Source of the DNA: Alphaproteobacteria bacterium | GTDB lineage: Bacteria; Pseudomonadota; Alphaproteobacteria; Reyranellales; JAQSWP01 | Direction of reading: 5' to 3' | Length of the DNA: 64,000 nt | Assembly: GCA_037190765.1 (NCBI GenBank) | Contig: JBBCJW010000025.1 | Coordinates: 14,124 to 78,123, forward strand | Shown here: positions 1 to 64,000 of the stretch, one piece after another | Layout: each line of letters begins with the position of its first letter | Position numbering within the stretch: the first letter of the stretch is position 1 | The notes under the pieces: model-generated | Database searches by the model: none | Told to the model about the DNA's origin: nothing | Seen by the model: only the letters and a program-made list of their open reading frames with translations | Made by a program: the position numbers and the translations under genes

Positions 1-774
1 GGCGCATTCCTGCTGACCGAACCGCAGGCGGGCTCCGACACGGCCGCGTTTCGCGCCAGTGCGCGCCGCGACGGCGACCACTTCGTCCTGAAAGGCACCA
101 AGCAGTTCATCTCCAACGGCAGCGAGGCCGGCATGGCGCTGGTGCTGGCGGTAACCGATGCCGGTGCCGGCAAGCGCGGCTTCACCGTCTTCATCGTCGA
201 TCCCGCGATGCCGGGCTACAAGGTCAACCGGGTCGAGGAAAAGCTCGGCCAGCGCACCGCGCATGTGGCGCAGATCGAACTGGACGATTTGCGCGTCCCC
301 GCCGCCAACGTGCTGGGCGAGGTCGGCGGCGGCTACCGGATTGCGATGGCCGGTCTCTCCGACGGCCGCATCGCCATCGCCGCCCAGGCGGTCGGCATCG
401 CCCGCGCCGCCCTGGAGGCCGCCATCCGCTACGCCCGCGAGCGCGAGGCCTATGGTCGGCCGATTTTCGATCTGCAGGCCATCAGCTTCAGCCTGGCGGA
501 GATGGCCATGCAGGTGGACGTTGCCCGGCAATACTACATTCACGCTGCGCGGCTGCTGGAGGCGGGGCTGCCGTGCATGAAGGAAGCGGCGATGGCCAAG
601 CTGTTCGCCAGCGAGATGGCGGAGAAAGTCTGCTCCGATGCGCTGCAGGTGCATGGCGGCTACGGGTATCTGCGCGACTTTCCGGTCGAGCGCTATTGCC
701 GGGACGTGCGCGTGTGCAAGATCTACGAGGGCACCAGCGACATCCAGAAGCTGATCATCTCGCGCAGCCTGTAA
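1..774 (+). CDS. acyl-CoA dehydrogenase, C-terminal ~257 aa (5' end lies outside the window)
   Basis: Frame 1 is open from base 1 (GAFLLTEPQAGSD...) and runs into ORF 133..774. Canonical ACAD C-terminus with the catalytic-base motif IYEGTSDIQ. Confidence 0.9.
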   Translation, partial: GAFLLTEPQAGSDTAAFRASARRDGDHFVLKGTKQFISNGSEAGMALVLAVTDAGAGKRGFTVFIVDPAMPGYKVNRVEEKLGQRTAHVAQIELDDLRVPAANVLGEVGGGYRIAMAGLSDGRIAIAAQAVGIARAALEAAIRYAREREAYGRPIFDLQAISFSLAEMAMQVDVARQYYIHAARLLEAGLPCMKEAAMAKLFASEMAEKVCSDALQVHGGYGYLRDFPVERYCRDVRVCKIYEGTSDIQKLIISRSL

Positions 775-776
775 GG

Positions 777-824
777 AATTGACCGACGGTAAGTAAATTG
801 ACTACTTACAGAAAAAATTGACTT
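777..824. promoter_or_regulatory. candidate operator/promoter region: three AATTGAC direct repeats plus palindrome GTAAGTA-N7-TACTTAC
   Basis: AATTGAC starts at 777, 796 and 816 (19-20 bp spacing). A perfect 7-bp inverted repeat spans 789-809. The site is directly upstream of a TetR gene. Confidence 0.4.
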
Positions 825-952
825 GTACCTCTCTACCGGCTACTTACGGGCTGTGGCGATTGCCTTTTCTGGCCTTCCGCCCGCCGGACGGCATATCGAC
901 TGAAGGAATTCTCCGAGTGCGGCGGGGTCGTCACTCATCAGCCTGGAAAAAC

Positions 953-1549
953 GTGGTCCTCAGCCGGGAGCAGCAGTTCTCGCTGAAACGGGCCGCGCTG
1001 TTGCGTGAAGCCGCCCGCGCCTTCAGCGCCCGCGGCTATCACGCCACCTCGCTCGACGACGTCGCCAAGACGCTGGGCGTGACCAAGGCGGCGCTCTACT
1101 ACTACGTCAAGAACAAGCAGGAAATCCTGTTCGAGTGCCACATGCAGGCGCAGGATCTGGGCGACAGGGCGCTCGATTACAGCGAGCAGAACGGCCGCAA
1201 CGGGCTGGAGCGCATCACGCTGCTGGGCCGCAAATACATCGAGCTGATCACCAACGAGATGGGATCGGCGGCGGTGCTGAGCGAATTCGATGCCCTCGAT
1301 CCCAAGCACCGCAATATCATCGCCCGCCGTCGCGACAAGTTCGACCAGCATTTCCGCAAGCTGATCAGGGACGGCATCGCCGATGGCAGCATTCGCGCCG
1401 TCGACCCGAAGCTCACCGTGTTTTTCTTCATGGGCGCGGTCAACTGGATGACGCGGTGGTTCAGGCCGGACGACGAACGTTCCGGCGAGGATATCGCCCA
1501 GCACTTCACCGATCTTCTCGACAAGGCGATTTCCGCTAGGCAGTCCTAG
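953..1549 (+). CDS. TetR/AcrR family transcriptional regulator
   Basis: N-terminal HTH ATSLDDVAKTLGVTKAALYYYVKNKQEILFE. The maximal ORF starts at 818. I prefer GTG 953 (alternative GTG 917) because the first 45 codons lie over the operator-like repeats and are not TetR-like. Confidence 0.8.
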   Translation: MVLSREQQFSLKRAALLREAARAFSARGYHATSLDDVAKTLGVTKAALYYYVKNKQEILFECHMQAQDLGDRALDYSEQNGRNGLERITLLGRKYIELITNEMGSAAVLSEFDALDPKHRNIIARRRDKFDQHFRKLIRDGIADGSIRAVDPKLTVFFFMGAVNWMTRWFRPDDERSGEDIAQHFTDLLDKAISARQS

Positions 1550-1606
1550 AGCGATCACGTTCTGACGGAATCGCTCGCGGTTCCGTCAAAATCCGTGAAT
1601 CCGCTC
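1548..1606. repeat. REP-like palindromic intergenic element, degenerate copy
   Basis: The arm agagcgatcacgttctgacggaa pairs imperfectly with ttccgtcaaaatccgtgaatccgctc. Same family as 42169-42228 and 62892-62954. It starts inside the TetR stop codon. Confidence 0.5.
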
Positions 1607-1755
1607 CACTCTTCAATATTGGAACAAACCCACGCGGCCTGCTCCGGGATCGCGCTTGACCGCACGCAGTTTTGCAACCCAAGCTGATCGCAGACAAGGC
1701 ACCTGATGGCCATCGGATCGCAACCGGCGGCGTGAAAGGCGGCCGACTTGACTCT

Positions 1756-1764
1756 AATTGACTA
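1756..1764. promoter_or_regulatory. fourth AATTGACTA box, upstream of the ABC/ligase operon
   Basis: The 9-mer aattgacta is identical to 796-804. A TTGACT lies 8 nt upstream at 1748-1753. Confidence 0.35.
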
Positions 1765-1865
1765 TTGAGTAGATCATGCTGCCATGTAGTTAAACATGCG
1801 GCAGCAAATGCGCACCCGGACAAGATCGTATTAAGCGACAGTCGCCGGAGATTGAGGGAGGTTAC

Positions 1866-1904
1866 ATGGAGCGCGCCGCTTTCCGCGCTGGTATCGAACC
1901 TTGA
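1866..1904 (+). other. candidate 12-codon leader ORF (MERAAFRAGIEP) preceding the ABC operon
   Basis: The strong SD GAGGGAGG (1854-1861) sits 4 nt before ATG 1866. The stop TGA 1902-1904 lies 8 nt before ATG 1913 of the ATPase gene, which has no SD of its own. Confidence 0.3.
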
Positions 1905-1912
1905 GCGCTGCG

Positions 1913-2716
1913 ATGGAGGCGAGCCAGTCCACCGCCTCGGCCGAGGCGACGCCTATCCTGACCGCAACCGGCATTCGCATGACCTTCGGCGGCGTCGTCG
2001 CCCTGGACGACGTCTCGGTGGCGGTGGGCCGCAACGAGCTTCTCGCGATCATCGGCCCCAACGGTGCGGGCAAGACGTCGCTGATGAACTGCCTCAGCGG
2101 CTTCTATCGGCCGCAAAAGGGCGAGGTGCGGTTCAACGGCACCTCGATCGCCGGCAAGGGCGTGCATCACATCGCGCGCCTGGGTCTGGCCCGGACGTTC
2201 CAGGGCACGCATATCTTTTCCGGCATGACGGTGATCGAGAACATCATGGTGGGCCGCCACATCCACATGAAGAGCTCGGTGCCGGCCGCCTTCCTGTATT
2301 TCGGCGCCACGCAGCGCGAGGAAATTCGCCATCGCGAAGTGGTCGAGGAGATCATCGAGCTTCTGGAGATCCAGTCGATCCGGCACAAGCCGGTCGGCAG
2401 CCTGGGCTATGGCCTGCGCAAGCGCGTCGATCTGGGCCGCGCCCTGGCGCAGGAGCCGAAGATCCTCCTGATGGACGAGCCGATGGCGGGCATGAACACC
2501 GAGGAGAAGGAGGACCTGGCGCGCTTCGTCCTCGACGTGCGCGAGGCGCGCGGCATCCCGGTGGTTCTGGTCGAGCACGACATGGGCGTCGTCATGGATC
2601 TGGCCGACCGCATCGTGGTGCTGGATTTCGGCCGCAAGATCGCCGAAGGCACGCCGCGACAGATCCAGAAAGACCCGGTCGTCATGAAGGCGTATCTCGG
2701 CGAGGGAGACCGCTGA
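1913..2716 (+). CDS. ABC transporter ATP-binding protein, LivG-like (HAAT family)
   Basis: Walker A GPNGAGKTS, signature/Walker B region LLMDEPMAGMN and the LivG-type C-terminus. The ORF opens at TTG 1901; ATG 1913 is preferred. Confidence 0.9.
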   Translation: MEASQSTASAEATPILTATGIRMTFGGVVALDDVSVAVGRNELLAIIGPNGAGKTSLMNCLSGFYRPQKGEVRFNGTSIAGKGVHHIARLGLARTFQGTHIFSGMTVIENIMVGRHIHMKSSVPAAFLYFGATQREEIRHREVVEEIIELLEIQSIRHKPVGSLGYGLRKRVDLGRALAQEPKILLMDEPMAGMNTEEKEDLARFVLDVREARGIPVVLVEHDMGVVMDLADRIVVLDFGRKIAEGTPRQIQKDPVVMKAYLGEGDR

Positions 2717-4683
2717 TGCTGCGGATGCGCACCCTGCCGCAGATCCTGCTGGAGCGTGCCGAGGAGATGCCCGGCCGGCTGGTGGAGCGCCACAAGCATC
2801 GCGGCATCTGGCGCGAGTACAGCTTCGCCGCCGTCCTCGACAATGTCCGCGCCTTCGCGCTGGGCCTGCACGCGCTGGGCCTGCAGCCGGGCGAGACCGT
2901 GGCCATCATCGGCGAGAACGAGCCCGAGCATTTCTGGGCGGAGTTCGCCGCACAGGCGCTGGGCGGCAAGGTGGTGTCGCTCTACCCCGATCTCACGGCC
3001 GACGAAATCCAATACCTGCTTGCCGACAGCGAGGCGGTCTACCTGGTTGCGCAGGACCAGGAGCAGGTCGACAAGGCGCTGGCGGTACTGCCGCAGGTGC
3101 CCGCACTGCGCCGCATCGTCTACTGGGACGAGACCGGCATGTGGTCTTACGCCCAGCCGGTGCTGACTACGTTCGAAAAGGTCCAAGCCGATGGCCGCCA
3201 GCGCCATGCGGCGGAGCCGGAACTTTTCCGCACCCTGGTCGAGGCGGGGAAGCCCGACGATCTGGCGGTGCTGTCCTATACGTCGGGCACCACGGGCCGG
3301 CCCAAGGGCGTGATGCTGACGCACCGGTACCTGATCGACAATGCGCACCGGCTGATCGAAGCGACCGGCGCCAAACCGGGCATGGAGTATCTCACCTATA
3401 TCGCGCCGGCCTGGGCCACCGAGCAGCTCTTCGGCATCACGGTCGGCATGGTGCTGCCGCTGGTGGTGAATTTCCCCGAGGGTCCGGAAGAGGTCCTCAA
3501 CAACATCCGCGAGCTTGCGGTCGAAATACTGGTGTTCGCGCCCCGGCAATGGGAAAGCCTGGCCGCGACCTTGCAGGCGCGCATGTTCGATGCCGGCCCG
3601 GTGCGGCAGAAAATCTACAACTGGGGCGTCGCCATCGGCCACAAGGTCAACGTCGCCAAGCTGGACGGCAAGCCGGTGCCGTTCGGCGCCCGGCTGCTGT
3701 TCCCGCTGGCCGAGGCGCTGGTGCTGAAGCGGCTGCGCGACCAGCTCGGCCTGACCCGCGCCAGGATCGCCCTCAGCGGCGGTTCCACCATGGCGCCCGA
3801 CGTGTTCCGGCTGTTCCATGCCATCGGCGTTCCCTTGCGCAATCTCTACGGCTCGACCGAGACCGGGATCCTGACCATCCACCAGGGCGACCGCTACGAC
3901 CTGGAGACCGTCGGCCGCTCCGTGCAGGCTCATCCCGAGGCGGGGGCCAAGCTGGAATGGAAGGTCTCGGAGACCGGCGAGCTTCTGGTGCGCGGCGGAT
4001 CGTTCTTCCGCGGCTACTACCGCAAGCCGGAAAAGACTGCCGAACGCATCGTCGATGGCTGGTACCAGACCGGCGACGCCGTCTCGGTCACCGAAGCGGG
4101 CGAGCTGGTGTTCCTGGAGCGGATCGAGGACCTGCGCCGCCTGCGTACCGGCGAGCGCTTCCCGCCGCAGTTCATCGAGACGCGGCTGCGCTTCAGCCCG
4201 TTCATCAAGGACATCATGATCCTGGGCGACGAGCAGTGCGACTATATCGGCGCGCTGATAAACATCGACATGGGGGTGGTGTCGCGCTGGGCCGAGGACC
4301 GCAACATCGGGTTCTCGACCTTCACCGACCTGTCGCAGAAGCCCGAGGTCGCCGCCCTCGTCCGCGAGGAGATCGCGCGCGTCAACGGCTTCCTGCCCGA
4401 GCATGCCCGCGTCCGCCGCTTCGCCAATTTCCCCAAGGAACTGGACCCGGACGAGGGCGAGCTGACGCGCACCCGCAAGCTGCGCCGCGAGTTCCTCGCC
4501 GAGCGCTACGGCGCGCTGATCGCCGGCCTCTATGCCGGCGAGAAGACGATCGCGTTCGAGATACCGGTCACCTACCAGGACGGCAGGCAAGGCACGCTTG
4601 CCGCCCGCGTGCACGTCCACGACGTCGACGAGAATTCGACATTGCCCAAATCCAACTCCCAGAAAATGCGAGCTGCCGGATGA
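2716..4683 (+). CDS. long-chain-type acyl-CoA synthetase (AMP-forming), ABC-operon-associated, 655 aa
   Basis: AMP-binding motif LSYTSGTTGRPKGV; also GSTETG and YQTGD. Its ATG overlaps the upstream stop (TGATG at 2714-2718). The in-frame N-terminal 317 codons of ORF 1765..4683 are an alternate-frame shadow of the ATPase gene. Confidence 0.9.
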   Translation: MLRMRTLPQILLERAEEMPGRLVERHKHRGIWREYSFAAVLDNVRAFALGLHALGLQPGETVAIIGENEPEHFWAEFAAQALGGKVVSLYPDLTADEIQYLLADSEAVYLVAQDQEQVDKALAVLPQVPALRRIVYWDETGMWSYAQPVLTTFEKVQADGRQRHAAEPELFRTLVEAGKPDDLAVLSYTSGTTGRPKGVMLTHRYLIDNAHRLIEATGAKPGMEYLTYIAPAWATEQLFGITVGMVLPLVVNFPEGPEEVLNNIRELAVEILVFAPRQWESLAATLQARMFDAGPVRQKIYNWGVAIGHKVNVAKLDGKPVPFGARLLFPLAEALVLKRLRDQLGLTRARIALSGGSTMAPDVFRLFHAIGVPLRNLYGSTETGILTIHQGDRYDLETVGRSVQAHPEAGAKLEWKVSETGELLVRGGSFFRGYYRKPEKTAERIVDGWYQTGDAVSVTEAGELVFLERIEDLRRLRTGERFPPQFIETRLRFSPFIKDIMILGDEQCDYIGALINIDMGVVSRWAEDRNIGFSTFTDLSQKPEVAALVREEIARVNGFLPEHARVRRFANFPKELDPDEGELTRTRKLRREFLAERYGALIAGLYAGEKTIAFEIPVTYQDGRQGTLAARVHVHDVDENSTLPKSNSQKMRAAG

Positions 4684-5567
4684 TGATCGATTTCCTGAAC
4701 TATCTCATAAACGGGGCTTTGATCGGCCTGCTCTACGCGCTGATCGCCATGGGCTTCGTGGTCATCTATCGCGCCTCGAAGGTCTTCAACTTCGCCCAGG
4801 GCGAGCTGGTGATCTTCGGCGGTTTCGTCGTGTGGTGGATGGTGCTGTCGATGGGCCTGCCGCTGATCGTCGGGCTGCCGCTCGCCTTCGTGGTCGCCGC
4901 CCTCTTCGGCCTGCTGATCGAGCGCATCTTCTTCTCGCGCCTGGTCGGCGAGTCGGTCTTCGCCATGGTGATGGTGACCATCGGCCTGCTCATCCTGATC
5001 CGCGGGCTCATCCTGGTGCTGTTCGGGGCGCAGGTGCGGCCGTTTCCCATCATCTTCCCGCTTCAGCCGGTCATTTTCGGCGACATCCTGATCCCCCGCT
5101 CGCTGCTGTTCGGGGCGGCGATCACCATCGCGGTCGGCCTCGGCCTGTCGTGGTTCTTCAACCGCACGCGGCCGGGCCTGCGCATGACGGCGGTGGCCGA
5201 GGACCATCAGGTCTCGCTGGCCATGGGCATATCGGTCAAACGCTCGATCGCCTTCGCCTGGATCCTCGGCTCCGTGCTCTCCACGCTGGGCGCTATCATC
5301 TTCCTCAGCGGCAAGTCGCTGAACTTCCTGGCGTCCGACATCGGCCTTGCGGCGCTACCGGTGGCGCTGCTGGCGGGATTCGAATCGATCGCCGGCGTGC
5401 TGCTGGCCGGCCTGATCGTAGGCATCATCCAGGGGCTGGTCACCGCCTATGTCGATCCGCTGGTCGGCGGGGCGGTGGGGGCCGTGTTCCCCTTCATCAT
5501 CATGCTCATCATTCTCTTCGTCCGCCCGACGGGAATGTTCGGCTGGAAGACCATCGAGAGGGTCTGA
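4680..5567 (+). CDS. branched-chain-amino-acid-type ABC permease (LivH-like)
   Basis: N-terminus MMIDFLNYLINGALIGLLYALIAMGFVVIY...NFAQGE is typical of LivH. Its start overlaps the ligase stop (ATGATGA). Confidence 0.9.
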   Translation: MMIDFLNYLINGALIGLLYALIAMGFVVIYRASKVFNFAQGELVIFGGFVVWWMVLSMGLPLIVGLPLAFVVAALFGLLIERIFFSRLVGESVFAMVMVTIGLLILIRGLILVLFGAQVRPFPIIFPLQPVIFGDILIPRSLLFGAAITIAVGLGLSWFFNRTRPGLRMTAVAEDHQVSLAMGISVKRSIAFAWILGSVLSTLGAIIFLSGKSLNFLASDIGLAALPVALLAGFESIAGVLLAGLIVGIIQGLVTAYVDPLVGGAVGAVFPFIIMLIILFVRPTGMFGWKTIERV

Positions 5568-5570
5568 TCC

Positions 5571-6623
5571 ATGGATCCCGCAGGCGTATTCGCCACCAGC
5601 TTCGGCCGCGACCAGGCCCTGATCCGCACGCGCCGGCAGTGGATCGCACTGGCGCTGTTCGCCGCCCTGCTGCTGGCGCTGCCCTATGTCGTGGGGCCGC
5701 GGCTGGTCGCCATCTCGACGGCGATGATGATCGCGGCCGTGGTCGTCATCGGCTTGCAGATCAACACCGGCTATGCCGGCCAGGTCAATCTCGGCCAGGC
5801 GGCCTTCATGGGCGTCGGCGCCTATGCCGCCGGCGTCTGCGCCACCAAGTTCGGCCTGCCGTTCTGGCTCGCCATCCCGCTGGGAGGCTGCGCCGCGGCC
5901 ATATTCGGCTTCATTTTCGGCCTCTCGGCGGTGCGCATCAAAGGCTTCTACCTCGCCCTGACCACCATCGCCGCGCAGATGCTGTTCCACTTCATGATCC
6001 TGAACCTGCCGCAATCGTGGTTCGGCGCCTCGAACGGGCTGTCGCTGGAGCCGGCGAGCCTTTTCGGCCTGAAGCTCGACACCGACCGCTCGATCTATTT
6101 CCTGTGCCTGGTGGTGGCGGCGATCATGACGTTCGGCGCCTACGGCATCGTGCGCAGCCGGCATGGACGGGCGTTCGTCGCGGTGCGCGACGACGACGTG
6201 GCCTCCGGCATGATGGGCATCAACGTCGTGCGCACCAAGGCCATCGCCTTCCTGATCGGCGCCTTCTATGCCGGCATCGGCGGCGGGTTGTGGGCCTATT
6301 ACGTCCGGTTCGTGGCGGTCGACCAGTTCACCCTGTTCCACTCGATCTGGTTCATCGCGATGATCATCGTCGGCGGCATGGGGTCGGTGACCGGCGCCCT
6401 GATCGGGGTGTTCATCATCATCTCGGTCCGCGAGGGCTTCGTGACGCTGGGACCGAGCCTGGTGGCGCAGTTTCCGACCCTGGGCGGCGACGTCGTTTTC
6501 GCCACGATGAACGTCTTTCTCGGCGGCGTCATCGCCGCCTTCCTGATCTTCGAGCCCCGCGGCCTGATGCACCGCTGGACTATCATGAAGAGATCCTATC
6601 GGCTGTGGCCTTTCCCTTACTGA
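5571..6623 (+). CDS. ABC permease (LivM-like)
   Basis: Multi-span hydrophobic protein with the LivM-type core GYAGQVNLGQAAFMGVGAY. Confidence 0.9.
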   Translation: MDPAGVFATSFGRDQALIRTRRQWIALALFAALLLALPYVVGPRLVAISTAMMIAAVVVIGLQINTGYAGQVNLGQAAFMGVGAYAAGVCATKFGLPFWLAIPLGGCAAAIFGFIFGLSAVRIKGFYLALTTIAAQMLFHFMILNLPQSWFGASNGLSLEPASLFGLKLDTDRSIYFLCLVVAAIMTFGAYGIVRSRHGRAFVAVRDDDVASGMMGINVVRTKAIAFLIGAFYAGIGGGLWAYYVRFVAVDQFTLFHSIWFIAMIIVGGMGSVTGALIGVFIIISVREGFVTLGPSLVAQFPTLGGDVVFATMNVFLGGVIAAFLIFEPRGLMHRWTIMKRSYRLWPFPY

Positions 6624-6676
6624 GGAGCGGCTGCAACGCTGGGACGCGCAACGCATCGAACGGGAGGACAGGACGC

Positions 6677-7906
6677 ATGACACTCTTTTCTCGCCTGAAG
6701 ATCGCCGGAGCGGCCGCCGCTCTGGGCATCTTGTCGATGACGAGCGGGGCGAACGCCCAGACCACCTACAACATCGCGTCGATGGCCGATTTCACCGGCC
6801 CGTACGCCGACGTGATGAAGGACCTGATCGGCGTGCGCCGCCCCGCCATCGAATGGTGGAACGCCGAAGTCGGCCAGAAGCTCGGCATCAGGCTGACCAG
6901 CAAGGACTACGACCACCGCTACGACGCCGCCCAGGTCGCCAGCCTGTGGCCCGGTATCAAGGCGGAGCTCAATCCGATCGTGGTCATGGGCGTCGGCGGT
7001 CCGGACGTCGCCGCGCTGCAGGGCCGGCTGCCGGCCGACAAGATCCCCATGATCATGTCGACGGCGGGCTACGGGTTTGCTTGGAGGCCGGACCCCTGGA
7101 TCTTCAATCCGCGTCCGACCTACTCGCACGAAGCGGTGGCCTTCTTCAACTGGTACCGCGACCAGCGCGGCGGGTCCGGCCCGCTGAAGGTGGCGATCAT
7201 TTCCTCGGAAGCCTCGCCGGCCTACGTCGACCAGCACAAGGGCATCGAGAAATACGCCAAGGACAATCCCGACAAGCTCGAAGTCGTCGAAACCGTCTTC
7301 ACCGAAATCCAGCCCACCGACCTGACGACGCAGATCAATCGCGTGCTGCGCCGGGGCGCCGAAATCGTCTCGATCCAGACCAATACGGCGGTGGTCGTGG
7401 CGGCCAAGCGGGCCATGCAGGCGGTCGGCAGGAAGGTGCCGATCCTGATGAGCTCGCATAACGGCATGCTCGATTCGGGTCGCGCGGTCGGCGATATCAA
7501 GCAGCTCGAAGGCGATTTCGAGGTCTACGCCATGGCGGTGCCGACCGACGAGAAGACGCCGGCGCGCGCCTTCTTCGACATGCTGACCGACAAGTACGGC
7601 ATGAAGGCGCAGTGGACCGTCACGGCGGTGCAGGGGCTGGGGCAGACGCTGGTCACCTTGCGCGCCATCGAGGCGGCGGCGGCGAAGGTGGGGGCGGACA
7701 AGATCACCGGCGAGGCCATACGCGAGGCCCTGCTGTCCAGCCCGATCAAGAGCGACCAGATCTTCTCGGTGCTGCCCGACCTCAACTTCACCAACGAAGC
7801 GCCGTTCCCGGTGTCGGGGCTGACGGCCGGCATCGGCACGATCAAGGACGGCAAGCACACCGCCGCCGCCAGCAACGCGCCGGTTCCCGTGCTCAACAAG
7901 TGGTGA
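6677..7906 (+). CDS. ABC substrate-binding protein (LivK / Peripla_BP_6-like), Sec signal peptide
   Basis: Signal peptide MTLFSRLKIAGAAAALGILSMTSGANAQ; SD GGGAGGA upstream. This is the in-frame tail of the long ORF 4532..7906. Confidence 0.85.
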   Translation: MTLFSRLKIAGAAAALGILSMTSGANAQTTYNIASMADFTGPYADVMKDLIGVRRPAIEWWNAEVGQKLGIRLTSKDYDHRYDAAQVASLWPGIKAELNPIVVMGVGGPDVAALQGRLPADKIPMIMSTAGYGFAWRPDPWIFNPRPTYSHEAVAFFNWYRDQRGGSGPLKVAIISSEASPAYVDQHKGIEKYAKDNPDKLEVVETVFTEIQPTDLTTQINRVLRRGAEIVSIQTNTAVVVAAKRAMQAVGRKVPILMSSHNGMLDSGRAVGDIKQLEGDFEVYAMAVPTDEKTPARAFFDMLTDKYGMKAQWTVTAVQGLGQTLVTLRAIEAAAAKVGADKITGEAIREALLSSPIKSDQIFSVLPDLNFTNEAPFPVSGLTAGIGTIKDGKHTAAASNAPVPVLNKW

Positions 7907-7961
7907 GACAGGCGTTCGGCCGGACCTTGAACGGTCCGGCCGATCCATCCGGGAGAGTGCC

Positions 7962-8753
7962 GTGCTCGAACTGAACAACGTCGAAGTGATCTACAGCGAC
8001 GTCATCCTGGCGGTGAAAGGCATCTCGCTGAAGGTGCCGGAAGGCCAGTGCGTCACCCTGCTGGGAGGCAACGGCGCCGGCAAGTCGACCACGCTGAAGG
8101 CAATCTCCAACGTCGTGAGAACCGAGGACGGCCGCGTCACCTCCGGTTCGATATCGTTCGACGGCAAGCGCATCGACAACCAGGATCCGGTTGCCGTGGT
8201 CAAGAGCGGCATCATCCACGTCATGGAGGGCCGCCGCGTGCTGCGCCACCTGACGGTGGAGCAGAACCTGATCGTCGGCGGCCACATGCAGGGCTCGCTT
8301 CGGGCAGTGCGCCAGAAGCTCGACATGGTCTACGGCCGTATCGGGCGTCTGGCGGCGCTGAAGGACCGCACGGCGGGATACCTGTCCGGCGGCGAACAGC
8401 AGATGCTGGTCATCGGCCGGGCCATGATGGCCGACCCCAAGCTGATCATGATCGACGAGCCTTCGCTGGGCCTGGCGCCGCTGATGGTGGAGGAGGTTTT
8501 CACGCTGCTGCGCAGCCTGAAGGCGTCCGGCATGACCCTGCTGATCGTCGAGCAGAACACCCGCGTCGCCCTCGACATCGCCGATTACGGCTACGTCATG
8601 GAAAACGGCCGCATCGTGCTGGAAGGCCTGGGCAAGGACCTGCGCACCAACGAGGACGTGCGGGAGTTCTATCTCGGCCTCAACCTCGAAGGCGAACGCA
8701 AGAGCTATCGCGACATCAAGCACTACCGCCGGCGCAAGCGCTGGCTGGGGTAG
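7962..8753 (+). CDS. ABC transporter ATP-binding protein, LivF-like
   Basis: Walker A GGNGAGKST, signature LSGGEQQML and Walker B LIMIDEPS. GTG start with SD GGGAGAG. Confidence 0.9.
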   Translation: MLELNNVEVIYSDVILAVKGISLKVPEGQCVTLLGGNGAGKSTTLKAISNVVRTEDGRVTSGSISFDGKRIDNQDPVAVVKSGIIHVMEGRRVLRHLTVEQNLIVGGHMQGSLRAVRQKLDMVYGRIGRLAALKDRTAGYLSGGEQQMLVIGRAMMADPKLIMIDEPSLGLAPLMVEEVFTLLRSLKASGMTLLIVEQNTRVALDIADYGYVMENGRIVLEGLGKDLRTNEDVREFYLGLNLEGERKSYRDIKHYRRRKRWLG

Positions 8754-8770
8754 GCGCAGTCGATTTCGCC

Positions 8771-9553
8771 TTAGCGGCCGAGAAAGCGCGGCTTGCGCTT
8801 CTCCTCGAAGGCGGCCAGCCCTTCCTTCATGTCGTGGCTGTGCGCGTGCACTTCGCTGGCAAGGATCTCCAGGCGCAGCGCGGTGGCGACCGGCTGTTCG
8901 AGCCCGTCATCGACCAGGGCCTTCATGCGGCGCAGCACCAGCGGGCTTTTATTGGCCAGCTTGGCGACAAGCCGTTCCACCGCGACCGCCAGTTCGCCAT
9001 CGTCGACGACCTCGTTGACCAGGCCGGGGGCAATCAGGTCCTCGGCCGGGACGAACTCGCCGGTGAACAGAAGGTATTTGGCCCGGGTCGGGCCGATCTT
9101 GCGCGGCAGGCGGACCGAGCTGCCGCCACCGGGCAACAGGCCGTAATTGGCATGCGCATCGCCCAGCTTGGCCGATCGCGCCGCCAGCACCAGATCGCAG
9201 CACAGCACCAGTTCGAGACCGCCTGCCAGGGCAAGCCCGTTCAGCGCGGCGATGACCGGGCGCGGGCAGGTCTCGATCCGCTGCATCATGTCGAGCACGG
9301 TGTTGAGGAAGGGGCCGATGGCCGCTTCCCCGCCGGGCTGTCCGCGCACGAATTTCAGGTCGGCGCCGGCGCAGAAGGCGCGGCCGGCGCCGGTCAGGAC
9401 CACGGCCTTGAGGTCGTTGTCCGACACCACCCGGTCGAGGGCCGCGTTGACGCCTGCCACCACCGCCGGCGTGATGGCGTTCAGCGCCTCGGGCCTGTTG
9501 AGCGTGATCCACATGGCACCGTTGCGGACTTCGGAAAGAACGGCTGAAGACAT
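8771..9553 (-). CDS. enoyl-CoA hydratase/isomerase (crotonase fold)
   Basis: ITLNRPEALNA and GAGRAFCAGADL, with C-terminus GLAAFEEKRKPRF. Confidence 0.9.
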   Translation of the reverse strand: MSSAVLSEVRNGAMWITLNRPEALNAITPAVVAGVNAALDRVVSDNDLKAVVLTGAGRAFCAGADLKFVRGQPGGEAAIGPFLNTVLDMMQRIETCPRPVIAALNGLALAGGLELVLCCDLVLAARSAKLGDAHANYGLLPGGGSSVRLPRKIGPTRAKYLLFTGEFVPAEDLIAPGLVNEVVDDGELAVAVERLVAKLANKSPLVLRRMKALVDDGLEQPVATALRLEILASEVHAHSHDMKEGLAAFEEKRKPRFLGR

Positions 9554-9671
9554 GGACGGCCTCCCGGACCTGGTGTTTTTAACTCTCCGGTCACTTGCCT
9601 GTTCCGGAAGTCATATCCTATAGTCGAGGGCAAATCAGGCAAGCCCGCAGCAGGCGCAGGAGCGTTTTTCG

Positions 9672-10808
9672 ATGGGTCCTTTGCTCGACGGCTTCAGGAT
9701 CGTTTGCCTGGCCGAACAATATCCCGGCCCTTACGCCACCCTGCTGCTGGCCGATCTCGGCGCCGACGTGATCCTGGTCGAGCGGCCGGGCAGCGGCGAT
9801 CCCGCCCGCCAGTTCCCCGGCTTTTACGCCGCGCTCAGCCGCAACAAGCGATCGGTCGCCATCGATCTGAAGACGGAGGATGGCAAGCAGCAGTTGCGCG
9901 ATCTGGTCGCCTCGGCCGACGTTTTGATGGAAGGGTTCCGCCCCGGCACCATGGAACGACTGGGTTTCGGCTATGCGGCGATGGAGGCCCTGAACCCGAA
10001 GCTGGTTTACGTCTCGATCTCCGGCTTCGGCCAGTCCGGCCCCTATCGCGACCGGCCCGCCCACGATCTGTCCTATCAGGCGATCGCCGGTTTCCTGTTC
10101 CGTCAGGCCGAAACCGGTTCGCTGGAGGCTCCAAGCGAGATCGCCGTCGGCGATCTGTCGTCGGGTATGTTCGCCGCCATCGGTACGCTGGCCGCCCTGC
10201 TCGAGCGCACCCGCACCGGACGCGGCAGATATGTCGACGTGTCGATGACCGACGGGCTGCTGTCCTGGATGACGGTTTTTCTCGGACCGGTGCTGAACGG
10301 CCAGGCCATAGCCGATATCGGCGCCGAGCCGGCCTACCGGCTTTTCCGCTGCGCCGGAGACAAGATCCTGTCGCTGTCCATCGCGCACGAGGACTGGTTC
10401 TGGAAGCCGTTCTGCACGCTCTTGAAGATGGACGATGTCGCCGACCTCCGCCGCGAGCAGCGGGTGGTACGGCAGGATGAACTGTCGTCGCGGATCGCTG
10501 CAATCCTGGCCCAGGACACGCGTGAAGCGTGGGGGGCGGCTTTCGACGCCGCCGGCATTCCGTGGGGGCCGGTGAATTCGATCGAGGAAGCCGCCGCCGA
10601 TCCGCATTTCCGCGAGCGCGGCATGTTCTCCCGCGTCGCCGATGGCGACGGCACCATGCGCTGGCATGTCGCCCAGCCGCTGCTGTTCTCCGGCGAGCGG
10701 CCGGGGCCGCGGCGCGGCGTGCCGCAACTGGGCGAGCATACGGGCGAGGTGCTGGCCGAACTGGCGCCAGCCGCCGCACCGGGCGCGGCCAAGCCGCAGC
10801 GGGGCTGA
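9672..10808 (+). CDS. family-III CoA-transferase fold protein, alpha-methylacyl-CoA racemase (MCR/AMACR)-like
   Basis: LLLADLGADVILVERP, EGFRPGTMERLGFGY, SGFGQSGPYRDRPAHDLSY (an AHD motif at the position of the MCR catalytic His). Confidence 0.8.
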   Translation: MGPLLDGFRIVCLAEQYPGPYATLLLADLGADVILVERPGSGDPARQFPGFYAALSRNKRSVAIDLKTEDGKQQLRDLVASADVLMEGFRPGTMERLGFGYAAMEALNPKLVYVSISGFGQSGPYRDRPAHDLSYQAIAGFLFRQAETGSLEAPSEIAVGDLSSGMFAAIGTLAALLERTRTGRGRYVDVSMTDGLLSWMTVFLGPVLNGQAIADIGAEPAYRLFRCAGDKILSLSIAHEDWFWKPFCTLLKMDDVADLRREQRVVRQDELSSRIAAILAQDTREAWGAAFDAAGIPWGPVNSIEEAAADPHFRERGMFSRVADGDGTMRWHVAQPLLFSGERPGPRRGVPQLGEHTGEVLAELAPAAAPGAAKPQRG

Positions 10809-10841
10809 TGGCCGCTGCCGAACTCTGACAGGAGGACAGCG

Positions 10842-12083
10842 ATGGAAGATGTCTATGTGGTCGGCGTCGGGATGACGCCCTTTGGCCGCATGCCCGATAC
10901 CGACATCAAGGGCATGTCGCAACAGGCCGTCGATGCCGCACTGGCCGATGCCGGGGTGGAGAAGGGGGCGATCGAAGCCGCCTTCTTCGCCAATGCCTCG
11001 CAGGGCCATATGGAACGCCAGCACATGATCCGCGGTGAGATCGTGATGCGTTCGATGGGCGTCGGCGGCATACCCGTGGTCAATGTCGAGAACGCCTGCG
11101 CCAGCGGCTCGACCGCCTTCAACCTGGCGGTGACTTTCCTCAAGGCCGGCGAAGGCGACGTCGCTTTGGCGCTGGGTGCGGAGAAGATGTATTCGTCCGA
11201 CCGCAAGCTGATGTTCGGTTCCTTCGACAGCGCCTGGGACGTCAGCCGCGACGAGGAAATCCGCCAGCGCCTGCTCAAGCTCGGCGAAGGCGTCGAGGTT
11301 CCCGAGGGCACCACGTCGGACAAGCCCTATAGCGTCTTCATGGACGTCTATGCCGCCTTCTCGCGCTATCACATGAAGCGCTTCGGCACGACGCAGCGCC
11401 AGCTGGCGGCGGTTTCGGCCAAGAACCATCGCCATTCGGTCGCCAACCCGCTGTCGCAGTTCCGCGATGCCTATACTGTGGAGGAGGTGCTGAAGGCGCC
11501 GCCGATCACCTATCCGCTGACCTTGCCGATGTGCTCGCCGATATCCGACGGCGCCGCCGCCTGCATCGTCACCACCAAGGCCGGCCTGAAGCGCCTGGGG
11601 ATCGACCAGGATCGGGCGGTCCGCGTCCTGGCCAGCGTGGTGCAGACCGGCTCCGACCGCGATCCTTCGGAAGTGGAGAAGCACTGCACCGCCCTGGCCG
11701 CGCGGCGCGCCTACGACAAGGCCGGCATTGGCCCGGCGGATGTCTCGGTCGCCGAAGTGCACGACGCCACCGCGATGGGCGAGATCATCCAGATCGAGAA
11801 TCTCGGCTTCTGCGGCTTCGGCGACGGCGGCGGCATTTCGGAGCGCGGCGAAACGGCCCTGGGAGGACGGATCCCCGTCAACCCGTCCGGCGGCTTGGAA
11901 TCCAAGGGGCATCCGGTGGGCGCCACCGGCATCGGCCAGATCCACGAACTGGTCACGCAGCTTCGCGGCGAGGCCGGCCCCCGCCAGGTCGAGGGCGCCC
12001 GCATCGCTTTGGCCGAGAATGGCGGCGGCCTGCACGGCATCGAGGAAGCGGTCGCCTGCGTCACCATCCTGGGCCGCCGCTAG
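10842..12083 (+). CDS. SCPx/SCP2-type thiolase-like protein (lipid-transfer-protein family)
   Basis: Nucleophile motif NACASGS; C-terminal NPSGGLESKGHPVGATG and QLRGEAGPRQV resemble SCPx. The HDCF loop reads HDAT. Confidence 0.8.
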   Translation: MEDVYVVGVGMTPFGRMPDTDIKGMSQQAVDAALADAGVEKGAIEAAFFANASQGHMERQHMIRGEIVMRSMGVGGIPVVNVENACASGSTAFNLAVTFLKAGEGDVALALGAEKMYSSDRKLMFGSFDSAWDVSRDEEIRQRLLKLGEGVEVPEGTTSDKPYSVFMDVYAAFSRYHMKRFGTTQRQLAAVSAKNHRHSVANPLSQFRDAYTVEEVLKAPPITYPLTLPMCSPISDGAAACIVTTKAGLKRLGIDQDRAVRVLASVVQTGSDRDPSEVEKHCTALAARRAYDKAGIGPADVSVAEVHDATAMGEIIQIENLGFCGFGDGGGISERGETALGGRIPVNPSGGLESKGHPVGATGIGQIHELVTQLRGEAGPRQVEGARIALAENGGGLHGIEEAVACVTILGRR

Positions 12084-12113
12084 GCGCGGACCGGACAAGG
12101 GAAGGGCCAGCCG

Positions 12114-12887
12114 ATGAAGCTGAACGAGAAGGTCGCGATCGTCACTGGCGCCGCCTCCGGGCTGGGGTTCGGAACCTGCATGGCGCTGGCGGAGGCCGGC
12201 GCCCGGATCGCCGGCTTCGATCGCGACGAAACCAAACTCGCCGGCTTGCGCGCAGCACTGGGCGAGCGGGTCATCACCCGGACCGTCGATGTAGCGGATG
12301 AGGCCAGCGTGCAGGCGGGCATCGATGCTGTCCTGAACGCCTTTGGCGCCGTGCACGTCGCCGTCAATTGCGCCGGCGTCGCCGATTCGGCCAAGACCGT
12401 GTCCAAAGGCGAGGCTTTCCCGCTGGCGACCTGGAACAAGGTCATCGGCATCAATCTCACCGGCACCTTCAACGTCATCCGCTTCGCCGCGCTGGCGATG
12501 ACGGCCAACGAACCGGAAGGTGAGGGCGGGGAACGCGGCGTCATCGTCAACACCGCCTCGGGCGCGGCCTGGCAGGGCCAGATCGGCCAGGCCGCCTACA
12601 GTGCCAGCAAGGCCGGCGTGATGGGATTGACCCTGCCAGTGGCGCGCGATCTTGCGGCCTATGGAATACGCGTCGTGTCGATCGCGCCGGGATTGTTCGC
12701 CACTTCCATGGTTGAGGGCCTGCCGCCCAAGGTCTCGCAATCGATCGTCGATCGTATGATCCTCTATCCCAACCGCATGGGACGCCCGGACGAATTCGCC
12801 GCCCTCGTCAGGCACATCGCGGAAAATTCGTACCTGAACGCGACGACGATCAACCTCGATGCCGGCGCGCGCATGCAGGCCCGCTGA
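12114..12887 (+). CDS. SDR, 3-hydroxyacyl-CoA dehydrogenase type-2 (HSD17B10)-like
   Basis: TGAASGLG, catalytic YSASKAGV and C-terminus NGTTINLDAGARM-like. Confidence 0.8.
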   Translation: MKLNEKVAIVTGAASGLGFGTCMALAEAGARIAGFDRDETKLAGLRAALGERVITRTVDVADEASVQAGIDAVLNAFGAVHVAVNCAGVADSAKTVSKGEAFPLATWNKVIGINLTGTFNVIRFAALAMTANEPEGEGGERGVIVNTASGAAWQGQIGQAAYSASKAGVMGLTLPVARDLAAYGIRVVSIAPGLFATSMVEGLPPKVSQSIVDRMILYPNRMGRPDEFAALVRHIAENSYLNATTINLDAGARMQAR

Positions 12888-12947
12888 ACGAGGGGAGCGA
12901 AAAGCTTTCCGTGAAGTTCGTCAGGTCGCGACGTCGCCTTGGATCAG

Positions 12948-13835
12948 TTACGGCGGCGGCAGGCGCACGCGCGATACCGGGCGGACCAGGCCCGCGATGT
13001 CGGTTCGCAGCTTGTAGACACAGGCGCCGACCTCAGGTGGTGCACCGCGCGAACCGCTGACGACATAGAGATCGCGCATGTCGTCGCCGCCGAAGCAGAG
13101 GCTGGTCACCATCGGTACCGGAAACGCGATGCGCTCCAGTTCGCGGCCGTCCGGCGCGAAACGGCAGACGTTATGGCCGAAGGCTACCGCCAGCCAGACG
13201 CAACCATCCTCGGCCACGGCTAGTCCGTCGGGATGGCCGGACGGCGTTTCGGCGAAGACCGCCGGCGGGCTGAGCGAACCGTCGTCGCCGACATCGTAGA
13301 TCTTGACGATGTGGCGCGAGGAATCGGAGTGATAGAGGCGGGTTCCATCCGGCGAAAACCCCAGGCCATTGGTGAGCTGGACGTCCCTGGCGACGATGCG
13401 CGAACTGCCGTCCAGATCGATCAGATGGAGGAATCCCGCGGGGCCGGTCAGATTTTCTCCGTCCATCGCCCGGAAGCCGAGCGAACCGACATAGATCCGC
13501 CCGGCCGCATCGGTGACCAGATCGTTGAAGCCGACCACCCCGTTTGCCGGATCGTTCGGCAGCAGCACGATGGTCCGGTCGGCATCCGGCTGGTCGAGGA
13601 ACGGCTTGAAGGCGACATTGCGGCCGGAAACGACCAGGCCGCCGTTCTCGTGCAACGCCATGCCGCCGATCCCGCGGCGATTGGCGACCTGCAGCGCCGG
13701 CGCGGCTCCCGGACGGAAGGACCAGACACCGCCGACGGTGGCATCGGCCACCAGCAGGCCGCGTTCGGGATGCCATACCGGCCCCTCGAGCAGCCCGTGT
13801 CGGGACGATAGGAGTTCGGGAGTGCTGGTGGACAT
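12948..13835 (-). CDS. SMP-30/gluconolactonase/LRE-family lactonase
   Basis: LLEGPVWHP, TNGLGFSPDG, PDGLAVAEDG and SLCFGG. Start taken at MSTSTPELL (ATG 13835); the upstream 86 codons of the ORF are Arg/Gly-rich shadow. Confidence 0.85.
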   Translation of the reverse strand: MSTSTPELLSSRHGLLEGPVWHPERGLLVADATVGGVWSFRPGAAPALQVANRRGIGGMALHENGGLVVSGRNVAFKPFLDQPDADRTIVLLPNDPANGVVGFNDLVTDAAGRIYVGSLGFRAMDGENLTGPAGFLHLIDLDGSSRIVARDVQLTNGLGFSPDGTRLYHSDSSRHIVKIYDVGDDGSLSPPAVFAETPSGHPDGLAVAEDGCVWLAVAFGHNVCRFAPDGRELERIAFPVPMVTSLCFGGDDMRDLYVVSGSRGAPPEVGACVYKLRTDIAGLVRPVSRVRLPPP

Positions 13836-13879
13836 GAATGCTCTCGGGAATGGGATGGGACCGGTCGGAATGCCGCGTT

Positions 13880-14659
13880 TCAGCGCCCCGTGAAGCGCGG
13901 CTCGCGCTTTTCGGCGAACGCCCGCTTGCCTTCCCGTCGATCCTCGCTTTGATCGGCGGCCTCGGTCAAGGCGGCGAAGTGCAGTTTGGTCTCCGCCGGT
14001 ACCTGATCGTACGCCTGCGCGGCGGTGATATGATTGAGGATGGCCTTCATCGCTCGCTGCGACAGCGGCGCCATACTCGCAGTCTGCTGGCAATAGGCAA
14101 GGGCGGCCTCCTCGTCGGACACGATCCGGGTGACGAGCCCGATGCGCAGGGCTTCCTCCGCGGTCAGCGTCCGGGCCGTCAGGACCATTTCCCTCGCCGC
14201 GGTATTGCCCATGGCGCGGACGAAACGCGCCAATCCCCTGAAGGGATAGACGACTCCAAGGCGGGCCGGCGGTATCCTGAACGTCGTGCGGGGCGTCGCC
14301 AGGCGAAGGTCGGCCGACAGATAAAGCTCGTTGCCGCCGCCAAAGACGAATCCATCCGCGTAGGCGACTGTGACCTTGGCGGCGCTTTCTATCTTGTCGA
14401 TGCAGGCAACCATGGCGGCTTCGCCGGCTTCCTCCTGATCCGTGCCGATGAAGTTGATGTCGAAACCGGCGCAGAAGACGCCCGGAGCCGCCGAGCGCAA
14501 AAGCAGCAGATGCGATTCGCTGGCAATAGCTTCCTCGAGAAGCGCCAGAAGCCTTTTCGCCATCGTCGGCGAGATCGCGTTGCGCTTCTCGTGGCGGTTG
14601 AGGACCACGGCGCTGATGCGGCCATCGTCGCGGCTTTCAAGAAAGACGTCGTGTTTCAT
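13880..14659 (-). CDS. enoyl-CoA hydratase/isomerase family protein
   Basis: Crotonase fold: VLNRHEKRNA, FCAGFD, C-terminus KRAFAEKREPRF. Confidence 0.85.
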   Translation of the reverse strand: MKHDVFLESRDDGRISAVVLNRHEKRNAISPTMAKRLLALLEEAIASESHLLLLRSAAPGVFCAGFDINFIGTDQEEAGEAAMVACIDKIESAAKVTVAYADGFVFGGGNELYLSADLRLATPRTTFRIPPARLGVVYPFRGLARFVRAMGNTAAREMVLTARTLTAEEALRIGLVTRIVSDEEAALAYCQQTASMAPLSQRAMKAILNHITAAQAYDQVPAETKLHFAALTEAADQSEDRREGKRAFAEKREPRFTGR

Positions 14660-14674
14660 CGGACCGGACTCTAT

Positions 14675-16240
14675 TCATGTTTTGACGAGGCTGTAGCCGG
14701 CAGCCTCGCGGTCCCAGGTTTCTGGGGTGCGGCCACGCTGCTTCAGGACGTTCTTTTGGATCTTCTGGGTGCCCGTCTTGGGCAGGGCATCGACGAATTC
14801 GACGAAGCGCGGCATGGCATAGTACGCCAGCTTGCCTTCGCAGAAGGCCAGCAGCTCTTCCGGCGTCATCGTCGCGTTCGGCTGCAGAACGACGGCGATG
14901 GCCACGTCTTCGTCGCCCAGTTCGGAAGGAATGCCGAAAGCCGCCGATTCCCGCACCTTGGGATGCTGATCGACGACCGACTCGATCTCCCAGGCGGAGA
15001 TGTTCTCGCCGCGCCGCCGGATCGCTTCCTTCATGCGGCCGCGGAAATAGAAGAATCCGTCGGCATCCATCTCGGCCAGATCGCCGGAATGGAACCATCC
15101 GTCCTTGTAGGCTTCGCTGGTTGCCTCGGGCAGATTGTTGTAGCGCGTGATCTGCCCGGCGGAGTGGCGGAACAGAAGTTGTCCCAGCTTGTCCGGAGGC
15201 AAGGGAGCATCGTTGGCGTCGGCGACGCGAAACTCGGCCCCCGCCGCCGGCTTGCCGATGGAGCCGATCCTGCCCTCGAGGTTGATCAGGTTGCCGGGCG
15301 CGTCCGACATGCCGTACCATTCGATGACCCGAACGCCGAAGCGCTGCTCGAAGGCGGTCCAGCTCGCCGCCGGGCAGCCGACTGAAAGGGCGATCCGCAC
15401 CGGGTTGTCGCGATCGTCTGGCCGCGGCGGCTGTTTCATCAGCATCGGGATGATGCCGCCCAGCGTGCTCACCTGTACGGCGTTGTAGCGCCGGCAGTCG
15501 TCCCAGAACCGGGAAGCGCTGAACCGCTCGGCGAGAGCGAGCTTCGCCTTAAGCCGGATCGAGCCGAGCATGGAGACGAACAGCGCATTGCCATGGATGA
15601 GCGGCAGGCATGCGTACATGGTTTCGCCCGGCGCGACCTGCGACGCCTCGAGAAGCGGGTTGAGAATGTCGGCATAGCCCTCGCTCACGATCCCCTTGGG
15701 TGGACCGGTCGTGCCCGAGGTGTAAAGGATGCCGACGGGCGAACTTGCCGCGTCGACCGCGACATCGGGTTCGCCGTCCGGTCCATCGGCCAGAGCCGCG
15801 TAGCTGACGTCGATGCCTTCGCTCGCTTCGCCGAACACGACGGTCAGCCGGAGGGCCGGACAGGATTCGCGCACCTCGAAAACCGCCGGCTTCAGCTCCT
15901 CGTCGAAGATTATGGCTGTAGCGCCGGAGTCGTTCAGCATGTGCCGCAACGCCGGCCCGCGCTGCCAGCGATTGAGCGGCACCACCTGCGCCCCGATCAT
16001 CAGCAGGCCGAAGTAGATCCACAGGAACTCGGGCTTGTTTCCGGCCATGAGCGCGACATAGTCGCCTGGCCTGACGCCAAAACGGAGCAGGCCATTCGCG
16101 GCCCGCTCCGCCAAGGAGACGACCTGGCGCCAGGTGAAGGTGCTGTCCTTGAAGTAAAGCCAAGTCTCGTCCGGGGCTTCGGCGAAGCGTGCCCGGATCA
16201 GGTCTTCAACAGCGGATCGCTTGCGGCGGCCTGTCATCAT
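14675..16240 (-). CDS. AMP-dependent acyl-CoA synthetase/ligase
   Basis: ILYTSGTTGPPKGI, WFHSGD, and GTQKIQK near the C-terminus. Confidence 0.9.
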   Translation of the reverse strand: MMTGRRKRSAVEDLIRARFAEAPDETWLYFKDSTFTWRQVVSLAERAANGLLRFGVRPGDYVALMAGNKPEFLWIYFGLLMIGAQVVPLNRWQRGPALRHMLNDSGATAIIFDEELKPAVFEVRESCPALRLTVVFGEASEGIDVSYAALADGPDGEPDVAVDAASSPVGILYTSGTTGPPKGIVSEGYADILNPLLEASQVAPGETMYACLPLIHGNALFVSMLGSIRLKAKLALAERFSASRFWDDCRRYNAVQVSTLGGIIPMLMKQPPRPDDRDNPVRIALSVGCPAASWTAFEQRFGVRVIEWYGMSDAPGNLINLEGRIGSIGKPAAGAEFRVADANDAPLPPDKLGQLLFRHSAGQITRYNNLPEATSEAYKDGWFHSGDLAEMDADGFFYFRGRMKEAIRRRGENISAWEIESVVDQHPKVRESAAFGIPSELGDEDVAIAVVLQPNATMTPEELLAFCEGKLAYYAMPRFVEFVDALPKTGTQKIQKNVLKQRGRTPETWDREAAGYSLVKT

Positions 16241-16292
16241 CCCCCATCCATCGCTGCCAGATCGGTCCTGTCCCCGCCGATGCGGGAAGGGT

Positions 16293-17516
16293 TCACTCCG
16301 TGACGGTCAGCGGTTCGCCGGCGTAGGTGCCGTCGATCAGCGGGCTGACGTGGATCAGACCCCAGAACTGGCTGTAGTCGGCATTGGCCGTCGTATGGTC
16401 GTCGGGCGTATAGCGCGGATTGCCGATCGACAGCGCATAGCCGTCCGGTAGCGTGTGATTGCCGATGCTTTCGAGGACCGCCTTCAGCGAATCGCTGGTG
16501 GTATCGCCTTTCTCCTTATGGGCCGTCTCGAATGCCCATTTGACGAGAAAAACCGCATCGCGGGCAATGGCGCTGATCGCCAGATTCTGGATCGGTCCAA
16601 GCTGCTTCATGTCGTCGATGAATGTCTGCAACTGTGGGCCCGGCGTGCCGTGTCGCGTACCGATGCGATAATTGACGGCATAGAACTGGTCGGCGACGGC
16701 CGGCGGCACCTGGTCGGTCAAATCGCCATAGAGTGCGGCCGGTTCGGTCACCAGTTTCGCCTTCCAGCCGAGAGTCTGCATGCCGCTCATTACGACGCGG
16801 ATATTGTCGCGGGCGGCCGCGTCGAAGGCGATGATATCGGCGCCGGCATCGCGCAGGCTCTGCAGCAGCGGCGTCAGGTCTTTGACGTCGGCGCTGAACT
16901 GGCGGTAGGCGGCGACCTGCATCTTGTGCCGGGTCGGCAAGGAGGCATTCAGTGCATCGCCAACCGCCACCTGGGGCGGATTGGTGCTGACAAGGATTCC
17001 AACCTTGGTGCCGCCCAGCTTCTTCATTGCGGCGGCCATGGCCGGCGCGCGCATGGTCGCAATGTCCGCGAGCTGGAAGCTGTACGGGAACTTCGTCACG
17101 TCGCCGATCTGCGGGCTGGCGCCGTTGCTGATGGTGAAAACCTTGCTTTCCGAAGTATAGGGAAGCGTGGCGAGGACGTGGCCACTGATGATGCCCGGGT
17201 AAAGGAAATCCACCTTCTGTTCGATCAGCAATTCCTTCGCGGCCAGCAGCGAGCGTCCCGGATTGCTGGCGTCGTCCCGCACAACGAACTCGATCGGGCG
17301 ACCGAGGATTCCGCCCATGTCGTTGATCCGCTTGGCAGCGGCTCTCAAGCCCTGTTCCGTGAAGCCGCCATACTGCGAATAGAGGCCGGTCTTGGGCAGC
17401 ACGACACCGAACCGGAACGGCTTGCCGGACCCTTGGGCCCTCACGATGGAGGGGCCGACAGCGACGCCGCACATGGCGGCGACCAACATGGATCTCCTGC
17501 TGAGTTTGAATGACAT
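16293..17516 (-). CDS. ABC substrate-binding protein (LivK-like), orphan; twin-arginine-like signal peptide
   Basis: MSFKLSRRSMLVAAMCGVAVGPSIVRAQG; SD GGGAGAA. About 50% identical by eye to the SBP at 23270. Confidence 0.85.
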   Translation of the reverse strand: MSFKLSRRSMLVAAMCGVAVGPSIVRAQGSGKPFRFGVVLPKTGLYSQYGGFTEQGLRAAAKRINDMGGILGRPIEFVVRDDASNPGRSLLAAKELLIEQKVDFLYPGIISGHVLATLPYTSESKVFTISNGASPQIGDVTKFPYSFQLADIATMRAPAMAAAMKKLGGTKVGILVSTNPPQVAVGDALNASLPTRHKMQVAAYRQFSADVKDLTPLLQSLRDAGADIIAFDAAARDNIRVVMSGMQTLGWKAKLVTEPAALYGDLTDQVPPAVADQFYAVNYRIGTRHGTPGPQLQTFIDDMKQLGPIQNLAISAIARDAVFLVKWAFETAHKEKGDTTSDSLKAVLESIGNHTLPDGYALSIGNPRYTPDDHTTANADYSQFWGLIHVSPLIDGTYAGEPLTVTE

Positions 17517-17616
17517 GGCGTTCTCCCAGAAATGTTCCCGCTTCAGCGGTGTTTTGGCGCGCAAGCAAACGTCGCTGCTCTTTGACGAGCACTATCGAAC
17601 ACACATGAACTTTAAA

Positions 17617-17630
17617 TAAGCATATGCTTA
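17617..17630. promoter_or_regulatory. perfect 14-bp palindrome TAAGCATATGCTTA, candidate TetR operator
   Basis: Lies in the divergent region between the SBP gene (-) and the TetR gene (+). A near-identical site is at 18674-18687. Confidence 0.55.
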
Positions 17631-17759
17631 ATGATAAAAGCCTGTCAACGCGCGCTCCCAACGAAGCTTTTGGTCTTGCTTATCCACGGTTGTACAAATA
17701 CTTACTGCGTTGCGGATGGCGGCACGCGGCAGCGAAATAGCGATGAGGGAACAAGATCT

Positions 17760-18464
17760 ATGGCACGCGCGAGGAAGAACAGCGTTCTACTGAATTCGAC
17801 CCGGCGCGAGAAGGCCACACCTTACGAGGTCATATTCTGGGAGCATTCGACCCCGGGTTCCATGCGGGCGCTGCTGATGGCCGGGCTGAAATGCTTTGCG
17901 GAGCAGGGGTTTCACGGCACGACGACGCGTGACATCTCGAAGCTGGCCGGGATGAGTTCGGCCGCCATGTATCTGCACTTCGAGTCGAAGGAGAAATTGC
18001 TCTATCACATCGCCGTTGTCATGTCGCGCGCAGGTTATGGCGCGCTGAAGGAAGTGGCGTCGATCCCCGGAACGCCAACCGAACGGCTGCGGCGGATGGC
18101 GAAGGCCCATGCGGAATTTCATGCGAAAATGTCAATGGCGGCCCGTGTTACGAACTACGAGATCCGGTCTCTGCACGGGAAACGACAACGGGACGTTCTC
18201 GATTTCGTTGACGGTTCGCGAGAGCTTTTCAGGGAATGCCTGCGCGAAGGCATGGAGACCGGCGAGTTCGAAATCACCAATCTGTCGGTAGCCACGGCGG
18301 CGATCATGTCGCTGACGATTGTCGTCTGCCAGTGGTTCCAGCCCGATGGCGGACGCACTCCCGAGGAAATTGGAGAGCAATACGGCGAAATGGTCGTAGG
18401 GATGGTTCTTGCACGGGCGGGCGGAACGGCGATGCCGCAGGTTCGCGTAGCCGCGAGAACCTGA
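17760..18464 (+). CDS. TetR/AcrR family transcriptional regulator
   Basis: HTH GFHGTTTRDISKLAGMSSAAMYLHFESKEKLL. Start taken at MARARKNS (ATG 17760). Confidence 0.85.
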   Translation: MARARKNSVLLNSTRREKATPYEVIFWEHSTPGSMRALLMAGLKCFAEQGFHGTTTRDISKLAGMSSAAMYLHFESKEKLLYHIAVVMSRAGYGALKEVASIPGTPTERLRRMAKAHAEFHAKMSMAARVTNYEIRSLHGKRQRDVLDFVDGSRELFRECLREGMETGEFEITNLSVATAAIMSLTIVVCQWFQPDGGRTPEEIGEQYGEMVVGMVLARAGGTAMPQVRVAART

Positions 18465-18673
18465 GTTTCGGCTGTATCGGCGCCAGCTTCTGACTACGTG
18501 TTGTTGTCGATACTGTAGGCAGGCGTATTGCCTGAACAGGGACAGCCGCGAGTTGTATTGCATTGCAGCACGGTTGTACCCGTGCGCTCTGGCTGGCGTT
18601 TTCCTTGCAGTCCGCCCAATAGTCCGCCCCACCTCTTGCACCTTCTCCGACGCGATGATAGCATCGCCAAAAA

Positions 18674-18687
18674 TAAGCGTTTGCTTA
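18674..18687. promoter_or_regulatory. near-palindrome TAAGCGTTTGCTTA, second copy of the candidate TetR operator
   Basis: Located 29 nt upstream of the lactonase GTG start. Shares the TAAGC-N4-GCTTA arms with 17617-17630. Confidence 0.5.
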
Positions 18688-18715
18688 ATTAAGTGAATGG
18701 GAGGAAGGGGCGGCC

Positions 18716-19615
18716 GTGGAACTCGAACGGCTCTCGTCCGGACACGAGCTGGTCGAAGCACCGGTTTATCATCCGACGCTCGGACTTCTGGTTTCCGATG
18801 TCGCCCGCGGCGGCGTCTGGAGAATTCGCCACGGACACCCGCCGGCGATGGTTGTCGGTCATCGACGGGGAATCGGTGGTCTCGCGCTGCACGAGAGCGG
18901 CGGGATCATCGTCAGCGGACGCAATGTGGCGCACCGTCCCTTCGAACTGGATACGGTACAGAACGCCGGCGAAACGAGCGTCGTGATCGAACGCGATCCG
19001 GCCAATGGCATCGTTGGCTTCAACGACATGACCACCGATGCCAGTGGCCGTCTGTATGTCGGTTCCGTCAGCTTCGTTGCGTTCGAGGAAGACGTGCGCC
19101 AGGCAAAGCCGGGACGCCTTCACATGGTCGACCTCGACGGCAAGGTCCGGATGGTCGCCGATGATGTCCTGCTGACAAACGGGCTTGGCTTTTCACCGGA
19201 CGGGCGCAGGCTCTATCATTCGGATTCCGGGCGCCAGCTCGTCAGGGTCTACGACGTTGCTGACGACGGTCGTCTAAGTCCGCCGGCCATTCTTGTGCAG
19301 ACGCCGGACGGCAAACCCGATGGAATGGCCGTCGCCGAAGACGGGACGATCTGGCTTGCGCTGGCATTTGCCAGCGCCGTTCTCGTGCTGGCGCCCGATG
19401 GACGGGAGATCAGGCGTATTCCGGTTCCGGATCCGATGGTGACGAGTCTCTGCTTCGGCGGCGCCGATCGTCGGGACCTTTACGTTACCAGCGGTTCCAC
19501 CGGCGCCAGTGAGATCACCAAAGCCTGTGTCTATGCCGGCAGAGCGGATGTTGCGGGAATGCCGATAGCGCCCGCTCGTATTCCGGTCGGGGGTGGAAAG
19601 ACCGTTCATTCATGA
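18716..19615 (+). CDS. SMP-30/gluconolactonase/LRE-family lactonase (paralogue of 12948..13835)
   Basis: LVEAPVYHP, TNGLGFSPDGRRLYHSDS, PDGMAVAEDG and SLCFGG. GTG start with SD GGGAGGAAGG. Confidence 0.85.
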   Translation: MELERLSSGHELVEAPVYHPTLGLLVSDVARGGVWRIRHGHPPAMVVGHRRGIGGLALHESGGIIVSGRNVAHRPFELDTVQNAGETSVVIERDPANGIVGFNDMTTDASGRLYVGSVSFVAFEEDVRQAKPGRLHMVDLDGKVRMVADDVLLTNGLGFSPDGRRLYHSDSGRQLVRVYDVADDGRLSPPAILVQTPDGKPDGMAVAEDGTIWLALAFASAVLVLAPDGREIRRIPVPDPMVTSLCFGGADRRDLYVTSGSTGASEITKACVYAGRADVAGMPIAPARIPVGGGKTVHS

Positions 19616-19685
19616 CCGGCGTCCGGCTCCTCGCTTCGCTATCGCGGCCTGGAGATATGGCATCGGCGGGATTGGGAGGTGGCTT

Positions 19686-20594
19686 ATGACGATTACCGCA
19701 TTGTTGCTCGGTGTCGTGACCGGACTTGCTCTGGCGAGCATCTACGTCCTTATAACGATGAGCTTCACGCTGGTCCTGGCCGTCAGCGGCGTTTTCAATT
19801 TCGCCCAGGGATCGATCGTTATGGCGGGATCGATCATGGTGTTCGTCCTCGGAATCCAGCTCGGCTGGCCGCTCCTCATCACCGTCGCCGCCGTCACCAT
19901 CCTGGGCCTTCTCGCTGGTGTCGTTTCCTACTGGCTGGCCATCTGGCCGGCGATCGGCCGTTCCCATTCCTTCACCCACACAACATTGATGACGACGATC
20001 GGCCTTGGACTGGCGGTGAATGCGCTTGCCGCCCTTCTGTTCGGCAGCGATTCCTATCGCGTGCCGTCCTACGTGACGGACAATCCTCTGGTCGTCTCGG
20101 GCCTGCCGATCCGTCCGATCTATCTTCTGATGATCGTCGTCGGCATCGTCACCACCATTCTGATCGATCTCGTCGTGCGCCGGACCGCGATCGGCCACGT
20201 CTTCCGCGTCACGCTCGAGGACCCGGAGGGCGCGCGGCTGCAGGGCGTCAACATCCGCAGGACCATTATCCTCACTTTCGCCGTCGCCGGGGCGATGTCC
20301 GGGTTGGCGGGCCTGCTGATCGCCCCGGTCATTTCCGCTTCGGCCTTCAGCGCGCACGAACTGGCGTTTTTCGGTTTCGCCGGCATGGCGATCGGCGGAT
20401 TCGGAAACCTGATCGGCGGTCTGGTGGGCGCGCTCATCGTCGGGCTGGTCGCCGGCGTCACCCCCATCGTCACCGACCCCAACCTGACCCTGCCCCTGCT
20501 GTGGCTGATCGTGGTCACGACGTTGCTCATCAAGCCATCCGGGATCGGCGGCATCGTCGGATTGTTCGGCGCTTCGCGCGTGCGCGACGTCTGA
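19686..20594 (+). CDS. ABC permease (LivH-like)
   Basis: MTITALLLGVVTGLALASIYVLITMSFTL...NFAQGS; SD GGGAGGTGG. Confidence 0.9.
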   Translation: MTITALLLGVVTGLALASIYVLITMSFTLVLAVSGVFNFAQGSIVMAGSIMVFVLGIQLGWPLLITVAAVTILGLLAGVVSYWLAIWPAIGRSHSFTHTTLMTTIGLGLAVNALAALLFGSDSYRVPSYVTDNPLVVSGLPIRPIYLLMIVVGIVTTILIDLVVRRTAIGHVFRVTLEDPEGARLQGVNIRRTIILTFAVAGAMSGLAGLLIAPVISASAFSAHELAFFGFAGMAIGGFGNLIGGLVGALIVGLVAGVTPIVTDPNLTLPLLWLIVVTTLLIKPSGIGGIVGLFGASRVRDV

Positions 20595-20615
20595 CGGATT
20601 GGGGCCGGTAATCGA

Positions 20616-22542
20616 ATGTCGAACGAAACCATGAGACGCGCCGGCGCAGCCGCCATGCATAAGCCGGCCGAGCGGCGGACCCGGGCAATGATTGCCTGGA
20701 AGGCAGCGCCGATGATCATCGTGATCGCGCTGATGCTGCTGCCGCTATCGGGCGCCAGTTCCTTCGATCTTGCCCGGTACAGCGTCGCCATCTGCTACAT
20801 CATGGCCGTCATCGGCCTCAACATCGCCTTCGGCTATGCGGGCCAACTGGTCCTCGGCCATTCGGTCATCATGGCCGCCGCCGCCTATGTCGTGGCGATG
20901 CTCAGCGTGCATGCCGGATGGGGAGCAACGCTTGCCGCACCGCTTGCCGTGCTGCTTGGCACGTTGGCGGGGCTGGTCATGATGCTTGCCGGCCTGCGCG
21001 TGCGTGGCTGGTACCTCGCCCTGATCACGCTGTTTGCCGTCCTGGTTCTGCCAAAGCTGGTCCATTACTTCGAGGAGTGGACCGGCGGCGAATTCGGCAT
21101 CACCGGGATCAAGACTTTTGACCCGTTCGGCATCGCATTCGACGGGGTAGCGCTCTACGAGACCGTCATCGTATGCCTGGTTCTGGTCTGGATCGGGACG
21201 AGCAACTTCGTCAATTCGAGCTGGGGTTTGCGTATGCGCGCCCTGCGCGATGCGGAGCGGGCGGCGGACGCGGTCGGCATAGATCTCAGCCGCACCAAGC
21301 TCGTGGTGTATATCGTCTCGTCCGTACCCGCGGCCGTGGCGGGAATGCTGCTCGCCTATACCGAGCAGTTCGTCAACGGAGATTCCTTTGGCATCGGGCT
21401 GGCCCTGATGCTGCTGACCGGCATGGTGCTGGGCGGCCTGGGAAAGAAGTGGGGACCGATCTTCGGCATGGTGCCGCTGGTGGCTTTCAGCTTCTGGGTC
21501 GGACCTTTCAGCCAGTACAACCCCCTCATCTTCGGCATCGGCCTGATGGTCTTCGCCGTAATGTTTACCGATGGGTTCGCGCCTGTATTCACCGCGCTGG
21601 CGCGCCGGATCGGCCTGGTGGCGCCGGCGGACGGCGCTGAAGCGCATTTCACGGACGATGCCGGCCAGTCGCCAGGAACTGCCGAAGGCGCGGGAGCCCT
21701 GTTCACGCCGGCGCCGGCCGGGAATGCGGCTGGGAATGCGGGCGGCGATGCCATGGCGGTACAGGCCGAAGGAATCTCGAAGGCCTTTGGCGGCGTGCAG
21801 GCATTGGACAATATCGATTTTCGCCTGAAGCGCGGACAGCTTTGCGGGATCGTGGGGCCGAACGGCTCGGGAAAATCGACTTTCCTCAACGCCATTTCCG
21901 GCTTCATAGCGCCCGATGCGGGACGGATTCGCATCGAAGGCCGTGAGCTGGATGGCCTGCGCCCGTTTGAAATCGCGCGTTTGGGGATCGGACGGACCTT
22001 CCAGGTGCCGATGCTGGTCGAGGAACTGAGCGTACGGGAGAACGTCGAAATCGGCCTGGTCGGGCCGGAGAAATGCTCCGCGTGGGGCGCGGTCCTGCGA
22101 CTGCCATCGCTGACGGCAAAGGCGCGCGACCGGCACCGGCGCGCCATGCAGGCCATCGCCGTTGCCGGCCTGCCGAGGGAGATCGCGGAGTCTCCCGTCT
22201 CCGATCTGCCGCTGGGACTGAAGCGCGTCGTCGAAATCGCGCGGGCCATCGTGTCCGGACCGTCCCTCCTGCTGCTTGACGAGCCGGCGGCGGGGCTGAG
22301 CGACGCCGAGCGGATGGAGCTGGGCAGGCTTCTGGTCCGGCTGAAGCGCACCGGAATGACGGTGGTGGTGATCGAGCACAACATGCAGTTCGTCATGACG
22401 TTCTGCGACGAGATCGCAGTGCTGCAGAACGGCCGCGTCACATGCCATGTGGAAATCGGCGACGAACTGCCGGACGCTCTCATCGAGTATCTGAATTTCG
22501 GCGTCGAACCGCGGCCCGCGTCTTACTGGATCGGATTGCGCC

Positions 22543-22556
<14 letters not shown>
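20616..22556 (+). CDS. fused ABC permease (LivM-like) and ATP-binding (LivG-like) protein, 646 aa
   Basis: The N-terminal ~330 aa are multi-span (GYAGQLVLGHSVIMAAAAY). A low-complexity linker PAPAGNAAGNAGG follows. The C-terminal part has Walker A GPNGSGKST and Walker B LLLLDEPAAGL. Confidence 0.85.
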
Positions 22557-23223
<667 letters not shown>

Positions 23224-23269
23224 GGGGCGCAAAGAAAAAGGTGCAGGTTGCACCGAGGAGGAGAGCGTC

Positions 23270-24502
23270 ATGAAAAAATTTGGTCGCAGGACGTTTGGCC
23301 GAACCGTGGGCGGAATGGCCCTGACCGTGGCTGGCGGTGTCGGTTGGTCGGCGCCGGCGCGGGCCCAGGATCCGTTCATATTGGGGGCAATCCTGCCGGT
23401 CTCGGGCCTGTATGCCCCGCTGGGCGATTTCATCGCTGTCGGATTGCGCCTCGGCGTTGCGACGGTGAACGCCGAGGGCGGCATCCTGGGGCGCAAGGTC
23501 GAACTCGTCATTCAGGACGATGCCGGCAATCCCGGTCGCGCCCTGCTTGCGGCACGCGAACTGGTATCGGAGAAGCGCGCCGCCGCGATCTATCCGGGCA
23601 TCATCAGCGGTACGGCGCTGGCCACGCTGCCGTTCCTGACGAGCCAGAAGGTAATAACGATCTCGAACGGATCGAGCACCAGCATCGGCGATGCCCAGCA
23701 GTTTCCCTACAGCTTCCAGCTCTCGGACACGTCGGCCGTCCGCGTCCCGCCCGTGGCGGCGGCGGTCAAGCGGCTCGGCGGCACCAAAGTCGGGATCATC
23801 GTATCGACCAATCCTGCGAACGCCGCGCTGGGGGATCAGCTCATGGTCGAGCTGAAGCCCAAGTACGGCCTCGAGCCGGTCGGCATCATCAAGGTCGTGG
23901 CCGATATCAAGGATCTGACGCCGATGGTGCAGAACATGCGCGATCGCGGCGCCGACATCCTGGTCTTCGACGGCATCGGCCGGCCGGGGATCACAATGAT
24001 GATGACGGCGCTGCAGACCTTGAACTGGAACGCCAAAATGGTCACCGAGCCGGCCGTTCTGTCCGGCGATCTTGCCGAGCTGATGCCGGAGGAGATGCGG
24101 GCGCAATTCTATTCGGTGAACTATCGGACGGCGACGCGGACGGCGGGAGGCAATCCCAAGGTTCGCGAGTTCACGGCCGAATTGGAGAAGCTTGGCCTGA
24201 AGAGCACGAATCTGGGATGGTCGCTGCTGGCGCGCGATTCGGTCCTGCTTCAGAAATGGGCGTTCGAAACCGCGCACAGGAAATCCGGCAAGACCGATCC
24301 CGACAGCGTCAAGGCTGCCCTGGAGACGCTGGAGACGACGGAGCTTCCGGCAGATTATCTGGCGATGATCGGCAATCCCAAGTACAGCCCCACCCGCCAC
24401 ACTACGGAAGGCGCGGATTTCTCCGATTTCTGGTCGCTGATCGGCCCCAGCCGGCTGGTCGATGGGACCTATGAAGGGGAGGTCCTCGAGCTGCTCAAGT
24501 AG
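23270..24502 (+). CDS. ABC substrate-binding protein (LivK-like), RR-containing signal peptide
   Basis: MKKFGRRTFGRTVGGMALTVAGGVGWSAPARAQD; paralogue of 16293..17516. Confidence 0.85.
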   Translation: MKKFGRRTFGRTVGGMALTVAGGVGWSAPARAQDPFILGAILPVSGLYAPLGDFIAVGLRLGVATVNAEGGILGRKVELVIQDDAGNPGRALLAARELVSEKRAAAIYPGIISGTALATLPFLTSQKVITISNGSSTSIGDAQQFPYSFQLSDTSAVRVPPVAAAVKRLGGTKVGIIVSTNPANAALGDQLMVELKPKYGLEPVGIIKVVADIKDLTPMVQNMRDRGADILVFDGIGRPGITMMMTALQTLNWNAKMVTEPAVLSGDLAELMPEEMRAQFYSVNYRTATRTAGGNPKVREFTAELEKLGLKSTNLGWSLLARDSVLLQKWAFETAHRKSGKTDPDSVKAALETLETTELPADYLAMIGNPKYSPTRHTTEGADFSDFWSLIGPSRLVDGTYEGEVLELLK

Positions 24503-24510
24503 ACCGTTCC

Positions 24511-26043
24511 ATGATCACCGATTTCCTGGCCGGCTGGGCCGAGAGAACGCCGGAAAAGGACTTCCTGCTGACGGAGGGCGGAAGATACTCGTTCGCCACG
24601 ATCCACCGGCTTTCGCGGCGCTTCGCCAGTCTGCTGCGCGCGCGCGGGATCGGCGTCAACGACCATGTGGCGGTTCTGGCCGACAACAGCGCCGCCTATG
24701 TCGTCGCCTGGTTCGGGATCAACATGACTGGCGCCGTTGCGGTCACGCTGAACAACCAATTGGTGTCGGACGGGCTGCGCTATTCCCTGAGCCAGTCCGG
24801 CGCCAAACTGATCCTGGCGGACCGCGCCTGGATCGATGGCAAGTCGGGCTTTCTCGATGAGGCCCTTTCGCGGATTCCGATCATTGCGATCGAGTCGGAA
24901 GCAGCATTTTTCGACCGGCTTGGCGAGTACGAAGAGGGTGCTGTCGAGAAATTGCCCGACGGCCATACTTCAGCGATCATCTATACGTCGGGAACCACCG
25001 GACTGCCCAAGGGCGTCATGAACGGCCATGGCGTCTTCGAGGCGGTCGGCCGCGCGACGATCGACATGGTCGCCCTGACGTCCGATGATGTGATCATGGC
25101 GTTTCTGCCGATGTTCCACGCCAATACGCAGATGTTCGGCGTGATGCCGGCACTGATATCGGGCTGCACCCTGGCTCTGCGCGACCGCTTCTCCGCTTCC
25201 GCATTCTTCGAGGATGCGCGTCGTTTCGGCGCGACGGGCTTTCCGGCGGTGGGTACGGTGATATCGATCCTGCTGTCCCGCTACGCGCGGGGCGAACGCG
25301 ACCATTCCATGCGCTTCGTAATCGGCGGCGGCATCTCCGGCACCAGCGCCACGGGCAAAATCATGGAGGATTTCCGCAAGCTTTTCGGCATAACCATCTA
25401 TGAGGGATTCGGATCGTCGGAAACCGGCGGCTGGTTCACCGGCAATACCGTCAAGGATTACCGGATCGGTTCGAACGGCCGGCCGCGCGCCGACATGGAG
25501 GTGCAGATCGTCGATGCGGCCGACAATTGCGTTCCCGCCGGCATCGAGGGCGAAATCGTCGTGCGCCCGCGCAGGCCCAATATCATTCTCTTGAATTACT
25601 GGGGCAAGCCCGAGGAGATGGTGAAGGCCTGCCGCAATCTCTGGTTCCATACCGGCGACCGGGGCTATTTCGATGCCGACGGATATCTCTATTTCACCGG
25701 CCGCTACAAGGAACTGATAAGGCGCAAGGGAGAGATGATCTCGCCGGTCGAGATCGAGTCCAAGCTGCGCGAGCTGCCTGCGGTGGCCGACTGCGCGGCT
25801 GTCGGCGTCCCCGATCCAATGGTCGGGGAGGAGATCAAGGTCTGCCTGGTCAGCCGCGGAACGATCTCGCCGGCGGAAGTCCGGGCATATCTGGCCGAGC
25901 ATTTTCCCAGCTACATGCTGCCTCGCTACGTCGAGTTCCTGAAGGCGATACCAAAGACCGAGACGGAGAAGATCCAGCGATCGCAAATCGCCAATATCGG
26001 TCCCGGGGTTCACGATCTGGAAGCCGCGCCGGCAGCACGCTAG
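24511..26043 (+). CDS. AMP-dependent acyl-CoA synthetase/ligase
   Basis: IIYTSGTTGLPKGV, GSSETGG, WFHTGDRG and TETEKIQR. Confidence 0.9.
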   Translation: MITDFLAGWAERTPEKDFLLTEGGRYSFATIHRLSRRFASLLRARGIGVNDHVAVLADNSAAYVVAWFGINMTGAVAVTLNNQLVSDGLRYSLSQSGAKLILADRAWIDGKSGFLDEALSRIPIIAIESEAAFFDRLGEYEEGAVEKLPDGHTSAIIYTSGTTGLPKGVMNGHGVFEAVGRATIDMVALTSDDVIMAFLPMFHANTQMFGVMPALISGCTLALRDRFSASAFFEDARRFGATGFPAVGTVISILLSRYARGERDHSMRFVIGGGISGTSATGKIMEDFRKLFGITIYEGFGSSETGGWFTGNTVKDYRIGSNGRPRADMEVQIVDAADNCVPAGIEGEIVVRPRRPNIILLNYWGKPEEMVKACRNLWFHTGDRGYFDADGYLYFTGRYKELIRRKGEMISPVEIESKLRELPAVADCAAVGVPDPMVGEEIKVCLVSRGTISPAEVRAYLAEHFPSYMLPRYVEFLKAIPKTETEKIQRSQIANIGPGVHDLEAAPAAR

Positions 26044-26113
26044 CGCCTTCCCGGATCAAGACGGCGCGCGATGGGCGGCAACCGCAGGCAAGGTGTCGAA
26101 GGAGGCGTTGACG

Positions 26114-26923
26114 ATGGAACTTGGCGGCAAGGTTGCAGTCATCACCGGTGGAGCAAGCGGCATCGGCCTGGCGACGGCGCGGGCACTGGCTGGTGCCGGG
26201 GTCAAGCTGGTGCTGGCCGATATCGAAGCGACTGCACTCGAGAGGGCGGTCGCCGATCTGGCCAATGCCGGCGCCGAGGCGACCGGGGTCGTCACCGACG
26301 TCGGCGACCGGGCCTCGGTCGAGGCATTGGCGGACAAGGCGTGGTCCAGCTTCGGGGCCGTCCACATTGTCTTCAACAATGCCGGCGTGGCGGTGTTCGG
26401 ACCGACACAGGACATGAGCCATTCGGATTGGGAATGGACCATGCGGGTCAATCTATGGGGACCGATTCATGGCGTCGAATGCTTCGTGCCGCGGCTGATC
26501 GAACAGAAGCAGGGCGGACATGTGCTCTTCACAGCCTCCTTTGCCGGCCTGGTCGCCAATCGGGAGCTGGGTCCCTACTCGGTGTCGAAGGCGGCCGTCG
26601 TATCGCTGGCGGAATGCCTGGCCAAGGACGTCAAACAACACGGTATCGGCGTCTCGGTGCTGTGCCCGATGCGCGTGCAAAGCCGGATCGATGACAGTTT
26701 CCGCAACCGCCCTGCCGAGCTGGGCGGTGCGCGGCCCCAGGTCTACGCGGACAAGGAGAAGGGGGCTTTGGAAGGCCGCTTGCTGCATGCCGAGGAGGTC
26801 GGCGACCTCGTCGTCGACTCGATCAAACGCAACGATCTTTACATCATCACGCACAAGGAAACGGGTACATTCCTGGCCCGGCGCTGCGAGCGCCTGCAGG
26901 AGGCTATGGCCCGTGCCCTGTAG
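26114..26923 (+). CDS. SDR family oxidoreductase
   Basis: ITGGASGIG and catalytic YSVSKAAV. ATG 26114 has GGAGG 9 nt upstream; the ORF opens at GTG 26093. Confidence 0.85.
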   Translation: MELGGKVAVITGGASGIGLATARALAGAGVKLVLADIEATALERAVADLANAGAEATGVVTDVGDRASVEALADKAWSSFGAVHIVFNNAGVAVFGPTQDMSHSDWEWTMRVNLWGPIHGVECFVPRLIEQKQGGHVLFTASFAGLVANRELGPYSVSKAAVVSLAECLAKDVKQHGIGVSVLCPMRVQSRIDDSFRNRPAELGGARPQVYADKEKGALEGRLLHAEEVGDLVVDSIKRNDLYIITHKETGTFLARRCERLQEAMARAL

Positions 26924-26956
26924 GAAATAGAGTGGAGCGCGGATCAGGAGGATGGC

Positions 26957-28231
26957 GTGGCGTGGAGTTTCGAGACCAATCCCGATTTTCAGCAGCAGCT
27001 CGACTGGATCGACCGGTTCGTCAGGGAGGACGTCGAGCCGCTGGACCAACTGCTGGGTAGTCAGTGGGACATCAGGGCGCCGAACTTCGTTCGCCTGGTC
27101 CGCCCGTTGCAGGCCCGGGTGAAGGAGCGTGGGCTGTGGGCCTGCCATCTCGGGCCGGAGCTGGGCGGCAAGGGCTATGGGCAGGTAAAGCTTGCTCTCA
27201 TGAACGAGCTGTTCGGACGCTCCCGCTTCGGCCCGATCGTTTTCGGCGCCCAGGCTCCGGATACGGGAAACAGCGAAATCCTGGCGCATTACGGCACGCC
27301 GGAGCAGAAGAAGCGCTTTCTCCAGCCGCTGCTGGCAAACGAGATCGTGTCCTGCTTCGCCATGACCGAGCCGCAGGGCGGCGCCGACCCGCTGGTGCTG
27401 ACGACCTCCGCCGTGCGTGATGGCGATGGCTGGGTGATCAATGGCGAGAAATGGTTCGCGTCGAACGCCCGGTTCGCGGATTTCTTCATCGTCATGGCCG
27501 TCACCGACCCCGACGCCGCGCCCTACCGGCGCATGTCGATGTTCATCGTGCCGGCGGACACGCCTGGCCTGGAGATCGTCCGCAACCTGACGTTCTACGG
27601 CGAGCCGGAAGCGACCCATGCCTATATGCGCTATCGCGACGTGCGGGTTCCGCTCGACCACATGCTGGGCGGACGCGGCGATGCCTTCGTGGTCGCGCAG
27701 ACCCGTCTCGGCGGCGGCCGGATGCATCACGCGATGCGCACCGTGGCGCAGGCGACGCGCGCCTTCGAGATGATGTGCGAGCGGGTCGTTTCGCGCTTCA
27801 CCAAGGGCGAGGCGCTGGCGAAGAAGCAGATGGTGCAGGAGAAGATCGCCGACTCCTGGATTCAGCTGCGTCAGTTCCGCCTTCTCGTCCTCGAAACGGC
27901 ATGGCTGATCGACAAGCACCATGACTACAAGAAGGTTCGCGGGAACATCGCCGCCGTGAAGGCGGAGATGCCGAAAGTGCTCCACGACATTTCCGCCCGT
28001 GCTCTGCAGCTTCACGGTTCGCTGGGATTATCGACCGAAATGCCTTTTGCCGAATGGTTGCTGAACTCCTTTCATGTCGGCCTGGCAGATGGCCCGACCG
28101 AGGTTCACAAGGTTACGGTTGCCCGCGAAGTGCTGCGGGACTACCAGCCGGCCAACCAGCTTTTTCCCTCGTATCATCTGCCGAACGTGCAGGCCCGGGC
28201 ATGGGAGAAATACGGCGAACTGATGGAATAG
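26957..28231 (+). CDS. acyl-CoA dehydrogenase, FadE2/ACAD10-ACAD11-like subfamily
   Basis: CFAMTEPQGGADP and RLGGGRMHH. The C-terminal motif is GLADGPTEVH, with Asp where classical ACADs have the YEG Glu. GTG start with AGGAGG. Confidence 0.8.
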   Translation: MAWSFETNPDFQQQLDWIDRFVREDVEPLDQLLGSQWDIRAPNFVRLVRPLQARVKERGLWACHLGPELGGKGYGQVKLALMNELFGRSRFGPIVFGAQAPDTGNSEILAHYGTPEQKKRFLQPLLANEIVSCFAMTEPQGGADPLVLTTSAVRDGDGWVINGEKWFASNARFADFFIVMAVTDPDAAPYRRMSMFIVPADTPGLEIVRNLTFYGEPEATHAYMRYRDVRVPLDHMLGGRGDAFVVAQTRLGGGRMHHAMRTVAQATRAFEMMCERVVSRFTKGEALAKKQMVQEKIADSWIQLRQFRLLVLETAWLIDKHHDYKKVRGNIAAVKAEMPKVLHDISARALQLHGSLGLSTEMPFAEWLLNSFHVGLADGPTEVHKVTVAREVLRDYQPANQLFPSYHLPNVQARAWEKYGELME

Positions 28232-28261
28232 GCAGCGCACAAGCGGATCGGGAAGGGGCGG

Positions 28262-29833
28262 ATGGTCGACCAGGCGATCGTTGAAACCAGGACCGGAAAA
28301 GTCCGCGGCCATGCGCAAGGCGGCGTGCACGCCTTTCTCGGCATTCCCTATGCTGCCGCCACGACAGGCGCCGCCCGGTTCCGACCGCCGCAGCCGGTTG
28401 CGCCCTGGACGGGCATTCGTGAAGCCCTGGCCTATGGACCGCGAGCGCCCCAGAACGACAGTGCTTTCGGTCTGGCGCCGGAGATCGGCCGCCTGATGAC
28501 GCCCGCGCGACCGCAGCCCATCGGCGAGGATTGTCTCGTTCTCAATCTGTGGACGGCGGGATTGCGCGATGGCGGCCGACGACCGGTGCTGGTCTGGCTG
28601 CATGGCGGCGGATTCATTGCCGGATCGGGCGCCGATCCGTGGACGCATGGTGCCAGACTGGCGTCTCGCCAGGACGTGGTCGTGGTCACGCTGAATCATC
28701 GCTTGGGGGCGCTGGGGTACCTGCATCTGGAGGAAGTGGCGGGGGCGGATTTCGCCGGTGCCGGTCTGGCGGGCATGTTCGATATCGTCGCGGCCCTGAC
28801 CTGGATACGCGACAATATCGCCGGGTTCGGCGGCGATCCGGGCAATATCACCCTGGTCGGCCAGTCGGGAGGCGGTGCGAAAGTCTGCGTGCTGATGGCC
28901 ATGCCACGGGCGCAGGGGCTTTTCCATAAGGCGATCGTGCAGAGCGGTCCGGCTCTTAGGATGGCGGACCGGAATGACGGAACCGCGACGGCGCTGGCCT
29001 TTCTTGCGGAACTTCAGCTTCGTCCCGAACAGGCTGCCCGGCTTCGCGACCTGCCGCTGCCGCAGCTCCTGCTTGCCCAGGAACGGGTTGTCGCGCGTGC
29101 CAGCCTGGCAAGCTTTGCCGAACGCCGCCGCACCGGATTCAATCCCGTCTCGGGCCCGGCGGATTTTCCGGCGGGCCCTTTCGATGGCAGTGCGCCGCCG
29201 CTGGCCGCCGACATCCCGCTGCTGATCGGCGTCACCAGGCATGAGATGTCGATATTCTATGCGCTGGAGCCGTGGCTGGCCGATCTGGACGACATTGAAC
29301 TCGGTCGGCGGCTGGTCCCCTATGTCGGTGCCCATACGGATGCTCTGGTTCGAGAGTATCGTCGCCTTTATCCGGCCGCGACCGCAGGCGATCTGTTCAT
29401 TCAGATCGTCGGCGATCAAGGGATCGTGCTCCCCTCCCTGAGGATTGCCGGCCTCAAGGCGGCGCAGGCGGGCGCGCCGGTGTTCACCTATTTCTTTATG
29501 CGTGAATCGCCGGCGCTGAACGGTCGGCTGCGATCATGTCATATCATGGACGTGCCCTATGTCTTCGACACGTTGGCGGATGCGCCGTTCGCTGGTCGTT
29601 CGCCGGAGGATGCAAGGCTGGCTGAAACGATGAGCGCGGCCTGGGTGGAATTTGCCCGAAGCGGCAGTCCTGGCGCCCGGAATCTTCCCGAATGGCGGCG
29701 CTACTCCGAAGAGGATCGATCTACGATGCTGCTGGATGCGGAAAGCCGCCTCGTAAACGATCCAGTCCTTGACATCAGAAGCGTATGGACACGTGCCTCG
29801 ACAGTAGGAGATGGGGTTAAAAAGCCAGAATGA
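28262..29833 (+). CDS. type-B carboxylesterase (para-nitrobenzyl-esterase-like)
   Basis: FLGIPYAA, EDCLVLNLW, VWLHGGGF and nucleophile elbow GQSGGG. Confidence 0.85.
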   Translation: MVDQAIVETRTGKVRGHAQGGVHAFLGIPYAAATTGAARFRPPQPVAPWTGIREALAYGPRAPQNDSAFGLAPEIGRLMTPARPQPIGEDCLVLNLWTAGLRDGGRRPVLVWLHGGGFIAGSGADPWTHGARLASRQDVVVVTLNHRLGALGYLHLEEVAGADFAGAGLAGMFDIVAALTWIRDNIAGFGGDPGNITLVGQSGGGAKVCVLMAMPRAQGLFHKAIVQSGPALRMADRNDGTATALAFLAELQLRPEQAARLRDLPLPQLLLAQERVVARASLASFAERRRTGFNPVSGPADFPAGPFDGSAPPLAADIPLLIGVTRHEMSIFYALEPWLADLDDIELGRRLVPYVGAHTDALVREYRRLYPAATAGDLFIQIVGDQGIVLPSLRIAGLKAAQAGAPVFTYFFMRESPALNGRLRSCHIMDVPYVFDTLADAPFAGRSPEDARLAETMSAAWVEFARSGSPGARNLPEWRRYSEEDRSTMLLDAESRLVNDPVLDIRSVWTRASTVGDGVKKPE

Positions 29834-29987
29834 TCTGAACTTCGAATACCTGACCATCGATTGCATCGACAGCGACAGGCTGTGCGATGCCATCGCCTGC
29901 GCAGGCGCTACAGTCGCGATCCCGAATAACCCTTCCCGCGCCTGCAGATGCCCGGGCCAGACAGAATTGCATGGGCTTCGTTTGCGA

Positions 29988-30015
29988 TTGACACAGGTCT
30001 AACGTTTGTTAGTTT
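29988..30015 (+). promoter_or_regulatory. candidate promoter with shared 14-nt motif (site a)
   Basis: TTGACA (29988-29993), a 16-nt spacer, then TAGTTT (30010-30015). The motif aacgtttgttagtt is at 30001-30014, 23 nt upstream of the MaoC gene. Confidence 0.5.
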
Positions 30016-30036
30016 TTATGGATCCCGAGGCCGCTC

Positions 30037-30945
30037 GTGCTGGTGGCCGCGGAAGCGCCAATGGTCGGACAGGGGGCAGGCTTGGCGATCGACTACCAAC
30101 GTCTCAAATCGCGCCAGTTCGCGCCGATCGAGCAGCCGGTCACGGCGCGGGAGGCGATTCTCTACGCGCTGGGCGTGGGCGTCGGCAGCGATCCCGACGA
30201 TGGGCAGTCTTTGAAATTCGTCTACGAGAACGGTCTGCAGACGTTGCCGACCTATGGCACCGTGCTGGCCTATCCCGGCGTATGGATCGCCGAGAGCGAC
30301 ACCGGCATTGACTGGCGTCAGGCGCTGAATGGCGAATACAGCGTGCAGTTCCATCGCCTGCCGATGATCCGCGGCCTGGCGATCGGTCGTCTGGCGATAG
30401 AAGAGATCATCGACAAGGGGCCGGGCAGGGGAGCCCTGATCTACACCCGCCGCGAAGTCAGCGACGGCGACACCGGCGAAACCATATGCGTGGTGCGGCA
30501 GACGACATTCTGCCGCGCCGATGGCGGGTTTGGCGGACCTTCGGGGCCGATCAAGCCGGTTCGCGAGGTGCCGACGACCGCTCCCGATCTGATTGTGGCT
30601 TCGGACGTGCCGCTTCAGGCGCATCTCATCTATCGCCTTTCCGGCGATCCCAACCCGCTGCACGTCGATCCGGCGGTGGCCAGAAGCGCCGGCTTCGACA
30701 GGCCCATCCTGCATGGTGGCGCGACATACGGGTTTGTCGGCTACGCGTTGCTGAAAGCGCTCTGCAAGGGCGAACCCGCCCGGTTGCGGCAGCTCGACGT
30801 GCGTTTCTCCGCGCCTGTCTACCCGGGCGAAACCATCGAAACGTCGATCTGGCGCCTCGGCGACGGCCGCGCCGCTTTCCGATCGCAGGTGCGCCAGCGC
30901 GGCGCGATCGCGCTCGATAACGGATATGTCGAGTTTCAACCGTAG
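30037..30945 (+). CDS. MaoC-like (R)-specific enoyl-CoA hydratase, double hot-dog (MFE-2 hydratase-2-like)
   Basis: Hydratase motif YRLSGDPNPLHVDPAVA in the C-terminal half; 302 aa two-domain length. GTG start, with an alternative ATG at 30061. Confidence 0.8.
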   Translation: MLVAAEAPMVGQGAGLAIDYQRLKSRQFAPIEQPVTAREAILYALGVGVGSDPDDGQSLKFVYENGLQTLPTYGTVLAYPGVWIAESDTGIDWRQALNGEYSVQFHRLPMIRGLAIGRLAIEEIIDKGPGRGALIYTRREVSDGDTGETICVVRQTTFCRADGGFGGPSGPIKPVREVPTTAPDLIVASDVPLQAHLIYRLSGDPNPLHVDPAVARSAGFDRPILHGGATYGFVGYALLKALCKGEPARLRQLDVRFSAPVYPGETIETSIWRLGDGRAAFRSQVRQRGAIALDNGYVEFQP

Positions 30946-30980
30946 ACATCTGCACGAAGACACAAGTCCAAGGAGGGAAC

Positions 30981-31952
30981 ATGCGCAGAATTGCAGTTTG
31001 TATCGTCGGTGCCCTGTTGGGCCTGGCTGTCGCCGGGTCTGGTCACGCCCAGCAGTTTCCCAGCAAGCCCATCAACCTGGTCATTCCCTCGACGCCGGGC
31101 GGACTGACCGATGCGTTCGGCCGGATCATCGGCGATGCCATGACCAAGGCCTGGGGCCAGCCCGTCATTCTCGAGCATCGCGCCGGGGCCAATGGCATCA
31201 TCGGCACCAACTACGTCGCCAGGGCGGAGCCCGACGGACACACCCTGCTGCTGGGTTCGGCCGGTCCGCTGGCGACCAACGAGTGGCTCTATTCCTCGGT
31301 GCCCTATAGCAGCGAGCGCGATTTCGCCGGCGTCGGCATGGTGGTGACGTTTCCCAACGTTCTGGTCGTCAATCCCTCGCTGCCGGTTCATGACGTCAAG
31401 GAACTGATCGCCTACGCCAAAAACAATCCGGGCAAGCTGAACTACGGCTCGGCCGGCATCGGTGCCTCGCATCATCTGTCCGGCGAATTGTTTCGCCTGT
31501 TGACTGGGGCGGACATCGTCCACGTGCCCTACAAGGGAACCGCCCCGGCGCTGGCCGACCTGCTGGGCGGTCATGTCCAGATGATGTTCAGCAACGTGCC
31601 GGCTGCCGTCGGGCACATCCAGAGCAAGGCGCTGCGTCCGCTGGCGGTGACCAGCGCTGCCCGCAATCCGGCATTGCCCGACGTTCCCACCGTCGCCGAG
31701 GCGGGCGTGCCCGGCTACAGCATGACCTCGTGGGTGATCCTGGTGGCGCCGGCCAAGACGCCGCCGGAGATCATCGCCAAGCTCAATGCCGAAGTGGTGA
31801 AGGCAATGAACACGCCCGAAGCGCACGACCGTCTGGCGAAGGAGGGGGGTGCGACGAGCAGCGCTTCGCCGAAGGACATGGACGCGTTTCTCAAGGGCGA
31901 GAACGACAAGTTCCGCAAGATCGTCAAGGACGCCAACCTGAAGGCGGACTGA
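30981..31952 (+). CDS. Bug-family (TctC-like) tripartite tricarboxylate transporter substrate-binding protein
   Basis: Signal peptide followed by QQFPSKPINLVIPSTPGG, and later HVPYKG. Confidence 0.9.
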   Translation: MRRIAVCIVGALLGLAVAGSGHAQQFPSKPINLVIPSTPGGLTDAFGRIIGDAMTKAWGQPVILEHRAGANGIIGTNYVARAEPDGHTLLLGSAGPLATNEWLYSSVPYSSERDFAGVGMVVTFPNVLVVNPSLPVHDVKELIAYAKNNPGKLNYGSAGIGASHHLSGELFRLLTGADIVHVPYKGTAPALADLLGGHVQMMFSNVPAAVGHIQSKALRPLAVTSAARNPALPDVPTVAEAGVPGYSMTSWVILVAPAKTPPEIIAKLNAEVVKAMNTPEAHDRLAKEGGATSSASPKDMDAFLKGENDKFRKIVKDANLKAD

Positions 31953-31970
31953 GCGAGCCACCGCGACGAT

Positions 31971-31991
31971 GGGCCGCCGCTTAGGCGGCCC
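31971..31991. terminator. GC hairpin between convergent genes
   Basis: GGGCCGCC-gctta-GGCGGCCC, an 8-bp perfect stem. It overlaps the stop codon of the minus-strand hydratase gene. There is no clear T-run. Confidence 0.4.
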
Positions 31992-32790
31992 ATTCCGGCG
32001 GCCGCTTTTCGGCAAAGGCCTTCAGTCCTTCTGGCGCTTCGGGCCCGCGCAGCGTCCGCGCCAGCGTCTGGGCCGCGAAATCCAGCGCCTCCGGCAGCGG
32101 TTTGCGCGCGATCTCGTTGAACAGCGCCTTGGTCGCAACCAGCGCCATGGGACTGCCACGGTCGATCTGCTTCAGCACGTCTTCGAGTTTCGCTTCCATG
32201 TCCGCAGCATCAACGCCAAGGAAATGGCCCAGGCCCAGCCGCAACGCCTCTTCGGCGCCGAAGCGGGCCGCCGTCAGGGCGAGCCGTCGCGCCTGCGGCG
32301 CACCGATCCGCATGGCGACGAATGGCGACATCTGCGCCGGTATCAGGCCAAGCGCGACTTCGGTAATGCCGAATATGGCGTTGTCGCGCAGCACGACGAC
32401 GTCGGCGGCGCAGGCCAGGCCAAGACCGCCCGCCAGCGCGTAGCCTTCGATCGCCGCCACCACGACCGGCGGCGATGCCACGATACTCTCCAGCAGGGCG
32501 CCGAATCTGCGGTTGTCGATCGCCAGCGGGTCGGGTTCGCCAGGCTGCACCGGCTTGAGTTCGCCGATACGCTTGAGATCGGCCCCGGCGCAGAAATTGC
32601 CGCCGCTGCCGCGCATGACGACGCATTTGATGTCGGCGCGGCCATGCAACGCGGCGAAGACGCTGCCCAGTTCCTCGATCATCGACGGATTGAGGGCGTT
32701 GCGCGCCTGCGGGCGATTGAGGATCAAGTAAAGGCGGTTGCCGCGCTGCTGGAGAATGATGGTGTCATATCGTTCGGCGAAGCCGGCCAT
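31981..32790 (-). CDS. enoyl-CoA hydratase/isomerase
   Basis: ILNRPQARNA, FCAGADL, GLKAFAEKRPPEW. ATG 32790 has GGAGA 7 nt upstream; the ORF opens at TTG 32811. Confidence 0.85.
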   Translation of the reverse strand: MAGFAERYDTIILQQRGNRLYLILNRPQARNALNPSMIEELGSVFAALHGRADIKCVVMRGSGGNFCAGADLKRIGELKPVQPGEPDPLAIDNRRFGALLESIVASPPVVVAAIEGYALAGGLGLACAADVVVLRDNAIFGITEVALGLIPAQMSPFVAMRIGAPQARRLALTAARFGAEEALRLGLGHFLGVDAADMEAKLEDVLKQIDRGSPMALVATKALFNEIARKPLPEALDFAAQTLARTLRGPEAPEGLKAFAEKRPPEWAA

Positions 32791-32830
32791 GCGTCGTCTC
32801 CACGGAGGCAAACCTTGTTTCGCAAATAGT

Positions 32831-32844
32831 CTCTAACTATCATT
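32831..32844 (-). promoter_or_regulatory. shared 14-nt motif (site b) in a divergent promoter region
   Basis: The minus strand reads aatgatagttagag. The 16-mer CCAAATGATAGTTAGA (32832-32847, minus strand) is identical to 49121-49136. The plus strand offers TTGTTT-17-TATCAT. Confidence 0.5.
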
Positions 32845-32952
32845 TGGCAGACAACAGAAAAGCGATGCGGCGTCGCAGCCGGTCTGCCGGATGGACGGAA
32901 TCCGTCGTTCGCAGCCTGACGCTGGGTGAAACGTCTTGAAGTCGGAGGGGAG

Positions 32953-34149
32953 ATGGGGCCGCTTGACGGGATAAAGATGATCGAGGTGGCCGCCATCGTC
33001 ATGGCGCCGTTCGCCAGCCAGATGCTGGGCGACATGGGGGCCGAAATCATCAAGGTCGAGCCGCCGGAGGGCGACAGCATCCGCGCCGTCGGCCCCATGC
33101 ATAGCCACGGCATGGGACCGATGTATTTCAACTCCAACCGCAACAAGCGCAGCATCGTGCTCGACCTGAAGAGGCCGCAGGGCCGGGAAGCGCTACTGCG
33201 TCTGGCGCGCGATGCCGATGCGCTGCTCTACAATGTCCGCCCGCAGGCGATGGCACGGCTGGGTCTGGCCTACGAGGATCTGAAACAGGTGAATCCGGGC
33301 CTGGTCTATGTCGGCGCCTTCGGATTCGGGCAGTCGGGTCCCTATGCGGCGCGTCCGGCCTTCGACGAGCTGATTCAGGGGCTGGTGGCGATTCCCAGCC
33401 TGATGGCCCGTTCCGGCAACGGCACGCCGCGCTACGTGCCGCTGGCCTTCATCGACCGCTATGTCGGCGTCCAGGTGGCTGCCTCGCTGCTCGCCGCCCT
33501 GCTGCACCGGCAGCGTACCGGCGAGGGGCAGGCGATCGAGGTGCCGATGCTGGAGGTGGCGGCCCAGCTCGTCCTGGCCGACCATATGGGCGGCGCCACC
33601 TACGATCCGCCGCTGGGTCCGGCCGGCTATCCCCGGTCGCTGGCGTCGGAGCGGCGTCCCTTCGCGACGCAGGACGGCTACATATGCGCCATGCTCTACA
33701 CGGACCGGCACTGGCGCAGCTTTCTCGATCTGGTCGGACGGCCCGAGCTGATGCAGGATTCGAGGTTCGGCACGCTCACCTCGCGCACCGTTCATGCGGG
33801 GGAGGTGCATGGAGCGCTGGAAGACATGCTGCGCACGCGCACCACGGCGGAATGGCTCGCCGCGTTCGAGAAGATCGACATTCCCGCCTTCCGGCTCAAT
33901 ACGCTGGAATCCCTGCTTGAAGACCCGCATCTGCAGGCCGTCGACATGTTCTCCTGGCACGAGCATCCTACCGAGGGACGCGTTCGCGCCGTGCGGCCGC
34001 CCACGACCTGGTCGCGCACACCGCCGTCGATCCGGCGCCTGCCGCCGCGCATCGGCGAGCACAGCGGCGAAATTCTCGCCGAAGCCGGCTATTCGCCGGA
34101 AGAAATCGCCGCACTCGCCGCCAACGGCGCCACCAGACTGGGAGATTGA
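32953..34149 (+). CDS. family-III CoA-transferase (CaiB/BaiF/Frc-like)
   Basis: MLGDMGAEIIKVEPPEGD and GFGQSGPYAARPAFDELIQG. Start MGPLDG follows GGAGGGG. About 70% identical to 46245..47453. Confidence 0.85.
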   Translation: MGPLDGIKMIEVAAIVMAPFASQMLGDMGAEIIKVEPPEGDSIRAVGPMHSHGMGPMYFNSNRNKRSIVLDLKRPQGREALLRLARDADALLYNVRPQAMARLGLAYEDLKQVNPGLVYVGAFGFGQSGPYAARPAFDELIQGLVAIPSLMARSGNGTPRYVPLAFIDRYVGVQVAASLLAALLHRQRTGEGQAIEVPMLEVAAQLVLADHMGGATYDPPLGPAGYPRSLASERRPFATQDGYICAMLYTDRHWRSFLDLVGRPELMQDSRFGTLTSRTVHAGEVHGALEDMLRTRTTAEWLAAFEKIDIPAFRLNTLESLLEDPHLQAVDMFSWHEHPTEGRVRAVRPPTTWSRTPPSIRRLPPRIGEHSGEILAEAGYSPEEIAALAANGATRLGD

Positions 34150-34153
34150 TGTC

Positions 34154-34939
34154 ATGGACAGCAAGGATCTCGCGGGCAAGATCGCACTTGTCACCGGCGG
34201 AACGAGCGGCGTCGGCTACCGCATCGCCGAACGGCTGGCGCAGCATGGCGCCGTCGTCACCATTACCGGCCGCTCGGCGGAGCGCGGCGAAGCGGCATTG
34301 GCCGAACTGAAAAAGATCTGTCCGCAGGCCGGATTCGTCGCCGGCAACTGCCGCGAATACGATGTTTGCAAACAGGCGGTCGAAGCAGCGGCGCAGAACA
34401 GCGGCAAACTCGATCTTCTGGTCAGCGCCGGCGCCGAAGGACCGTTCGGTCCCACGCCGTTCCACGCCTTCACGCCCGAGCAGATCGTCGCCAGCTATCA
34501 GGACCGGTTCCTGCCGCGGGTCTTTCCCATTCACGCCGCGCTACCGGCGCTGAAGGCGAGCGGCGAGGCGGCGGTGCTGCTGGTAACCACCGATGCCGGC
34601 CGCCATGCCACGCCGGGAGAATCCATCATCGGCGCGGTCGGCGCCTCGATGATCATGCTGACCAAGGTGCTGGCGCGCGAGTTCGCCGAGTGGAAGATCC
34701 GCGTCAATGGCATTGCCCTGACCCTGACCTCGGACACGCCGTCCTGGGACCGGATATTCGCCAAGCAGAGTTTCGAGAACAACCTGTTCTCCAAGGCGCT
34801 GTCGCGTTTTCCCGCCGGCCGGGCGCCGACCGCGCTCGAGACCGCGCAGGTCGCGCATTTCCTGCTCTCGCCGCTCTCGTCGCAGGTGACGGGCCAGACC
34901 CTCAGCGTCAATGGCGGCCTGTCGTTTGCGGGCTGGTAG
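34154..34939 (+). CDS. SDR-fold protein lacking the canonical catalytic YxxxK
   Basis: Rossmann motif VTGGTSGVG is present. At the position of YxASK the sequence reads IIGAVGASMIMLTK. Confidence 0.75.
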   Translation: MDSKDLAGKIALVTGGTSGVGYRIAERLAQHGAVVTITGRSAERGEAALAELKKICPQAGFVAGNCREYDVCKQAVEAAAQNSGKLDLLVSAGAEGPFGPTPFHAFTPEQIVASYQDRFLPRVFPIHAALPALKASGEAAVLLVTTDAGRHATPGESIIGAVGASMIMLTKVLAREFAEWKIRVNGIALTLTSDTPSWDRIFAKQSFENNLFSKALSRFPAGRAPTALETAQVAHFLLSPLSSQVTGQTLSVNGGLSFAGW

Positions 34940-34948
34940 CCGTTCCGA

Positions 34949-34969
34949 GCGATAGCTTTTTGCTATCGC
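34949..34969 (+). terminator. hairpin downstream of the SDR gene
   Basis: GCGATAGC-ttttt-GCTATCGC, a perfect 8-bp stem 10 nt after the stop. No trailing T-run, so it may be an attenuator or RNA-stability element instead. Confidence 0.35.
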
Positions 34970-35113
34970 GCGCTTGTCCATCCGGCATTAGACGGCAATC
35001 CCGCTTTCTTCCCTAATCGGAGCAAGCGCCGGCCCAAAGTGTTTCAACGGCTTTGGTTCTCGAAGCTGCGATCTTCACCAGGGGCCGGCGAGACAATCCC
35101 TGGGAGGAAAAAC

Positions 35114-36082
35114 ATGAAGCGATTTGCCTGGATTGGGTGCCTGCTCGCAGCCCTGCTGGCGGCATCGGGTGCCGGCGCGCAAGGCTTTCCCACCGAACCG
35201 ATCCGCATCGTCGTGGCGACGACCCCGGGCGGCCTGATGGACCCGTTCGGCCGGACTGTTGGCGACTGGCTGCAGAAAAAATGGGGGCAGCCGGTTCTGC
35301 TGGAGCACAAGCCCGGTGCGGGCGGCCAACTCAGCGGCGAATACGTGGCAACCGCCAGGCCGGACGGACATACTTTGTGGCTGACCTTCAATGGTCCGCT
35401 GATTGCCTTGCCGGCCTTCGGGAAGACCAGATACGACGTCGAGCGGGATTTCGTGCCGGTGGCGCTCCTCGCCAGAACCCCGTATGTCGTTGTGGTTCCC
35501 GCTTCCTTGCCCGTCCGCTCGCTCAAGGAACTGGTCGCGCTGTCAAAGAGCACCAAGGAAGGGTTGAACTACGGCACCGCGGGCGTTGGCACCGGCGCCC
35601 ATATCGCCTCGGAAATGCTTCGTTCGCTTTCGGACGCGAACATGGTCCATGTGCCGTACAGGGGAGCGACGGCCGCCGTTACGGATCTGGTCGCCGGTCG
35701 CATCCAGATGATGATCACCAATATTCCGCCGGTTCTGCCCCACATTCAGGCAGGCACCTTGCGCGCGCTGGCCGTCACCGTCCCGCAGAGGGTCGAACTG
35801 CTGCCCGACGCGCCGACCGGGGCGGAAGCAGGCTTCCCGGACCTCCTCGCCACCGGCTTCATTGCCATCATGGCGCCCGGCGGTACGCCAAAAGAGATCG
35901 TCCAGCGTCTCAACGACGAGATCAACAGCGCGATGGAATCGGCGGAAGGCGGGAGGGCTGCCGCGGCAGCGGGCGGCCAGATTGCCCCGGGCTCGACCGA
36001 CGAGTTTTCCGCCTTCCTGCAGGCCGATACGCGGGTTTGGACCAAGCTGATCAAGGAGAACAACATCGTCGCGGGCGACTGA
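35114..36082 (+). CDS. Bug-family (TctC-like) substrate-binding protein
   Basis: MKRFAWIGCLLAALLAASGAGAQGFPTEPIRIVVATTPGG; SD GGGAGGAAAAAC. Confidence 0.9.
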   Translation: MKRFAWIGCLLAALLAASGAGAQGFPTEPIRIVVATTPGGLMDPFGRTVGDWLQKKWGQPVLLEHKPGAGGQLSGEYVATARPDGHTLWLTFNGPLIALPAFGKTRYDVERDFVPVALLARTPYVVVVPASLPVRSLKELVALSKSTKEGLNYGTAGVGTGAHIASEMLRSLSDANMVHVPYRGATAAVTDLVAGRIQMMITNIPPVLPHIQAGTLRALAVTVPQRVELLPDAPTGAEAGFPDLLATGFIAIMAPGGTPKEIVQRLNDEINSAMESAEGGRAAAAAGGQIAPGSTDEFSAFLQADTRVWTKLIKENNIVAGD

Positions 36083-36120
36083 CCGGGGACGGTGAACGAC
36101 AGCAGAAAGGGAGGGAACAC

Positions 36121-36696
36121 ATGCCCAAAGACAGCGATCTCGCGCTCGGCGCCGGCGAACGCAAGCTGTTTGAGGAAATGCTCGCCGAACGCGCCATCCG
36201 CAACACGCTGATGCGCTACTTCCGCGGCGTCGATCGCAAGGATTTCGACATGATCGCCTCCGCCTACCACCCGGACGCCTACGACGACCATGGCCGCTAC
36301 AAGGGCGACATTCCCGGTCTTATCGAGTGGATCAGGCAGCGCCACGAGATCATGGACCAGGCGATGCACTTCGCCGGCAACATGCTCATCGAGGTCGACG
36401 GCAAGACCGCCGTCGCCGAGACCTATTCGCTCTGCTTCCAGCATCTGAGAGTCGAGGGCATGGCCTGGTCCAACCGCGAGCCGGTGTATCGGAAGGTGAC
36501 GGTTTGCTTCCGCTACGTCGACCGCTTCGAAGAGCGCAATGGCGAATGGAAGATTGCCCATCGCATCTGCGTCTACGACTGGGCCAAGGAAACGCTGGAG
36601 CAGTTGCCGTCCGACGAGACGCGCGTGATGGCAAAGCGCAGCCGCGAAGATGCGGTATATCGGATCAAGAACGTCCGGGCGCCGGATATGAAGTAG
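36121..36696 (+). CDS. SnoaL-like / NTF2-family protein
   Basis: IRNTLMRYFRGVDRKDFDMIASAYHPDAYDDHG is typical of SnoaL_4-type domains; SD AGGGAGGGAA. Confidence 0.7.
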   Translation: MPKDSDLALGAGERKLFEEMLAERAIRNTLMRYFRGVDRKDFDMIASAYHPDAYDDHGRYKGDIPGLIEWIRQRHEIMDQAMHFAGNMLIEVDGKTAVAETYSLCFQHLRVEGMAWSNREPVYRKVTVCFRYVDRFEERNGEWKIAHRICVYDWAKETLEQLPSDETRVMAKRSREDAVYRIKNVRAPDMK

Positions 36697-37045
36697 GCAT
36701 CTCGCGGCCGTCGCAGTATCGGGCCGGATCTGCTTCAAGACGAAGATCCAGAAAGATAGAGGCATCACGCGCGCATGCTTGCGCACCTGGCGCCATGAAA
36801 TCTCGAGCGGGCCGAGACAGGAAACCGAAGCCAAGCTGCTCTTCGTCGGTTAGTGATTGGAAAAATAGCCGCGACATCGTCAAGTGCATGACGCATGGCG
36901 GCAATTTCGTCCGCCGTGAGTTCCGACCTCAGGTCGATCCCCGTGTCCTCGTGCCGAATCTCCAAGAGGAGATCGGCATGCATGGGTTTTTCCGCTTGCC
37001 AGACTGTCCCGTTCGTCCGGTTTTCGCGCCTCCCGCCGCAAAGGG

Positions 37046-37074
37046 TTGATGACAAGTCAAACATTTGTTAGATT
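37046..37074 (+). promoter_or_regulatory. candidate promoter with shared 14-nt motif (site c)
   Basis: TTGATG, a 17-nt spacer, then TAGATT. The motif aacatttgttagat is at 37060-37073, flanked by the inverted repeat GACAAG (37051-37056) / CTTGTC (37075-37080). Confidence 0.5.
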
Positions 37075-37127
37075 TCTTGTCGGATGCAGCGACTTCAGAA
37101 TAAGTAATTGATATCAGGGAGGTTTTT

Positions 37128-38102
37128 ATGAAGCTGCTTGGTTTTGGAACCGCCTTGGCGGCGCTTTCGGTTGCTCTGCTTGGACAGCCTGCGAACGCTC
37201 AGAACTATCCGAACCGACCCATCACGATCGTGGTTCCGTCCGCGCCTGGGGGATTGTCGGACGGTTTCGTGCGGCTGGTCGGTGACAGCATACAGCGCAG
37301 TTGGGGCCAGCCGGTTGTCATGGAGCACCGTCCCGGCGCCGGTGGCATCGTGGGGACCCAACACGTCGTCGGCGCTAATCCCGATGGCTATACGCTGCTG
37401 ATGGGCAATATCGGTCCACTGGCGATCAATCCAGGGCTCTACAAGGAGCTGCCCTACGACGTGAACAGGCAACTGGCGCCTGTGGCGCTGGTGTCGGTCT
37501 ATCCCAACGTGCTGGTTGTCCATCCCAGCCTTCCGATCAACAGCATCGGCGACATGATCCGCTACGCCAAGGAGAAACCCGGCACTCTGAACTATGCGTC
37601 GGCTGGCGTCGGCCAGTCCCAGCACCTGTCGGGCGAAATGTTCCGCGTCATGGCCGATGTCGATATCGTGCACGTGATGTACCGGGGCACCGGTCCGGCG
37701 CTGGCCGATCTGGTCGGCGGGCATATCGAGATGATGTTCTCGAACGTTCCTGCCGCGGTTCCGTATATCCAGTCGGGCAGGCTGCGGGCCGTCGGAGTGA
37801 CCGGGCTTTCCCGCAGCAAGGCGCTTCCCGACGTGCCGACCATCGATGAATCGGGTGTCCCGGGCTACAATGTGATTTCGTGGCTGGCGCTGGTGGCGCC
37901 GGCGGGAACGCCGCCGGAGATCGTCGAACGCCTCAATGCCGAAGTGATCAAGGCGCTTGCCTCGCCGGAAGGGCAGAAGCATCTGGAGATGGTCGGCGCC
38001 GATGCCGGGACCGGTTCGCCTGCCGAATTCGGCAAGTTCCTTCTCGACGAGCAGAAAAAGTGGAGTGATCTGATCAAGAAGGCGAACATCCAGCAGCCCT
38101 GA
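37128..38102 (+). CDS. tctC: Bug-family TctC substrate-binding protein, adjacent to tctBA
   Basis: Signal peptide followed by QNYPNRPITIVVPSAPGG. It is the first gene of the operon that contains TctB and TctA. Confidence 0.85.
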   Translation: MKLLGFGTALAALSVALLGQPANAQNYPNRPITIVVPSAPGGLSDGFVRLVGDSIQRSWGQPVVMEHRPGAGGIVGTQHVVGANPDGYTLLMGNIGPLAINPGLYKELPYDVNRQLAPVALVSVYPNVLVVHPSLPINSIGDMIRYAKEKPGTLNYASAGVGQSQHLSGEMFRVMADVDIVHVMYRGTGPALADLVGGHIEMMFSNVPAAVPYIQSGRLRAVGVTGLSRSKALPDVPTIDESGVPGYNVISWLALVAPAGTPPEIVERLNAEVIKALASPEGQKHLEMVGADAGTGSPAEFGKFLLDEQKKWSDLIKKANIQQP

Positions 38103-38129
38103 TCCGCGATATAGCGGGATCGGTGCAGC

Positions 38130-39035
38130 ATGACCAGAACCATTGGCTTCATCGGGCTTGGCAACATGGGGCATCCCATGGCCATGCGCCTGGTAGGGGC
38201 GGGCTTCCGGGTCGTCGCCTGCGACCAGTCCGAAGCCAATCTCGAGCGAGCCGTGCAGGGCGGCGCAAGCCCTGCACGCTCCATCGCCGCAGCGGCGGGG
38301 GAAGCCGACCGTATCATCTGCATGGTGGGCACGACCGCGCAGACCGAAGAGGTGCTGTTCGGCAGCGATGGCGTTGCGGCGGCGGCGCGCCGGGGCAGCG
38401 TGGTGCTGTGCATGAACACCATCGAACCCTCGGCGGCACGTCGTTTCTTCGTCAGGCTGGCTGATCGCGGCATCGCGATGCTCGATGCGCCGGTCAGCGG
38501 CGGCACACCACGGGCCGCGGCGGGTACGCTGGTCGTGATGGCCGGCGGCGATGCCGGGATTTTCGAGGGCTGCCGCGACATTTTTGCGGCGATCGGCAAC
38601 GAATGGCGTCTGGTCGGTCCGGCCGGCTCCGGCATGGCGATGAAGCTGGTCAACAACATGCTGGCGCAGATCAACATCGTTGCCGTCTGCGAGGCATTCG
38701 TTCTGGCGGAACGGGCGGGACTTGATCTCGAGCTGATGTGCGAGATCGTGCGCGCCGGTACCGGGGACAGCGCGGCGTTCCGGGGGCGCGACCGCCGGTT
38801 GCTGGCGCGCGATTTCGTGCCGGGCGGTTCGGTCGACATCTGCCTCAAGGATCAGGAGCTGCAGACGGCGTTCGCGCATGAGCTGGGCATGCCGCTGATG
38901 GTCGCCAGCCTGACCAAGCAGATCTATCAGGCGGCGCACGCCGCCGGATACGGCAGCGAGGATGCCGGGGCGGTGATCAAGGTGTTCGAAGCGATGGCGG
39001 GTAAAGGAGTGCGGGGACCCGGCGTGACCGGGTGA
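38130..39035 (+). CDS. NAD(P)-dependent oxidoreductase, 3-hydroxyisobutyrate dehydrogenase (HIBADH) family
   Basis: IGFIGLGNMGHPMA, DAPVSGG and MKLVNN. Confidence 0.85.
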   Translation: MTRTIGFIGLGNMGHPMAMRLVGAGFRVVACDQSEANLERAVQGGASPARSIAAAAGEADRIICMVGTTAQTEEVLFGSDGVAAAARRGSVVLCMNTIEPSAARRFFVRLADRGIAMLDAPVSGGTPRAAAGTLVVMAGGDAGIFEGCRDIFAAIGNEWRLVGPAGSGMAMKLVNNMLAQINIVAVCEAFVLAERAGLDLELMCEIVRAGTGDSAAFRGRDRRLLARDFVPGGSVDICLKDQELQTAFAHELGMPLMVASLTKQIYQAAHAAGYGSEDAGAVIKVFEAMAGKGVRGPGVTG

Positions 39036-39053
39036 TGGCGAGGGGAATTTGCG

Positions 39054-39575
39054 ATGAGCATGGAAGAGACGGACAAGCCCGTCGATCGGACGGCAGTGGA
39101 TGAGCGGAAACATTCGATTCTGGCGCCGCGCGACCAGCGCGGCTTCGCGACGGGCGTCCTGCTGATGGCGCTGGGTATCGCGATGCTGGTCCTGGTCTGG
39201 TCCTATCCGGTCGGCACGGCGACCCGCATGGCGGCGGGATACTGGCCGCGCATCGTGGCCTATCTGTTGATCGGCGTCGGGTTTCTCAACGTCATCGTGG
39301 CCTATTTCGCGCACCGGCGCACCGAGGTGTCGCTGCCGCCGATGCGGCAGATGCTGCTGGTGCCGATCGGGATTCTGCTGTTCGGATTTACCGTCGAACG
39401 ACTGGGATTCATCATCGCCAGCGCCCTGTTGATCGGGGTAGCGGCGCTGGCAAGTCGGGAAAGCCGGCTGGTCGAGACCATCGTGCTGGCCGTCGGCTTG
39501 ATAACGTTCTGCAGCGTGCTGTTCGTGACCCTGCTCGGGCTGTCGATCAGACTCGTGCCGCCCGGAGTTTTCTGA
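39054..39575 (+). CDS. tctB: tripartite tricarboxylate transporter small membrane subunit TctB
   Basis: Protein of about 170 aa with 4 transmembrane segments, immediately upstream of and overlapping TctA (TGATG). Confidence 0.8.
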   Translation: MSMEETDKPVDRTAVDERKHSILAPRDQRGFATGVLLMALGIAMLVLVWSYPVGTATRMAAGYWPRIVAYLLIGVGFLNVIVAYFAHRRTEVSLPPMRQMLLVPIGILLFGFTVERLGFIIASALLIGVAALASRESRLVETIVLAVGLITFCSVLFVTLLGLSIRLVPPGVF

Positions 39576-41077
39576 TGGTTGACGTATTCGACAAGCTGAT
39601 GCTGGGTCTCGGCGTCGCGCTGACGCCGATGAATGCCCTGTTCGTGTTCGTCGGGGCGCTGCTTGGAACGTTGATCGGCGTGCTGCCGGGTATCGGCCCC
39701 GTCGCGACCCTGGCCATGCTCATTCCGATCACCTATTACCTCGAGCCGACCACCGCGATCATCATGCTGGCCGGCATCTATTACGGCGCCCAGTATGGCG
39801 GCTCGACCACCGCGATCCTGGTCAACATGCCGGGCGAGAGCTCCTCGGTCGTGACCTGTCTCGACGGTCACCAGATGGCGCGGCAGGGACGCGCCGGTTC
39901 CGCGCTCGCCATTGCGGCCATCGGCTCGCTGTTCGCCGGCGTCGTCGCCACCTTCCTCATCGCCTTCGCCGGCCCCACCCTTGCCGATGTCGCGCTGAGT
40001 TTCGGGCCGGCGGAATACTTCTCCCTGATGGTGTTCGGCCTGGTGGCTGCGATCATTCTGGCGCACGGTTCGATCCTGCGCGCTTTCGGCATGATGGTGC
40101 TGGGGCTGGCGCTGGGGATCGTCGGCACCGACGTCAATACCGGCGCGCAGCGGCTGGCGTTCGGGATCCCGTCGCTGGTCGATGGTATCGACTTCGTGTC
40201 GTTCGCCATCGGCCTGTTCGCGATTCCCGAGATCATGCGCAATCTGGAGAATCCCGAGGGCCGTTCGGTGCTGGCGCAGAAGATCAGCAGGTTGTGGCCG
40301 ACCCGGCAGGAGTTCCGTCAGGCGACGCCGGCGATCATGCGCGGCACCGTGGTGGGATCGATCCTCGGCGTTCTGCCCGGTGGCGGTGCGCTGCTCAGTT
40401 CGTTCGCCGCCTACATGACGGAAAAGCGCGTCGCCAAGGACCCTTCCCGGTTCGGCAAGGGGGCGATCGAAGGCGTGGCCGGGCCCGAATCGGCCAACAA
40501 TGCCGGCGCGCAAACCTCGTTCATACCGCTGCTCACCATGGGCATTCCCAGCAACGTGGTGATGGCGCTGCTGGCCGGCGCGCTCACCATCCAGGGCATT
40601 CAGCCCGGCCCCGAGATCATCACCAAGCAGCCGGCGCTGTTCTGGGGGCTGATCGCCAGCATGCTGGTCGGCAACGTGATGCTGCTGGTGATCAACCTGC
40701 CGATGATCGGCGTCTGGGTGAAGCTGCTGAAGATCCCCTATCGGCTGCTCTATCCCAGCATCCTGCTGTTCTGCTGCGTCGGCGTCTACACGGTGAACAA
40801 CAATACGTTCGACCTGGTGCAGCTCGTCGCCTTCTCCCTCCTCGGCATGATCCTGTGGCGGCTGGACTGCGAGCCGGCGCCGATGGTTCTCGCCTTCCTG
40901 CTGGGGCCGCTGATGGAGGAGAATCTGCGCCGCGCCCTGCTGCTGTCGCGCGGCGACCCCTCCACCTTCATCGACCGGCCGATCAGCCTCGGCCTGCTGC
41001 TGTGCGCCGCCGGGCTGCTTGTGCTGGTGCTGCTGCCGTTCGTGCGGCGAAAGCGGGAGGTCGCGTTTGCCGAGTAG
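39575..41077 (+). CDS. tctA: tripartite tricarboxylate transporter large permease TctA
   Basis: 500-aa polytopic protein with GVLPGIGP and GESSS motifs typical of TctA. Confidence 0.9.
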   Translation: MVDVFDKLMLGLGVALTPMNALFVFVGALLGTLIGVLPGIGPVATLAMLIPITYYLEPTTAIIMLAGIYYGAQYGGSTTAILVNMPGESSSVVTCLDGHQMARQGRAGSALAIAAIGSLFAGVVATFLIAFAGPTLADVALSFGPAEYFSLMVFGLVAAIILAHGSILRAFGMMVLGLALGIVGTDVNTGAQRLAFGIPSLVDGIDFVSFAIGLFAIPEIMRNLENPEGRSVLAQKISRLWPTRQEFRQATPAIMRGTVVGSILGVLPGGGALLSSFAAYMTEKRVAKDPSRFGKGAIEGVAGPESANNAGAQTSFIPLLTMGIPSNVVMALLAGALTIQGIQPGPEIITKQPALFWGLIASMLVGNVMLLVINLPMIGVWVKLLKIPYRLLYPSILLFCCVGVYTVNNNTFDLVQLVAFSLLGMILWRLDCEPAPMVLAFLLGPLMEENLRRALLLSRGDPSTFIDRPISLGLLLCAAGLLVLVLLPFVRRKREVAFAE

Positions 41078-41117
41078 GTGGCGCCATGTCCACATAAACC
41101 CCGCAGGGATAAAATGA

Positions 41118-41297
41118 GGCCTTGTCGGGTGGCTGAACGACGGAGCCATTGAGATGCTGAATTCGGAACAAGGCCGCAGGCGCCTGGAAACGGTCTCGGC
41201 TGACGCCGGTGTCGGCGATCCGGAGTATCCCGCCAAGCTCATGGCGGACGAACGGACCAAGGTGATCAAGGCGGTCAACATCGAACGCGAACAGTAA
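41118..41297 (+). pseudogene. 3' fragment of a Bug/TctC gene (last ~59 codons only)
   Basis: ...LNDGAIEMLNSEQGRRRLETVSADAGVGDPEYPAKLMADERTKVIKAVNIEREQ*. About 85% nt identity to the 3' end of the intact Bug gene 42348..43319 on the opposite strand, with one 9-nt indel. There is no upstream coding continuation (in-frame TGA at 41115). Confidence 0.8.
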
Positions 41298-41307
41298 GAG
41301 GCCCTGA

Positions 41308-42123
41308 ATGACGCTGGCGGTTGGTTTCATCGGTCTGGGCGAACAGGGGACGCCGATGGCCGAGCGTATCGCCGCCGGCGGATTTGCCTTGTCGGTCTGG
41401 GCCCGACGGGAGGCTGCGACCGTCGGGCTGCGGGAAAAGGGAGCGCGGGTCTGCGAAACCCCCGCGGCTCTGGCCAAAGACGTCGATCTGCTCTGCATCT
41501 GCGTCACCGGCGATGAAGACGTCCTGGAGGTCCTGTTGGCCTCAGGCGCCCTGGCCGCCATGAAAGCGGGCAGCCTGGTCGCGATCCATTCCACCATCCG
41601 GCCGCAGGTCTGCCTCGATATTGGCGCCGAGGCGGCTGCGCGCGGGATCGAGATCGTCGACGCGCCGGTTTCCGGGTCCGCGCCGCGGGCGCTGGCGGGC
41701 CGGCTGTTGTTGATGGCCGGCGGCTCGGAGGCGGCGATGGTGCGCGTGCGGCCGGTCTTTGCCACCTATGCCGATCCGATCTTCCACCTCGGCAGGCTGG
41801 GCAGCGGCATGCGGGCCAAGCTGATCAACAATTTCCTGGCCGCCGCCCATATCGGCCTCGCCAGAAGCGCCGTCGATATGGGCGTTGCGGTCGGCATCGA
41901 CGGCGAAGTCATGCGCCAGGTGCTGATGGCCGGCTCGGCCGGCAGCTATGCGCTGCAGAACATGCCGCGGCTGCAGCCGCCGCGGGGCGAGCATGTCGGG
42001 CGCCTGCTGGCGAAGGATTGCGCCCTGGCGCGCGAGCTCTTCGCCCTCGAGAACCTGACCGAACCCACGCTCGACGAGGCCGCCTGGGCCGGCGTCGCCG
42101 CCCTGCTGGAACGGCGACACTAA
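41308..42123 (+). CDS. NAD(P)-dependent oxidoreductase, HIBADH family
   Basis: VGFIGLGEQGTPMA, DAPVSGS and KLINN. Confidence 0.8.
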   Translation: MTLAVGFIGLGEQGTPMAERIAAGGFALSVWARREAATVGLREKGARVCETPAALAKDVDLLCICVTGDEDVLEVLLASGALAAMKAGSLVAIHSTIRPQVCLDIGAEAAARGIEIVDAPVSGSAPRALAGRLLLMAGGSEAAMVRVRPVFATYADPIFHLGRLGSGMRAKLINNFLAAAHIGLARSAVDMGVAVGIDGEVMRQVLMAGSAGSYALQNMPRLQPPRGEHVGRLLAKDCALARELFALENLTEPTLDEAAWAGVAALLERRH

Positions 42124-42168
42124 AAAGACATCCTGGCAAACCCGGTAGAGCCCCCGGCGGGCAGCATT

Positions 42169-42228
42169 TAGAGCGGATCACGATCAGGCGGACGCGGATC
42201 CGCTTGCGCCTGATCGTGTGTTTGCTCT
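42169..42228. repeat. REP-like palindromic intergenic element
   Basis: tagagcggatcacgatcaggcg ... cgcctgatcgtgtgtttgctct, with an inner gcggatccgc palindrome. Same architecture as 62892-62954. Confidence 0.6.
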
Positions 42229-42347
42229 GGAGGATATCCTCGTCGCCGGTGACGCGGATGCGGGCAGATCGATGCCCTTCGTCTTGGGGGCGGGCGTTTC
42301 GTAGGCCCGCGCCCCTTTTTCCAGCAGCTTGGCAGCGACGCTGCCTC
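42229..42347 (-). pseudogene. internal fragment of an HIBADH-family gene (roughly codons 35-75), frameshifted, start codon deleted
   Basis: The minus strand reads AAKLLEKGARAYETPAPKTKGIDL, then after a frameshift ARIRVTGDEDIL. Compare ATVGLREKGARVCETPAALAKDVDLLCICVTGDEDVL in 41308..42123. About 110 nt including the ATG and the GxGxxG motif are missing. Confidence 0.7.
42286..42320 (+). terminator. intrinsic-terminator-like hairpin plus T5
   Basis: GGGGGCGGGC-gtttcgtag-GCCCGCGCCCC followed by TTTTT, downstream of 41308..42123. The sequence is itself derived from the decayed HIBADH fragment, so function is uncertain. Confidence 0.35.
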
Positions 42348-43319
42348 TTACTGCTCGAGCTTGATGTTGGCCGCCTTGATGACTTTGGCCCACTTGGCCC
42401 GTTCATCGGCCATGAACTTGGCGAGGTACTCCGGATCGCCGACGCCGGCGTCAGCCGAGATCGTTTCCAGATGCCTGCGGCCTTCCTCCGAATTCAGCGC
42501 CTTGATGGCTTCGTCGTTCAGCCGCTTGACGATCTCCGGCGGCGTCTTGGCGGGAGCGACCAGCGCCAGCCAGGAAATGACGTTGTACTCGGGCAGGCCC
42601 GATTCGATCATGGTCGGCACGTCGGGGAACGCCGCACTGCGCTTCGGCCCCGTCACCGCCAGGGCGCGCAGCGCACCGGTCCTGATGTGCTGGATGACCA
42701 GCGGGATATTGCTGAACATCATGTCGACATGGCCGCCGACCAGGTCGGTGACCGCCGGCGCGCCGCCCTTGTAGGGCACGTGCACCATGTCGACGCCGGC
42801 CTGCGACTTGAACATCTCGCCCGACAGGTGATGCGACTGGCCGACGCCGGCGGAGGAGAAGGTCAGGGTTCCCGGCTTGGCCTTCGCCAGCTCGATCAGT
42901 TCCTTGACGGTGCGGACCGGCAACGAGGGGTGGACCACCAGGATGTTCTGGTAGGTGGCGACCAGCGCCACCGGCGCAAGGTCCTTCTCCGCATCGTAGG
43001 GAATCGACGAATAGAGCGACTGGTTCAGCGACAGCGGGCCGATATTGCCCATCAGCAGTGTATAGCCGTCGGCCGGCGCGGTGGCGACGTGCTGGGTGGC
43101 GATGATGCCGCCGGCGCCACCGCGATGCTCCATCACCACCGGCTGACCCCAGTTCTTCTGGTAGTTGTCGCCGATGATGCGCACGAACCCGTCGGTCATC
43201 CCGCCGGCTACCGCCGGCACCACGACCTTGATCGGCTTGCTGGGATAGTCCTGCGCCTGCGCAACGCACGCCACGAGCAGTGCCGCCATGCCGGCAGAAA
43301 TCGATCTCCACATTTTCAT
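42348..43319 (-). CDS. Bug-family (TctC-like) substrate-binding protein
   Basis: MKMWRSISAGMAALLVACVAQAQDYPSKPIKVVVPAVAGG; SD GGAGGAA. Confidence 0.9.
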   Translation of the reverse strand: MKMWRSISAGMAALLVACVAQAQDYPSKPIKVVVPAVAGGMTDGFVRIIGDNYQKNWGQPVVMEHRGGAGGIIATQHVATAPADGYTLLMGNIGPLSLNQSLYSSIPYDAEKDLAPVALVATYQNILVVHPSLPVRTVKELIELAKAKPGTLTFSSAGVGQSHHLSGEMFKSQAGVDMVHVPYKGGAPAVTDLVGGHVDMMFSNIPLVIQHIRTGALRALAVTGPKRSAAFPDVPTMIESGLPEYNVISWLALVAPAKTPPEIVKRLNDEAIKALNSEEGRRHLETISADAGVGDPEYLAKFMADERAKWAKVIKAANIKLEQ

Positions 43320-43378
43320 GATTCCTCCTGTTCTCTCCAGTCGATTTGTTGTTTGGATATGACCTTGCGATGCCGATT

Positions 43379-44305
43379 TCAGGCGTCGGCGTATTGGAAC
43401 ATTCCGGTGCGGCAGTAGTAGTGCAGGCCGCCGTCCTGGATGACGAAAGCCCGCATCGCCCGCGGCGATTGCGCGGCGGCGTGATGCGAATGGACGGCGC
43501 CGGGCGGGGTGATGAAAGCGGCGAGCGGCTCCCACGGCACCTTCTCGCCGTCGACCATGGAGTGCACGCCCTCGCTCTCGATGCCCAGCGTGATGGCGAT
43601 GGCGTTGTGGCGATGCGGCCGCTGGTCGCCGCCGGGCTCGAGCGAGTTCATGCCGACATTCATTGCCGGCAGCATGGTGCGCATATAGGCCATCGGCTCG
43701 GTATAGAAGATCACCGCCTTGCCGGCGCCCTGGTGCTGCTCGTTCTTCTCGTAGATGCTGGCCAGATACGCGTCGATGTCGGCAGCCGGGAAATGGGCCG
43801 CCAGCACCGGTGCCTTGTCTGGGGTCGGCGGATTGAGCCGCAGATAGGCCAGCGCCGGCTCGTCGGTCGCCTGATAGAGCAGGGCATCGCCATCCCCCAG
43901 CGCGCTGTGGCGGGTGGGGCCGCTGCCGGGAAAGCAGAAAACGTCGCCCTTCGACCACGAAATCCTGGTTCCGTCCGGTCCGGTGCTGCTGCCCTTGCCG
44001 CGGATGACGTAGTAGACCTCGCCCGTCGCCTGCAGCGTATGGCGAACCTGCTCGCCGGCACGGATCACCACGTAGCGGCACAGCAGCAGCGGCGTGGTGG
44101 CGGGATAGGCAGTGCCGAGAACCTGCGACAGGTCGAGATCAATCAGTCCGCTCGGTGTTGCCGCCGACACGGCCTTGTCACGCTCGGCGACGAAGACATG
44201 CGGGGGAACCGGGCCGACCTGCCGATACACCGCTGCGTTGGGCACGTCGAGAATGCCAGACGTTTCCGCTTTGGGCGCGGTCCTGGCGGTTTGCGTAGCA
44301 GTCAT
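43379..44305 (-). CDS. bicupin protein, gentisate-1,2-dioxygenase-like fold
   Basis: Two cupin modules. The His-rich motif PHRHNAIAITLGIESEG...AVHSHH is only in the C-terminal module. Start MTATQT follows GGAGG. Confidence 0.6.
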   Translation of the reverse strand: MTATQTARTAPKAETSGILDVPNAAVYRQVGPVPPHVFVAERDKAVSAATPSGLIDLDLSQVLGTAYPATTPLLLCRYVVIRAGEQVRHTLQATGEVYYVIRGKGSSTGPDGTRISWSKGDVFCFPGSGPTRHSALGDGDALLYQATDEPALAYLRLNPPTPDKAPVLAAHFPAADIDAYLASIYEKNEQHQGAGKAVIFYTEPMAYMRTMLPAMNVGMNSLEPGGDQRPHRHNAIAITLGIESEGVHSMVDGEKVPWEPLAAFITPPGAVHSHHAAAQSPRAMRAFVIQDGGLHYYCRTGMFQYADA

Positions 44306-44402
44306 GAACCAAACCTCCTTTTTCGATCCGCAATCTTCGCTGCCGTCTCCGGCCGACCCCGATCGGTCTTGGTCCGGCGGACGTCGGTGACGGACGTTTT
44401 CC

Positions 44403-45248
44403 CTATGCTGCTCTTGGCTGGCTGCCGCAGATCTGCACGCGCGTTCCCGAACGGCGGTGGGGGAAATAGTCGAAGATTGCCTTGTGCTGGACGCTGCGAT
44501 TGTCCCAGAAGAGCACCGAATTGGGACGCCAGCGAAAGCGATATTGGAATTCCGGCGTTTCCACATGGCGATATATGAACTGCAACACCGCAGCGCTCTC
44601 GCTGGCGCTGAGTTGGGTGATATGGGTCGTGTACATGGAGTTCACATACAGATATTTCCGTCCGTTCTCGGGATGGACGCAGACGACCGGATGTTCGTTC
44701 TTCGCGTACTCTCTCTCTTCGAACTTCGTGCGCACGCCATTGGGGTTGTTCCACTGCCTCTTGCGGAAATACTGGCCGCCGTCGTGCACCGCCGTCAGGG
44801 TCTCGAGAAACGATTTCATCGCCGTGGACAAAGCGTCGTACGCGGCGAACATGCTGGTGAACAGCGTGTCCCCGCCCACCGCGGGGACCTCCTGCAGCAT
44901 GAGGATGCTCCCCAGCGGCGGCTCCAGGTCGCATGACGCGTCCGTGTGCCAGATATCGCCGGCGGCGCTGTTGGAATTCTCGTCGGCGTAGATCGGTATT
45001 ACTTCGGGACGCCGCGACGCCTGGTCGGCGATCGGATGCTTGTACAGCTTGCCGAAATTCTTCGCGAACTCGATCTGGTCATCCACGGACAGGACCTGGT
45101 CGCGAAAACCGACCACGCCATTGTCGACCAGGGCGGAGCGAATCTCGCTGACCACTTCTTCGGACATCGAAGCCGCCAAGTTCACCCCAGAGATTTCGGC
45201 GCCAACCTTGGGCGATCCCTTCTCGATCTGGATATGGCGGAATTCCAT
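44403..45248 (-). CDS. TauD/TfdA-family Fe(II)/2-oxoglutarate dioxygenase
   Basis: WHTDASCDLEPPLGSILMLQEVPAVGGDTLF carries the HxD facial-triad motif; length 281 aa. Confidence 0.85.
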   Translation of the reverse strand: MEFRHIQIEKGSPKVGAEISGVNLAASMSEEVVSEIRSALVDNGVVGFRDQVLSVDDQIEFAKNFGKLYKHPIADQASRRPEVIPIYADENSNSAAGDIWHTDASCDLEPPLGSILMLQEVPAVGGDTLFTSMFAAYDALSTAMKSFLETLTAVHDGGQYFRKRQWNNPNGVRTKFEEREYAKNEHPVVCVHPENGRKYLYVNSMYTTHITQLSASESAAVLQFIYRHVETPEFQYRFRWRPNSVLFWDNRSVQHKAIFDYFPHRRSGTRVQICGSQPRAA

Positions 45249-45292
45249 CGCCCCTTCCTCCTCAGACGTTGTCGGATTTTTGTTTCATCTAG

Positions 45293-45306
45293 CGCACAAA
45301 TGTGCG
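45293..45306. promoter_or_regulatory. palindrome CGCACA-AA-TGTGCG, candidate IclR operator
   Basis: Perfect 6-bp arms in the 70-bp divergent region between the TauD-family gene and the IclR gene. Confidence 0.4.
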
Positions 45307-45318
45307 AAGAATGAAAAT

Positions 45319-46119
45319 ATGATTGATTCGAACCAGAGACGAGTCAAGGGCGAGACGCGCCCTGAGCCCGTGATTCGCGCCCTTTTGCGGGGGCTGGACA
45401 TCATCGAAGCCATGAGCGGCCAATATGAGGGGATGAGCCTGTCGCAGGTGGCGGAGGCCGTCGGACTGGATCGCGCCACGGCCAGGCGCTTTCTGCTTAC
45501 CTTGCTCAACAAGGGCTATCTGAGACAGGACGGCCGCAAGTTCTTTCTCGCGCCCAGGATTCTGAACCTGGGATATGCCTATCTGGCGTCCAGTCCGCTG
45601 CGCGAGATTGCGTTCCCCTATCTCAAACAGGTGGCGGAAACGACGCAACAGGGATGCTCGCTGGGCATTCTGGACGGCGACGAGGCGCTTTACCTGGGAA
45701 GCGTACAGAGCGCGTCGCGGATCGTGGCCCGTCAGATCGGCGCCGGGGTCAGGCTTCCTACCTATTGCACGTCCATCGGCCGCATTCTTTTGGGAAGCCT
45801 GACGGCGGAGGAACTGAAAGCCCATTCCACGCGCGTCCCGATCGTCCGGCATACGGTCCATACCAAGACGCACTGGCGGGATGTTTTCGCGGCCGTCGAA
45901 CAGGGGCGTGCCCAGGGCTGGATATTCGTCGACCAGGAGGTCGAGGACGGTCTGCGCTCGATCGCCGTCCCGATCCGCGACCGGGACTCGAAGATCATTG
46001 CCGGCATGAACGTCAGCGCGCTGGCCAGCCGTCTCGACGCGAAGGCCGATATAGCCAGATCCTTGAAGATTCTGCAGCGTGCCGCGGCGGGCATCGAACA
46101 GGCATTGCGCTTGCGCTGA
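45319..46119 (+). CDS. IclR-family transcriptional regulator (PcaR/PobR-like)
   Basis: IRALLRGLDIIEAM...LSQVAEAVGLDRATARRFLLTL, plus a C-terminal effector domain. Confidence 0.85.
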   Translation: MIDSNQRRVKGETRPEPVIRALLRGLDIIEAMSGQYEGMSLSQVAEAVGLDRATARRFLLTLLNKGYLRQDGRKFFLAPRILNLGYAYLASSPLREIAFPYLKQVAETTQQGCSLGILDGDEALYLGSVQSASRIVARQIGAGVRLPTYCTSIGRILLGSLTAEELKAHSTRVPIVRHTVHTKTHWRDVFAAVEQGRAQGWIFVDQEVEDGLRSIAVPIRDRDSKIIAGMNVSALASRLDAKADIARSLKILQRAAAGIEQALRLR

Positions 46120-46244
46120 CCGGGTCCGATCCGCCATGCCGTGGCGGCGAGTTCCCCGAACGGAATCACGGATGGCCGTGCGGCACCCTGATGGCGTGCC
46201 CGGGATGCGGTGCCGCGATCGGCGCTCCCGAAGCATCGTTCCGT

Positions 46245-47453
46245 TCACTCTTTCATTGTGGTGTCCGCCAGCGTAATCCCGGCCTCCAGGAGGGCGGCAA
46301 TCTCGTCTTTCGAATAGCCCGCCTCGCCCAGGATCTCGACGCTGTGCTCGCCCAGCCGCGGCGGCAGGCGCCGCACGCTCAACGGCGTCTGCGACCATTT
46401 GCTGGGCGGCCGGGTCATGCGCACCCGGCCTTCGCTGGGATGATCGACCCAGTGGAAAAAACCGATCGCCTTCAGATGCGGGTCTTCGGGCAGCGATTCC
46501 AGCGTATGCAGCGGCGTCGCCGGGATATCGGCCGTCTCGAACGCCTGCAGCCAGGCGGCGGTCGACCGCTGGCGCAGCTCGTCTTCGAGCATGGCGTGGA
46601 TCTCGCGCGCATGCTCGGTCCGGACGGTGATGGAGGCGAAGCGCGGATCCTGCATCATCTGCGGCTTGCCGATCAGGTCGAAGAAGCTGCGCCAGTGCCG
46701 GTCGGTGTAGATCATGGCGCAGACATAGCCGTCGCTGGTCTCGAACGGATGGCGTTCGGGCGCCAGGGAGCGCGGATAGCCGGGAGGGCCCAATGGCGGA
46801 TCGAAAGTGTGGCCGCCGGAATGGTCGGCGGCCACGAACTGCACCAGCGTTTCGAACATCGGCACTTCGATCGCCTGACCCTTGCCGGTGCGCAGCTTGT
46901 GGACCAGGCCGCCCAGGATGGCGTTGGCCACCGTGGCGCCGACATAGCGGTCGACGAACGCGATCGGCACGTAGCGCGGCACGCCGTCGCCGACGCGGGC
47001 GACCAGGCTGGGGACCGAGGAAATGCCCTGGATCAGGTCGTCGAAGGCCGGCCGCGCCGCATACGGTCCGTCCTGGCCGAAACCGAAGGCGCCGACATAG
47101 ACCAGCCCCGGATTGACGGCCTGCAGGTCCGACCACGCCAGGCCCAGCCGCTGCATGGCCTGCGGCCGCACGTTGTAGAGCAGCGCGTCGGCATCCCGCG
47201 CCAGGCGCAGCAGCGCTTCGCGCCCCTTGGGATGCTTGAGATCGAGCACGATGCTGCGCTTGTTGCGGTTGGAGTGGAAATAGAGAGGCCCCATGCCGGG
47301 CGAGCGCATCGGGCCGACGCCGCGCATGTTGTCGCCCGACGGCGGTTCGACCTTGATCACCTCCGCTCCCATGTCGCCCAGCAACTGGCCGGCGAAGGGA
47401 CCCATGAGGATCGACGACACGTCGATCACCTTGACGCCATCAAGTGCGCCCAT
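46245..47453 (-). CDS. family-III CoA-transferase (paralogue of 32953..34149)
   Basis: MGALDGVKVIDV...LLGDMGAEVIKVEPPSGD. ATG 47453 follows GGAGAG; the ORF opens two codons earlier at TTG 47459. Confidence 0.85.
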   Translation of the reverse strand: MGALDGVKVIDVSSILMGPFAGQLLGDMGAEVIKVEPPSGDNMRGVGPMRSPGMGPLYFHSNRNKRSIVLDLKHPKGREALLRLARDADALLYNVRPQAMQRLGLAWSDLQAVNPGLVYVGAFGFGQDGPYAARPAFDDLIQGISSVPSLVARVGDGVPRYVPIAFVDRYVGATVANAILGGLVHKLRTGKGQAIEVPMFETLVQFVAADHSGGHTFDPPLGPPGYPRSLAPERHPFETSDGYVCAMIYTDRHWRSFFDLIGKPQMMQDPRFASITVRTEHAREIHAMLEDELRQRSTAAWLQAFETADIPATPLHTLESLPEDPHLKAIGFFHWVDHPSEGRVRMTRPPSKWSQTPLSVRRLPPRLGEHSVEILGEAGYSKDEIAALLEAGITLADTTMKE

Positions 47454-47495
47454 TGGCAACTCTCCATTTCCTCCCGGGGTCCGCTTTGACGCGGT

Positions 47496-48296
47496 TCACC
47501 ACTTCTGCCACTTGCGGAACTGCGGCTTGCGCTTCTCCATGAACGCCTTGACGCCTTCGCGCGATTCGTCGGTGTCGTAGAACAGGCTGAGCGCCTGCAG
47601 GCCCAGGCTGCCGATGCCGCGAATGTGCTCGGTCGAGGCGTTGAACGAGCGCTTGGCGACGGCCAGCGCGGTCGGGCTCTTCTCCAGGATCTCGTTGCAC
47701 CAGCGCTCGACTTCCGCGTCGAGCTCCTCGTGCGGCACCACCTTGTTGATCAGCCCCATCTGGAAAGCTTCCTGGGCGGTGTAGCGGCGGCACAGATACC
47801 AGATCTCGCGCGCCCGCTTTTCGCCGACGAGATTGGCGAGATAGGCGGTGCCCCAGCCGGGATCGACCGAACCGACCCTGGGGCCGGCCTGGCCGAAGCT
47901 GGCCTTCTCCGAGGCGATCGTCAGGTCGCACAGCGTGACGATGACGTTGCCGCCGCCGATGGCGTAGCCCTGCACGCGGGCGATGACGGGTTTGGGCGCA
48001 TCCCGGATCGAGGTATGCAGCTCCTCGATCGGCTGGCCGATCGTGCCGCGGCCGTCATACTGGCCTGTGTGTGTGCTCTGGTCGCCGCCGGTGCAGAAGG
48101 CGCGATCGCCGGCGCCGGCAAGCACGATGACGCCGATGCTTTTGTCCCAGGATGCCTTGGTGATGGCGTGGATCAGCTCTTCGACGGTCTGCCCGCGGAA
48201 GGCGTTCAGAACCTGCGGCCGGTTGATCGTGATGCGCGCCACGCCGTCGGCGGTTTCGTAGACGATGTCTTCGTACTTCATGATCGTCTTATCCAT
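47496..48296 (-). CDS. MenB/BadI-subfamily crotonase, 2-ketocyclohexanecarboxyl-CoA hydrolase (BadI)-like
   Basis: GDRAFCTGGDQS, GPRVGSVDPGWG and C-terminus DESREGVKAFMEKRKPQF. Its start overlaps the stop of the upstream SDR gene by 8 nt. Confidence 0.7.
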   Translation of the reverse strand: MDKTIMKYEDIVYETADGVARITINRPQVLNAFRGQTVEELIHAITKASWDKSIGVIVLAGAGDRAFCTGGDQSTHTGQYDGRGTIGQPIEELHTSIRDAPKPVIARVQGYAIGGGNVIVTLCDLTIASEKASFGQAGPRVGSVDPGWGTAYLANLVGEKRAREIWYLCRRYTAQEAFQMGLINKVVPHEELDAEVERWCNEILEKSPTALAVAKRSFNASTEHIRGIGSLGLQALSLFYDTDESREGVKAFMEKRKPQFRKWQKW

Positions 48297-49050
48297 GCAT
48301 GGTCAGGCCGCCGGAGACGCTGATCGTCTGGCCGGTGATGAAATTGGCGTCTTCGCTCGCCAGGAAGGCGACGATCCCGGGATAGTCGTCGGGTTCGCCC
48401 AGCCGGCGCAGGGGGATCGAGCGCTTCAGGCCTTCGCGGATCTTCGGGCCGAGGCCCTCCGTGCCGATGAACGATTCGAAAAGCGGCGTGTCGGTGGGGC
48501 CCGGGCAGACGGTGTTCAGCCTGATATTGCTGCGGGCCAGCTCGCGCGCCATGGTCTTGGTGAAGGCGATGACCCCGCCCTTGCACGCCGAGTACACCGC
48601 TTCGCCGGACGAGCCGACGCGGCCGGCGTCGGAGGCGATATTGACCACCTTGCCGTAGTTGCGCTTCAGCATGATGGGCAGAACCGCATAATGCATGTTC
48701 AGCGCGCCGTAGAGGTTGATGTCGACCACCTTCTTCCAGAAGGCGAAGTCGGAATCGAGGAAGGGCAGGGCCTTGTCCCATCCGACGTTGTTGATGAGGA
48801 TGTCGACGCCGCCAAACCGCTCTTCGACCGCCTTCACGCCCTGGGCCACCGCGTCGTAGTCGGTTATGTCGCATTTCACGGCCAGACCGGCCCCCGGGGA
48901 CATCTTGGCGACGGTTTCCTGCGCTCCCGCCTCGTTGATGTCGAACACGCCGACATTGCAGCCTTCGTCCGCCAGGCGCAGCGAAATCGCCCGGCCAATG
49001 CCGCTGCCGCCGCCGGTCACGATTGCGGTTTTCCCCGTTAAGCCCCTCAT
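48289..49050 (-). CDS. SDR, 2-hydroxycyclohexanecarboxyl-CoA dehydrogenase (BadH)-like
   Basis: VTGGGSGIG, NNVGWD, IASDAGRVGSSGEAVYSACKGG, CPGPTDTP and SVSGGLTMHG. SD AAGGAG. Confidence 0.7.
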   Translation of the reverse strand: MRGLTGKTAIVTGGGSGIGRAISLRLADEGCNVGVFDINEAGAQETVAKMSPGAGLAVKCDITDYDAVAQGVKAVEERFGGVDILINNVGWDKALPFLDSDFAFWKKVVDINLYGALNMHYAVLPIMLKRNYGKVVNIASDAGRVGSSGEAVYSACKGGVIAFTKTMARELARSNIRLNTVCPGPTDTPLFESFIGTEGLGPKIREGLKRSIPLRRLGEPDDYPGIVAFLASEDANFITGQTISVSGGLTMHG

Positions 49051-49123
49051 ACAAAACTCCTTTTTGTGGTAGGAACATCTACCCGGAACAGTTGATCGAC
49101 ACGCATTGGGAGCGCCTCTACCA

Positions 49124-49155
49124 AATGATAGTTAGAAACCAAACATTAGTTAGAA
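49124..49155 (+). promoter_or_regulatory. two tandem copies of the shared 14-nt motif (sites d1 and d2), 18 bp apart
   Basis: aatgatagttagaa at 49124-49137 and aacattagttagaa at 49142-49155. They lie in the divergent region between the BadH-like operon and a TetR gene. Confidence 0.55.
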
Positions 49156-49187
49156 AACGCAGGTCGCGCAAGACTGCCGCGGCGGCC

Positions 49188-49829
49188 ATGCCGGCCAATC
49201 CGCCGAGCGTAAGAACGCGTTCGAGAGCGGAAATATCGAGGGAGCAGGTGCTTCTGGGAGCCGCGAAGCTGATGCGCAAGCAAGGGTACGACGCTACCAC
49301 CTTGCGGCAGATTGCAGCCGCGGTCGGCATCAAGGCGGGTAGCATCTACTACCACTTTCGCTCGAAAGAGGAGATTCTCGACGCCGTGCTCGACCTGGGG
49401 ATCACGACGGTCCATGACGCGGTCCGCCGCGAGGTCATGGCCCTGGGGCCCAACGCGTCGGCGCGGGCGCGCATCGAGGTTGCGATCCGCACCCATCTTC
49501 AGGCGTTGTTCGAGCATGGCGACTACGCCTCGGTAAATATGCGCATCTACGGCCTTCTGCCCGAGGATGTGCGGTTGCGGAACATGCGGCGTCGCGAAGC
49601 CTACGCCGACTATTGGGACGAACTGTTCAGGGCCGCCGAAGAGCAGAACCTGATACGGCATAAATTCAGTCCCAGGGTCATTCGCCTGATCCTGATCGGT
49701 GCGCTGAATTGGACGGTCGAGTGGTTCGATCCCCGCAAGGGTCCGGTCGAAAACATTGCCGAGACTTTCAGTTCGATGATCTTCGATGGGCTGATGCCGG
49801 CGAACGTGGAACGGAAATCGAAGAAATAG
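49188..49829 (+). CDS. TetR/AcrR family transcriptional regulator
   Basis: HTH GYDATTLRQIAAAVGIKAGSIYYHFRSKEEIL. The reading frame opens at 49023 and the first in-frame ATG I considered is 49125. That ATG lies inside motif d1, so I prefer ATG 49188; the start is uncertain. Confidence 0.8.
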   Translation: MPANPPSVRTRSRAEISREQVLLGAAKLMRKQGYDATTLRQIAAAVGIKAGSIYYHFRSKEEILDAVLDLGITTVHDAVRREVMALGPNASARARIEVAIRTHLQALFEHGDYASVNMRIYGLLPEDVRLRNMRRREAYADYWDELFRAAEEQNLIRHKFSPRVIRLILIGALNWTVEWFDPRKGPVENIAETFSSMIFDGLMPANVERKSKK

Positions 49830-49837
49830 CGGCTGGT

Positions 49838-50620
49838 TCAGCGCGGCATCGCCAGCCGCGAGCCGCCGTCGACGAACATGATCTCGCCGGTGACGCTGCG
49901 CGCGTGCTCCACCAGCCAGGTGATCGGATCGGCGATGTCGTCGGGGGTGCTGACGCGCGCCAGCGGCGAGTTGGCCTTGTAGCGCTCGGCCACCGCCTGT
50001 GCCCCGTCCTGGCCGTATCCCCTGCGCACCCACGGCGTGTCGACATAGCCGGGCATTACCGCGTTCACCCTGATCTCCGGCCCCAGGACACGGGCCAGGG
50101 AGAGGGTGACGCTGTTCAGGGCGGCCTTGGAGGCGGCATAGGCGATGGATGAGCCCGTTCCGAGAAACGAAGCGATCGACGAAACGTTGACGATGGCGCC
50201 GTTGCCGCTGGCGCGCAGCGCGGGGGCGCAGGCTTTCGACATCTGGAAGGCGGCGACCACGTTGGTGCGGTAGATGCGCAGGAAATCCTCGCCGTCCAAT
50301 CCGTCGAGATCGGCGTGCTTCACCGCTTTGGTCGTGCCGGCATTGTTCACCAGCGCATCGATCCGGCCCCATTTCTCCAGCGTCCGGTTCACCAGCGCCA
50401 GGCAATCCTCGTTGTTCGACACGTCCGCCTGCATCGCTGCGGCGACGCCTCCGGCCCTGCGGCAGGCCTCGGCGGTCTCCTCTGCGCCGGCGGCGCTGCT
50501 CGCGAAGTTCACCGCTATGTGCCAACCGCTGCGGGCAAGGCGCAGCGCGGTCGCCGCGCCAATGCCCGAGGATGCGCCGGTGATGACGGCGACCCGCCCG
50601 TTCACTTCCTGTGTGCTCAC
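49838..50620 (-). CDS. SDR family oxidoreductase
   Basis: ITGASSGIG and catalytic YAASKAAL. Confidence 0.85.
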   Translation of the reverse strand: MSTQEVNGRVAVITGASSGIGAATALRLARSGWHIAVNFASSAAGAEETAEACRRAGGVAAAMQADVSNNEDCLALVNRTLEKWGRIDALVNNAGTTKAVKHADLDGLDGEDFLRIYRTNVVAAFQMSKACAPALRASGNGAIVNVSSIASFLGTGSSIAYAASKAALNSVTLSLARVLGPEIRVNAVMPGYVDTPWVRRGYGQDGAQAVAERYKANSPLARVSTPDDIADPITWLVEHARSVTGEIMFVDGGSRLAMPR

Positions 50621-51786
50621 TGTGTTTTCCTTCCCGATCCGCCGCGGCGTTTCCCTTCAGTCCCCGCACGGGCTTCGCCGAGGACTTCCTCCGTATGCTG
50701 GCCCAGCGCGGGCGGTTCGCGTGGAACCGTGTGGTCGCGCTGCGGCAATCCCGGAAAACGCAGATAGGAGAAGCCGCCGGCATCGGCGAACAGGTTGCGT
50801 GCCGCAAGCTGCGGATGGCGGCGGATGTCGCCCAGTTCCGATACCAGCGAGGCGGGAATGTCGTGCCCGGCGAAATCCTGGAGCAGGCTCTCCAGGCTGC
50901 GCGCGGCAATGGCTGCCGACAGGCGCTCCTGCAGCAACTCCGTGTGCTTCAGCCGGTCGGTAAAGCGTCGATAGGGCCCGTCGGCCAGCTCCGGCATGTC
51001 GAGCGCGCGCACCAGCGCCTGCCAGAAATGGTCCTCGACCGCACCCAGCGCAATCTGCTTGCCGTCGGCGGTGGTGTAAACGCCATTGCCCGGCCGGTTC
51101 AGTATGTCGCCCCGCGACAGCGCGCCGGCATGCTGCAGCGTGCCGTAGCGGGCGGCCACCATCGGCAGCAGACAATCGGCGATGGCGATGTCGATGAACT
51201 GGCCCTTGCCGGTCGCATCGCGGCTGCGCAGCGCGGCCAGCACCGAAATGACGGCGGCCATGCTGGCGCTGACATCGGCTATGGGGAAGGCAACGGCATA
51301 GGAGGGAGGGCCGTCCGGTGCGCCGCACAGCGACAGCGCGCCCGAAGCGGCCATGTAGTTGATGTCATGCCCCGGCACGTCGCGATAGGGGCCGCTCTGG
51401 CCGTAACCGGACAGCGAAACGTAGACCAGCCCGCCATTCCTCCGCGTCAGCGCTTCGTATCCGATGCCCAGCTTGTCGGCGACGCCGGGCCTGAACCCCT
51501 CGATCAGCACGTCCGCCGTTGCGACCAGGTCCAGCAGCGCGGCCAGGCCCGCTTCGGTCTTCAGATCGAGGCAAACGCTTTTCTTGTCGCGATTGGCGAT
51601 CCTGAAAATGCCGGGAAAGGTGGTGCGCACGATGTCTCCGGTCGGCCGCTCCACCTTGATGACCTCCGCCCCCAGATCCGACAGGATCAGGGCGGCGTAG
51701 GGGCCGGGGAGCTGCTCTCCCAGGTCGAGCACGCGAATGCCCTGCAGCGGCTTCGGCGCAGCGCCGGCGGTATGGCTATCCGTCAT
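50617..51786 (-). CDS. family-III CoA-transferase fold protein, alpha-methylacyl-CoA racemase (MCR)-like
   Basis: ILSDLGAEVIKVERP, EGFRPGVADKLGIGY and SGYGQSGPYRDVPGHDINY (GHDINY as in mycobacterial MCR). Confidence 0.8.
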   Translation of the reverse strand: MTDSHTAGAAPKPLQGIRVLDLGEQLPGPYAALILSDLGAEVIKVERPTGDIVRTTFPGIFRIANRDKKSVCLDLKTEAGLAALLDLVATADVLIEGFRPGVADKLGIGYEALTRRNGGLVYVSLSGYGQSGPYRDVPGHDINYMAASGALSLCGAPDGPPSYAVAFPIADVSASMAAVISVLAALRSRDATGKGQFIDIAIADCLLPMVAARYGTLQHAGALSRGDILNRPGNGVYTTADGKQIALGAVEDHFWQALVRALDMPELADGPYRRFTDRLKHTELLQERLSAAIAARSLESLLQDFAGHDIPASLVSELGDIRRHPQLAARNLFADAGGFSYLRFPGLPQRDHTVPREPPALGQHTEEVLGEARAGTEGKRRGGSGRKTQ

Positions 51787-51789
51787 TGC

Positions 51790-52617
51790 TCAGTCCGCCG
51801 GTACGAAATTCGGCTTGCGCCGCTCGACGAAAGCGGAAAGCCCCTCGGAGACCGCCTTGCCTTGCAGCAGATCGACAGCCAGATCGGTTTCCATGCCCAG
51901 ACCCTGATCAAGGGACATTTCGCAGCCATTGCGCGCCAGCTTCTTCATTGCCGCAAGACCTTCGGGGCTGTAGCCGGCCAGCATGGTGCAGTATTGCATG
52001 GCTTCGGACATCAGGGCCGCATCGTCGACCAGATAGTTCACCAGCCCCCATTGATAGGCGGTTTCTCCGTCAAGCCAGCGGCCGGACAGGAAGAGGTCGA
52101 GCGCGCGGCGCAGGCCGATGATTTTGGGCAGGCGCTGGCTGCCGCCCCAGCCGGGCAGCAGGCCGAAGCGGGCATGCTGGTCGCCGATGCGTGCTGAACG
52201 GGCGCAGAAAACCACGTCGCAGGCCAGCATCATCTCCAGGCCGCCCGCCAGGCAAAGTCCCTGTACGGCCGCGACAACGGGCAGACGGCTGGTTTCGAAG
52301 CGCCGCTGCAGCGATATCCCGTTCTCCAGGAAGTGGCGCAGAATAGCTGGATCGTTGCGTTTGTGTTCGACATCGGCGAGATCGGCGCCGGCGCTGAAAC
52401 TGCTTCCCCTGGCGCACAGCAATACGACACCGATGGTTGAAGAGGCTTCGAACCGGTCCAGTCCTTCGTGCAAGCGATCGATCACATCGCCGGAGAGGCA
52501 GTTATGCTTGTCCGGCCGGTTGAGTTCGAGAATGCCGATGCGGCCTTCGACCTTTGTCAGGACAGGCGATTGCTGCGCGCTCACCACGATGCCTCGTTCG
52601 TTTGCCCGAAGGACCAT
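51790..52617 (-). CDS. enoyl-CoA hydratase/isomerase
   Basis: ELNRPDKHN, FSAGADL and GLSAFVERRKPNF. Confidence 0.85.
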   Translation of the reverse strand: MVLRANERGIVVSAQQSPVLTKVEGRIGILELNRPDKHNCLSGDVIDRLHEGLDRFEASSTIGVVLLCARGSSFSAGADLADVEHKRNDPAILRHFLENGISLQRRFETSRLPVVAAVQGLCLAGGLEMMLACDVVFCARSARIGDQHARFGLLPGWGGSQRLPKIIGLRRALDLFLSGRWLDGETAYQWGLVNYLVDDAALMSEAMQYCTMLAGYSPEGLAAMKKLARNGCEMSLDQGLGMETDLAVDLLQGKAVSEGLSAFVERRKPNFVPAD

Positions 52618-52650
52618 GCCAACTTCGCGAAAACGATAACGATGCGCGGT

Positions 52651-52679
52651 TTACAAAACAAGCGAACATTAGTTAGAAT
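52651..52679 (+). promoter_or_regulatory. candidate promoter with shared 14-nt motif (site e)
   Basis: TTACAA, a 17-nt spacer, then TAGAAT. The motif aacattagttagaa at 52665-52678 is identical to site d2. The inverted repeat GAACA...TGTTC flanks it. Confidence 0.55.
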
Positions 52680-52710
52680 TTGTTCATAGCGCCTATCCAA
52701 AGGAAAAAGC

Positions 52711-53871
52711 ATGGAATTTCTCGATCCGTCTTTCGAGCGCCCGGTGTTTTCGGCGGCATCGAAGCAATTGCGCGCCGAGGTGAGGAAGTTCCTGCAGGAA
52801 GAACGCGAAGCGGGGAACTTCACGCCGATCTGCAATGCCTGGGTCGAGGGATTCTCCAGCGAGTTCAGCCAGAAGCTGGGCGCGCGCGGGTGGATCGGCC
52901 ATCACTGGCCGAAACGTTATGGCGGGAACGAAGGCACCGCTTACGACACCTTCATCATCAATGAGGAACTGCTGGCCGCCGGCGCGCCGGTCAACGCGCA
53001 CTGGACCGCCGCCCGCCAGTCCGGCCCGGTGATCATGCGCTATGCCAGCGAGGACATCCGGCTGAAATTCCTGCCGGAAATCGCGGCCGGCCGGCTCTAT
53101 TTCGCGATCGGGCTGAGCGAGCCCGATTCGGGTTCGGATCTGGCCTCCGTGCGCACCAGGGCCCGGCAGGACGGGAAATACTGGCGCATCACCGGACGCA
53201 AGATCTGGACGACATCGGCCCATCGTTGCCAGTGGATGATCGTGCTGTGCCGCACCTCGCCGCTGGAAGAGGGCGGCCGCCACCACGGTCTCACCCAGTT
53301 CATCGTCGATCTCAAGAGCGAGGGCGTCAGCATCCGCCCCATCCTGGCGCTGGACGGCAGCCATCATTTCAACGAGGTGCTGTTCGAGGACGTCGAGGTT
53401 CCCGAGGAGCTGATGCTGGGCAACCCGGGCGACGCCTGGCGACAGGTTTCCAGCGAACTGGCCTATGAACGCAGCGGTCCGGAACGGTTCCTGAGTTCGC
53501 TGCCGTTTCTGGACGAGTTCCTGCGCACGGTCGGCCAAAGCGGCGATCGCCACACCAACCTGAACCTGGGCCGGATGATCGCCCGGCTGGTGGTGCTGCG
53601 CGGCATGAGCCTGGGCATTGCCGGCTCGCTGAACAAGGGCAATGCGCCCGATACGGAAGCCGCGCTGGTGAAGGGGCTGGGCAGCGCCTTCGAGCGCGAG
53701 ACGATCGAGGCGGTGCGCGGCCTGGCCGGCGAGCTGATCGACCGTCCGGAGAATGCCGCCCTGCGCGCGCGCTTCCGCGAGGCGCTGTTCTCGGCGCCGA
53801 CCTACACGATCCGGGGCGGCACCAACGAGATTCTCCGCAACATCGTCGCCAAGAGGCTGAAGCTGTCATGA
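52711..53871 (+). CDS. acyl-CoA dehydrogenase, putative alpha subunit of a heteromeric pair
   Basis: Full three-domain ACAD of 386 aa. The C-terminal motif reads IRGGTNEIL, with no Glu at the YEG position. There is an IVD-type Glu candidate in ELAYERSG. Confidence 0.85.
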   Translation: MEFLDPSFERPVFSAASKQLRAEVRKFLQEEREAGNFTPICNAWVEGFSSEFSQKLGARGWIGHHWPKRYGGNEGTAYDTFIINEELLAAGAPVNAHWTAARQSGPVIMRYASEDIRLKFLPEIAAGRLYFAIGLSEPDSGSDLASVRTRARQDGKYWRITGRKIWTTSAHRCQWMIVLCRTSPLEEGGRHHGLTQFIVDLKSEGVSIRPILALDGSHHFNEVLFEDVEVPEELMLGNPGDAWRQVSSELAYERSGPERFLSSLPFLDEFLRTVGQSGDRHTNLNLGRMIARLVVLRGMSLGIAGSLNKGNAPDTEAALVKGLGSAFERETIEAVRGLAGELIDRPENAALRARFREALFSAPTYTIRGGTNEILRNIVAKRLKLS

Positions 53872-54929
53872 GTGAACTTGCGCAGATGCTGTACGACACT
53901 GCAGGCCGGCTGTTCGCCGATGCCAGTACGGCAGACCTGATCAACGCGGCGGAGAACGGGGAGTGGCCCGAAGCGCTCTGGGCCAAGCTGGAGGAGCTGG
54001 GGCTATTGGATGTCCTCGAGGAGGAAGCCGCCGATGGCGGCGGCGGATCGTGGGCGGACGTCGCCGCGCTGCTGCGACGGGTCGGCGAATACAGCGTTCC
54101 GCTGCCGGTCGCCGAGACGATCCTGGCCCGCTGGCTGGCGAAGCAGGCCGGCCTGTCGCTGCCGGCGGGGCCGGCCAGTTTGGCCCTGATCGAGCATCCG
54201 GCGGCGCTGCACGCCGAGGGCGCCGGCTGGAGGCTGGACGCCCCGCTGGCCGGGGTCGCCTGGGGGCGTATTGCCAAATCGGTGGTGGTGGCCTTCGAGA
54301 TCGATGGCGTGCTGCGCGCCGGCCTGCTGCCCGTCGCCAGCGCAAGCGAAGGCCGGTCGGTCGCCGGCGAGCCGCGCGACACGCTGGTCCCGGCCGCAAC
54401 CGCTTTCCAGGCCGGCACTCTGACCGGCATATCCCTGGACGAGGTGCGGTCGGTCGGGGCGCTGACGCGGGTGGCGATGATGACCGGCGCCCTGCAGCGC
54501 GCCATGGCGCTGTCGATCCGCTACGCCAACGAGCGTTCGCAGTTCGGCCGCTCGCTGTTCGCGTTCCAGGCGATCCAGCATCATCTGGCGCAGATCGCCG
54601 AGGAGACCTGCGCCGCGGCCGTGGCGCTCGAGCTGGCTGCGGGCAATTACAGCGACAGCCGCGCCACGATGAATATCGCGGCGGCAAAGGTCCGGGTGGG
54701 CGAGGCGGCCGGCAAGGTCGCCGCCCTGGCGCATCAGATCCATGGCGCCATGGGCGTGACCTACGAGCATACGTTGCACCACAGCACGCGGCGGCTTTGG
54801 GCCTGGCGGGACGAGTATGGCCGGGAGGACGACTGGGCGTTGCGGCTCTGGCACGCCGCCGCGCCGGAACTCGGCGCCGGCGTCTGGCCGCTTGTCGTCA
54901 GCGCCACCAGCCGCGAAGCTGCCGGCTAG
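53868..54929 (+). CDS. acyl-CoA dehydrogenase family protein, putative beta subunit
   Basis: ATGA overlap with the upstream ACAD gene. 353 aa. The C-terminal ACAD domain has GVTYEHTLHHSTRRLWAW and no YEG-type base. Confidence 0.8.
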   Translation: MSELAQMLYDTAGRLFADASTADLINAAENGEWPEALWAKLEELGLLDVLEEEAADGGGGSWADVAALLRRVGEYSVPLPVAETILARWLAKQAGLSLPAGPASLALIEHPAALHAEGAGWRLDAPLAGVAWGRIAKSVVVAFEIDGVLRAGLLPVASASEGRSVAGEPRDTLVPAATAFQAGTLTGISLDEVRSVGALTRVAMMTGALQRAMALSIRYANERSQFGRSLFAFQAIQHHLAQIAEETCAAAVALELAAGNYSDSRATMNIAAAKVRVGEAAGKVAALAHQIHGAMGVTYEHTLHHSTRRLWAWRDEYGREDDWALRLWHAAAPELGAGVWPLVVSATSREAAG

Positions 54930-54978
54930 ATCGACAACGAGGCATGCCCGGCATCGGGTTTCGGGAGAGAACGACAGC

Positions 54979-55767
54979 ATGAGCGATTACAAGACGATAC
55001 TGTTCGACGTGGCGCCGGATACCGGCGTCGCCTGCCTGACGCTGAACCGGCCGGACAGATTCAACGCCTTCAACAAGGAAATGGTCGGCGAATGGCGCGA
55101 CGTGTTGGGCCGGGTCGAGCGCGACGTTTCCATTCGCGCCCTGGTCCTCACCGGCAAGGGCAAGGCGTTCTGCGCCGGTGGCGATATCGACGAGCTGGAA
55201 TCGTTCCTGACCATGAGCGCGCTGGAGCGCAAGCAGTTCCTCTGGGACAATGTGCACCAGATTCCGCTGGCGCTCGAGCGCATCGATTGCCCGGTCATCG
55301 CCGCACTGAACGGCACGGCGCGCGGCGCGGGGCTGGACATGGCGCTGATGTGCGATCTGCGGGTGATGGACAGGTCGGTGGTGCTGGCGGAAAGCTATAT
55401 TGCGATGGGCCTGATGCCCGGCGACGGCGGCAGCTACTTCCTGCCGCGTCTGGTTGGTGTGCCGCGCGCGCTGGAACTGCTGTGGACCGGAGCAGACATC
55501 ACGGCCGAAACCGCCGAGCGCATCGGTCTGGTCAACCAGGTGACGGCGGACGGCACTTGCGTCGAGGAGGCGATCAAGCTGGCGACGCGCATCGCCCGCC
55601 AGCCGACCCATGCCATACGGTTCACCAAGCGTGCGGTCTATCAGGGACAGACCGGCGATCTGCGCGGCCATCTCGACATGGTATCCTCGCATATGTCGGT
55701 GCTGGAGGACATGCCGGACTTCCGGGCCCGCGTCGAGGCGTTCAAGAAGAGGCGACAGAAGGCTTAG
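54979..55767 (+). CDS. enoyl-CoA hydratase/isomerase
   Basis: TLNRPDRFNA, FCAGGD and RVEAFKKRR. SD GGGAGAG. Confidence 0.85.
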   Translation: MSDYKTILFDVAPDTGVACLTLNRPDRFNAFNKEMVGEWRDVLGRVERDVSIRALVLTGKGKAFCAGGDIDELESFLTMSALERKQFLWDNVHQIPLALERIDCPVIAALNGTARGAGLDMALMCDLRVMDRSVVLAESYIAMGLMPGDGGSYFLPRLVGVPRALELLWTGADITAETAERIGLVNQVTADGTCVEEAIKLATRIARQPTHAIRFTKRAVYQGQTGDLRGHLDMVSSHMSVLEDMPDFRARVEAFKKRRQKA

Positions 55768-55783
55768 ATGCTGGTGGAACGAC

Positions 55784-56560
55784 ATGCAGCTTGAGCTTGG
55801 AGGAAAGTGCGGCATCGTCACGGGAGCCAGTCGCGGCATCGGGCGCGCCATCGCGCTCGCCCTGGCACGCGAAGGCATGCGGCTGGCACTGGTGGCGCGC
55901 GCCAGCGACGTACTCGACGATGCCGTCCGGCAGACTGGTTCTGCCGACGCTTTTGCGATCGGCTGCGATCTGCGTCAGGCTGCGGCGCCTGCCGCCGCCG
56001 TAGAAGCCACGCTCGCCCGTTTCGGCGCCATCGACGTGCTGGTCAATTGCGCCGGGGCAACCAAGCGCGGCGACTTCCTAGCGCTGACCGACGAGGAGTG
56101 GAGCGACGGCTTCGCGCTCAAGTTCCATGCCGCCATGCGCATGAGCCGGGCCGCCTGGCCAGCGCTCTGCGCTAGCCGGGGAACCATCGTCAACATCATT
56201 GGCGTCGGCGGTCGCGTGGCCTCGGCCGAGTTCAGCATTGGCGGCGCCGTCAACTCGGCCCTGATCAACCTGACCAAAAGCCTGGCCGACCGCGGCGTTC
56301 GCGACGGCGTGCGGGTCAATGCGGTCAATCCGGGCGGCATTGCGACCGATCGCTGGCGCAACCGGGTCAATGTGGCTGCCGAGAGAAACCGAACCACCCC
56401 TGCCCAGGCGGAGGAACTGCTGGTGCAGGAGATGGGCGTCGCCTCGATCGGCACGCCGGAGAATATCGCCGATGTCGTGGCCTTCATGGCCAGTCCGCGC
56501 GCCGCCTACATGCAGGGCGCCGTGGTCGATGTCGATGGAGGCATGGTTCGCGCCCTTTAG
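55784..56560 (+). CDS. SDR-fold protein lacking the canonical Ser-Tyr-Lys catalytic residues
   Basis: VTGASRGIG is present, but no YxxxK occurs anywhere in the protein. The active-site region reads NIIGVGGRVASAEFSIGGAVNSALINLTK. Confidence 0.75.
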   Translation: MQLELGGKCGIVTGASRGIGRAIALALAREGMRLALVARASDVLDDAVRQTGSADAFAIGCDLRQAAAPAAAVEATLARFGAIDVLVNCAGATKRGDFLALTDEEWSDGFALKFHAAMRMSRAAWPALCASRGTIVNIIGVGGRVASAEFSIGGAVNSALINLTKSLADRGVRDGVRVNAVNPGGIATDRWRNRVNVAAERNRTTPAQAEELLVQEMGVASIGTPENIADVVAFMASPRAAYMQGAVVDVDGGMVRAL

Positions 56561-56604
56561 ACAGCGCATGAGTCTTGCGGTCCTCGGTTCCGGGAGGTGA
56601 TGAA

Positions 56605-57555
56605 ATGATCGCGTCGGATGGCCGGGAAGGGAAAAAGACCGTCGATATGGCGGTGCTCAAGCATCTGCCGTTCTTTCTCGCCATCGCGCAAACCCAGAAT
56701 TTCCGGCTGGCCGCCCGCCAACTGAACATCGCCCAGCCTGCCCTGTCGCGACGCATGTCCGATCTGGAGAAGACGCTCGGCGTGACCTTGTTCGAGCGCC
56801 GCTCCAAGGGCGTGCTGCTGTCCGAGGTCGGGCGGATCTTCTACACCGACCTGCTGCAGGTGTCGGGTCAGCTCAAGCAGGCGCAGCGGCGCGTGAAGCG
56901 GGCGATGCAGGGCCAGGTCGGAACGTTGCGCATGGGGTTCACCTCGCTGGTCGCCCGGCACGCGATCCTGGCGGAAGCCTGCAGCCAGTTCCGCCGCGAC
57001 CGGCCCGAGGTCGATCTGGTTCTCTCCTGCATGATGTCGCTCGACCAGTTGCGCGCGATCAGGGCCGATCAGCTCGATGCCGGCCTCGTCTACCATCCGC
57101 ACGTCACCCGCGACTCCGGTCTGGAGAGCCGCGAGGTGCTGGTCGAGAACATCGTACTGGCCGTCTCCAGCCGCTCGCCGCTGGCCCGGCGCAAGACCAT
57201 CACGCTGTGCGACCTGCGAGACGAGGACGTCGTCTCCATCGCCCGCGGTCGCGGGCTGGCCTATTACGATCTGGTGTACCGCGCCTGCCTGGATGGCGGC
57301 CTGCAGCCGCGCATCGTGCAGGAGGTCGACGATCGCGAATCGCTGCTCAGCCTGGTGTCGCTGGGGGCAGGGATCGCCTTCGTGCACGACGCCGTCGCCC
57401 TGCAGAAGCGGCCGCGTGTGGTTTTCCGGCCGATCGCCGATCTGCACGTGCCGATGCGATTGCTGATGGTCTGGCCGCAGCAGCGCCATTCCAGTCTGAT
57501 CGAGGACTTCGCCGCCTGCCTGTGCCGCGATGTCGTGGTCAGGCGTCCGGAGTGA
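56605..57555 (+). CDS. LysR-family transcriptional regulator
   Basis: HTH FFLAIAQTQNFRLAARQLNIAQPALSRRMSDLEKTLG. ATG 56605 has GGAGG 7 nt upstream; the alternative start is ATG 56647. Confidence 0.85.
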   Translation: MIASDGREGKKTVDMAVLKHLPFFLAIAQTQNFRLAARQLNIAQPALSRRMSDLEKTLGVTLFERRSKGVLLSEVGRIFYTDLLQVSGQLKQAQRRVKRAMQGQVGTLRMGFTSLVARHAILAEACSQFRRDRPEVDLVLSCMMSLDQLRAIRADQLDAGLVYHPHVTRDSGLESREVLVENIVLAVSSRSPLARRKTITLCDLRDEDVVSIARGRGLAYYDLVYRACLDGGLQPRIVQEVDDRESLLSLVSLGAGIAFVHDAVALQKRPRVVFRPIADLHVPMRLLMVWPQQRHSSLIEDFAACLCRDVVVRRPE

Positions 57556-57654
57556 TAGCGAAACGGCATCGATCCGTTATCTAACCGGTATTGGAATCGA
57601 CGAACGGGCCCCGTCTAGGCTTCGCATCAGCAACCGAGCGAGCCTGTAGAGCCG

Positions 57655-58449
57655 ATGTCGTATATTCCAAGAAAGCTGCCGCAGCGCATTGCCGTGAACG
57701 GCATCCACGTCGAGATGTTTGCCGCCGGTACGGGGCGGCCGCTGCTTTTCCTGCACGGCAGCGAAGGCCTCGACAGCGAGGCGCCGTTCCTGTCGGAACT
57801 GGCCAGGCATTTCTCGGTCGTGGCGCCGTCGCATCCCGGTTTCGGCCATTCCGAGCTGCCGGCGCATTTCAGTTCGGTCGACGACCTGTCCTATTTCTAT
57901 CTCGATCTGCTCGAAAGCCTGGATCTTGCCGACGTGCTGCTGGTCGGCGTGTCGCTGGGCGGCTGGATCGCGGCCGAGATCGCGGTGAAGACGCCGGCGC
58001 GCGTCGGCGCGCTGGTCGTCGCCGGCGCCATGGGGGTGAAGCTGGGGAAGCGGGAGGAGCGCGACATCGTCGACATCTTCTCGCTGCCCGGTTCCACGGT
58101 GCGCGAGCTGACCTACAGCGACGCCCGCTTCGCCGTCCAGGCCGATCCGCCCGACGAGGCTCTGGCCTATCTGCTGGCGCGGAACATGGAGGCAGCGGCG
58201 CTCTACGGCTGGCTGCCCTACATGCACAACCCCAAGCTCAAGCACCGCCTGCACCGCATTGCCGTGTCGACGCTGGTGCTGTGGGGAGAGAACGATCGCA
58301 TCGTCAGCCCGCAATTCGGCCGCGAGTACTGCGCCCGCATTCCCACCGGCCGGTTCGAGCTGATCGAGCGGGCGGGACACTATCCGCATATCGAGCGGCC
58401 GGGCGAGTTCGCTTCCCGCATCCTGCGGTTTGTCGGGACGGGCGGCTGA
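57655..58449 (+). CDS. alpha/beta hydrolase (meta-cleavage-product / C-C hydrolase-like)
   Basis: LLFLHGSEG, nucleophile elbow GVSLGG and ERAGHYPHIERP. Confidence 0.75.
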   Translation: MSYIPRKLPQRIAVNGIHVEMFAAGTGRPLLFLHGSEGLDSEAPFLSELARHFSVVAPSHPGFGHSELPAHFSSVDDLSYFYLDLLESLDLADVLLVGVSLGGWIAAEIAVKTPARVGALVVAGAMGVKLGKREERDIVDIFSLPGSTVRELTYSDARFAVQADPPDEALAYLLARNMEAAALYGWLPYMHNPKLKHRLHRIAVSTLVLWGENDRIVSPQFGREYCARIPTGRFELIERAGHYPHIERPGEFASRILRFVGTGG

Positions 58450-58483
58450 AGTGGCGAGGTTGGGGAAATCGGAAAGGAAAGCG

Positions 58484-59707
58484 ATGCGCGTATTCTATTT
58501 CACCGAACAGCCCTATCCGGAGGCGTGGCTGAAGGACGCCAAGTCGCTGCGTATCTCGCTGCCCAACGAGCTGTGCGATCCGGCCGTGGCCGCCGATCGC
58601 TACCACGACTATCTCGATCAATGGATGCTGGCCGACCGGCTCGGCCTCGACATCATGGTCAACGAGCATCACAGCACGGCGACCTGCGTGTCGCCGTCGG
58701 TCAACCTGACGCTGGGCATTCTGGCGCGCATCACCAAGCGGGCGCGCCTGCTGTCGCTGGGCGTGCCGCTGCCCAACCGTCCCGATCCGCTGCGCGTGGC
58801 CGAGGAGATGTCGGTCATCGACGTGTTGTCCCGCGGCCGGCTGGAGATGGGGTTCGTCAAGAGCGTCGCCTACGAGGTGCCGGTCGCCCTGACCAATCCG
58901 GTGCGGATGATGGACCGGCTGTGGGAGGCGCATGATCTGATCCTGAAGGCGATGACGACGCGCAACGGACCCTTCTCCTGGGAGGGCGAGCATTTCCACT
59001 ACCGCAACGTCAATATCTGGCCGCGTCCGTTCCAGACGCCGCACCCGCCGGTGTGGATCACGGCTTCCAGCACCCCCAGCGTGCGGGCCATCGCCCAGCG
59101 CGGCTACGTCGTCGCCACCTTCATGAGCGGCTACGGCGCCAAGGCGTTGTTCGATACCTATCGCGAGGTGCGCGCCGAGATGGGGCAGCCACCGCCGGCG
59201 GCCGATCGCTTCGGCTATTGCGCCCTGGTCGCGATTGCCGACAGCGAGGCCGAAGCCATGCGGCGGGCCGACCTGATTTCGGAATACGTGCGCACCACCG
59301 CCATCGTCAGCGAGCAGTTCAAGTATCCGCCCGGCTATGCCGGGGTCGAGGCCGATGCCAAGCGCCTGCAGCTTGGCGCCGCGGTCGATTTCCGCACCAT
59401 CGCCGGGGTAGGCGGCAGGCGGGTGACCTTCGCCAACGCTTCCTCTGCCGACTTGGTTGCCTCGGGCTGCATGTTCGCCGGCACGCCGGCGCAGGTGGTG
59501 CGCCAGATCCTCGATTTCTCCGATGCGCTGGGCGGCATCGGAAACTTCCTGCTCATGGGCCATGGCGGATTGCTGAGCCAGGCCGATGCGCTGGACAACA
59601 TCCGCCTGCTGGGCGAACGCGTATTGCCGGCCTTGCGCGCGGGATCCGCCAACGGGCTCGCGCCGGAAGCGGCATCGAAGGAGAAACGCAGCGCCCTTTC
59701 AGCCTGA
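58484..59707 (+). CDS. LLM-class (luciferase-like) flavin-dependent monooxygenase
   Basis: MRVFYFTEQPY...MVNEHHS...GRLEMGF is typical of the LLM family. SD GGAAAGGAAAG. Confidence 0.8.
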   Translation: MRVFYFTEQPYPEAWLKDAKSLRISLPNELCDPAVAADRYHDYLDQWMLADRLGLDIMVNEHHSTATCVSPSVNLTLGILARITKRARLLSLGVPLPNRPDPLRVAEEMSVIDVLSRGRLEMGFVKSVAYEVPVALTNPVRMMDRLWEAHDLILKAMTTRNGPFSWEGEHFHYRNVNIWPRPFQTPHPPVWITASSTPSVRAIAQRGYVVATFMSGYGAKALFDTYREVRAEMGQPPPAADRFGYCALVAIADSEAEAMRRADLISEYVRTTAIVSEQFKYPPGYAGVEADAKRLQLGAAVDFRTIAGVGGRRVTFANASSADLVASGCMFAGTPAQVVRQILDFSDALGGIGNFLLMGHGGLLSQADALDNIRLLGERVLPALRAGSANGLAPEAASKEKRSALSA

Positions 59708-59747
59708 CGGCACGGTCGAACGGATAAAAACCACAAGGGAGGCGATA

Positions 59748-60716
59748 ATGAGAACAGCAGCATGGATCTGCACCGCATTGATCGCGGCGGCGGCGCTGGC
59801 CGGTCCGGCCGCGGCGCAAAACTACCCCAACCAGCCGGTCCGCATGGTCATCGCGACCACGCCGGGCGGGATGATCGATCCCTTCGTGCGCCTGATCGGC
59901 GATCAGTTCCAGAAGGAGCTTGGCCAGCCCGTCGTCATGGAATTCAAGCCCGGCGCCGGCGGCCTGCTGGGCGGGCAGTACGTCGCCAAGGCCAAGCCCG
60001 ACGGCTATACGCTGTGGCTGAGCAGCGTCGGTCCGCTGGCCCTCAATCCCGCACTGGGCAACGCGCCCTACGACGTGCAGCGCGACTTCACGCCCATCGC
60101 CATGATGTTCACCACGCCCAACGTGCTGGTGGTGCCGGCGGCGTTGCCGGTGAAATCGATCCCCGATCTGGTGAAGCTGTCGAAGGACCGGCCGGAAGGG
60201 CTCAGCTATGCCTCCGGTGGCGTCGGCGCCTCGCACCATCTGGCCGGCGAGCTGTTCCGTTCGGTGACCGGCGGCAATTTCACCCATATCCCGTACCGGG
60301 GACAAACCGGCGTGACCACCGATCTCGTCGCCGGCCGTGTGCAGTTCTATTTTTCCAATGTCTCGCCGGTCGTGCCCCTGATCGAGGCCGGCCAGCTCCG
60401 CGCCCTGGCGGTCACCTCGCCCAAGCGGCTGTCTCTTCTGCCCGACACCCCGACCAGCGACGAGGCGGGTCTGTCGAACTTCTATACCGGCGGCTTCCTC
60501 GCCGTGGTCGGTCCGGCCGGCATGCCGGCGGACATGGTCGTCAAGCTCAACGGCGTCATCAACCGGGCGATGCAGACGCCGGAGGGGCGGAAGCTGACGC
60601 TCGATAACGCCGGCGAGCCGCTGGAAGGGCCGCCCGAGACCTTGGCCAAGTTCCTGGTCGAGGAACAGGCGAAATGGACCAAGGTGGTCAAGGACAACAA
60701 CATCAAGGTCGACTGA
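59748..60716 (+). CDS. Bug-family (TctC-like) substrate-binding protein
   Basis: Signal peptide followed by QNYPNQPVRMVIATTPGG. SD GGGAGG. Confidence 0.9.
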   Translation: MRTAAWICTALIAAAALAGPAAAQNYPNQPVRMVIATTPGGMIDPFVRLIGDQFQKELGQPVVMEFKPGAGGLLGGQYVAKAKPDGYTLWLSSVGPLALNPALGNAPYDVQRDFTPIAMMFTTPNVLVVPAALPVKSIPDLVKLSKDRPEGLSYASGGVGASHHLAGELFRSVTGGNFTHIPYRGQTGVTTDLVAGRVQFYFSNVSPVVPLIEAGQLRALAVTSPKRLSLLPDTPTSDEAGLSNFYTGGFLAVVGPAGMPADMVVKLNGVINRAMQTPEGRKLTLDNAGEPLEGPPETLAKFLVEEQAKWTKVVKDNNIKVD

Positions 60717-60755
60717 GCCGGCATCGCCTGGCGCGTCTGACGGGAGGAGTAGGGT

Positions 60756-61706
60756 ATGGATGCCGAAGCGCGTTGGGACCCGGAAATGCTGGCGGTGCAG
60801 AAAGCCTACGAACAGGAGGCCGCCAAGCATCCGCCGGTGACGTTGACGCCACCGCTCGACTCGCACCGCAAGGTGCATCAGACGCTCAACAACACGCTCG
60901 GCGTCGGCGAGCCGAAAATGGCCGACAGCGCCGAGCGGTGGATCTGGACGCGCGGTCGGCGCGTGTTCTGTCGCGTGCATCGGCCGCGCACCGATCGGCC
61001 GCTGCCGGCCGTCGTCTACATGCATGGCGGCGGCTGGGTATGGGCCTCGGTCGACACCCATGACCGCTTGACGCGCGAATATGCGGCCGGCGGCGAGGTG
61101 GCCATGGTGGTGATCGACTATGCGCTGGCGCCGGAGACGAAATTTCCGGGCGCGATCGAGGAGTGCGTGGCGATGGTGCGCCATATCGCCGAGCATGGCA
61201 GCGACTGGGGCCTCGACCCGCATCGCATCGGCGTCGCCGGCGATTCCTCGGGCGGCAATCTAGCACTAGCCACCGCCCTCTATCTGCGCGACCACGGCGG
61301 GCCGGCGCTCAAGGGACTGATGACCGCCTACCCGGTGTGTGACAACGACTTCACCCGGTCCAGCTACAGGGATTACGGCAACGGCTTCAAGCTGACCGTC
61401 GAGGGCATGAAGGCGTACTGGAACGCCTACCTGCCGCACGACGCGGATCGCACCCATCCGCTGGCCGCACCGCTGCGCGCCAACCTCGCCGGATTGCCGC
61501 CGACTCTGATCCAGCTTGCCGAACTCGATCCGCTGCGCTCGGAAGGCGAGGAACTGGCGCGCCGGCTGACCGGCGCCGGCGTGGCCTGCGACCTGCAGGT
61601 CTATCCCGGCATGATCCATGGTTTCGTGCGCGCTACGAATGGCGTCGCCCGCGCCCGCGAAGCCATGCAGCATGCCGGCGCCTGGCTGCGTCGAACCATG
61701 GCCTGA
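60756..61706 (+). CDS. alpha/beta-hydrolase-fold-3 esterase/lipase (HSL family)
   Basis: Oxyanion motif HGGGW, nucleophile GDSSGG, then DPLRSEG and HGF. Confidence 0.85.
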   Translation: MDAEARWDPEMLAVQKAYEQEAAKHPPVTLTPPLDSHRKVHQTLNNTLGVGEPKMADSAERWIWTRGRRVFCRVHRPRTDRPLPAVVYMHGGGWVWASVDTHDRLTREYAAGGEVAMVVIDYALAPETKFPGAIEECVAMVRHIAEHGSDWGLDPHRIGVAGDSSGGNLALATALYLRDHGGPALKGLMTAYPVCDNDFTRSSYRDYGNGFKLTVEGMKAYWNAYLPHDADRTHPLAAPLRANLAGLPPTLIQLAELDPLRSEGEELARRLTGAGVACDLQVYPGMIHGFVRATNGVARAREAMQHAGAWLRRTMA

Positions 61707-61716
61707 CGGAGTGGGT

Positions 61717-62043
61717 TCAGCGCAGTTTGGAGTAGCGGGTGGGTTTCCAGATGTAGTTTTCGAAACTGGCCACCAGATTGCCCTCGCGCTGCGCCTCGGC
61801 GAGGCTGGAAATCCATTCGGGATCTTCCTGAAAGGCGGTGAAGCGGGTCTCGCGTTCGGCCAGCGACTCCCATTCGAGCAGATAGGTCAGGTCCTGGTTG
61901 CTGGGGCCGATCAAGGTGGTCCAGAAGCCGACCTGCCGGATGCCGTGCTTGTCCCACAGGCGCAGGGTGACGGTCTCGAACAGCCGGCTCAGCGCCGGCA
62001 GGCGGCCGGGTATGCAGTGATAGATCCTGATTTCATGCAGCAT
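61717..62043 (-). CDS. NIPSNAP-family protein
   Basis: MLHEIRIYHCIPGRLPAL...FWTTLIGPSNQDLTYLLEWESLAERE; 108 aa. SD GGGAGGG. Confidence 0.75.
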   Translation of the reverse strand: MLHEIRIYHCIPGRLPALSRLFETVTLRLWDKHGIRQVGFWTTLIGPSNQDLTYLLEWESLAERETRFTAFQEDPEWISSLAEAQREGNLVASFENYIWKPTRYSKLR

Positions 62044-62058
62044 TAGCGCCCTCCCGGC

Positions 62059-62090
62059 TTGAATAGAATTCTACCGAATGTTAGTTTGAA
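62059..62090 (+). promoter_or_regulatory. candidate promoter with shared 14-nt motif (site f)
   Basis: TTGAAT, a 17-nt spacer, then TAGTTT. The motif aatgttagtttgaa is at 62077-62090. Confidence 0.45.
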
Positions 62091-62099
62091 TACTCGGCG

Positions 62100-62894
62100 A
62101 TGCAAGCGGAGAACGGACGGGTGCCGGGAGTGGATGACGCAGGACGTCTTGCGGGCAAGGTGGCCCTGATCACCGGCGCCGGAGCGGGGATCGGTCGTGC
62201 CGCGGCGCTGCTGTTCGCCCGCCATGGCGCTTTGGTCGGCGTGCTCGATCTGTCGGCGGCTGCTGCCGAACAGACTGTCGGGCAGATCGCCGCCGCGGGC
62301 GGAACGGCTCTCGCCGTCGCCTGCGACGTGACCGGCGAAACCAGCGTGCAAGAGGCGGTCGAGGCCGTTGTCGGACGCTTCGGTCGTCTGGACGTGCTCT
62401 ACAACAATGCCGGCGGTTCGGGCGTGCACGATGGAACGGTGGCCGACGCGCCGAGCGAAGAGTTCTGGAACGCCATGCGCCTGAACGTATTCGGCACCTG
62501 GCTTTGCAGCCGCTACGCCTTGCCCCACATCATAGCTGCCGGCGGCGGAGCGATTATCAACACCTCCTCGATCGTGGCCATCAAGGGCATTGCCGGCAAG
62601 CATGCCTATGCGGCGGCCAAGGGGGCGATCGTTTCCCTGACCCGCACCATGGCGGTCGAGTATGCGCCGCAGAAAGTACGGGTGAATGCCATCGCCCCTT
62701 CGGTGACGATGACCGATCGGGTCAAGGGCTTCCTGCAGGCGTCCAATCGCAGTTCCGGTCTGGCGGCGATGCACATGCTGGGCCTGGGCGAACCGGAGGA
62801 TATCGCCGCCGGCGCGCTTTACCTGGCCAGCGACGAATCGCGGCTGGTGACCGGCCAGGTGCTCAGCATCGACAGCGGCGTCAGCATTCGGTAG
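62100..62894 (+). CDS. SDR family oxidoreductase
   Basis: ITGAGAGIG and catalytic YAAAKGAI. The start could be GTG 62121, which follows GGAGAA. Confidence 0.85.
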   Translation: MQAENGRVPGVDDAGRLAGKVALITGAGAGIGRAAALLFARHGALVGVLDLSAAAAEQTVGQIAAAGGTALAVACDVTGETSVQEAVEAVVGRFGRLDVLYNNAGGSGVHDGTVADAPSEEFWNAMRLNVFGTWLCSRYALPHIIAAGGGAIINTSSIVAIKGIAGKHAYAAAKGAIVSLTRTMAVEYAPQKVRVNAIAPSVTMTDRVKGFLQASNRSSGLAAMHMLGLGEPEDIAAGALYLASDESRLVTGQVLSIDSGVSIR

Positions 62895-62954
62895 AGCAAA
62901 TCACGTTCTGACGGAATCGCGGGCGATCCCGTCAGAACGTGTGAATTTGCTCTA
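62892..62954. repeat. REP-like palindromic intergenic element, best-preserved copy
   Basis: tagagcaaatcacgttctgacgg-aatcgcgggcgatc-ccgtcagaacgtgtgaatttgctcta. The ~23-25-nt arms differ by one small indel. It starts in the SDR stop codon. Confidence 0.65.
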
Positions 62955-62985
62955 AACATTGAGGCTAGCGCGACGGAGGCGTAGC

Positions 62986-63786
62986 GTGGAACCGACGGCA
63001 ATCCTGGCGGATCGACTGGTGAGGGCCCGGCGCAGCAATCTGGCGCTGCCGGCCTTTCCGGGCAGCATTCCACCAACGGCGGAAGCCGCCTATGCGGTGC
63101 AGCGGCGGGCGATCCGGCTTTGGGGCGGGCGACCGGCGGGGTGGAAGATCGGAGCGGTGAGGCCGGAATGGCAGTCGGCGTTCGGGAGCACGCGATTTGT
63201 CGGCCCAATATTCTCCGACTCGATCCGCTACGCTTCCGAAAACGAATGCGTGGACATTCCGATCGTGCTGGGCGGCTTCGGGGTCGTCGAGGCCGAACTC
63301 ATTGTGGAGCTTGCGGTCGATCTCCCGCCGCGCACCGGCGGTTACAGCATGGAGGAACTGGACAGCGCCATCGGTCGGCTCCATGTGGGAGCTGAGATCG
63401 CAGGCAGTTCCGTTCCCGATATTGTGGCGCTCGGGCCTTGTGCGATCGTTGCCGATTTTGGCGTGAATCGCGGGTCGATCGTCGGTCCCGAGATACGAAA
63501 CTGGCGGACGCACCCTCTTTCATCCCTGCAGGTCAGCGCCTATTGGCAGGGCCAGAAGGGCAATTGCGCATACGGCAGTGCGGGGGCGTTGGAGGGAGGA
63601 TTGGTCGGCGCGCTTTCGGCTTGTGTCGATTCTCTGGCAGGCAGTGGCATATTGTTGAAAAAGGGAGATCTGATCTCAACCGGCGCTCTCTGCGGCCTGC
63701 GACCGCTACAAGCGGGAAAGTGTGCGATTCTGACCTTTGAAAATATCGGACAGATCGAAGTTCGCTTCCATGGCCAGTACCGGTAG
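62986..63786 (+). CDS. 2-keto-4-pentenoate hydratase (MhpD)-like hydratase/decarboxylase, FAH fold
   Basis: AEAAYAVQ...GWKIG...VEAELIVELAVDL. GTG 62986 has GGAGG 6 nt upstream. The ORF opens at 62959, next to the repeat. Confidence 0.7.
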   Translation: MEPTAILADRLVRARRSNLALPAFPGSIPPTAEAAYAVQRRAIRLWGGRPAGWKIGAVRPEWQSAFGSTRFVGPIFSDSIRYASENECVDIPIVLGGFGVVEAELIVELAVDLPPRTGGYSMEELDSAIGRLHVGAEIAGSSVPDIVALGPCAIVADFGVNRGSIVGPEIRNWRTHPLSSLQVSAYWQGQKGNCAYGSAGALEGGLVGALSACVDSLAGSGILLKKGDLISTGALCGLRPLQAGKCAILTFENIGQIEVRFHGQYR

Positions 63787-64000
63787 TCCAGAACGGAAAT
63801 CATTTGGAAGAGGTTTATTTTAGCGCTGGCTTCCCGGTAACGTTCGGGTCCGTTCGCTACCCGGCAATAGCCCATGGACGGTTGCAGCGGTGGTGTTGCT
63901 GAAGACGGAACGAATACCCGACCGATCTGCCGAGATTCGTCGAGTGATGGCGCTGGGTTCGATTGTCGTGACCTGACCGGGTCGGATTTTGCATTGCAGT

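Follow-up and report, generated by a model that had tools for sequence, protein, structure and literature searches.

The window (the whole stretch of 64,000 nucleotides that was analysed) carries a cassette of 12 genes (Table 1), in which a complete enzyme set is found in one place: acyl-CoA dehydrogenase (ACAD), acyl-CoA ligase, enoyl-CoA hydratase (ECH), SDR and thiolase, together with a regulator and an importer. The block picked out by the original prediction, positions 8771-12887, is one end of this cassette; its genes are all present as listed there, their families are borne out by domain matches, and every motif quoted is found in the translations. The ACAD gene begins outside the window, 417 nt upstream (contig positions 13707-14897), and the best PDB matches of its product are bacterial ACADs, SCAD and SBCAD. 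For the ligase, whose domain scan began at 2731, the nearest NCBIfam model is FadD11-like, with a score under the model cut-off. The comparison of the Liv-type binding protein with solved structures gave no informative relative and no pointer to the substrate.

Table 1. Genes of the cassette and two further genes of the window discussed in the text
Feature	Position	Strand	Domains or motif
Acyl-CoA dehydrogenase, short/branched-chain type, 396 aa (3' part)	1..774	+	Pfam Acyl-CoA_dh_N/M/1
TetR-family regulator	818..1549	+	TetR_N + TetR_C_24
LivG-like ABC ATPase	1901..2716	+	ABC_tran + BCA_ABC_TP_C
Acyl-CoA ligase, ~650 aa, inside importer operon	2716..4683	+	AMP-binding + AMP-binding_C_3
LivH-like permease	4680..5567	+	BPD_transp_2
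LivM-like permease	5571..6623	+	BPD_transp_2
Liv-type periplasmic binding protein (start approximate)	6620..7906	+	Peripla_BP_6
LivF-like ABC ATPase	7962..8753	+	ABC_tran
Crotonase-type enoyl-CoA hydratase, divergent from three-gene operon	8771..9553	-	ECH_1, E 1.7e-59
Family III CoA-transferase-fold protein, MCR (racemase) type	9672..10808	+	CoA_transf_3, E 8e-102
SCP2-like thiolase (P0001), 413 aa	10842..12083	+	Thiolase_C_1, E 7.5e-38; Thiolase_N, E 2e-20
HSD17B10 / type II 3-hydroxyacyl-CoA dehydrogenase-like SDR	12114..12887	+	Pfam adh_short
Hydratase-2-like protein	30037..30945		MaoC + MFE-2_hydrat-2_N
Second MCR-like protein	50617..51786	-	GHDINY

The gene set is real and is patchily shared among proteobacteria. 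Of 80 loci of alpha-, beta- and gamma-proteobacteria (thiolase identity 74-93%), about 70 have the crotonase, thiolase and SDR genes side by side, and about 55 of these ~70 also have the orthologous MCR-type gene. A crotonase copy with 64-90% identity adjoins the thiolase gene in most of the 80 loci, while in many of them LivM-like permease copies (71-92% identical) accompany it and LivF-like ATPase copies (76-94% identical) lie upstream of the module. Ferrovibrio-type loci have no family III gene at all. Two plasmids carry the same gene content in a different order, which is ligase-ACAD-ECH / thiolase-HADH on R. wittichii pDC01 and importer+ligase-SDR-CoAT-ECH-thiolase-ACAD on Pseudosulfitobacter p3. 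No second thiolase gene was found in the window cassette or in the two plasmid versions.

The thiolase had been predicted to be of the SCPx type, and SCP2-thiolase type-1 is indeed its nearest relative both by sequence and by fold. The eukaryotic enzyme (the SCPx thiolase domain; zebrafish 6hsj, 6hsp and 6hrv) is the best sequence match with 251 bits and about 36% identity, and it is also the best structural match (TM 0.85-0.90) of an AF2 model with a pLDDT of 96.9. The translation holds NACASGS, HDAT, NPSGGLESKGHPVGATG, QLRGEAGPRQV and ENGGG. As predicted, the nucleophile is kept as Cys86 of NACASGS, and both active-site histidines are retained, His307 in H307-D308-A309-T310 and His357 in GHP. 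In the HMMER alignment to 6hsj, VHDATA of the query lies opposite LHDCFS; therefore, Ala309 occupies the position of the HDCF cysteine. The CxG position is taken by Asn393, in the column where four HDCF-type relatives have a CxG-like cysteine (117-sequence alignment). The claim that neither known acid/base cysteine is present holds in these two alignments. The two enzymes share the CxS nucleophile, GHP, Asn instead of Cys at the CxG position, and His-Asp replacing the classical NEAF Asn-Glu. They differ in that HDCF reads HDAT in the window thiolase, with Ala for the catalytic Cys and Thr for Phe, in the clade-specific residues Met167, Tyr170 and Met230 of the latter, and in its lack of a fused SCP2 domain and its place in a bacterial operon. 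The thiolase is intact and constrained: Cys86, Gln60, Met167, Tyr170, Met230, Cys231, His307, Asp308, Ala309, Thr310, Asn347 and His357 are invariant in 80/80 orthologues, and Glu392 and Asn393 are kept in all 79 that cover that column. For the T. brucei enzyme, the PDB contains a mutant with Ala in place of the HDCF cysteine (4bia), and the study behind it reportedly found this cysteine to be important for catalysis.

The absence of the HDCF cysteine had been described as an oddity of this protein, whereas it is the norm across its clade. In a phylogeny of the 117 closest relatives, HDCF is absent from all 83 members of a well-supported clade, and the source genome encodes three HDCF-less (HDA-type) paralogues. 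We know of no enzymology for this large branch of SCP2-type thiolases without HDCF. Among solved thiolases, BbsB (7pxp) and P. furiosus PFC_04095 (7yvy) have an SCP2-like fold and likewise no cysteine at either acid/base position, and BbsB has Tyr in the Tyr170 column. However, both are less similar to the window thiolase (188-198 bits), read HDAF, and group with HDxF-type relatives outside the HDA[TSA] clade. BbsB, whose partner is the DUF35 Zn-finger subunit BbsA, and the archaeal thiolases function as complexes with DUF35 proteins, whereas the window thiolase has no such partner.

The family III protein contains EGFRPG, SGFGQSGPY and AHDLSY, and M. tuberculosis MCR (1x74) is its top PDB match, in an alignment that pairs the catalytic His and Asp of the two proteins. 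His131-Asp132 and Asp161 are kept, although Asp161 corresponds to the catalytic Asp of the transferases as well. The match to MCR (167 bits) is almost equal to those to true CoA-transferases (162-164 bits; YfdE, SUGCT and formyl-CoA transferase), and AHDLSY stands in place of the GHDINY of MCR. Across the orthologues the His-Asp pair and the second catalytic Asp are invariant, in agreement with the predicted racemase homologue. In loci without the orthologue, the same slot is filled by a canonical GHD[LM]NY MCR-type gene, 32-38% identical. The second MCR-like gene of the original prediction is present about 0.9 kb from the ACAD pair, and the window has two further family III paralogues with FD[ED]LIQ, which lack the His.

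The SDR is HSD17B10-like, as had been claimed, scoring 218 bits against human HSD10 and 224 bits against M. tuberculosis Rv1144 (6ujk); with 4o5o, these PDB matches span 218-229 bits. It has TGAASGLG and Y162-x3-K166. HSD10 is 2-methyl-3-hydroxybutyryl-CoA dehydrogenase, and HSD10-type dehydrogenases and SCP2-type thiolases are enzyme types associated with 2-methyl-branched substrates. From the proposed peroxisomal set of racemase, SCPx and hydratase-2, the racemase-like gene and the SCP2-type thiolase stand, but hydratase-2 is not part of the module. The hydratase-2-like gene exists, 17 kb off, beside a TctC receptor gene and outside the module conserved in other genomes. The thiolase is accompanied by a crotonase as hydratase and by an L-specific SDR of the HSD10 type as dehydrogenase, and the peroxisomal MFE-2-type set was rejected in favour of mitochondrial ECHS1/HSD17B10 logic. 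The mitochondrial isoleucine / 2-methyl-branched route (SBCAD, ECHS1, HSD17B10, T2 thiolase) has the same order of chemistry as the cassette, the same hydratase and dehydrogenase families and a short/branched-type ACAD; in contrast, the thiolase of the cassette is SCP2-like and not of the classical CxG T2 type, and there is a racemase-type gene in addition. The M. tuberculosis gene order echA11/echA10 (-), mcr Rv1143 (+) and Rv1144 (+), with no thiolase gene known between the latter two, mirrors the ECH (-), MCR-like (+) and SDR (+) genes of the window.

The reading that we favour, with moderate confidence, is that the block forms the core, for catabolism, of a self-contained β-oxidation cassette that is shared horizontally and probably serves 2-methyl-branched acids. 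Judging from the gene content, the Liv-type ABC system would import an organic acid which the ligase encoded within the importer operon would thio-esterify. The ACAD would then desaturate the acyl-CoA, the crotonase would hydrate the product, the SDR would oxidise it to the 3-ketoacyl-CoA, and the thiolase would cleave this thiolytically. The most likely role of the MCR-type protein is to interconvert (2R)- and (2S)-2-methylacyl-CoA, so that both epimers could enter a cycle of S-specific enzymes. Such a cassette is probably a working β-oxidation cycle for 2-methyl-branched acids, and this route, epimer interconversion included, implies short- to medium-length acids with a 2-methyl or 2-alkyl branch as the probable substrates. 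The thiolase is probably an active enzyme that needs no DUF35 partner. The acyl-enzyme would be formed on Cys86, and the oxyanion hole would consist of His307 and His357. In place of the HDCF or CxG cysteine, which normally transfers the proton, another donor would be needed; speculative candidates are water held in the cavity left by the exchanges Cys→Ala309 and Phe→Thr310, or the clade-specific Tyr170.

It is unlikely that the cassette breaks down a non-branched acid (straight short-chain or otherwise substituted), with the family III protein serving as a common CoA-transferase in activation or recycling of the acid and a thiolase that needs no 2-methyl specialisation. This would fit the near-equal scores of the family III protein to MCR and transferases, its absence from some loci, its best NCBIfam model (succinate-glutarate CoA-transferase, far under cut-off), that of the ACAD (acryloyl-CoA reductase, under cut-off) and the best solved relative of the crotonase, a 3-hydroxypropionyl-CoA dehydratase. 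By contrast, the MCR-typical His-Asp is absent from the two transferase-type paralogues of the window and invariant in the orthologues, canonical MCR-type genes take the same slot in other loci, and the cassette encodes its own ligase, which would make a CoA-transferase redundant. The established tie of HSD10-type SDRs and SCP2-type thiolases to 2-methyl-branched substrates points the same way.

We consider it improbable that the thiolase-like protein has a different activity (acyl transfer, decarboxylation or retro-aldol cleavage) or carries out no more than one half-reaction. In favour of this, neither known acid/base cysteine is present, and loss of the HDCF-type cysteine can be crippling: in CtSal, a related aldolase, Cys304Ala at this position abolishes activity (PMC12329534). 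Relatives with a thiolase fold have also been repurposed repeatedly, as in Ltp2, Sal, PhlC and MucB (PMC12329534, PMC12960953). However, Cys86 and both histidines are invariant. Ltp2 (6ok1) and CtSal have a thiolase fold of the same superfamily branch, and their XDxX loop is in the equivalent position (PMC12329534), but they are without the nucleophilic Cys, have YDHF or YDCY where the window thiolase keeps HD, and are DUF35-bound. The thiolase gene is always accompanied by one for a 3-hydroxyacyl-CoA dehydrogenase, whose product would be a 3-ketoacyl-CoA, the cassette is without any other thiolase, and BbsB, deposited as benzoylsuccinyl-CoA thiolase, is equally devoid of both cysteines. Very improbable is a thiolase active only with a partner encoded elsewhere, be it DUF35 or another scaffold protein in trans. 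BbsB is deposited as a complex subunit, and the genome search that the original prediction had called for gave six DUF35 domains; yet each lies immediately beside its own thiolase-fold gene, and therefore none is an orphan. The lack of an adjacent DUF35 partner extends beyond the immediate neighbourhood, as none was found on the 108-kb contig, near the three HDA-type paralogues, within 6 kb of the thiolase in the 80 loci, or among the genes annotated for the two plasmid cassettes, and the zebrafish structure, the closest solved relative, was deposited without a DUF35 chain. One source-genome paralogue, which falls on the HDxF side of the tree, adjoins a DUF35 gene, and five Ltp2/CtSal-type aldolase-like genes are found elsewhere in the same genome.

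Thiolases work with two cysteines, one as the nucleophile and one as the acid/base; what sets the SCP2 subfamily apart by definition is that the second cysteine has shifted into the HDCF loop. The thiolase studied here (P0001) has both halves, N- and C-terminal, of the SCP2-thiolase type-1 fold, and its closest solved relative in a sequence search of the PDB is the zebrafish peroxisomal SCP2-thiolase type-1 (6hsj, 251 bits). An AlphaFold2 model made from 66 sequences (mean pLDDT 96.9) was matched best by 6hsp and 6hrv in Foldseek (TM 0.85-0.90), followed by the archaeal thiolase 6et9/6esq, BbsB (7pxp) and the Pyrococcus furiosus protein 7yvy, with the similarity to Ltp2 (6ok1) ranking below that to the thiolases. 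In the alignment with 6hsj, Cys86 of NACASGS (Cys86-Ala-Ser) lies opposite the Cys of NNCSTGS, and the His-Asp pair of the loop and the GHP motif (His357 within KGHPVG) match as well. The LHDCFS stretch of 6hsj is faced by VHDATA, which puts Ala309 at the position of the loop cysteine, and Asn393 of ENGGG stands at the CxG position, a column in which four HDCF-type relatives carry a CxG-like Cys in an alignment of 117 sequences. As HDAT aligns with HDCF and Asn393 with the CxG column, the enzyme has neither known acid/base cysteine, which is what the original prediction had stated from the motifs, and no other Cys is placed at the catalytic position.

The four ORFs within 8771-12887 are real genes with strong Pfam family matches, and all motifs quoted for the block are found in their translations; together with the alignments, this bears out the overall observation from which the analysis started. 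The family III gene, the thiolase and the SDR are separated by gaps of 33 and 30 nt, with a purine-rich stretch ahead of the ATG in each. The crotonase is divergent from this three-gene run, and the 118 nt between them (9554-9671) do not contain AATTGAC, a candidate TetR operator. The window holds four family III paralogues, which are listed below together with the thiolase paralogues of the same genome.

Genes of the block and their paralogues in the window and on other contigs (C11, C13) of the source genome
Feature	Location	Strand	Family match, motif or context
Crotonase	8771-9553	minus	
Family III CoA-transferase-fold protein	9672-10808	plus	CoA_transf_3 (Pfam), E 8e-102; HD at MCR His position
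Thiolase P0001, 413 aa	10842-12083	plus	Thiolase_N + Thiolase_C_1 (Pfam)
SDR	12114-12887	plus	
Family III paralogue	32926-34149	plus	FD[ED]LIQ at MCR His position, transferase-like
Family III paralogue	46245-47459	minus	FD[ED]LIQ at MCR His position, transferase-like
Family III paralogue	50617-51786	minus	HD at MCR His position
HDA[TS] thiolase paralogue, 59% identical	contig C11		LysR, then SBP-thiolase-ligase-Zn-ADH
HDA[TS] thiolase paralogue, 45% identical	contig C13		thiolase-SDR

In SCP2-thiolases, proton donation is attributed to the loop cysteine (PMC7682436; PMC12329534), the Cys304Ala exchange in the related aldolase CtSal abolished activity (PMC12329534), and a Cys-to-Ala mutant of the Trypanosoma brucei SCP2-thiolase is present in the PDB (4bia), which makes a stand-alone clade without this residue a genuine mechanistic question. 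A loss specific to this gene, or a pseudo-enzyme, can be rejected, as the motif is invariant among 80 orthologues from other species and typical for a clade of 83 members. Of the 113 full-length representatives (50%-identity clusters) closest to the thiolase, more carry HDA[TSA] than any other version of the loop, and a FastTree tree of 117 rows divides into groups of 83 and 34, with 99% local support for the dividing branch. The larger group includes the query together with its two paralogues from this genome and has HDCF in none of its 83 rows; the smaller one contains every one of the 17 HDCF rows, as well as all 8 HDAF rows in which the nucleophile Cys is retained. The missing HDCF cysteine, which had been presented as an oddity of this gene, is therefore a feature of its whole clade. 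The 80 orthologues, which are 74-93% identical to the query, all keep Cys86, Gln60, Met167, Tyr170, Met230 and Cys231 as well as His307, Asp308, Ala309, Thr310, Asn347 and His357, and Glu392 and Asn393 are retained in each of the 79 that cover these columns. By sequence, the thiolase is thus assigned to a large SCP2-like clade that is free of DUF35 and has no Cys acid/base, and of which we know of no biochemically characterised member. Two solved proteins deposited as thiolases also do without both cysteines, namely BbsB with HDAF and TGGG and P. furiosus PFC_04095 (7yvy) with HDAF and NIGG. An archaeal-type fingerprint has already been given as 'HDxF' in a 2026 paper (PMC12960953), and nothing useful was found in the literature on HDAF thiolases.

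Comparison of the HDA[TSA] group with its HDCF-type relatives shows Met167 in place of Pro, Tyr170 in place of Phe, Met230 in place of Asp, Gln or Glu, Ala309 in place of Cys, and Thr, Ser or Ala310 in place of Phe, with Gln60 invariant; the column of Tyr170 is Tyr in BbsB too. No obvious substitute for the acid/base residue emerges from this comparison of the clade. A compensating cysteine can be rejected, as the only other invariant one, Cys231 of MC[SA]P, shows the same conservation among the HDCF-type relatives. Glu392 is weakened as a candidate, as its column varies between E, Q and H within the clade and the CxG Cys maps to Asn393 rather than to residue 392. Tyr170, or a water molecule in an enlarged cavity, may be put forward as proton donor purely as hypotheses. 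We regard it as possible rather than probable that the DUF35-free HDA[TSA] clade constitutes a third thiolase solution, active and degradative without a Cys acid/base, with proton transfer by water or Tyr170, and belonging to a mobile kit. The water would then be held by His307, Asp308 and Thr310, and the Cys-to-Ala and Phe-to-Thr exchanges would widen the cavity and thereby admit 2-alkyl substituents. The cassette, in turn, would be a 'branched-acid beta-oxidation kit' moving among alpha-, beta- and gamma-proteobacteria and their plasmids.

Two other kinds of thiolase-fold enzyme have to be considered, and both involve DUF35. Thiolases that depend on an adjacent or fused DUF35 partner, such as BbsAB and the archaeal thiolase/HMGCS/DUF35 system, do not correspond to the arrangement found here: as predicted, no partner adjoins the thiolase, and none was detected within 6 kb of the thiolase in the window or in the 80 loci with an HMM of limited sensitivity made from the DUF35 genes of this genome. 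For more distant clade members, the neighbourhoods examined were those of this genome. It has nine SCP2-like thiolase-fold genes and six DUF35 domains (PF01796), none of the latter on the contig of the window. Each DUF35 directly adjoins its own thiolase-fold gene, one of the HDCF type and five without the nucleophile Cys, while the three HDA[TS] paralogues (window, C11 and C13) have no DUF35 nearby. The five nucleophile-less genes read YDCF, YDHF, YDAF, YDAT and YDDF and so resemble the Ltp2/Sal retro-aldolases, in which the Cys is replaced, the loop reads YDHF or YDCY and a complex is formed with DUF35; the query, by contrast, has Cys86, HDAT and no DUF35. These five genes, on contigs C84, C6, C67, C45 and C36, are candidates for Ltp2/Sal-type aldolases, many for one genome. 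The paralogue on C11 (locus 195500-209000) lies in a stretch, at ~3800-10000 within the locus, with a third-position GC of 0.65-0.76 compared to ~0.9 in the flanks; this stretch also holds the LysR gene, a binding protein, a ligase and a Zn-ADH-like gene and may represent an island acquired on its own.

The block makes up the downstream end of a cassette of 12 genes in the order ACAD (short/branched-type, starting upstream of the window), TetR, LivG-like ATPase, acyl-CoA ligase of ~650 aa, two permeases, binding protein, LivF-like ATPase, crotonase, MCR-type gene, thiolase and SDR. Crotonase, thiolase and SDR are adjacent in ~70 of the 80 loci from other species, ~55 of which have the orthologous family III gene, and the importer is found upstream in many. 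The carriers are alphaproteobacteria (Bradyrhizobium, Vineibacter, Ferrovibrio, Novosphingobium), betaproteobacteria (Noviherbaspirillum, Paraburkholderia, Cupriavidus, Bordetella petrii, Hydrogenophaga) and some Gammaproteobacteria, and a 300-genome sample of the phylum contains only four relatives at E <= 1e-100, with identities of at most 63%. High identity across classes, together with a patchy distribution, speaks for horizontal spread, which is also consistent with copies on plasmids: the conjugative plasmid pDC01 of R. wittichii DC-6 has ligase-ACAD-ECH next to thiolase-HADH, and plasmid p3 of Pseudosulfitobacter has importer and ligase-SDR-CoAT-ECH-thiolase-ACAD. The recurrence of this gene content in rearranged order is an argument that the genes act together and that P0001 is the thiolase of the cassette, which is most likely a functional, mobile beta-oxidation set, predicted to act on 2-methyl-branched acids. 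The best plasmid copies, with a thiolase 76% identical, come from two sphingomonads and are on pDC01 (CP021182.1:177421-196659) and on a plasmid of Sphingomonas sp. MEA3-1 (CM003353.1), both hosts being degraders of 2-methyl-6-ethylaniline. The pDC01 cassette adjoins a maleylacetate reductase and an MCR-type gene and may handle alkyl-branched ring-cleavage products; the literature yielded nothing useful on the plasmids of these degraders. A contig labelled as an uncultured Iamiaceae MAG (CAYUOL010000001.1, locus L020) matches the Bradyrhizobium loci L021, L022, L024 and L025 in the layout and identities of its cassette, and this mismatch with its actinobacterial label probably reflects a binning error or a recent transfer.

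By overall similarity, the family III protein is about as close to CoA-transferases as to a racemase. Its top solved match is the MCR of M. tuberculosis (1x74, 167 bits), true CoA-transferases (YfdE, SUGCT, formyl-CoA transferase) follow at 162-164 bits, and its NCBIfam matches include no racemase model. In the alignment with 1x74, His131-Asp132 and Asp161 fall on the catalytic residues, His126 and Asp156 in MCR, and they are retained in all orthologues. Nine loci without an orthologue have a canonical MCR-type gene (GHD[LM]NY, 32-38% identical) beside the thiolase or a few kb off, and an HD-type family III gene is present in both plasmid cassettes. MCR as best match, the conserved HD and D, an MCR-type gene in the slot next to the thiolase and an HSD10-type SDR as partner, taken together, favour a racemase.

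The SDR has the TGAASGLG and Y162-SAS-K166 motifs of HSD17B10/type II HADH, and its top PDB matches are 3-hydroxyacyl-CoA dehydrogenases, Rv1144 and human HSD10 (218-229 bits), with FabG-type reductases at 121 bits or less. Rv1144 is the gene beside mcr (Rv1143) in M. tuberculosis, a pair on which nothing useful was found in the literature. Judged by sequence, the original prediction of a peroxisome-like set appears correct for the racemase and the SCPx-like thiolase. It fails for the co-inherited hydratase and dehydrogenase, which are a crotonase and an HSD10-type enzyme as in the mitochondrial isoleucine route and unlike MFE-2; the hydratase-2-like gene at 30037 that had been counted in belongs to another unit 17 kb off. 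Neither the solved relatives of the binding protein nor those of the crotonase pointed to a substrate.

The bacterial proteins most closely related to the SCPx thiolase form a large clade with neither cysteine and no DUF35 helper, which is strongly constrained and has a member where the sole thiolase of a complete beta-oxidation cassette is expected. If these proteins are active, they would perform the acid/base step in a manner not yet described for a stand-alone thiolase, and the many database records called 'thiolase family protein' or 'acetyl-CoA acetyltransferase' would have to be named more precisely. For methyl-branched acids, a step that pathway reconstructions often lack, the cassette offers a candidate route in soil and marine proteobacteria; otherwise it is ordinary, with a fold, a pathway logic and neighbouring enzymes that are all of known kinds.

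Contig C89 of the same genome has an operon (11500-19500; genes 28-7197) with two ACADs, an HDCF-type thiolase, a split MaoC hydratase pair, an SDR and a KASIII/HMGS-like protein of 484 aa that includes a fused zinc ribbon and OB-fold (DUF35); the operon can be likened to the ACAT/HMGS-DUF35 complexes (PMC12960953). With its R-hydratase, this set is more 'peroxisome-like' than that of the window.

Follow-up and report, generated by a model that had tools for sequence, protein, structure and literature searches.

The acyl-CoA catabolic gene island encoded in this stretch of DNA from an alphaproteobacterium (64 kb, hereafter the window) raises the question of whether a short sequence recurring in its promoter regions marks one regulon and, if so, which protein would bind it. 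The original prediction had described a one-sided 14-mer serving a TetR-family regulator. What recurs is a near-palindrome of 14-16 bp, (T)C[T/A/G]AA[C/T]-N4-GTT[A/T]G(A), found in seven copies in six promoter regions of the island. The recurrence thus stands but the 14-mer does not, since the biologically meaningful unit is the near-palindrome, which starts 2 nt further to the left. The seven sites lie at the positions claimed for them and read as written. That is, the pattern AAYRWTWGTTWGAW has five exact matches (at 37060, 49124, 49142, 52665 and 62077), against 0.00 expected from 100 dinucleotide shuffles, and the other two sites, named a (30001-30014) and b (32831-32844, minus strand), are each one base off the IUPAC string as given. 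The identity of the 14-mers at sites d2 and e was likewise confirmed, as was the occurrence of the 16-mer CCAAATGATAGTTAGA at both 49121-49136 and, on the minus strand, 32832-32847. With up to two mismatches to AAYRWTWGTTWGAW there were nine matches versus 1.72 expected, each being one of the seven sites or such a site read on its reverse strand or in an offset register, and none falls within positions 1-29988 of the window. As had been claimed, all seven sites are intergenic, in a window of which only about 4.4 kb (7%) is intergenic DNA. Six of the 27 promoter-capable intergenic regions carry a site; the 21 that do not include a divergent ECH|CoA-transferase pair of paralogues at 9.6 kb. The seven sites have no related sequence around them beyond a core of 16-20 bp.

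Site a, a putative operator at 29998-30013 (TCTAACGTTTGTTAGT), is a perfect 5+5 dyad, CTAAC-GTTT-GTTAG, located between a TTGACA -35 (29988-29993) and a TAGTTT -10 (30010-30015), about 50 nt upstream of a plus-strand unit (30037-31952) for a MaoC-type (R)-hydratase (probable ATG at 30061) and a Bug/TctC-family binding protein. Putative operator b (32832-32847; TCTAACTATCATTTGG on the plus strand) lies in the divergent region between a crotonase (ECH) gene and a CoA-transferase gene. Its centre is about 49 nt upstream of the former (31981-32811, minus strand, probable ATG at 32790), and it is found about 110 nt upstream of the plus-strand unit of the latter (32926-36696; family III CoA-transferase, SDR, Bug and SnoaL_4 protein), towards which it includes a -10-like hexamer, TATCAT (32838-32843). 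Candidate c (37057-37072, TCAAACATTTGTTAGA), 56-71 nt upstream of tctC, overlaps a promoter-like pair in front of a plus-strand unit (37128-41077) comprising tctC, a HIBADH-like dehydrogenase gene, tctB and tctA, whose tct genes make up a tripartite tricarboxylate-type (TTT) transporter. The putative operators d1 (49121-49136, CCAAATGATAGTTAGA) and d2 (49139-49154, CCAAACATTAGTTAGA) are the first and second copies of an 18-bp tandem duplication specific to the source lineage. They are located in the divergent region between tetR (49188-49829, plus strand) and a minus-strand unit (46245-49050) for a BadH-like SDR, BadI and a family III CoA-transferase. Copy d2 is 34 nt upstream of the ATG at 49188, and d1 itself holds an ATG (49125) that could serve as an alternative, in-frame tetR start, and has TATCAT on its minus strand, facing the badH operon. 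Candidate e (52662-52677, GCGAACATTAGTTAGA) lies between divergent ECH and ACAD-alpha genes and overlaps a promoter-like pair. On one side of it, at a distance of about 45-60 nt, is the ECH start of a minus-strand unit (49838-52617; crotonase, racemase-like family III CoA-transferase and SDR), and on the other side begins a plus-strand unit (52711-56560) for a PimC-like ACAD alpha, a PimD/IpdE2-like ACAD beta, a crotonase and an SDR. Putative operator f (62070-62089), in the divergent region between a NIPSNAP and an SDR gene, is present in two overlapping registers, TCTACCGAATGTTAGT (62070-62085) and CCGAATGTTAGTTTGA (62074-62089), of which the former, 4 nt to the left of the one originally chosen, is the better. 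It is 27-46 nt upstream of the gene for the NIPSNAP-domain protein (61717-62043, minus strand) and 11-30 nt upstream of a plus-strand unit (62100-63786) for the SDR and a weakly MhpD-like protein. Pfam and NCBIfam bear out the earlier gene calls, SnoaL_4 and BadI included, except for this last 'hydratase' (62959-63786), which has a weak MhpD-like match only.

The -35/-10 pairs that had been read by hand could be found again at a (TTGACA-16-TAGTTT), c (TTGATG-17-TAGATT), e (TTTACA-18- or TTACAA-17-TAGAAT) and f (TTGAAT-17-TAGTTT). A strict sigma-70 consensus scan passed site e and found no promoter at the other sites. No site-overlapping promoter with both a good -35 and a good -10 was found for b (CoA-transferase operon) or for d1/d2 (tetR), and a search for a convincing promoter of tetR itself gave none. 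At b and d1 the better -10-like hexamer, TATCAT, is on the strand opposite to the motif as first read. Occlusion of the promoter by a bound repressor, as first proposed, is plausible from the overlaps at a, c, e and f, with the strict scan backing it at e only.

The candidate regulator encoded at 49188-49829 consists of TetR_N and TetR_C_24 domains and has 947 homologues at E<=1e-10. Its recognition helix, KAGSIYYHFxSKE, is nearly identical in its site-bearing homologues. The predicted structure (pLDDT 87.9) has as its best fold matches PfmR, AibR with isovaleryl-CoA and operator DNA, KstR2 and Bacillus FadR with stearoyl-CoA, in agreement with the sequence relatives in the PDB, and the modelled fold is of the acyl-CoA-sensor type. 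Homologues of about 50% identity (48-50%) are found in Comamonadaceae and Rhizobacter, in TetR-MaoC-ETF-QO operons. The protein belongs to a family widespread in Alpha- and Betaproteobacteria, whose Burkholderiales members fit the predicted regulator FadP.

This family carries the same site. Among 79 homologue loci from Alpha- and Betaproteobacteria, 54 have a dyad with 9-10 of 10 matching positions within 300 bp upstream of the TetR gene (median about 80 bp from the inferred tetR start), compared with 72 of 1580 random 300-bp segments from the same loci. A position weight matrix (PWM) built exclusively from foreign sites, those preceding the TetR homologues of other genomes, had exactly the seven sites as its top seven matches in the 64-kb window. 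Site a had the highest score (24.7), followed by c (24.2), d2 (21.3), f (18.4 in its left register and 12.4 in its right one), e (17.3), and b and d1 (13.6 each); the maximum over 30 random windows was 17.5, and random sequence occasionally reaches the 13.6 of b and d1. Sites scoring >=17 occur at 11.8 per 100 kb around the homologues and 7.8 per 100 kb in the window, with no match over 446 kb of unrelated control loci (promoter-rich proteobacterial Bug-gene loci). Every close TetR orthologue (62-93% identity) has a site at the start of its gene even though the flanks have diverged, those at 62-76% identity retaining one YCTAATGNTAGTTAGAAAA. Phylogenetic footprinting, which the original prediction had proposed as a check, also showed cores kept amid diverged flanks: two relatives at 93% identity (L002 and L003) keep d2 exactly with d1 degenerated, and an 87%-identical relative (L004) retains both the -35-to-operator block at c, with the DNA upstream diverged, and the promoter-plus-operator block at e, with the neighbouring DNA diverged. 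In annotated homologue loci (Rhizobacter, Polaromonas JS666 plasmid 2, Roseibium and an alphaproteobacterial MAG), 13 of the 14 sites scoring >=14 are intergenic, and they adjoin acyl-CoA, ETF-QO, transporter and other catabolic operons; in Hydrogenophaga, an SDR-ECH-TetR-MaoC-ETF-QO operon has a site at its head. That the motif is real, where it lies, how specific it is and that it is conserved together with the TetR family are matters of observation. Comparative genomics supports, as strongly as computation allows, the earlier proposal of a single operator that would be bound across units by an autoregulated TetR.

FadP was reportedly predicted in Burkholderiales by Kazakov et al. in 2009. 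It is described as a predicted TetR-family regulator of fatty-acid degradation (PMC5343134, Leyn et al. 2016), with a regulon that includes fadP, etfD and echI/maoC (PMC5343134 supplement), and was called unique to Betaproteobacteria among the genomes studied by Leyn et al. (PMC5343134). Ralstonia sp. CL21 grows better on adipate once FadP is deleted, making FadP genetically a repressor (PMC12543098). Like FadP, the window regulator would be an autoregulated TetR-family protein with a multi-operon regulon of acyl-CoA catabolism; the TetR-MaoC-ETF-QO operons of its homologues fit the published fadP-echI/maoC-etfD, and the Comamonadaceae and Rhizobacter homologues carry a TAAC-N4-GTTA dyad as the window does. 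In contrast, the window host is an alphaproteobacterium (Reyranellaceae), and no etfAB, fadAB or thiolase of the core beta-oxidation/ETF set is among the visible targets, which form instead a specialised island of BadH/BadI, PimCD-like, CoA-transferase and TTT-transporter genes. The proposed link to FadP draws on synteny and regulon content, not on the operator logo.

Other systems share parts of this arrangement. PsrA, the gammaproteobacterial repressor of fatty-acid degradation, is a TetR protein responding to long-chain acyl-CoA or fatty acid, and its operator, G/CAAAC-N2-4-GTTTG/C, resembles sites c, d2 and f (CAAAC-N4-GTTAG / GTTTG). The window TetR itself is not a PsrA member, the NCBIfam PsrA model giving 35 bits against a cut-off of 300, over the HTH only. 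The TetR repressor KstR regulates its own gene and has a short palindromic operator over the -10 regions of many lipid catabolic operons (PMC1995591). The autoregulation proposed for the window TetR and the short palindrome at -10-like hexamers of acyl-CoA operons have their counterparts in KstR/KstR2 (actinobacterial cholesterol catabolism); KstR2 is a relative of the window TetR over its full length in sequence and fold, and KstR shares the AAC/GTT half-site core. However, the KstR core TnnAACnnGTTnnA has 2 nt between AAC and GTT whereas the window site has 4, identity is about 21-22%, the NCBIfam KstR model gives 24.9 bits versus a cut-off of 280, and the island lacks steroid-ring genes (IpdAB, thiolase FadA6). 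The structurally characterised acyl-CoA sensors AibR (Myxococcus), PfmR (Thermus) and FadR (Bacillus) match the fold best (query-normalised TM 0.73-0.76) but show 18-29% identity and have other operators in unrelated taxa. BkaR (Rv2506) and AtuR, of branched-chain and acyclic terpene acyl-CoA clusters, are local autoregulated TetR repressors beside acyl-CoA carboxylase/dehydrogenase clusters, and BkaR even has two operator copies within its divergent promoter, like d1/d2. Neither the BkaR core, GTTA-N-T-N4-A-N-TAAC, with half-sites oppositely oriented, nor the AtuR site, TACAAACCAAGCGCTTGCTTGGTA, matches the window dyad, though. Separately, the Roseibium homologue of the window TetR was seen to head an atu/liu-like carboxylase operon.

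Could the motif simply reflect the organism's general promoter consensus, an extended -10 or AT-rich element with no regulator specificity? Its 3′ part (TAGAAT, TAGATT, TAGTTT) is -10-like, and at a, c, e and f a -35-like hexamer lies 16-18 nt away. Nevertheless, this reading is highly improbable: most promoter-capable regions of the window, including the pair at 9.6 kb, do without the motif, a -10 element has no need of dyad symmetry, the 446 kb of unrelated promoter-rich loci gave no match, and in genomes from two classes the motif accompanies this TetR family. Shared ancestry of duplicated intergenic segments, through cluster duplication or a small repeat element with no regulatory role, would suit an island so rich in paralogues (four crotonases, three CoA-transferases, at least five SDRs and five Bug genes), the true tandem duplication of d1/d2 and the 16-mer common to b and d1. 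It is nonetheless extremely improbable, given flanks that are unrelated outside the core, the presence of the core upstream of non-homologous operons in distant genomes and footprints in which the core is selectively kept.

That another protein is the main binder, such as a FadP-like paralogue from another part of the genome or the island's own IclR or LysR regulators, with the local TetR as just one target, is unlikely. The family is large, the 64 kb in view are a part of the genome, and paralogues within one genome could cross-bind because the recognition helix is almost invariant. Against this, the site is kept at the start of the TetR's own orthologues on contigs with no IclR or LysR gene, the IclR divergent region carries a different inverted repeat of its own, and the two further TetR_C_24 regulators of the window, just 21-24% identical to the one at 49188-49829, have different recognition helices and different palindromes of their own. 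Finally, the TetR might bind the sites as an activator or dual regulator instead of a simple repressor. The lack of a good overlapping promoter at b and d1/d2 would fit, a few TetR-family activators are known, and the NCBIfam FasR 'activator' model gives a weak match; but at a, c, e and f each site overlaps the best promoter candidate in its spacer and -10, and the relatives FadP, KstR, KstR2, AibR, PfmR and FadR are repressors, so this too is very unlikely.

The seven sites thus in all likelihood serve as operators for the TetR encoded at 49188-49829 (or starting at the ATG at 49125), probably a FadP-like, autoregulated and acyl-CoA-released repressor of this Reyranellaceae alphaproteobacterium. 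We infer that the protein binds, that it represses, which kind of ligand releases it and which pathway it serves. A TetR dimer would bind each 14-16 bp dyad, 20-115 nt upstream of start codons and in or beside the best -35/-10 candidates of the six intergenic regions, and thereby repress up to nine transcription units as well as tetR, until an acyl-CoA intermediate of the pathway, probably bound by the C-terminal TetR_C_24 domain, releases it. The TTT transporter and Bug binding proteins would take up an organic acid, the family III CoA-transferases would activate it, and the BadH-like/BadI ring-cleavage pair, the PimCD-like heteromeric acyl-CoA dehydrogenase, the crotonases, the SDRs and the MaoC hydratase would process it. 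BadI matches the 2-ketocyclohexanecarboxyl-CoA hydrolase equivalog (TIGR03210, 470.6 bits versus a cut-off of 467.6). BadH, in turn, scores under its equivalog cut-off and there is no thiolase among the units of the regulon, and the pathway assignment is therefore weak; all units may belong to one pathway, with an alicyclic (cyclohexanecarboxylate-type) or dicarboxylic acid as its possible substrate. Judged from its sequence, the regulon would be an ordinary one of the standard local TetR kind, like those of FadP, KstR or PsrA, and related to the predicted FadP regulon. If true, up to nine units would stand under one repressor, and alicyclic or dicarboxylic acyl-CoA catabolism may be what it controls.

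The 14-nt motif of the original prediction is real, but comparison of the flanks of its seven copies showed that the repeated unit is a near-palindrome beginning two bases further to the left. That is, site a (29998-30013) consists of a CTAAC left half, a GTTT spacer and a GTTAG right half, and the same right half closes sites c (37057-37072; CAAAC-ATTT), d2 (49139-49154; CAAAC-ATTA), e (52662-52677; CGAAC-ATTA), and b and d1 (32832-32847 and 49121-49136), which share CAAAT-GATA; site f (62070-62089) can be read in two registers, CTACC-GAAT-GTTAG and CGAAT-GTTA-GTTTG. The pattern AAYRWTWGTTWGAW is matched exactly five times in the 64-kb window (at 37060, 49124, 49142, 52665 and 62077), 0.00 matches being expected from dinucleotide-preserving shuffles; with up to two mismatches there were nine matches versus 1.72 expected, namely the seven sites plus c and f again in reverse or offset register. 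All sites read as originally written, but those at 30001 (a) and 32831 (b, minus strand) each deviate by one base from the IUPAC string proposed for them. Window positions 1-29,988 contain no match, even with two mismatches allowed. A curated gene map has 31 intergenic gaps of >40 bp (~4.4 kb in total), 27 of them promoter-capable, and all seven sites are intergenic, lying in six of these 27 gaps.

The tie between the dyad and the focal TetR (gene 49188-49829, plus strand) was assessed at 80 genomic loci from Alpha- and Betaproteobacteria that encode homologues of this protein, mostly 44-54% identical. Half-sites were scored against C-W-A-A-C/G-T-T-W-G (maximum 10), and a score of at least 9 within 300 bp upstream of the homologue was reached at 54 of 79 loci, versus 72 of 1580 300-bp segments drawn at random from these loci; the median distance of the sites from the inferred start codon is ~80 bp. 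The motif escaped a de novo search of the homologues' upstream regions for perfect 4+4 palindromes, since the left half-site is mostly GAAC or AAAC; 3+3 dyad enrichment yielded GTTAGTTAG-type words. When a symmetrised weight matrix trained solely on the foreign (homologue-locus) sites was run over the window, its seven best non-overlapping hits coincided with the seven sites, ranked a, c, d2, f, e, d1, b and scoring between 24.7 and 13.6; the hit that ranked next (12.3) fell inside a gene. Among 30 Markov-1 random windows the mean maximum was 11.9 and the largest 17.5, which places the five strongest sites clearly beyond chance; b and d1 are candidates whose support rests on their position and their identity to each other. 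A possible eighth site (57578-57597, minus strand; CCAAT-ACCG-GTTAG), between the LysR and alpha/beta-hydrolase genes, was rejected as too weak by the same matrix. This weak dyad-like match is conserved in a related metagenome-assembled genome (MAG).

That MAG (JBFXDA01), from Reyranellaceae (Alphaproteobacteria, Hyphomicrobiales), is the closest genome record; its TetR is 95% identical and its DNA 87-92% identical over most of window 37-60 kb, with the 41-46 kb block rearranged. At site c the upstream DNA is almost unalignable between the two genomes, and identity resumes at the -35-like TTGxTG and runs through the dyad to TAGATTTC; site e has the same conservation pattern. In two contigs encoding a 93%-identical TetR, d2 and eight flanking bases are unchanged and d1 has degenerated, with an indel. 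At the tetR start, the orthologues with 76, 75 and 62% identity carry one site apiece, [TC]CTAATG[GCA]TAGTTAGAAAA. Sites d1 and d2 together (49120-49156) form an 18-bp unit present in 2.1 copies with 84% match according to Tandem Repeats Finder, and this repeat structure, together with the single copy in the 62-76% orthologues, indicates that the tandem is a lineage-specific duplication. The dyad lies 34-67 nt upstream of the focal tetR and is kept at the tetR start in all close orthologues. Footprint evidence covers c, d2 and e, and not a, b and f. Taken together, conservation among homologues and the performance of the foreign-trained matrix bear out the essence of the original interpretation, and the seven sites are very probably operators of the focal TetR acting as a repressor.

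How such a repressor would act is suggested by the promoter candidates. A relaxed scan (at least 3/6 matches per hexamer, A2 and T6 in the -10, spacer of 16-18 nt) placed the best candidates on the dyad at a (TTGACA-16-TAGTTT), c (TTGATG-17-TAGATT), e (TTTACA-18-TAGAAT) and f (TTGAAT-17-TAGTTT). Of the four promoters predicted at these sites, a strict sigma-70 scan accepts only the one at e. The ATGATA string of b and d1, read from the opposite strand as TATCAT, agrees with the -10 consensus at 5/6 positions. In this reading the b hexamer points towards the CoA-transferase operon and has TTGTTT 17 nt upstream of it, and the d1 hexamer points towards badH. For the focal tetR itself, neither scan found a promoter candidate. 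The location of the candidates on the dyads makes occlusion of RNA polymerase the likely mechanism.

A competing explanation, anticipated in the original prediction, is that the dyad is a general promoter feature. At a matrix score of at least 17, the 1.36 Mb surrounding the homologues gave 160 hits and the window five, but 446 kb of metagenomic loci that are unrelated and carry Bug paralogues gave none, so that the dyad is, as far as these data allow, not general. This negative control came from a metagenome scan with a Bug protein that was intended to provide footprints of a and b and returned only 38-48% paralogues. An RNA element was ruled out, an Rfam search of the window being without hits. 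Membership in known regulator families was considered as well. Like KstR, KstR2, FadP and PsrA, the system consists of one TetR repressor with a short dyad at many catabolic promoters. However, the KstR operator, TnnAACnnGTTnnA, has AAC-N2-GTT spacing (PMC1995591) versus AAC-N4-GTT in the window, and the focal TetR scores 24.9 bits on NF033703 versus a cut-off of 280; KstR membership was rejected. PsrA was rejected on a score of 35.1 bits versus a cut-off of 300 (NF053516), with a match to the HTH only, and the BkaR and AtuR operator types were rejected on half-site orientation or sequence.

FadP, a regulator of fatty-acid degradation in Burkholderiales, is among the closest likenesses. Its published regulon list includes fadP, etfD, echI/maoC, echH and fadD, the core regulon being etfAB, etfD, fadAB, acdAB and acyl-CoA dehydrogenases; the list extends to all 11 of the Comamonadaceae genomes examined, against two for LiuQ, and in 2016 FadP was described as unique to Betaproteobacteria (PMC5343134). 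Ralstonia sp. CL21 grew better on adipate when fadP was deleted, in line with a repressor role (PMC12543098). The focal TetR is 48-50% identical to the Comamonadaceae and Rhizobacter TetRs encoded in TetR-MaoC-ETF-QO operons, and the sites upstream of these putative fadP operons match the window dyad. In Hydrogenophaga a site stands at the head of an SDR-ECH-TetR-MaoC-ETF-QO operon and a second one before an ABC transporter/acyl-CoA ligase operon. Rhizobacter fulvus has a site in the region shared by TetR-MaoC-ETF-QO-SDR-SDR-CoA-transferase and a divergent, liu-like ACAD-ECH-carboxylase-HMG-lyase cluster. On plasmid 2 of Polaromonas sp. JS666 (NC_007950.1, 35150-59764), sites precede SDR-TetR-MaoC-ETF-QO, an ABC/AMP-ligase operon and an aldehyde dehydrogenase gene, and on a Roseibium plasmid they precede a TetR-carboxylase operon, a lipid-transfer/SDR pair, a CoA-transferase/ACAD pair and an SDR gene. 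Across four annotated loci (Rhizobacter, Polaromonas JS666 plasmid 2, Roseibium and an alphaproteobacterial MAG), 13 of the 14 sites scoring at least 14 are intergenic. By synteny and regulon content, we tentatively read the betaproteobacterial homologues as FadP and the focal TetR as a FadP-like relative. The differences are that etfAB, etfD, fadAB and thiolase are all absent behind the sites of the 64-kb window, and that the host side is alphaproteobacterial (nearest genome, the Reyranellaceae MAG), as opposed to the published betaproteobacterial range. As a separate observation, the site-bearing operons of the Polaromonas plasmid adjoin a P450/ferredoxin/PQQ-dehydrogenase cluster, which suggests a plasmid-borne FadP-like regulon linked to alkane or alcohol oxidation.

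The focal protein carries TetR_N (PF00440; E=1.8e-17, 63 bits versus a cut-off of 24) and TetR_C_24 (64.5 bits versus 26.4), and its AlphaFold model (pLDDT 87.9) shows the all-helical, two-domain TetR fold, with ten helices, an N-terminal helix-turn-helix and a C-terminal domain for ligand binding and dimerisation. The top Foldseek matches are all TetR regulators with a probability of 1.00, the best being PfmR, AibR with isovaleryl-CoA and operator DNA, PfiT, DarR, KstR2 and Bacillus FadR with stearoyl-CoA; PDB profile and sequence searches returned the same set. Since these fold relatives sense acyl-CoAs or fatty acids, and some were solved with acyl-CoAs, the most likely effector would be an acyl-CoA whose binding relieves DNA binding by the focal TetR. 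The recognition-helix region, GIKAGSIYYHFRSKEEIL, is nearly invariant across homologues, which fits a shared half-site. The protein belongs to a small clade of its own (62-93% identity); an exact look-up of the 213-aa sequence gave no match, and the recorded gene call, the 193-aa P0002, led to a near-identical 12.8-kb Logan contig. The other two TetR_C_24 proteins of the window are 21-24% identical to the focal TetR and differ in the recognition helix. One of them (ORF 818-1549; 24% identical), adjoining an ACAD gene and an ABC transporter cluster, has its own inverted repeat, GTAAGTA-N7-TACTTAC, at 789-809. The other (ORF 17631-18464; 21% identical) has a perfect palindrome, TAAGCATATGCTTA, at 17617-17630 in a divergent promoter region, and a copy with two mismatches, TAAGCGTTTGCTTA, lies just downstream of the gene (18674-18687).

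An ATG at 49125, inside d1, is in frame with the annotated tetR start at 49188. The MAG, the 93% relatives and three more distant orthologues (L088, L089 and L090, at positions 633, 2566 and 432) likewise have the in-frame operator ATG; across four independent orthologue lineages its frame has stayed open and in register, and gene callers picked this ATG in three contigs. Read through, AUG-NUA-GUU-AGA-AAA would give M-x-V-R-K in all of these orthologues, followed by an open basic linker of variable length and then the conserved KAE-x-SR-x-QVLL. A TATTCT hexamer that ends 5 nt ahead of the operator ATG is present in two orthologues. The preserved frame argues for translation from this ATG and the rare codons in the stretch argue against it; a leaderless tetR mRNA starting within its own operator is possible.

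The gene annotation that had been proposed agrees with Pfam and NCBIfam. Plus-strand genes for a MaoC hydratase (30037-30945) and a Bug/TctC binding protein (30981-31952) are followed by a minus-strand crotonase gene (31981-32811) and, on the plus strand, by CoA-transferase III, SDR, Bug and SnoaL_4 genes (32926-36696) and tctC, HIBADH-like, tctB and tctA (37128-41077). BadH-like, BadI and CoA-transferase genes (46245-49050, minus strand) precede tetR, beyond which lie SDR, CoA-transferase and crotonase genes (49838-52617, minus strand), ACAD alpha and beta (PimC/PimD/IpdE2-like), crotonase and SDR genes (52711-56560, plus strand), NIPSNAP (61717-62043, minus strand) and genes for an SDR and a weakly MhpD-like protein (62100-63786, plus strand). 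Two blocks between site-bearing units are without a site, at 41.3-46.1 kb (HIBADH-like, Bug, bicupin, TauD, IclR) and 56.6-61.7 kb (LysR, hydrolase, luciferase-like monooxygenase, Bug, esterase), as are the left 30 kb, which hold more acyl-CoA genes, two ABC transporters and the two further TetR_C_24 regulators. In the closest MAG (4164-6929), the counterpart of 41100-46200 is rearranged, with the Bug gene inverted and the TauD-IclR segment unalignable, which fits a separate module inserted between regulon units. A 16-nt inverted repeat (TTTCATCTAGCGCACA/TGTGCGAAGAATGAAA; 45283-45316) in the AT-rich stretch that separates the divergent TauD and IclR genes may be an IclR operator serving the bicupin/TauD/Bug module, in which no TetR site occurs. 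We also noted five Bug/TctC-family genes in 30 kb (at 30981, 35039, 37128, 42348 on the minus strand, and 59586) versus one tctBA membrane pair, an 'orphan Bug' pattern that is more familiar from Bordetella and Cupriavidus and occurs here in an alphaproteobacterium.

As to the pathway, BadI scores just above its equivalog cut-off (TIGR03210; 470.6 bits versus 467.6) and the BadH-like SDR below its own (TIGR03206; 332.3 versus 431.2). The ACAD of the island is a two-subunit enzyme whose large subunit is most similar to PimC, and the set includes four crotonases, several SDRs, the MaoC hydratase, three family III CoA-transferases and TTT uptake components. No AliA or AliB equivalog was identified, and no thiolase lies behind a site. 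The combination of these components points, tentatively and at somewhat less than even chance, to a pathway in which an organic acid is taken up and activated with CoA, the ring of an alicyclic acyl-CoA is opened to give a pimeloyl-type dicarboxyl-CoA, and partial beta-oxidation follows. A bolder proposal, which we consider unlikely, is that in this TetR clade the tetR operator doubles as the first five codons of a leaderless mRNA and, jointly, that the regulon defines a route, not so far described, by which Alphaproteobacteria would handle alicyclic or naphthenic-type acids; in it, TTT uptake would be followed by CoA-transferase activation, BadH/BadI ring opening and PimCD-like dehydrogenation.

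Viewed as a regulon with a shared TetR dyad, the finding leaves general concepts of gene regulation unchanged; what is new is a further example of a well-known type of system, in an uncultured alphaproteobacterium. TCTAAC-N4-GTTAGA provides a usable operator model for a very large family of TetR_C_24 regulators, since Alpha- and Betaproteobacteria have 947 homologues of the focal TetR at E<=1e-10. With this model, scattered crotonase, SDR, CoA-transferase, ACAD and Bug paralogues could be assigned to co-regulated catabolic modules, a task that paralogue-rich genomes otherwise make very difficult. The repressor-operator pair might, moreover, be used as a biosensor part to detect alicyclic or dicarboxylic acyl-CoA intermediates. 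Finally, FadP-type regulation appears to reach beyond Betaproteobacteria and to have been reused for specialised pathways.

Follow-up and report, generated by a model that had tools for sequence, protein, structure and literature searches.

The locus lies within a window of 64,000 nucleotides (the whole stretch of DNA analysed) from a Reyranellaceae-like soil bacterium. Its core is a three-gene operon on the minus strand, which begins with a BadH-like SDR of 253 aa, apparently of NAD type (48289..49050), continues with a predicted BadI-family 2-ketocyclohexanecarboxyl-CoA hydrolase of 266 aa (47496..48296), and ends with a family-III (CaiB/BaiF/Frc) CoA-transferase (46245..47459). A TetR-family regulator with TetR_N and TetR_C_24 Pfam domains is transcribed divergently on the plus strand; its longest ORF spans 49023..49829, although translation more likely begins at 49125 or 49188. 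GC3 is 0.87-0.90 in all three operon ORFs, indicating that they are real genes. Immediately downstream of the operon lies a convergent gene for an IclR regulator, and the initial annotation was right that ligase, ACAD and hydratase are all missing from the operon and that a family-III CoA-transferase is carried in place of an ATP-dependent ligase. A scan of 45900..49400 for consensus promoters and terminators gave no match, this DNA being 65% GC, where such a scan is uninformative.

The strings quoted in the initial annotation were all found in the translations, namely NNVGWD, SSGEAVYSACKGG, CPGPTDTP and SVSGGLTMHG in the SDR, and AFCTGGDQS, GPRVGSVDPGWG and DESREGVKAFMEKRKPQF in the crotonase. 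The reported 8-nt overlap between the two genes exists if BadI starts at ATG 48296 (ATGGATAA). BadI homologues, however, begin at the position of the second ATG, 48281 (MKYEDIVY), so that a 7-nt gap would replace the overlap; the true length of BadI is probably 261 aa. Likewise, the 42-nt spacer described ahead of the transferase applies to ATG 47453, whereas an in-frame TTG at 47459 lies nearer the GGAGG box.

The crotonase (Pfam ECH_1) scored 470.6 bits against the BadI model TIGR03210 over profile positions 1-256 of 256 (470.2 bits in a six-frame search), exceeding the NCBIfam equivalog cut-off of 467.6 bits by a margin of only 3 bits. Both MenB models were missed, with 350.4 and 320.9 bits against cut-offs of 380 and 342.7. 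A maximum-likelihood tree of 44 sequences was built, in which cluster-linked BadIs (pBN3, Marinobacter, KH32C) stood in for R. palustris BadI and C. defragrans MrcE. MenB was set apart from all other sequences with a support of 100/99, while the window crotonase fell inside the BadI radiation along with BadIs of bad-ali clusters, in a clade with 97/95 support and outside the Mrc-like KH32C/Sphingopyxis clade; the phylogeny proposed earlier as a check hence places the protein with BadI. In alignment with E. coli MenB, its GSVDPG and LFYDTDE segments stand opposite GSFDGG and LFYMTEE, and it shows the BadI-type deletion relative to MenB. Conserved in it are Ser138, Asp140 and Tyr235 (counted from the second ATG), which are reportedly the BadI catalytic residues shared with MenB (Eberhard and Gerlt 2004). 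The crotonase is 64-79% identical to BadIs of bad-ali clusters and 27-32% to ordinary hydratases in the window. Moreover, no MenD was found in the 99.6%-complete genome, the top match being 58 versus 244 bits. The model scores, the tree and the absence of MenD assign the crotonase to the BadI family, and a MenB identity is rejected.

An EchA20-type steroid ring-D hydrolase was also considered and rejected, EchA20 and BadI being only 24% identical (PMC5380842). The protein clearly has a crotonase fold, and its predicted activity is hydrolysis of 2-ketocyclohexanecarboxyl-CoA. The PDB holds no BadI structure, its nearest entries being MenB, and a look-up of the exact window BadI sequence in public assemblies gave no match, so that relatives were compared instead. 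As MrcE, a proposed monoterpene-ring hydrolase, is 88% identical to the BadI of Azoarcus KH32C (PMC4109377), sequence alone cannot settle the substrate.

The best NCBIfam match of the SDR (Pfam adh_short_C2; motifs TGGGSGIG, NNVG and S..YxxxK) is the BadH model TIGR03206, at 332.3 bits, which is 99 bits under the cut-off of 431.2; a different SDR of the genome (C11:81334-82101) outscores it on this model with 368 bits. Its identity to BadH is 54-62% in bad-ali-type clusters, 71% on a metagenome contig (L113) and 93% in a congener (G003). The gene lies directly upstream of badI and is coupled to it through the overlap or gap described above, and the badH-badI order recurs in pBN3, Marinobacter, KH32C and relatives within the order. 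The earlier designation of this SDR as BadH-like is borne out by its best family match and its position, but its score stays below the equivalog level. An Asp in VFDIN suggests NAD as the cofactor.

The transferase matches PF02515 (CoA_transf_3) over its full length (355.9 bits, profile positions 1-366), and in alignment its Asp170 (AFVD) falls on the AMTD aspartate of SUGCT (9br6), indicating that the catalytic Asp is kept. It reaches no NCBIfam equivalog, the top model being succinate-glutarate CoA-transferase (229 against a cut-off of 750). The genome has 37 family-III CoA-transferase genes, and a paralogue within the window (32926..34149) is 71% identical. Relatives of the subfamily, with 64-71% identity, have hydratase, SDR and TctC uptake genes as neighbours rather than BadI, which favours, without proving, the activation of an imported acid. 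When 185,579 species genomes were scanned with the transferase, 80 loci (identity ≤60%) were recovered, none of them with a BadI or BadH neighbour, so the BadI link is not general in that clade. No AliA orthologue was found in the genome, where the top match reached 314 bits against a cut-off of 792. From its genomic context, the transferase is a candidate for the step that starts the pathway.

Two direct copies of a 14-nt motif, AATGATAGTTAGAA and AACATTAGTTAGAA, lie between badH and the TetR gene (49124..49155, plus strand). An exact copy of AACATTAGTTAGAA (52665..52678, plus) separates two neighbouring operons, A and B, and a further copy (37060..37073, plus) precedes TctC. Strict matches number six in the 4.85-Mb genome, five of them inside the window, so that the motif is nearly restricted to this region; seven motif sites occur in the window in all, at 30.0-62.1 kb. 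The copies are oriented toward TetR, ACAD or TctC genes and none toward badH. Ligase, ACAD and hydratase paralogues had been placed under this motif elsewhere in the window. This is correct for ACAD and hydratase genes, and the motif also precedes genes for SDR, CoA-transferase and the TctC transporter, but none of the window's AMP-ligase genes is under it. The three-gene unit would be an accessory operon under TetR control, and TetR may co-regulate the motif-bearing genes.

Operon A (49838..52617, minus strand; Pfam, NCBIfam) comprises an enoyl-CoA hydratase (51790..52617), a second family-III CoA-transferase (50617..51786) and an SDR (49838..50620), with synteny that is full in the congener and partial on the metagenome contig. 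Operon B (52711..56560, plus; Pfam) encodes two ACAD subunits (52711..53871 and 53868..54929), a hydratase within 54817..55767 and an SDR within 55610..56560; the top match of the large ACAD subunit is PimC, a weak one (180 versus 624 bits). A candidate uptake system on the plus strand (37060..41077 including the motif) consists of TctC (37128..38102), TctB (39054..39575) and TctA (39575..41077), with a HIBADH-like dehydrogenase (38130..39035) between TctC and TctB. The window is also rich in lactonase, esterase, luciferase-like monooxygenase, two-subunit ACAD and SnoaL genes.

The complete TetR/BadH-like/BadI/CoA-transferase unit is rare, having been found only in this genome, the congener and the metagenome contig, so that the transferase-BadI link rests on three sequences, two of them from congeners. 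BadI is 98% identical in the congener, and the four proteins of the metagenome contig show identities of 84 (BadI), 71 (BadH), 77 and 74% (TetR). TetR is conserved in position in both (90% identical in the congener), as is the motif between badH and TetR. On the metagenome contig, SDR-TctC-HIBADH-TctB-TctA follow directly after badH-badI-CoA-transferase, with a motif copy in front, before TctC. Elsewhere in the order, the neighbours of BadI are BadH and an AliB-like dehydrogenase.

A second BadI cluster, on contig C72, has the arrangement TetR/BadI/AliB-like ACAD/hydratase/SDR and is core in the genus, whereas the window BadI copy is accessory. Its ACAD scores 539 versus 575 bits on the AliB model and is the only AliB-like gene in the genome. 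The initial annotation missed this cluster; as an ACAD, a hydratase and an SDR accompany BadI on C72, the ring-cleavage partners are not confined to the window. The two BadIs share 66% identity, and the C72 cluster may be the main cyclohexanecarboxylate route.

The bad-ali cyclohexanecarboxylate pathway is described in Rhodopseudomonas palustris and Aromatoleum sp. CIB (PMC9795900), and plasmid pBN3 of Paraburkholderia aromaticivorans (L103) was compared here as an example. The window operon resembles it in the adjacent badH-badI genes of identical order (against the pBN3 proteins, BadI shows 72% and BadH 54% identity), in the predicted chemistry from a 2-hydroxy through a 2-keto compound to hydrolytic ring opening, and in having a divergent repressor. 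It differs in its family-III CoA-transferase, predicted to be co-transcribed, in lacking the aliA ligase, aliB and badK (neither aliA, aliB nor a MarR-type BadR occurs in or beside it, which sets it outside canonical bad-ali clusters), and in its TetR regulator and operator core AAC-N4-GTT, as against a MarR-type BadR and CAA-N4-TTG. The badKHI/MrcDEF systems of Castellaniella defragrans (PMC4109377) and Azoarcus sp. KH32C (pAZKH, L104) likewise have BadH/BadI-type pairs without aliAB within larger catabolic islands containing ACADs and MaoC hydratases, but they rely on the acetoacetate-CoA-ligase-like GeoC together with a hydratase that is fused. With the KH32C protein the window BadI has just 64% identity, and the two belong to different clades. 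In Geobacter metallireducens, as outlined in PMC9795900 after Kung et al. 2014, a succinyl-CoA:cyclohexanecarboxylate CoA-transferase route is likewise described as activating the alicyclic acid by CoA transfer and not by ATP-dependent ligation; according to that outline it proceeds via cyclohexa-1,5-diene-1-carboxyl-CoA into the benzoyl-CoA pathway instead of through BadH/BadI. With SUGCT (PDB 9br6), Frc/YfdW, CaiB and BbsEF the window transferase shares the full-length CoA_transf_3 fold and the catalytic Asp, but only ~30-35% identity, and it falls short of every NCBIfam equivalog cut-off.

Overall, the best explanation, which we judge to be evenly balanced between right and wrong, is that the transferase activates an alicyclic acid, the BadH-like SDR oxidises it and BadI opens the ring. 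The acid would probably be imported by the nearby TctCBA transporter, and the transferase would move CoA to it from a donor thioester, requiring neither ATP nor an AliA-type ligase. A saturated or unsaturated acid could then be converted to the 2-hydroxy CoA ester by the ACAD and hydratases that the two motif-sharing sister operons encode; for a substrate that enters as a 2-hydroxy acid, the three operon genes would suffice. The SDR would oxidise 2-hydroxy-cycloalkane-1-carboxyl-CoA to the 2-keto form with NAD, and the BadI-family crotonase would open the ring hydrolytically in a reverse Dieckmann reaction, giving a pimeloyl-CoA-type dicarboxyl-CoA. Points that speak against this explanation are the narrow BadI margin and the low BadH score, the closeness of BadI to MrcE, the final place of the transferase gene and the dicarboxylate substrates of its named relatives, the three sequences behind the transferase-BadI link, the motif copies that do not point toward badH, and the C72 cluster as a possible main route.

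The same mechanism might instead serve a substituted or bicyclic ring acid (monoterpenoid, naphthenic, or a Baeyer-Villiger/lactonase product) while the C72 cluster handles cyclohexanecarboxylate. The pairing of an accessory BadI with a diverged genus-core copy beside an AliB-like ACAD points this way, as do the lactonase, esterase, monooxygenase, two-subunit ACAD and SnoaL genes crowding the window and the proposals of badKHI without aliAB (PMC9795900) and of MrcDEF (PMC4109377) for monoterpenes. The window BadI nevertheless stands outside the Mrc-like clade and beats the C72 copy on the BadI model (470 versus 441 bits), and no limonene dehydrogenase, perillate ligase or other terpene-specific gene was identified here; we hold this substrate range plausible, at somewhat below an even chance. 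Very improbable, by comparison, is a crotonase that is no ring hydrolase, being either MenB or part of a common hydratase/CoA-transferase/SDR β-oxidation module. Although the combination of crotonase fold, CoA_transf_3 and SDR matches such modules at 49838..52617 and in relatives, and the BadI cut-off is barely cleared, the identities to BadIs and to the window hydratases, GSVDPG, the deletion relative to MenB, the isolation of MenB in the tree and the lack of MenD all argue to the contrary.

The position of the transferase, last after the SDR and BadI, and the dicarboxylate substrates of its nearest characterised relatives (SUGCT 9br6, E 1e-57; succinate-glutarate; succinyl-CoA:mesaconate) fit a role on the product too. 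The enzyme would then act after ring opening, either shifting CoA between the carboxyls of a (substituted) pimeloyl-CoA, which would let β-oxidation continue, or passing CoA to the next substrate, with activation left to another enzyme or to a closed CoA cycle. An intramolecular mesaconyl-CoA transferase belongs to family III (PMC9813914), the family-I enzyme ThnP is proven to shift CoA intramolecularly on an alicyclic dicarboxyl-CoA (PMC11659651), and canonical bad-ali clusters often have an acetyl-CoA hydrolase/transferase-family gene despite AliA. However, the closest relatives of the window transferase have no ring-opening enzyme nearby and are unlikely to meet a ring-opened product there, the genome lacks an AliA-type ligase, and ~35% similarity to dicarboxylate enzymes tells little of specificity. 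We consider action after ring opening unlikely. Still less probable is a closed, ATP-free cycle in which the transferase passes CoA from the ring-opened product to the next imported 2-hydroxy-alicyclic acid. If it operated, BadH and BadI would regenerate the donor, so that a catalytic CoA thioester would drive ring opening with the free dicarboxylate as output; the substrates would be hydroxylated alicyclic acids, e.g. Baeyer-Villiger/lactonase products or hydroxylated naphthenic acids.

Alicyclic acids (cyclohexanecarboxylate, naphthenic and terpenoid acids) occur commonly both as pollutants and as natural products, and the bad-ali route is the main known oxygen-independent opening of their rings. 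The operon is a rare but modest variation of this well-known, widespread pathway. The gain is incremental, as BadHI pairs without aliAB and, in another pathway, CoA-transferase activation of cyclohexanecarboxylate are already known. If activation by the family-III CoA-transferase is true, such a ligase-free route would save ATP, and a function would be provided for one or more of the CaiB/BaiF-type transferases that accompany TctC (Bug) uptake proteins, very numerous and unannotated, in soil Proteobacteria.

The badHI operon comprises three minus-strand genes encoding a BadH-like SDR (48289..49050), a BadI-family crotonase (47496..48296) and a CoA-transferase (46245..47459). A GC3 of 0.87-0.90 for all three ORFs indicates that they are real genes; their Pfam families are adh_short_C2, ECH_1 and CoA_transf_3, respectively, and the motifs quoted for them in the initial annotation are all present in their translations. 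A divergent TetR gene (49023..49829, plus strand; Pfam TetR_N and TetR_C_24) lies on one side, and the operon is confined to three genes because the next gene downstream of the transferase is a convergent IclR gene. The 8-nt overlap (ATGGATAA) described for badH and badI holds if BadI starts at 48296, but the start of all BadI homologues is equivalent to the second ATG at 48281 (MKYEDIVY), in which case 7 nt lie between badH and badI; the two genes are tightly coupled with either start. The spacing of 42 nt to the CoA-transferase gene is correct for a start at ATG 47453, and an in-frame TTG at 47459 is nearer to the GGAGG box.

The assignment of the crotonase to the BadI subfamily is borne out by profile search, in which it scores 470.6 bits against the BadI equivalog TIGR03210 (cut-off 467.6) and 350 and 321 bits against the MenB models, both under cut-off. 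Alignment reveals a BadI-type GSVDPG in place of the GSFDGG or GSFDAG of MenB, a deletion after DQS that is common to the window crotonase and BadI, and retention of the Tyr of LFYDTDE. When numbered from the second ATG, the Ser, Asp and Tyr lie at 138, 140 and 235, matching Ser138, Asp140 and Tyr235 of R. palustris BadI. The phylogenetic check proposed earlier, a maximum-likelihood tree of 44 sequences including E. coli and S. aureus MenB, separates MenB from every BadI-like protein with a support of 100/99, and places the window crotonase with BadI: within the BadI radiation it forms a 97/95 clade together with its counterparts in the congener and the metagenome contig L113 and with P0008. 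MenD was not found in the genome (99.6% completeness), the best score being 58 bits as compared to a 244-bit cut-off. Two divergent crotonases of the MenB/BadI subfamily, at C25:12650-13420 (L004, just left of the window) and C69:9668-10417 (L003), score about 240 bits to both MenB and BadI models. In neither does the GS-x-D motif have its Asp (GSSPV, GSPAA), and their reaction may be a different one.

The best family of the SDR is BadH (TIGR03206), yet its score of 332 bits is below the 431-bit cut-off. The usual glycine motif and the catalytic Ser/Tyr/Lys are present, and an Asp suggests NAD as the cofactor. The SDR that scores highest as BadH in the genome (368 bits) is not that of the operon; it is encoded in the two-gene unit C11:81334-82939 (L102), with a PRK07327-type crotonase (455 bits) as its neighbour and distant from both BadI genes. 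The second BadI gene lies in a TetR / BadI / AliB-like ACAD / hydratase / SDR cluster (C72:6441-10748, L099); this paralogue scores 441 bits to the BadI model and is 66% identical to the window copy, and the AliB-like ACAD reaches 539 bits against TIGR03207 (cut-off 575).

Beyond the TetR gene lies operon A (49838..52617, minus strand), with genes for a hydratase, another family-III transferase (33% identity to that of the badHI operon) and an SDR. Divergent from it, operon B (52711..56560, plus strand) encodes a two-subunit, weakly PimC-like ACAD, a hydratase and an SDR. The ACAD genes (52711-54929) are adjacent and overlapping, the second lacking the middle domain in Pfam and any NCBIfam match, and the pair resembles heteromeric ACADs (PimCD or steroid FadE pairs). 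The other flank of the badHI operon carries IclR, TauD-like, cupin, TctC, HIBADH-like, TctA and TctB genes. The 14-nt motif AAYRWTWGTTWGAW occurs in the window at five strict (37060, 49124, 49142, 52665 and 62077) and seven one-mismatch sites, with ~0.1 expected, and the whole 4.85-Mb genome holds only six strict sites. The sixth (C68:7792) is at the 5' end of the gene for a TetR paralogue (C68:7093-7788, 43% identical), and the motif looks like a putative autoregulatory operator of a TetR subfamily. It stands ahead of TetR/badH (two copies), operons A and B, the TctC-HIBADH-TctB-TctA operon, an SDR gene, a MaoC hydratase-TctC pair and a hydratase / CoA-transferase divergon. The notion of missing pathway partners as paralogues under this motif thus stands for the ACAD and hydratase genes but not for ligases, as no site is near the AMP-ligase genes of the window. 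The congener has the motif in the same positions, and in L113 it precedes TetR/badH and TctC. Since the motif always runs in the direction of the downstream gene and includes a TAGAAT-like hexamer, an overlap with the -10 region is possible.

The window-type BadI and the whole 10.3-kb block 46279-56600 (transferase, BadI, BadH, TetR, operons A and B) were found, on comparison with seven other genomes of the family, only in the source genome and its congener G003 (89% nucleotide identity), which makes the block accessory; no mobility genes are visible at either edge. The C72-type cluster, unlike the window copy, is present in all six genus genomes (the source and five others), and the usual arrangement among 138 genomes of the order is BadH-BadI-AliB. 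L113 carries the same four-gene unit (TetR 74%, BadH 71%, BadI 84% and transferase 77% identical), directly followed by an SDR and TctC-HIBADH-TctB-TctA. BadI relatives of 75-79% identity occur in other contexts without the transferase. One homologue (P0070, loci L007-L011; 77% identity; 403 blocks of the assembly collection) is in a MarR / BadI / ACAD unit amid housekeeping genes, without adjacent BadH, ligase or transferase.

The transferase matches PF02515 along its full length, with Asp170 aligned to the active-site Asp of SUGCT, and reaches no named NCBIfam family. The genome has 37 family-III transferase genes and no AliA orthologue. A window paralogue (32926..34149; 71% identity) has a 97% orthologue on the Logan contig L148, and both regions share the order MaoC, TctC, hydratase / transferase, SDR, TctC, SnoaL, TctC, HIBADH, TctB, TctA; further subfamily members, at 64-71% identity, neighbour hydratase, SDR and TctC genes. 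As these loci have no ring-opening enzyme, activation of an imported acid is the likeliest task of the subfamily, and, carried over from such contexts, the likeliest role of the transferase in the badHI operon would be the same. Alternatively, it would act on the ring-opened dicarboxyl-CoA, which agrees with its position after BadI, with its weak likeness to dicarboxylate transferases, and with the proven intramolecular CoA shifts of Mct (PMC9813914) and ThnP (PMC11659651). None of the 80 closest transferases from species genomes, which share at most 60% identity with it, has a BadI neighbour.

The bad-ali pathway, aerobic and anaerobic, is widespread, including in many Burkholderiales, and badKHI clusters that lack aliAB and badR have already been described, with a proposed monoterpene role (PMC9795900). 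An acetyl-CoA hydrolase/transferase-family gene is often present in canonical bad-ali clusters, and Geobacter metallireducens, according to a report cited in PMC9795900, activates cyclohexanecarboxylate by CoA transfer and then uses another route. MrcDEF of Castellaniella defragrans are BadK/H/I-like, MrcE being 88% identical to a BadI (PMC4109377); plain and substituted ring substrates are therefore inseparable by sequence. The observation made in the initial annotation is confirmed and its interpretation partly supported; the novelty is that badHI and a family-III transferase are coupled tightly and in a conserved manner under a TetR, in a predicted TctC-linked, ligase-free regulon.
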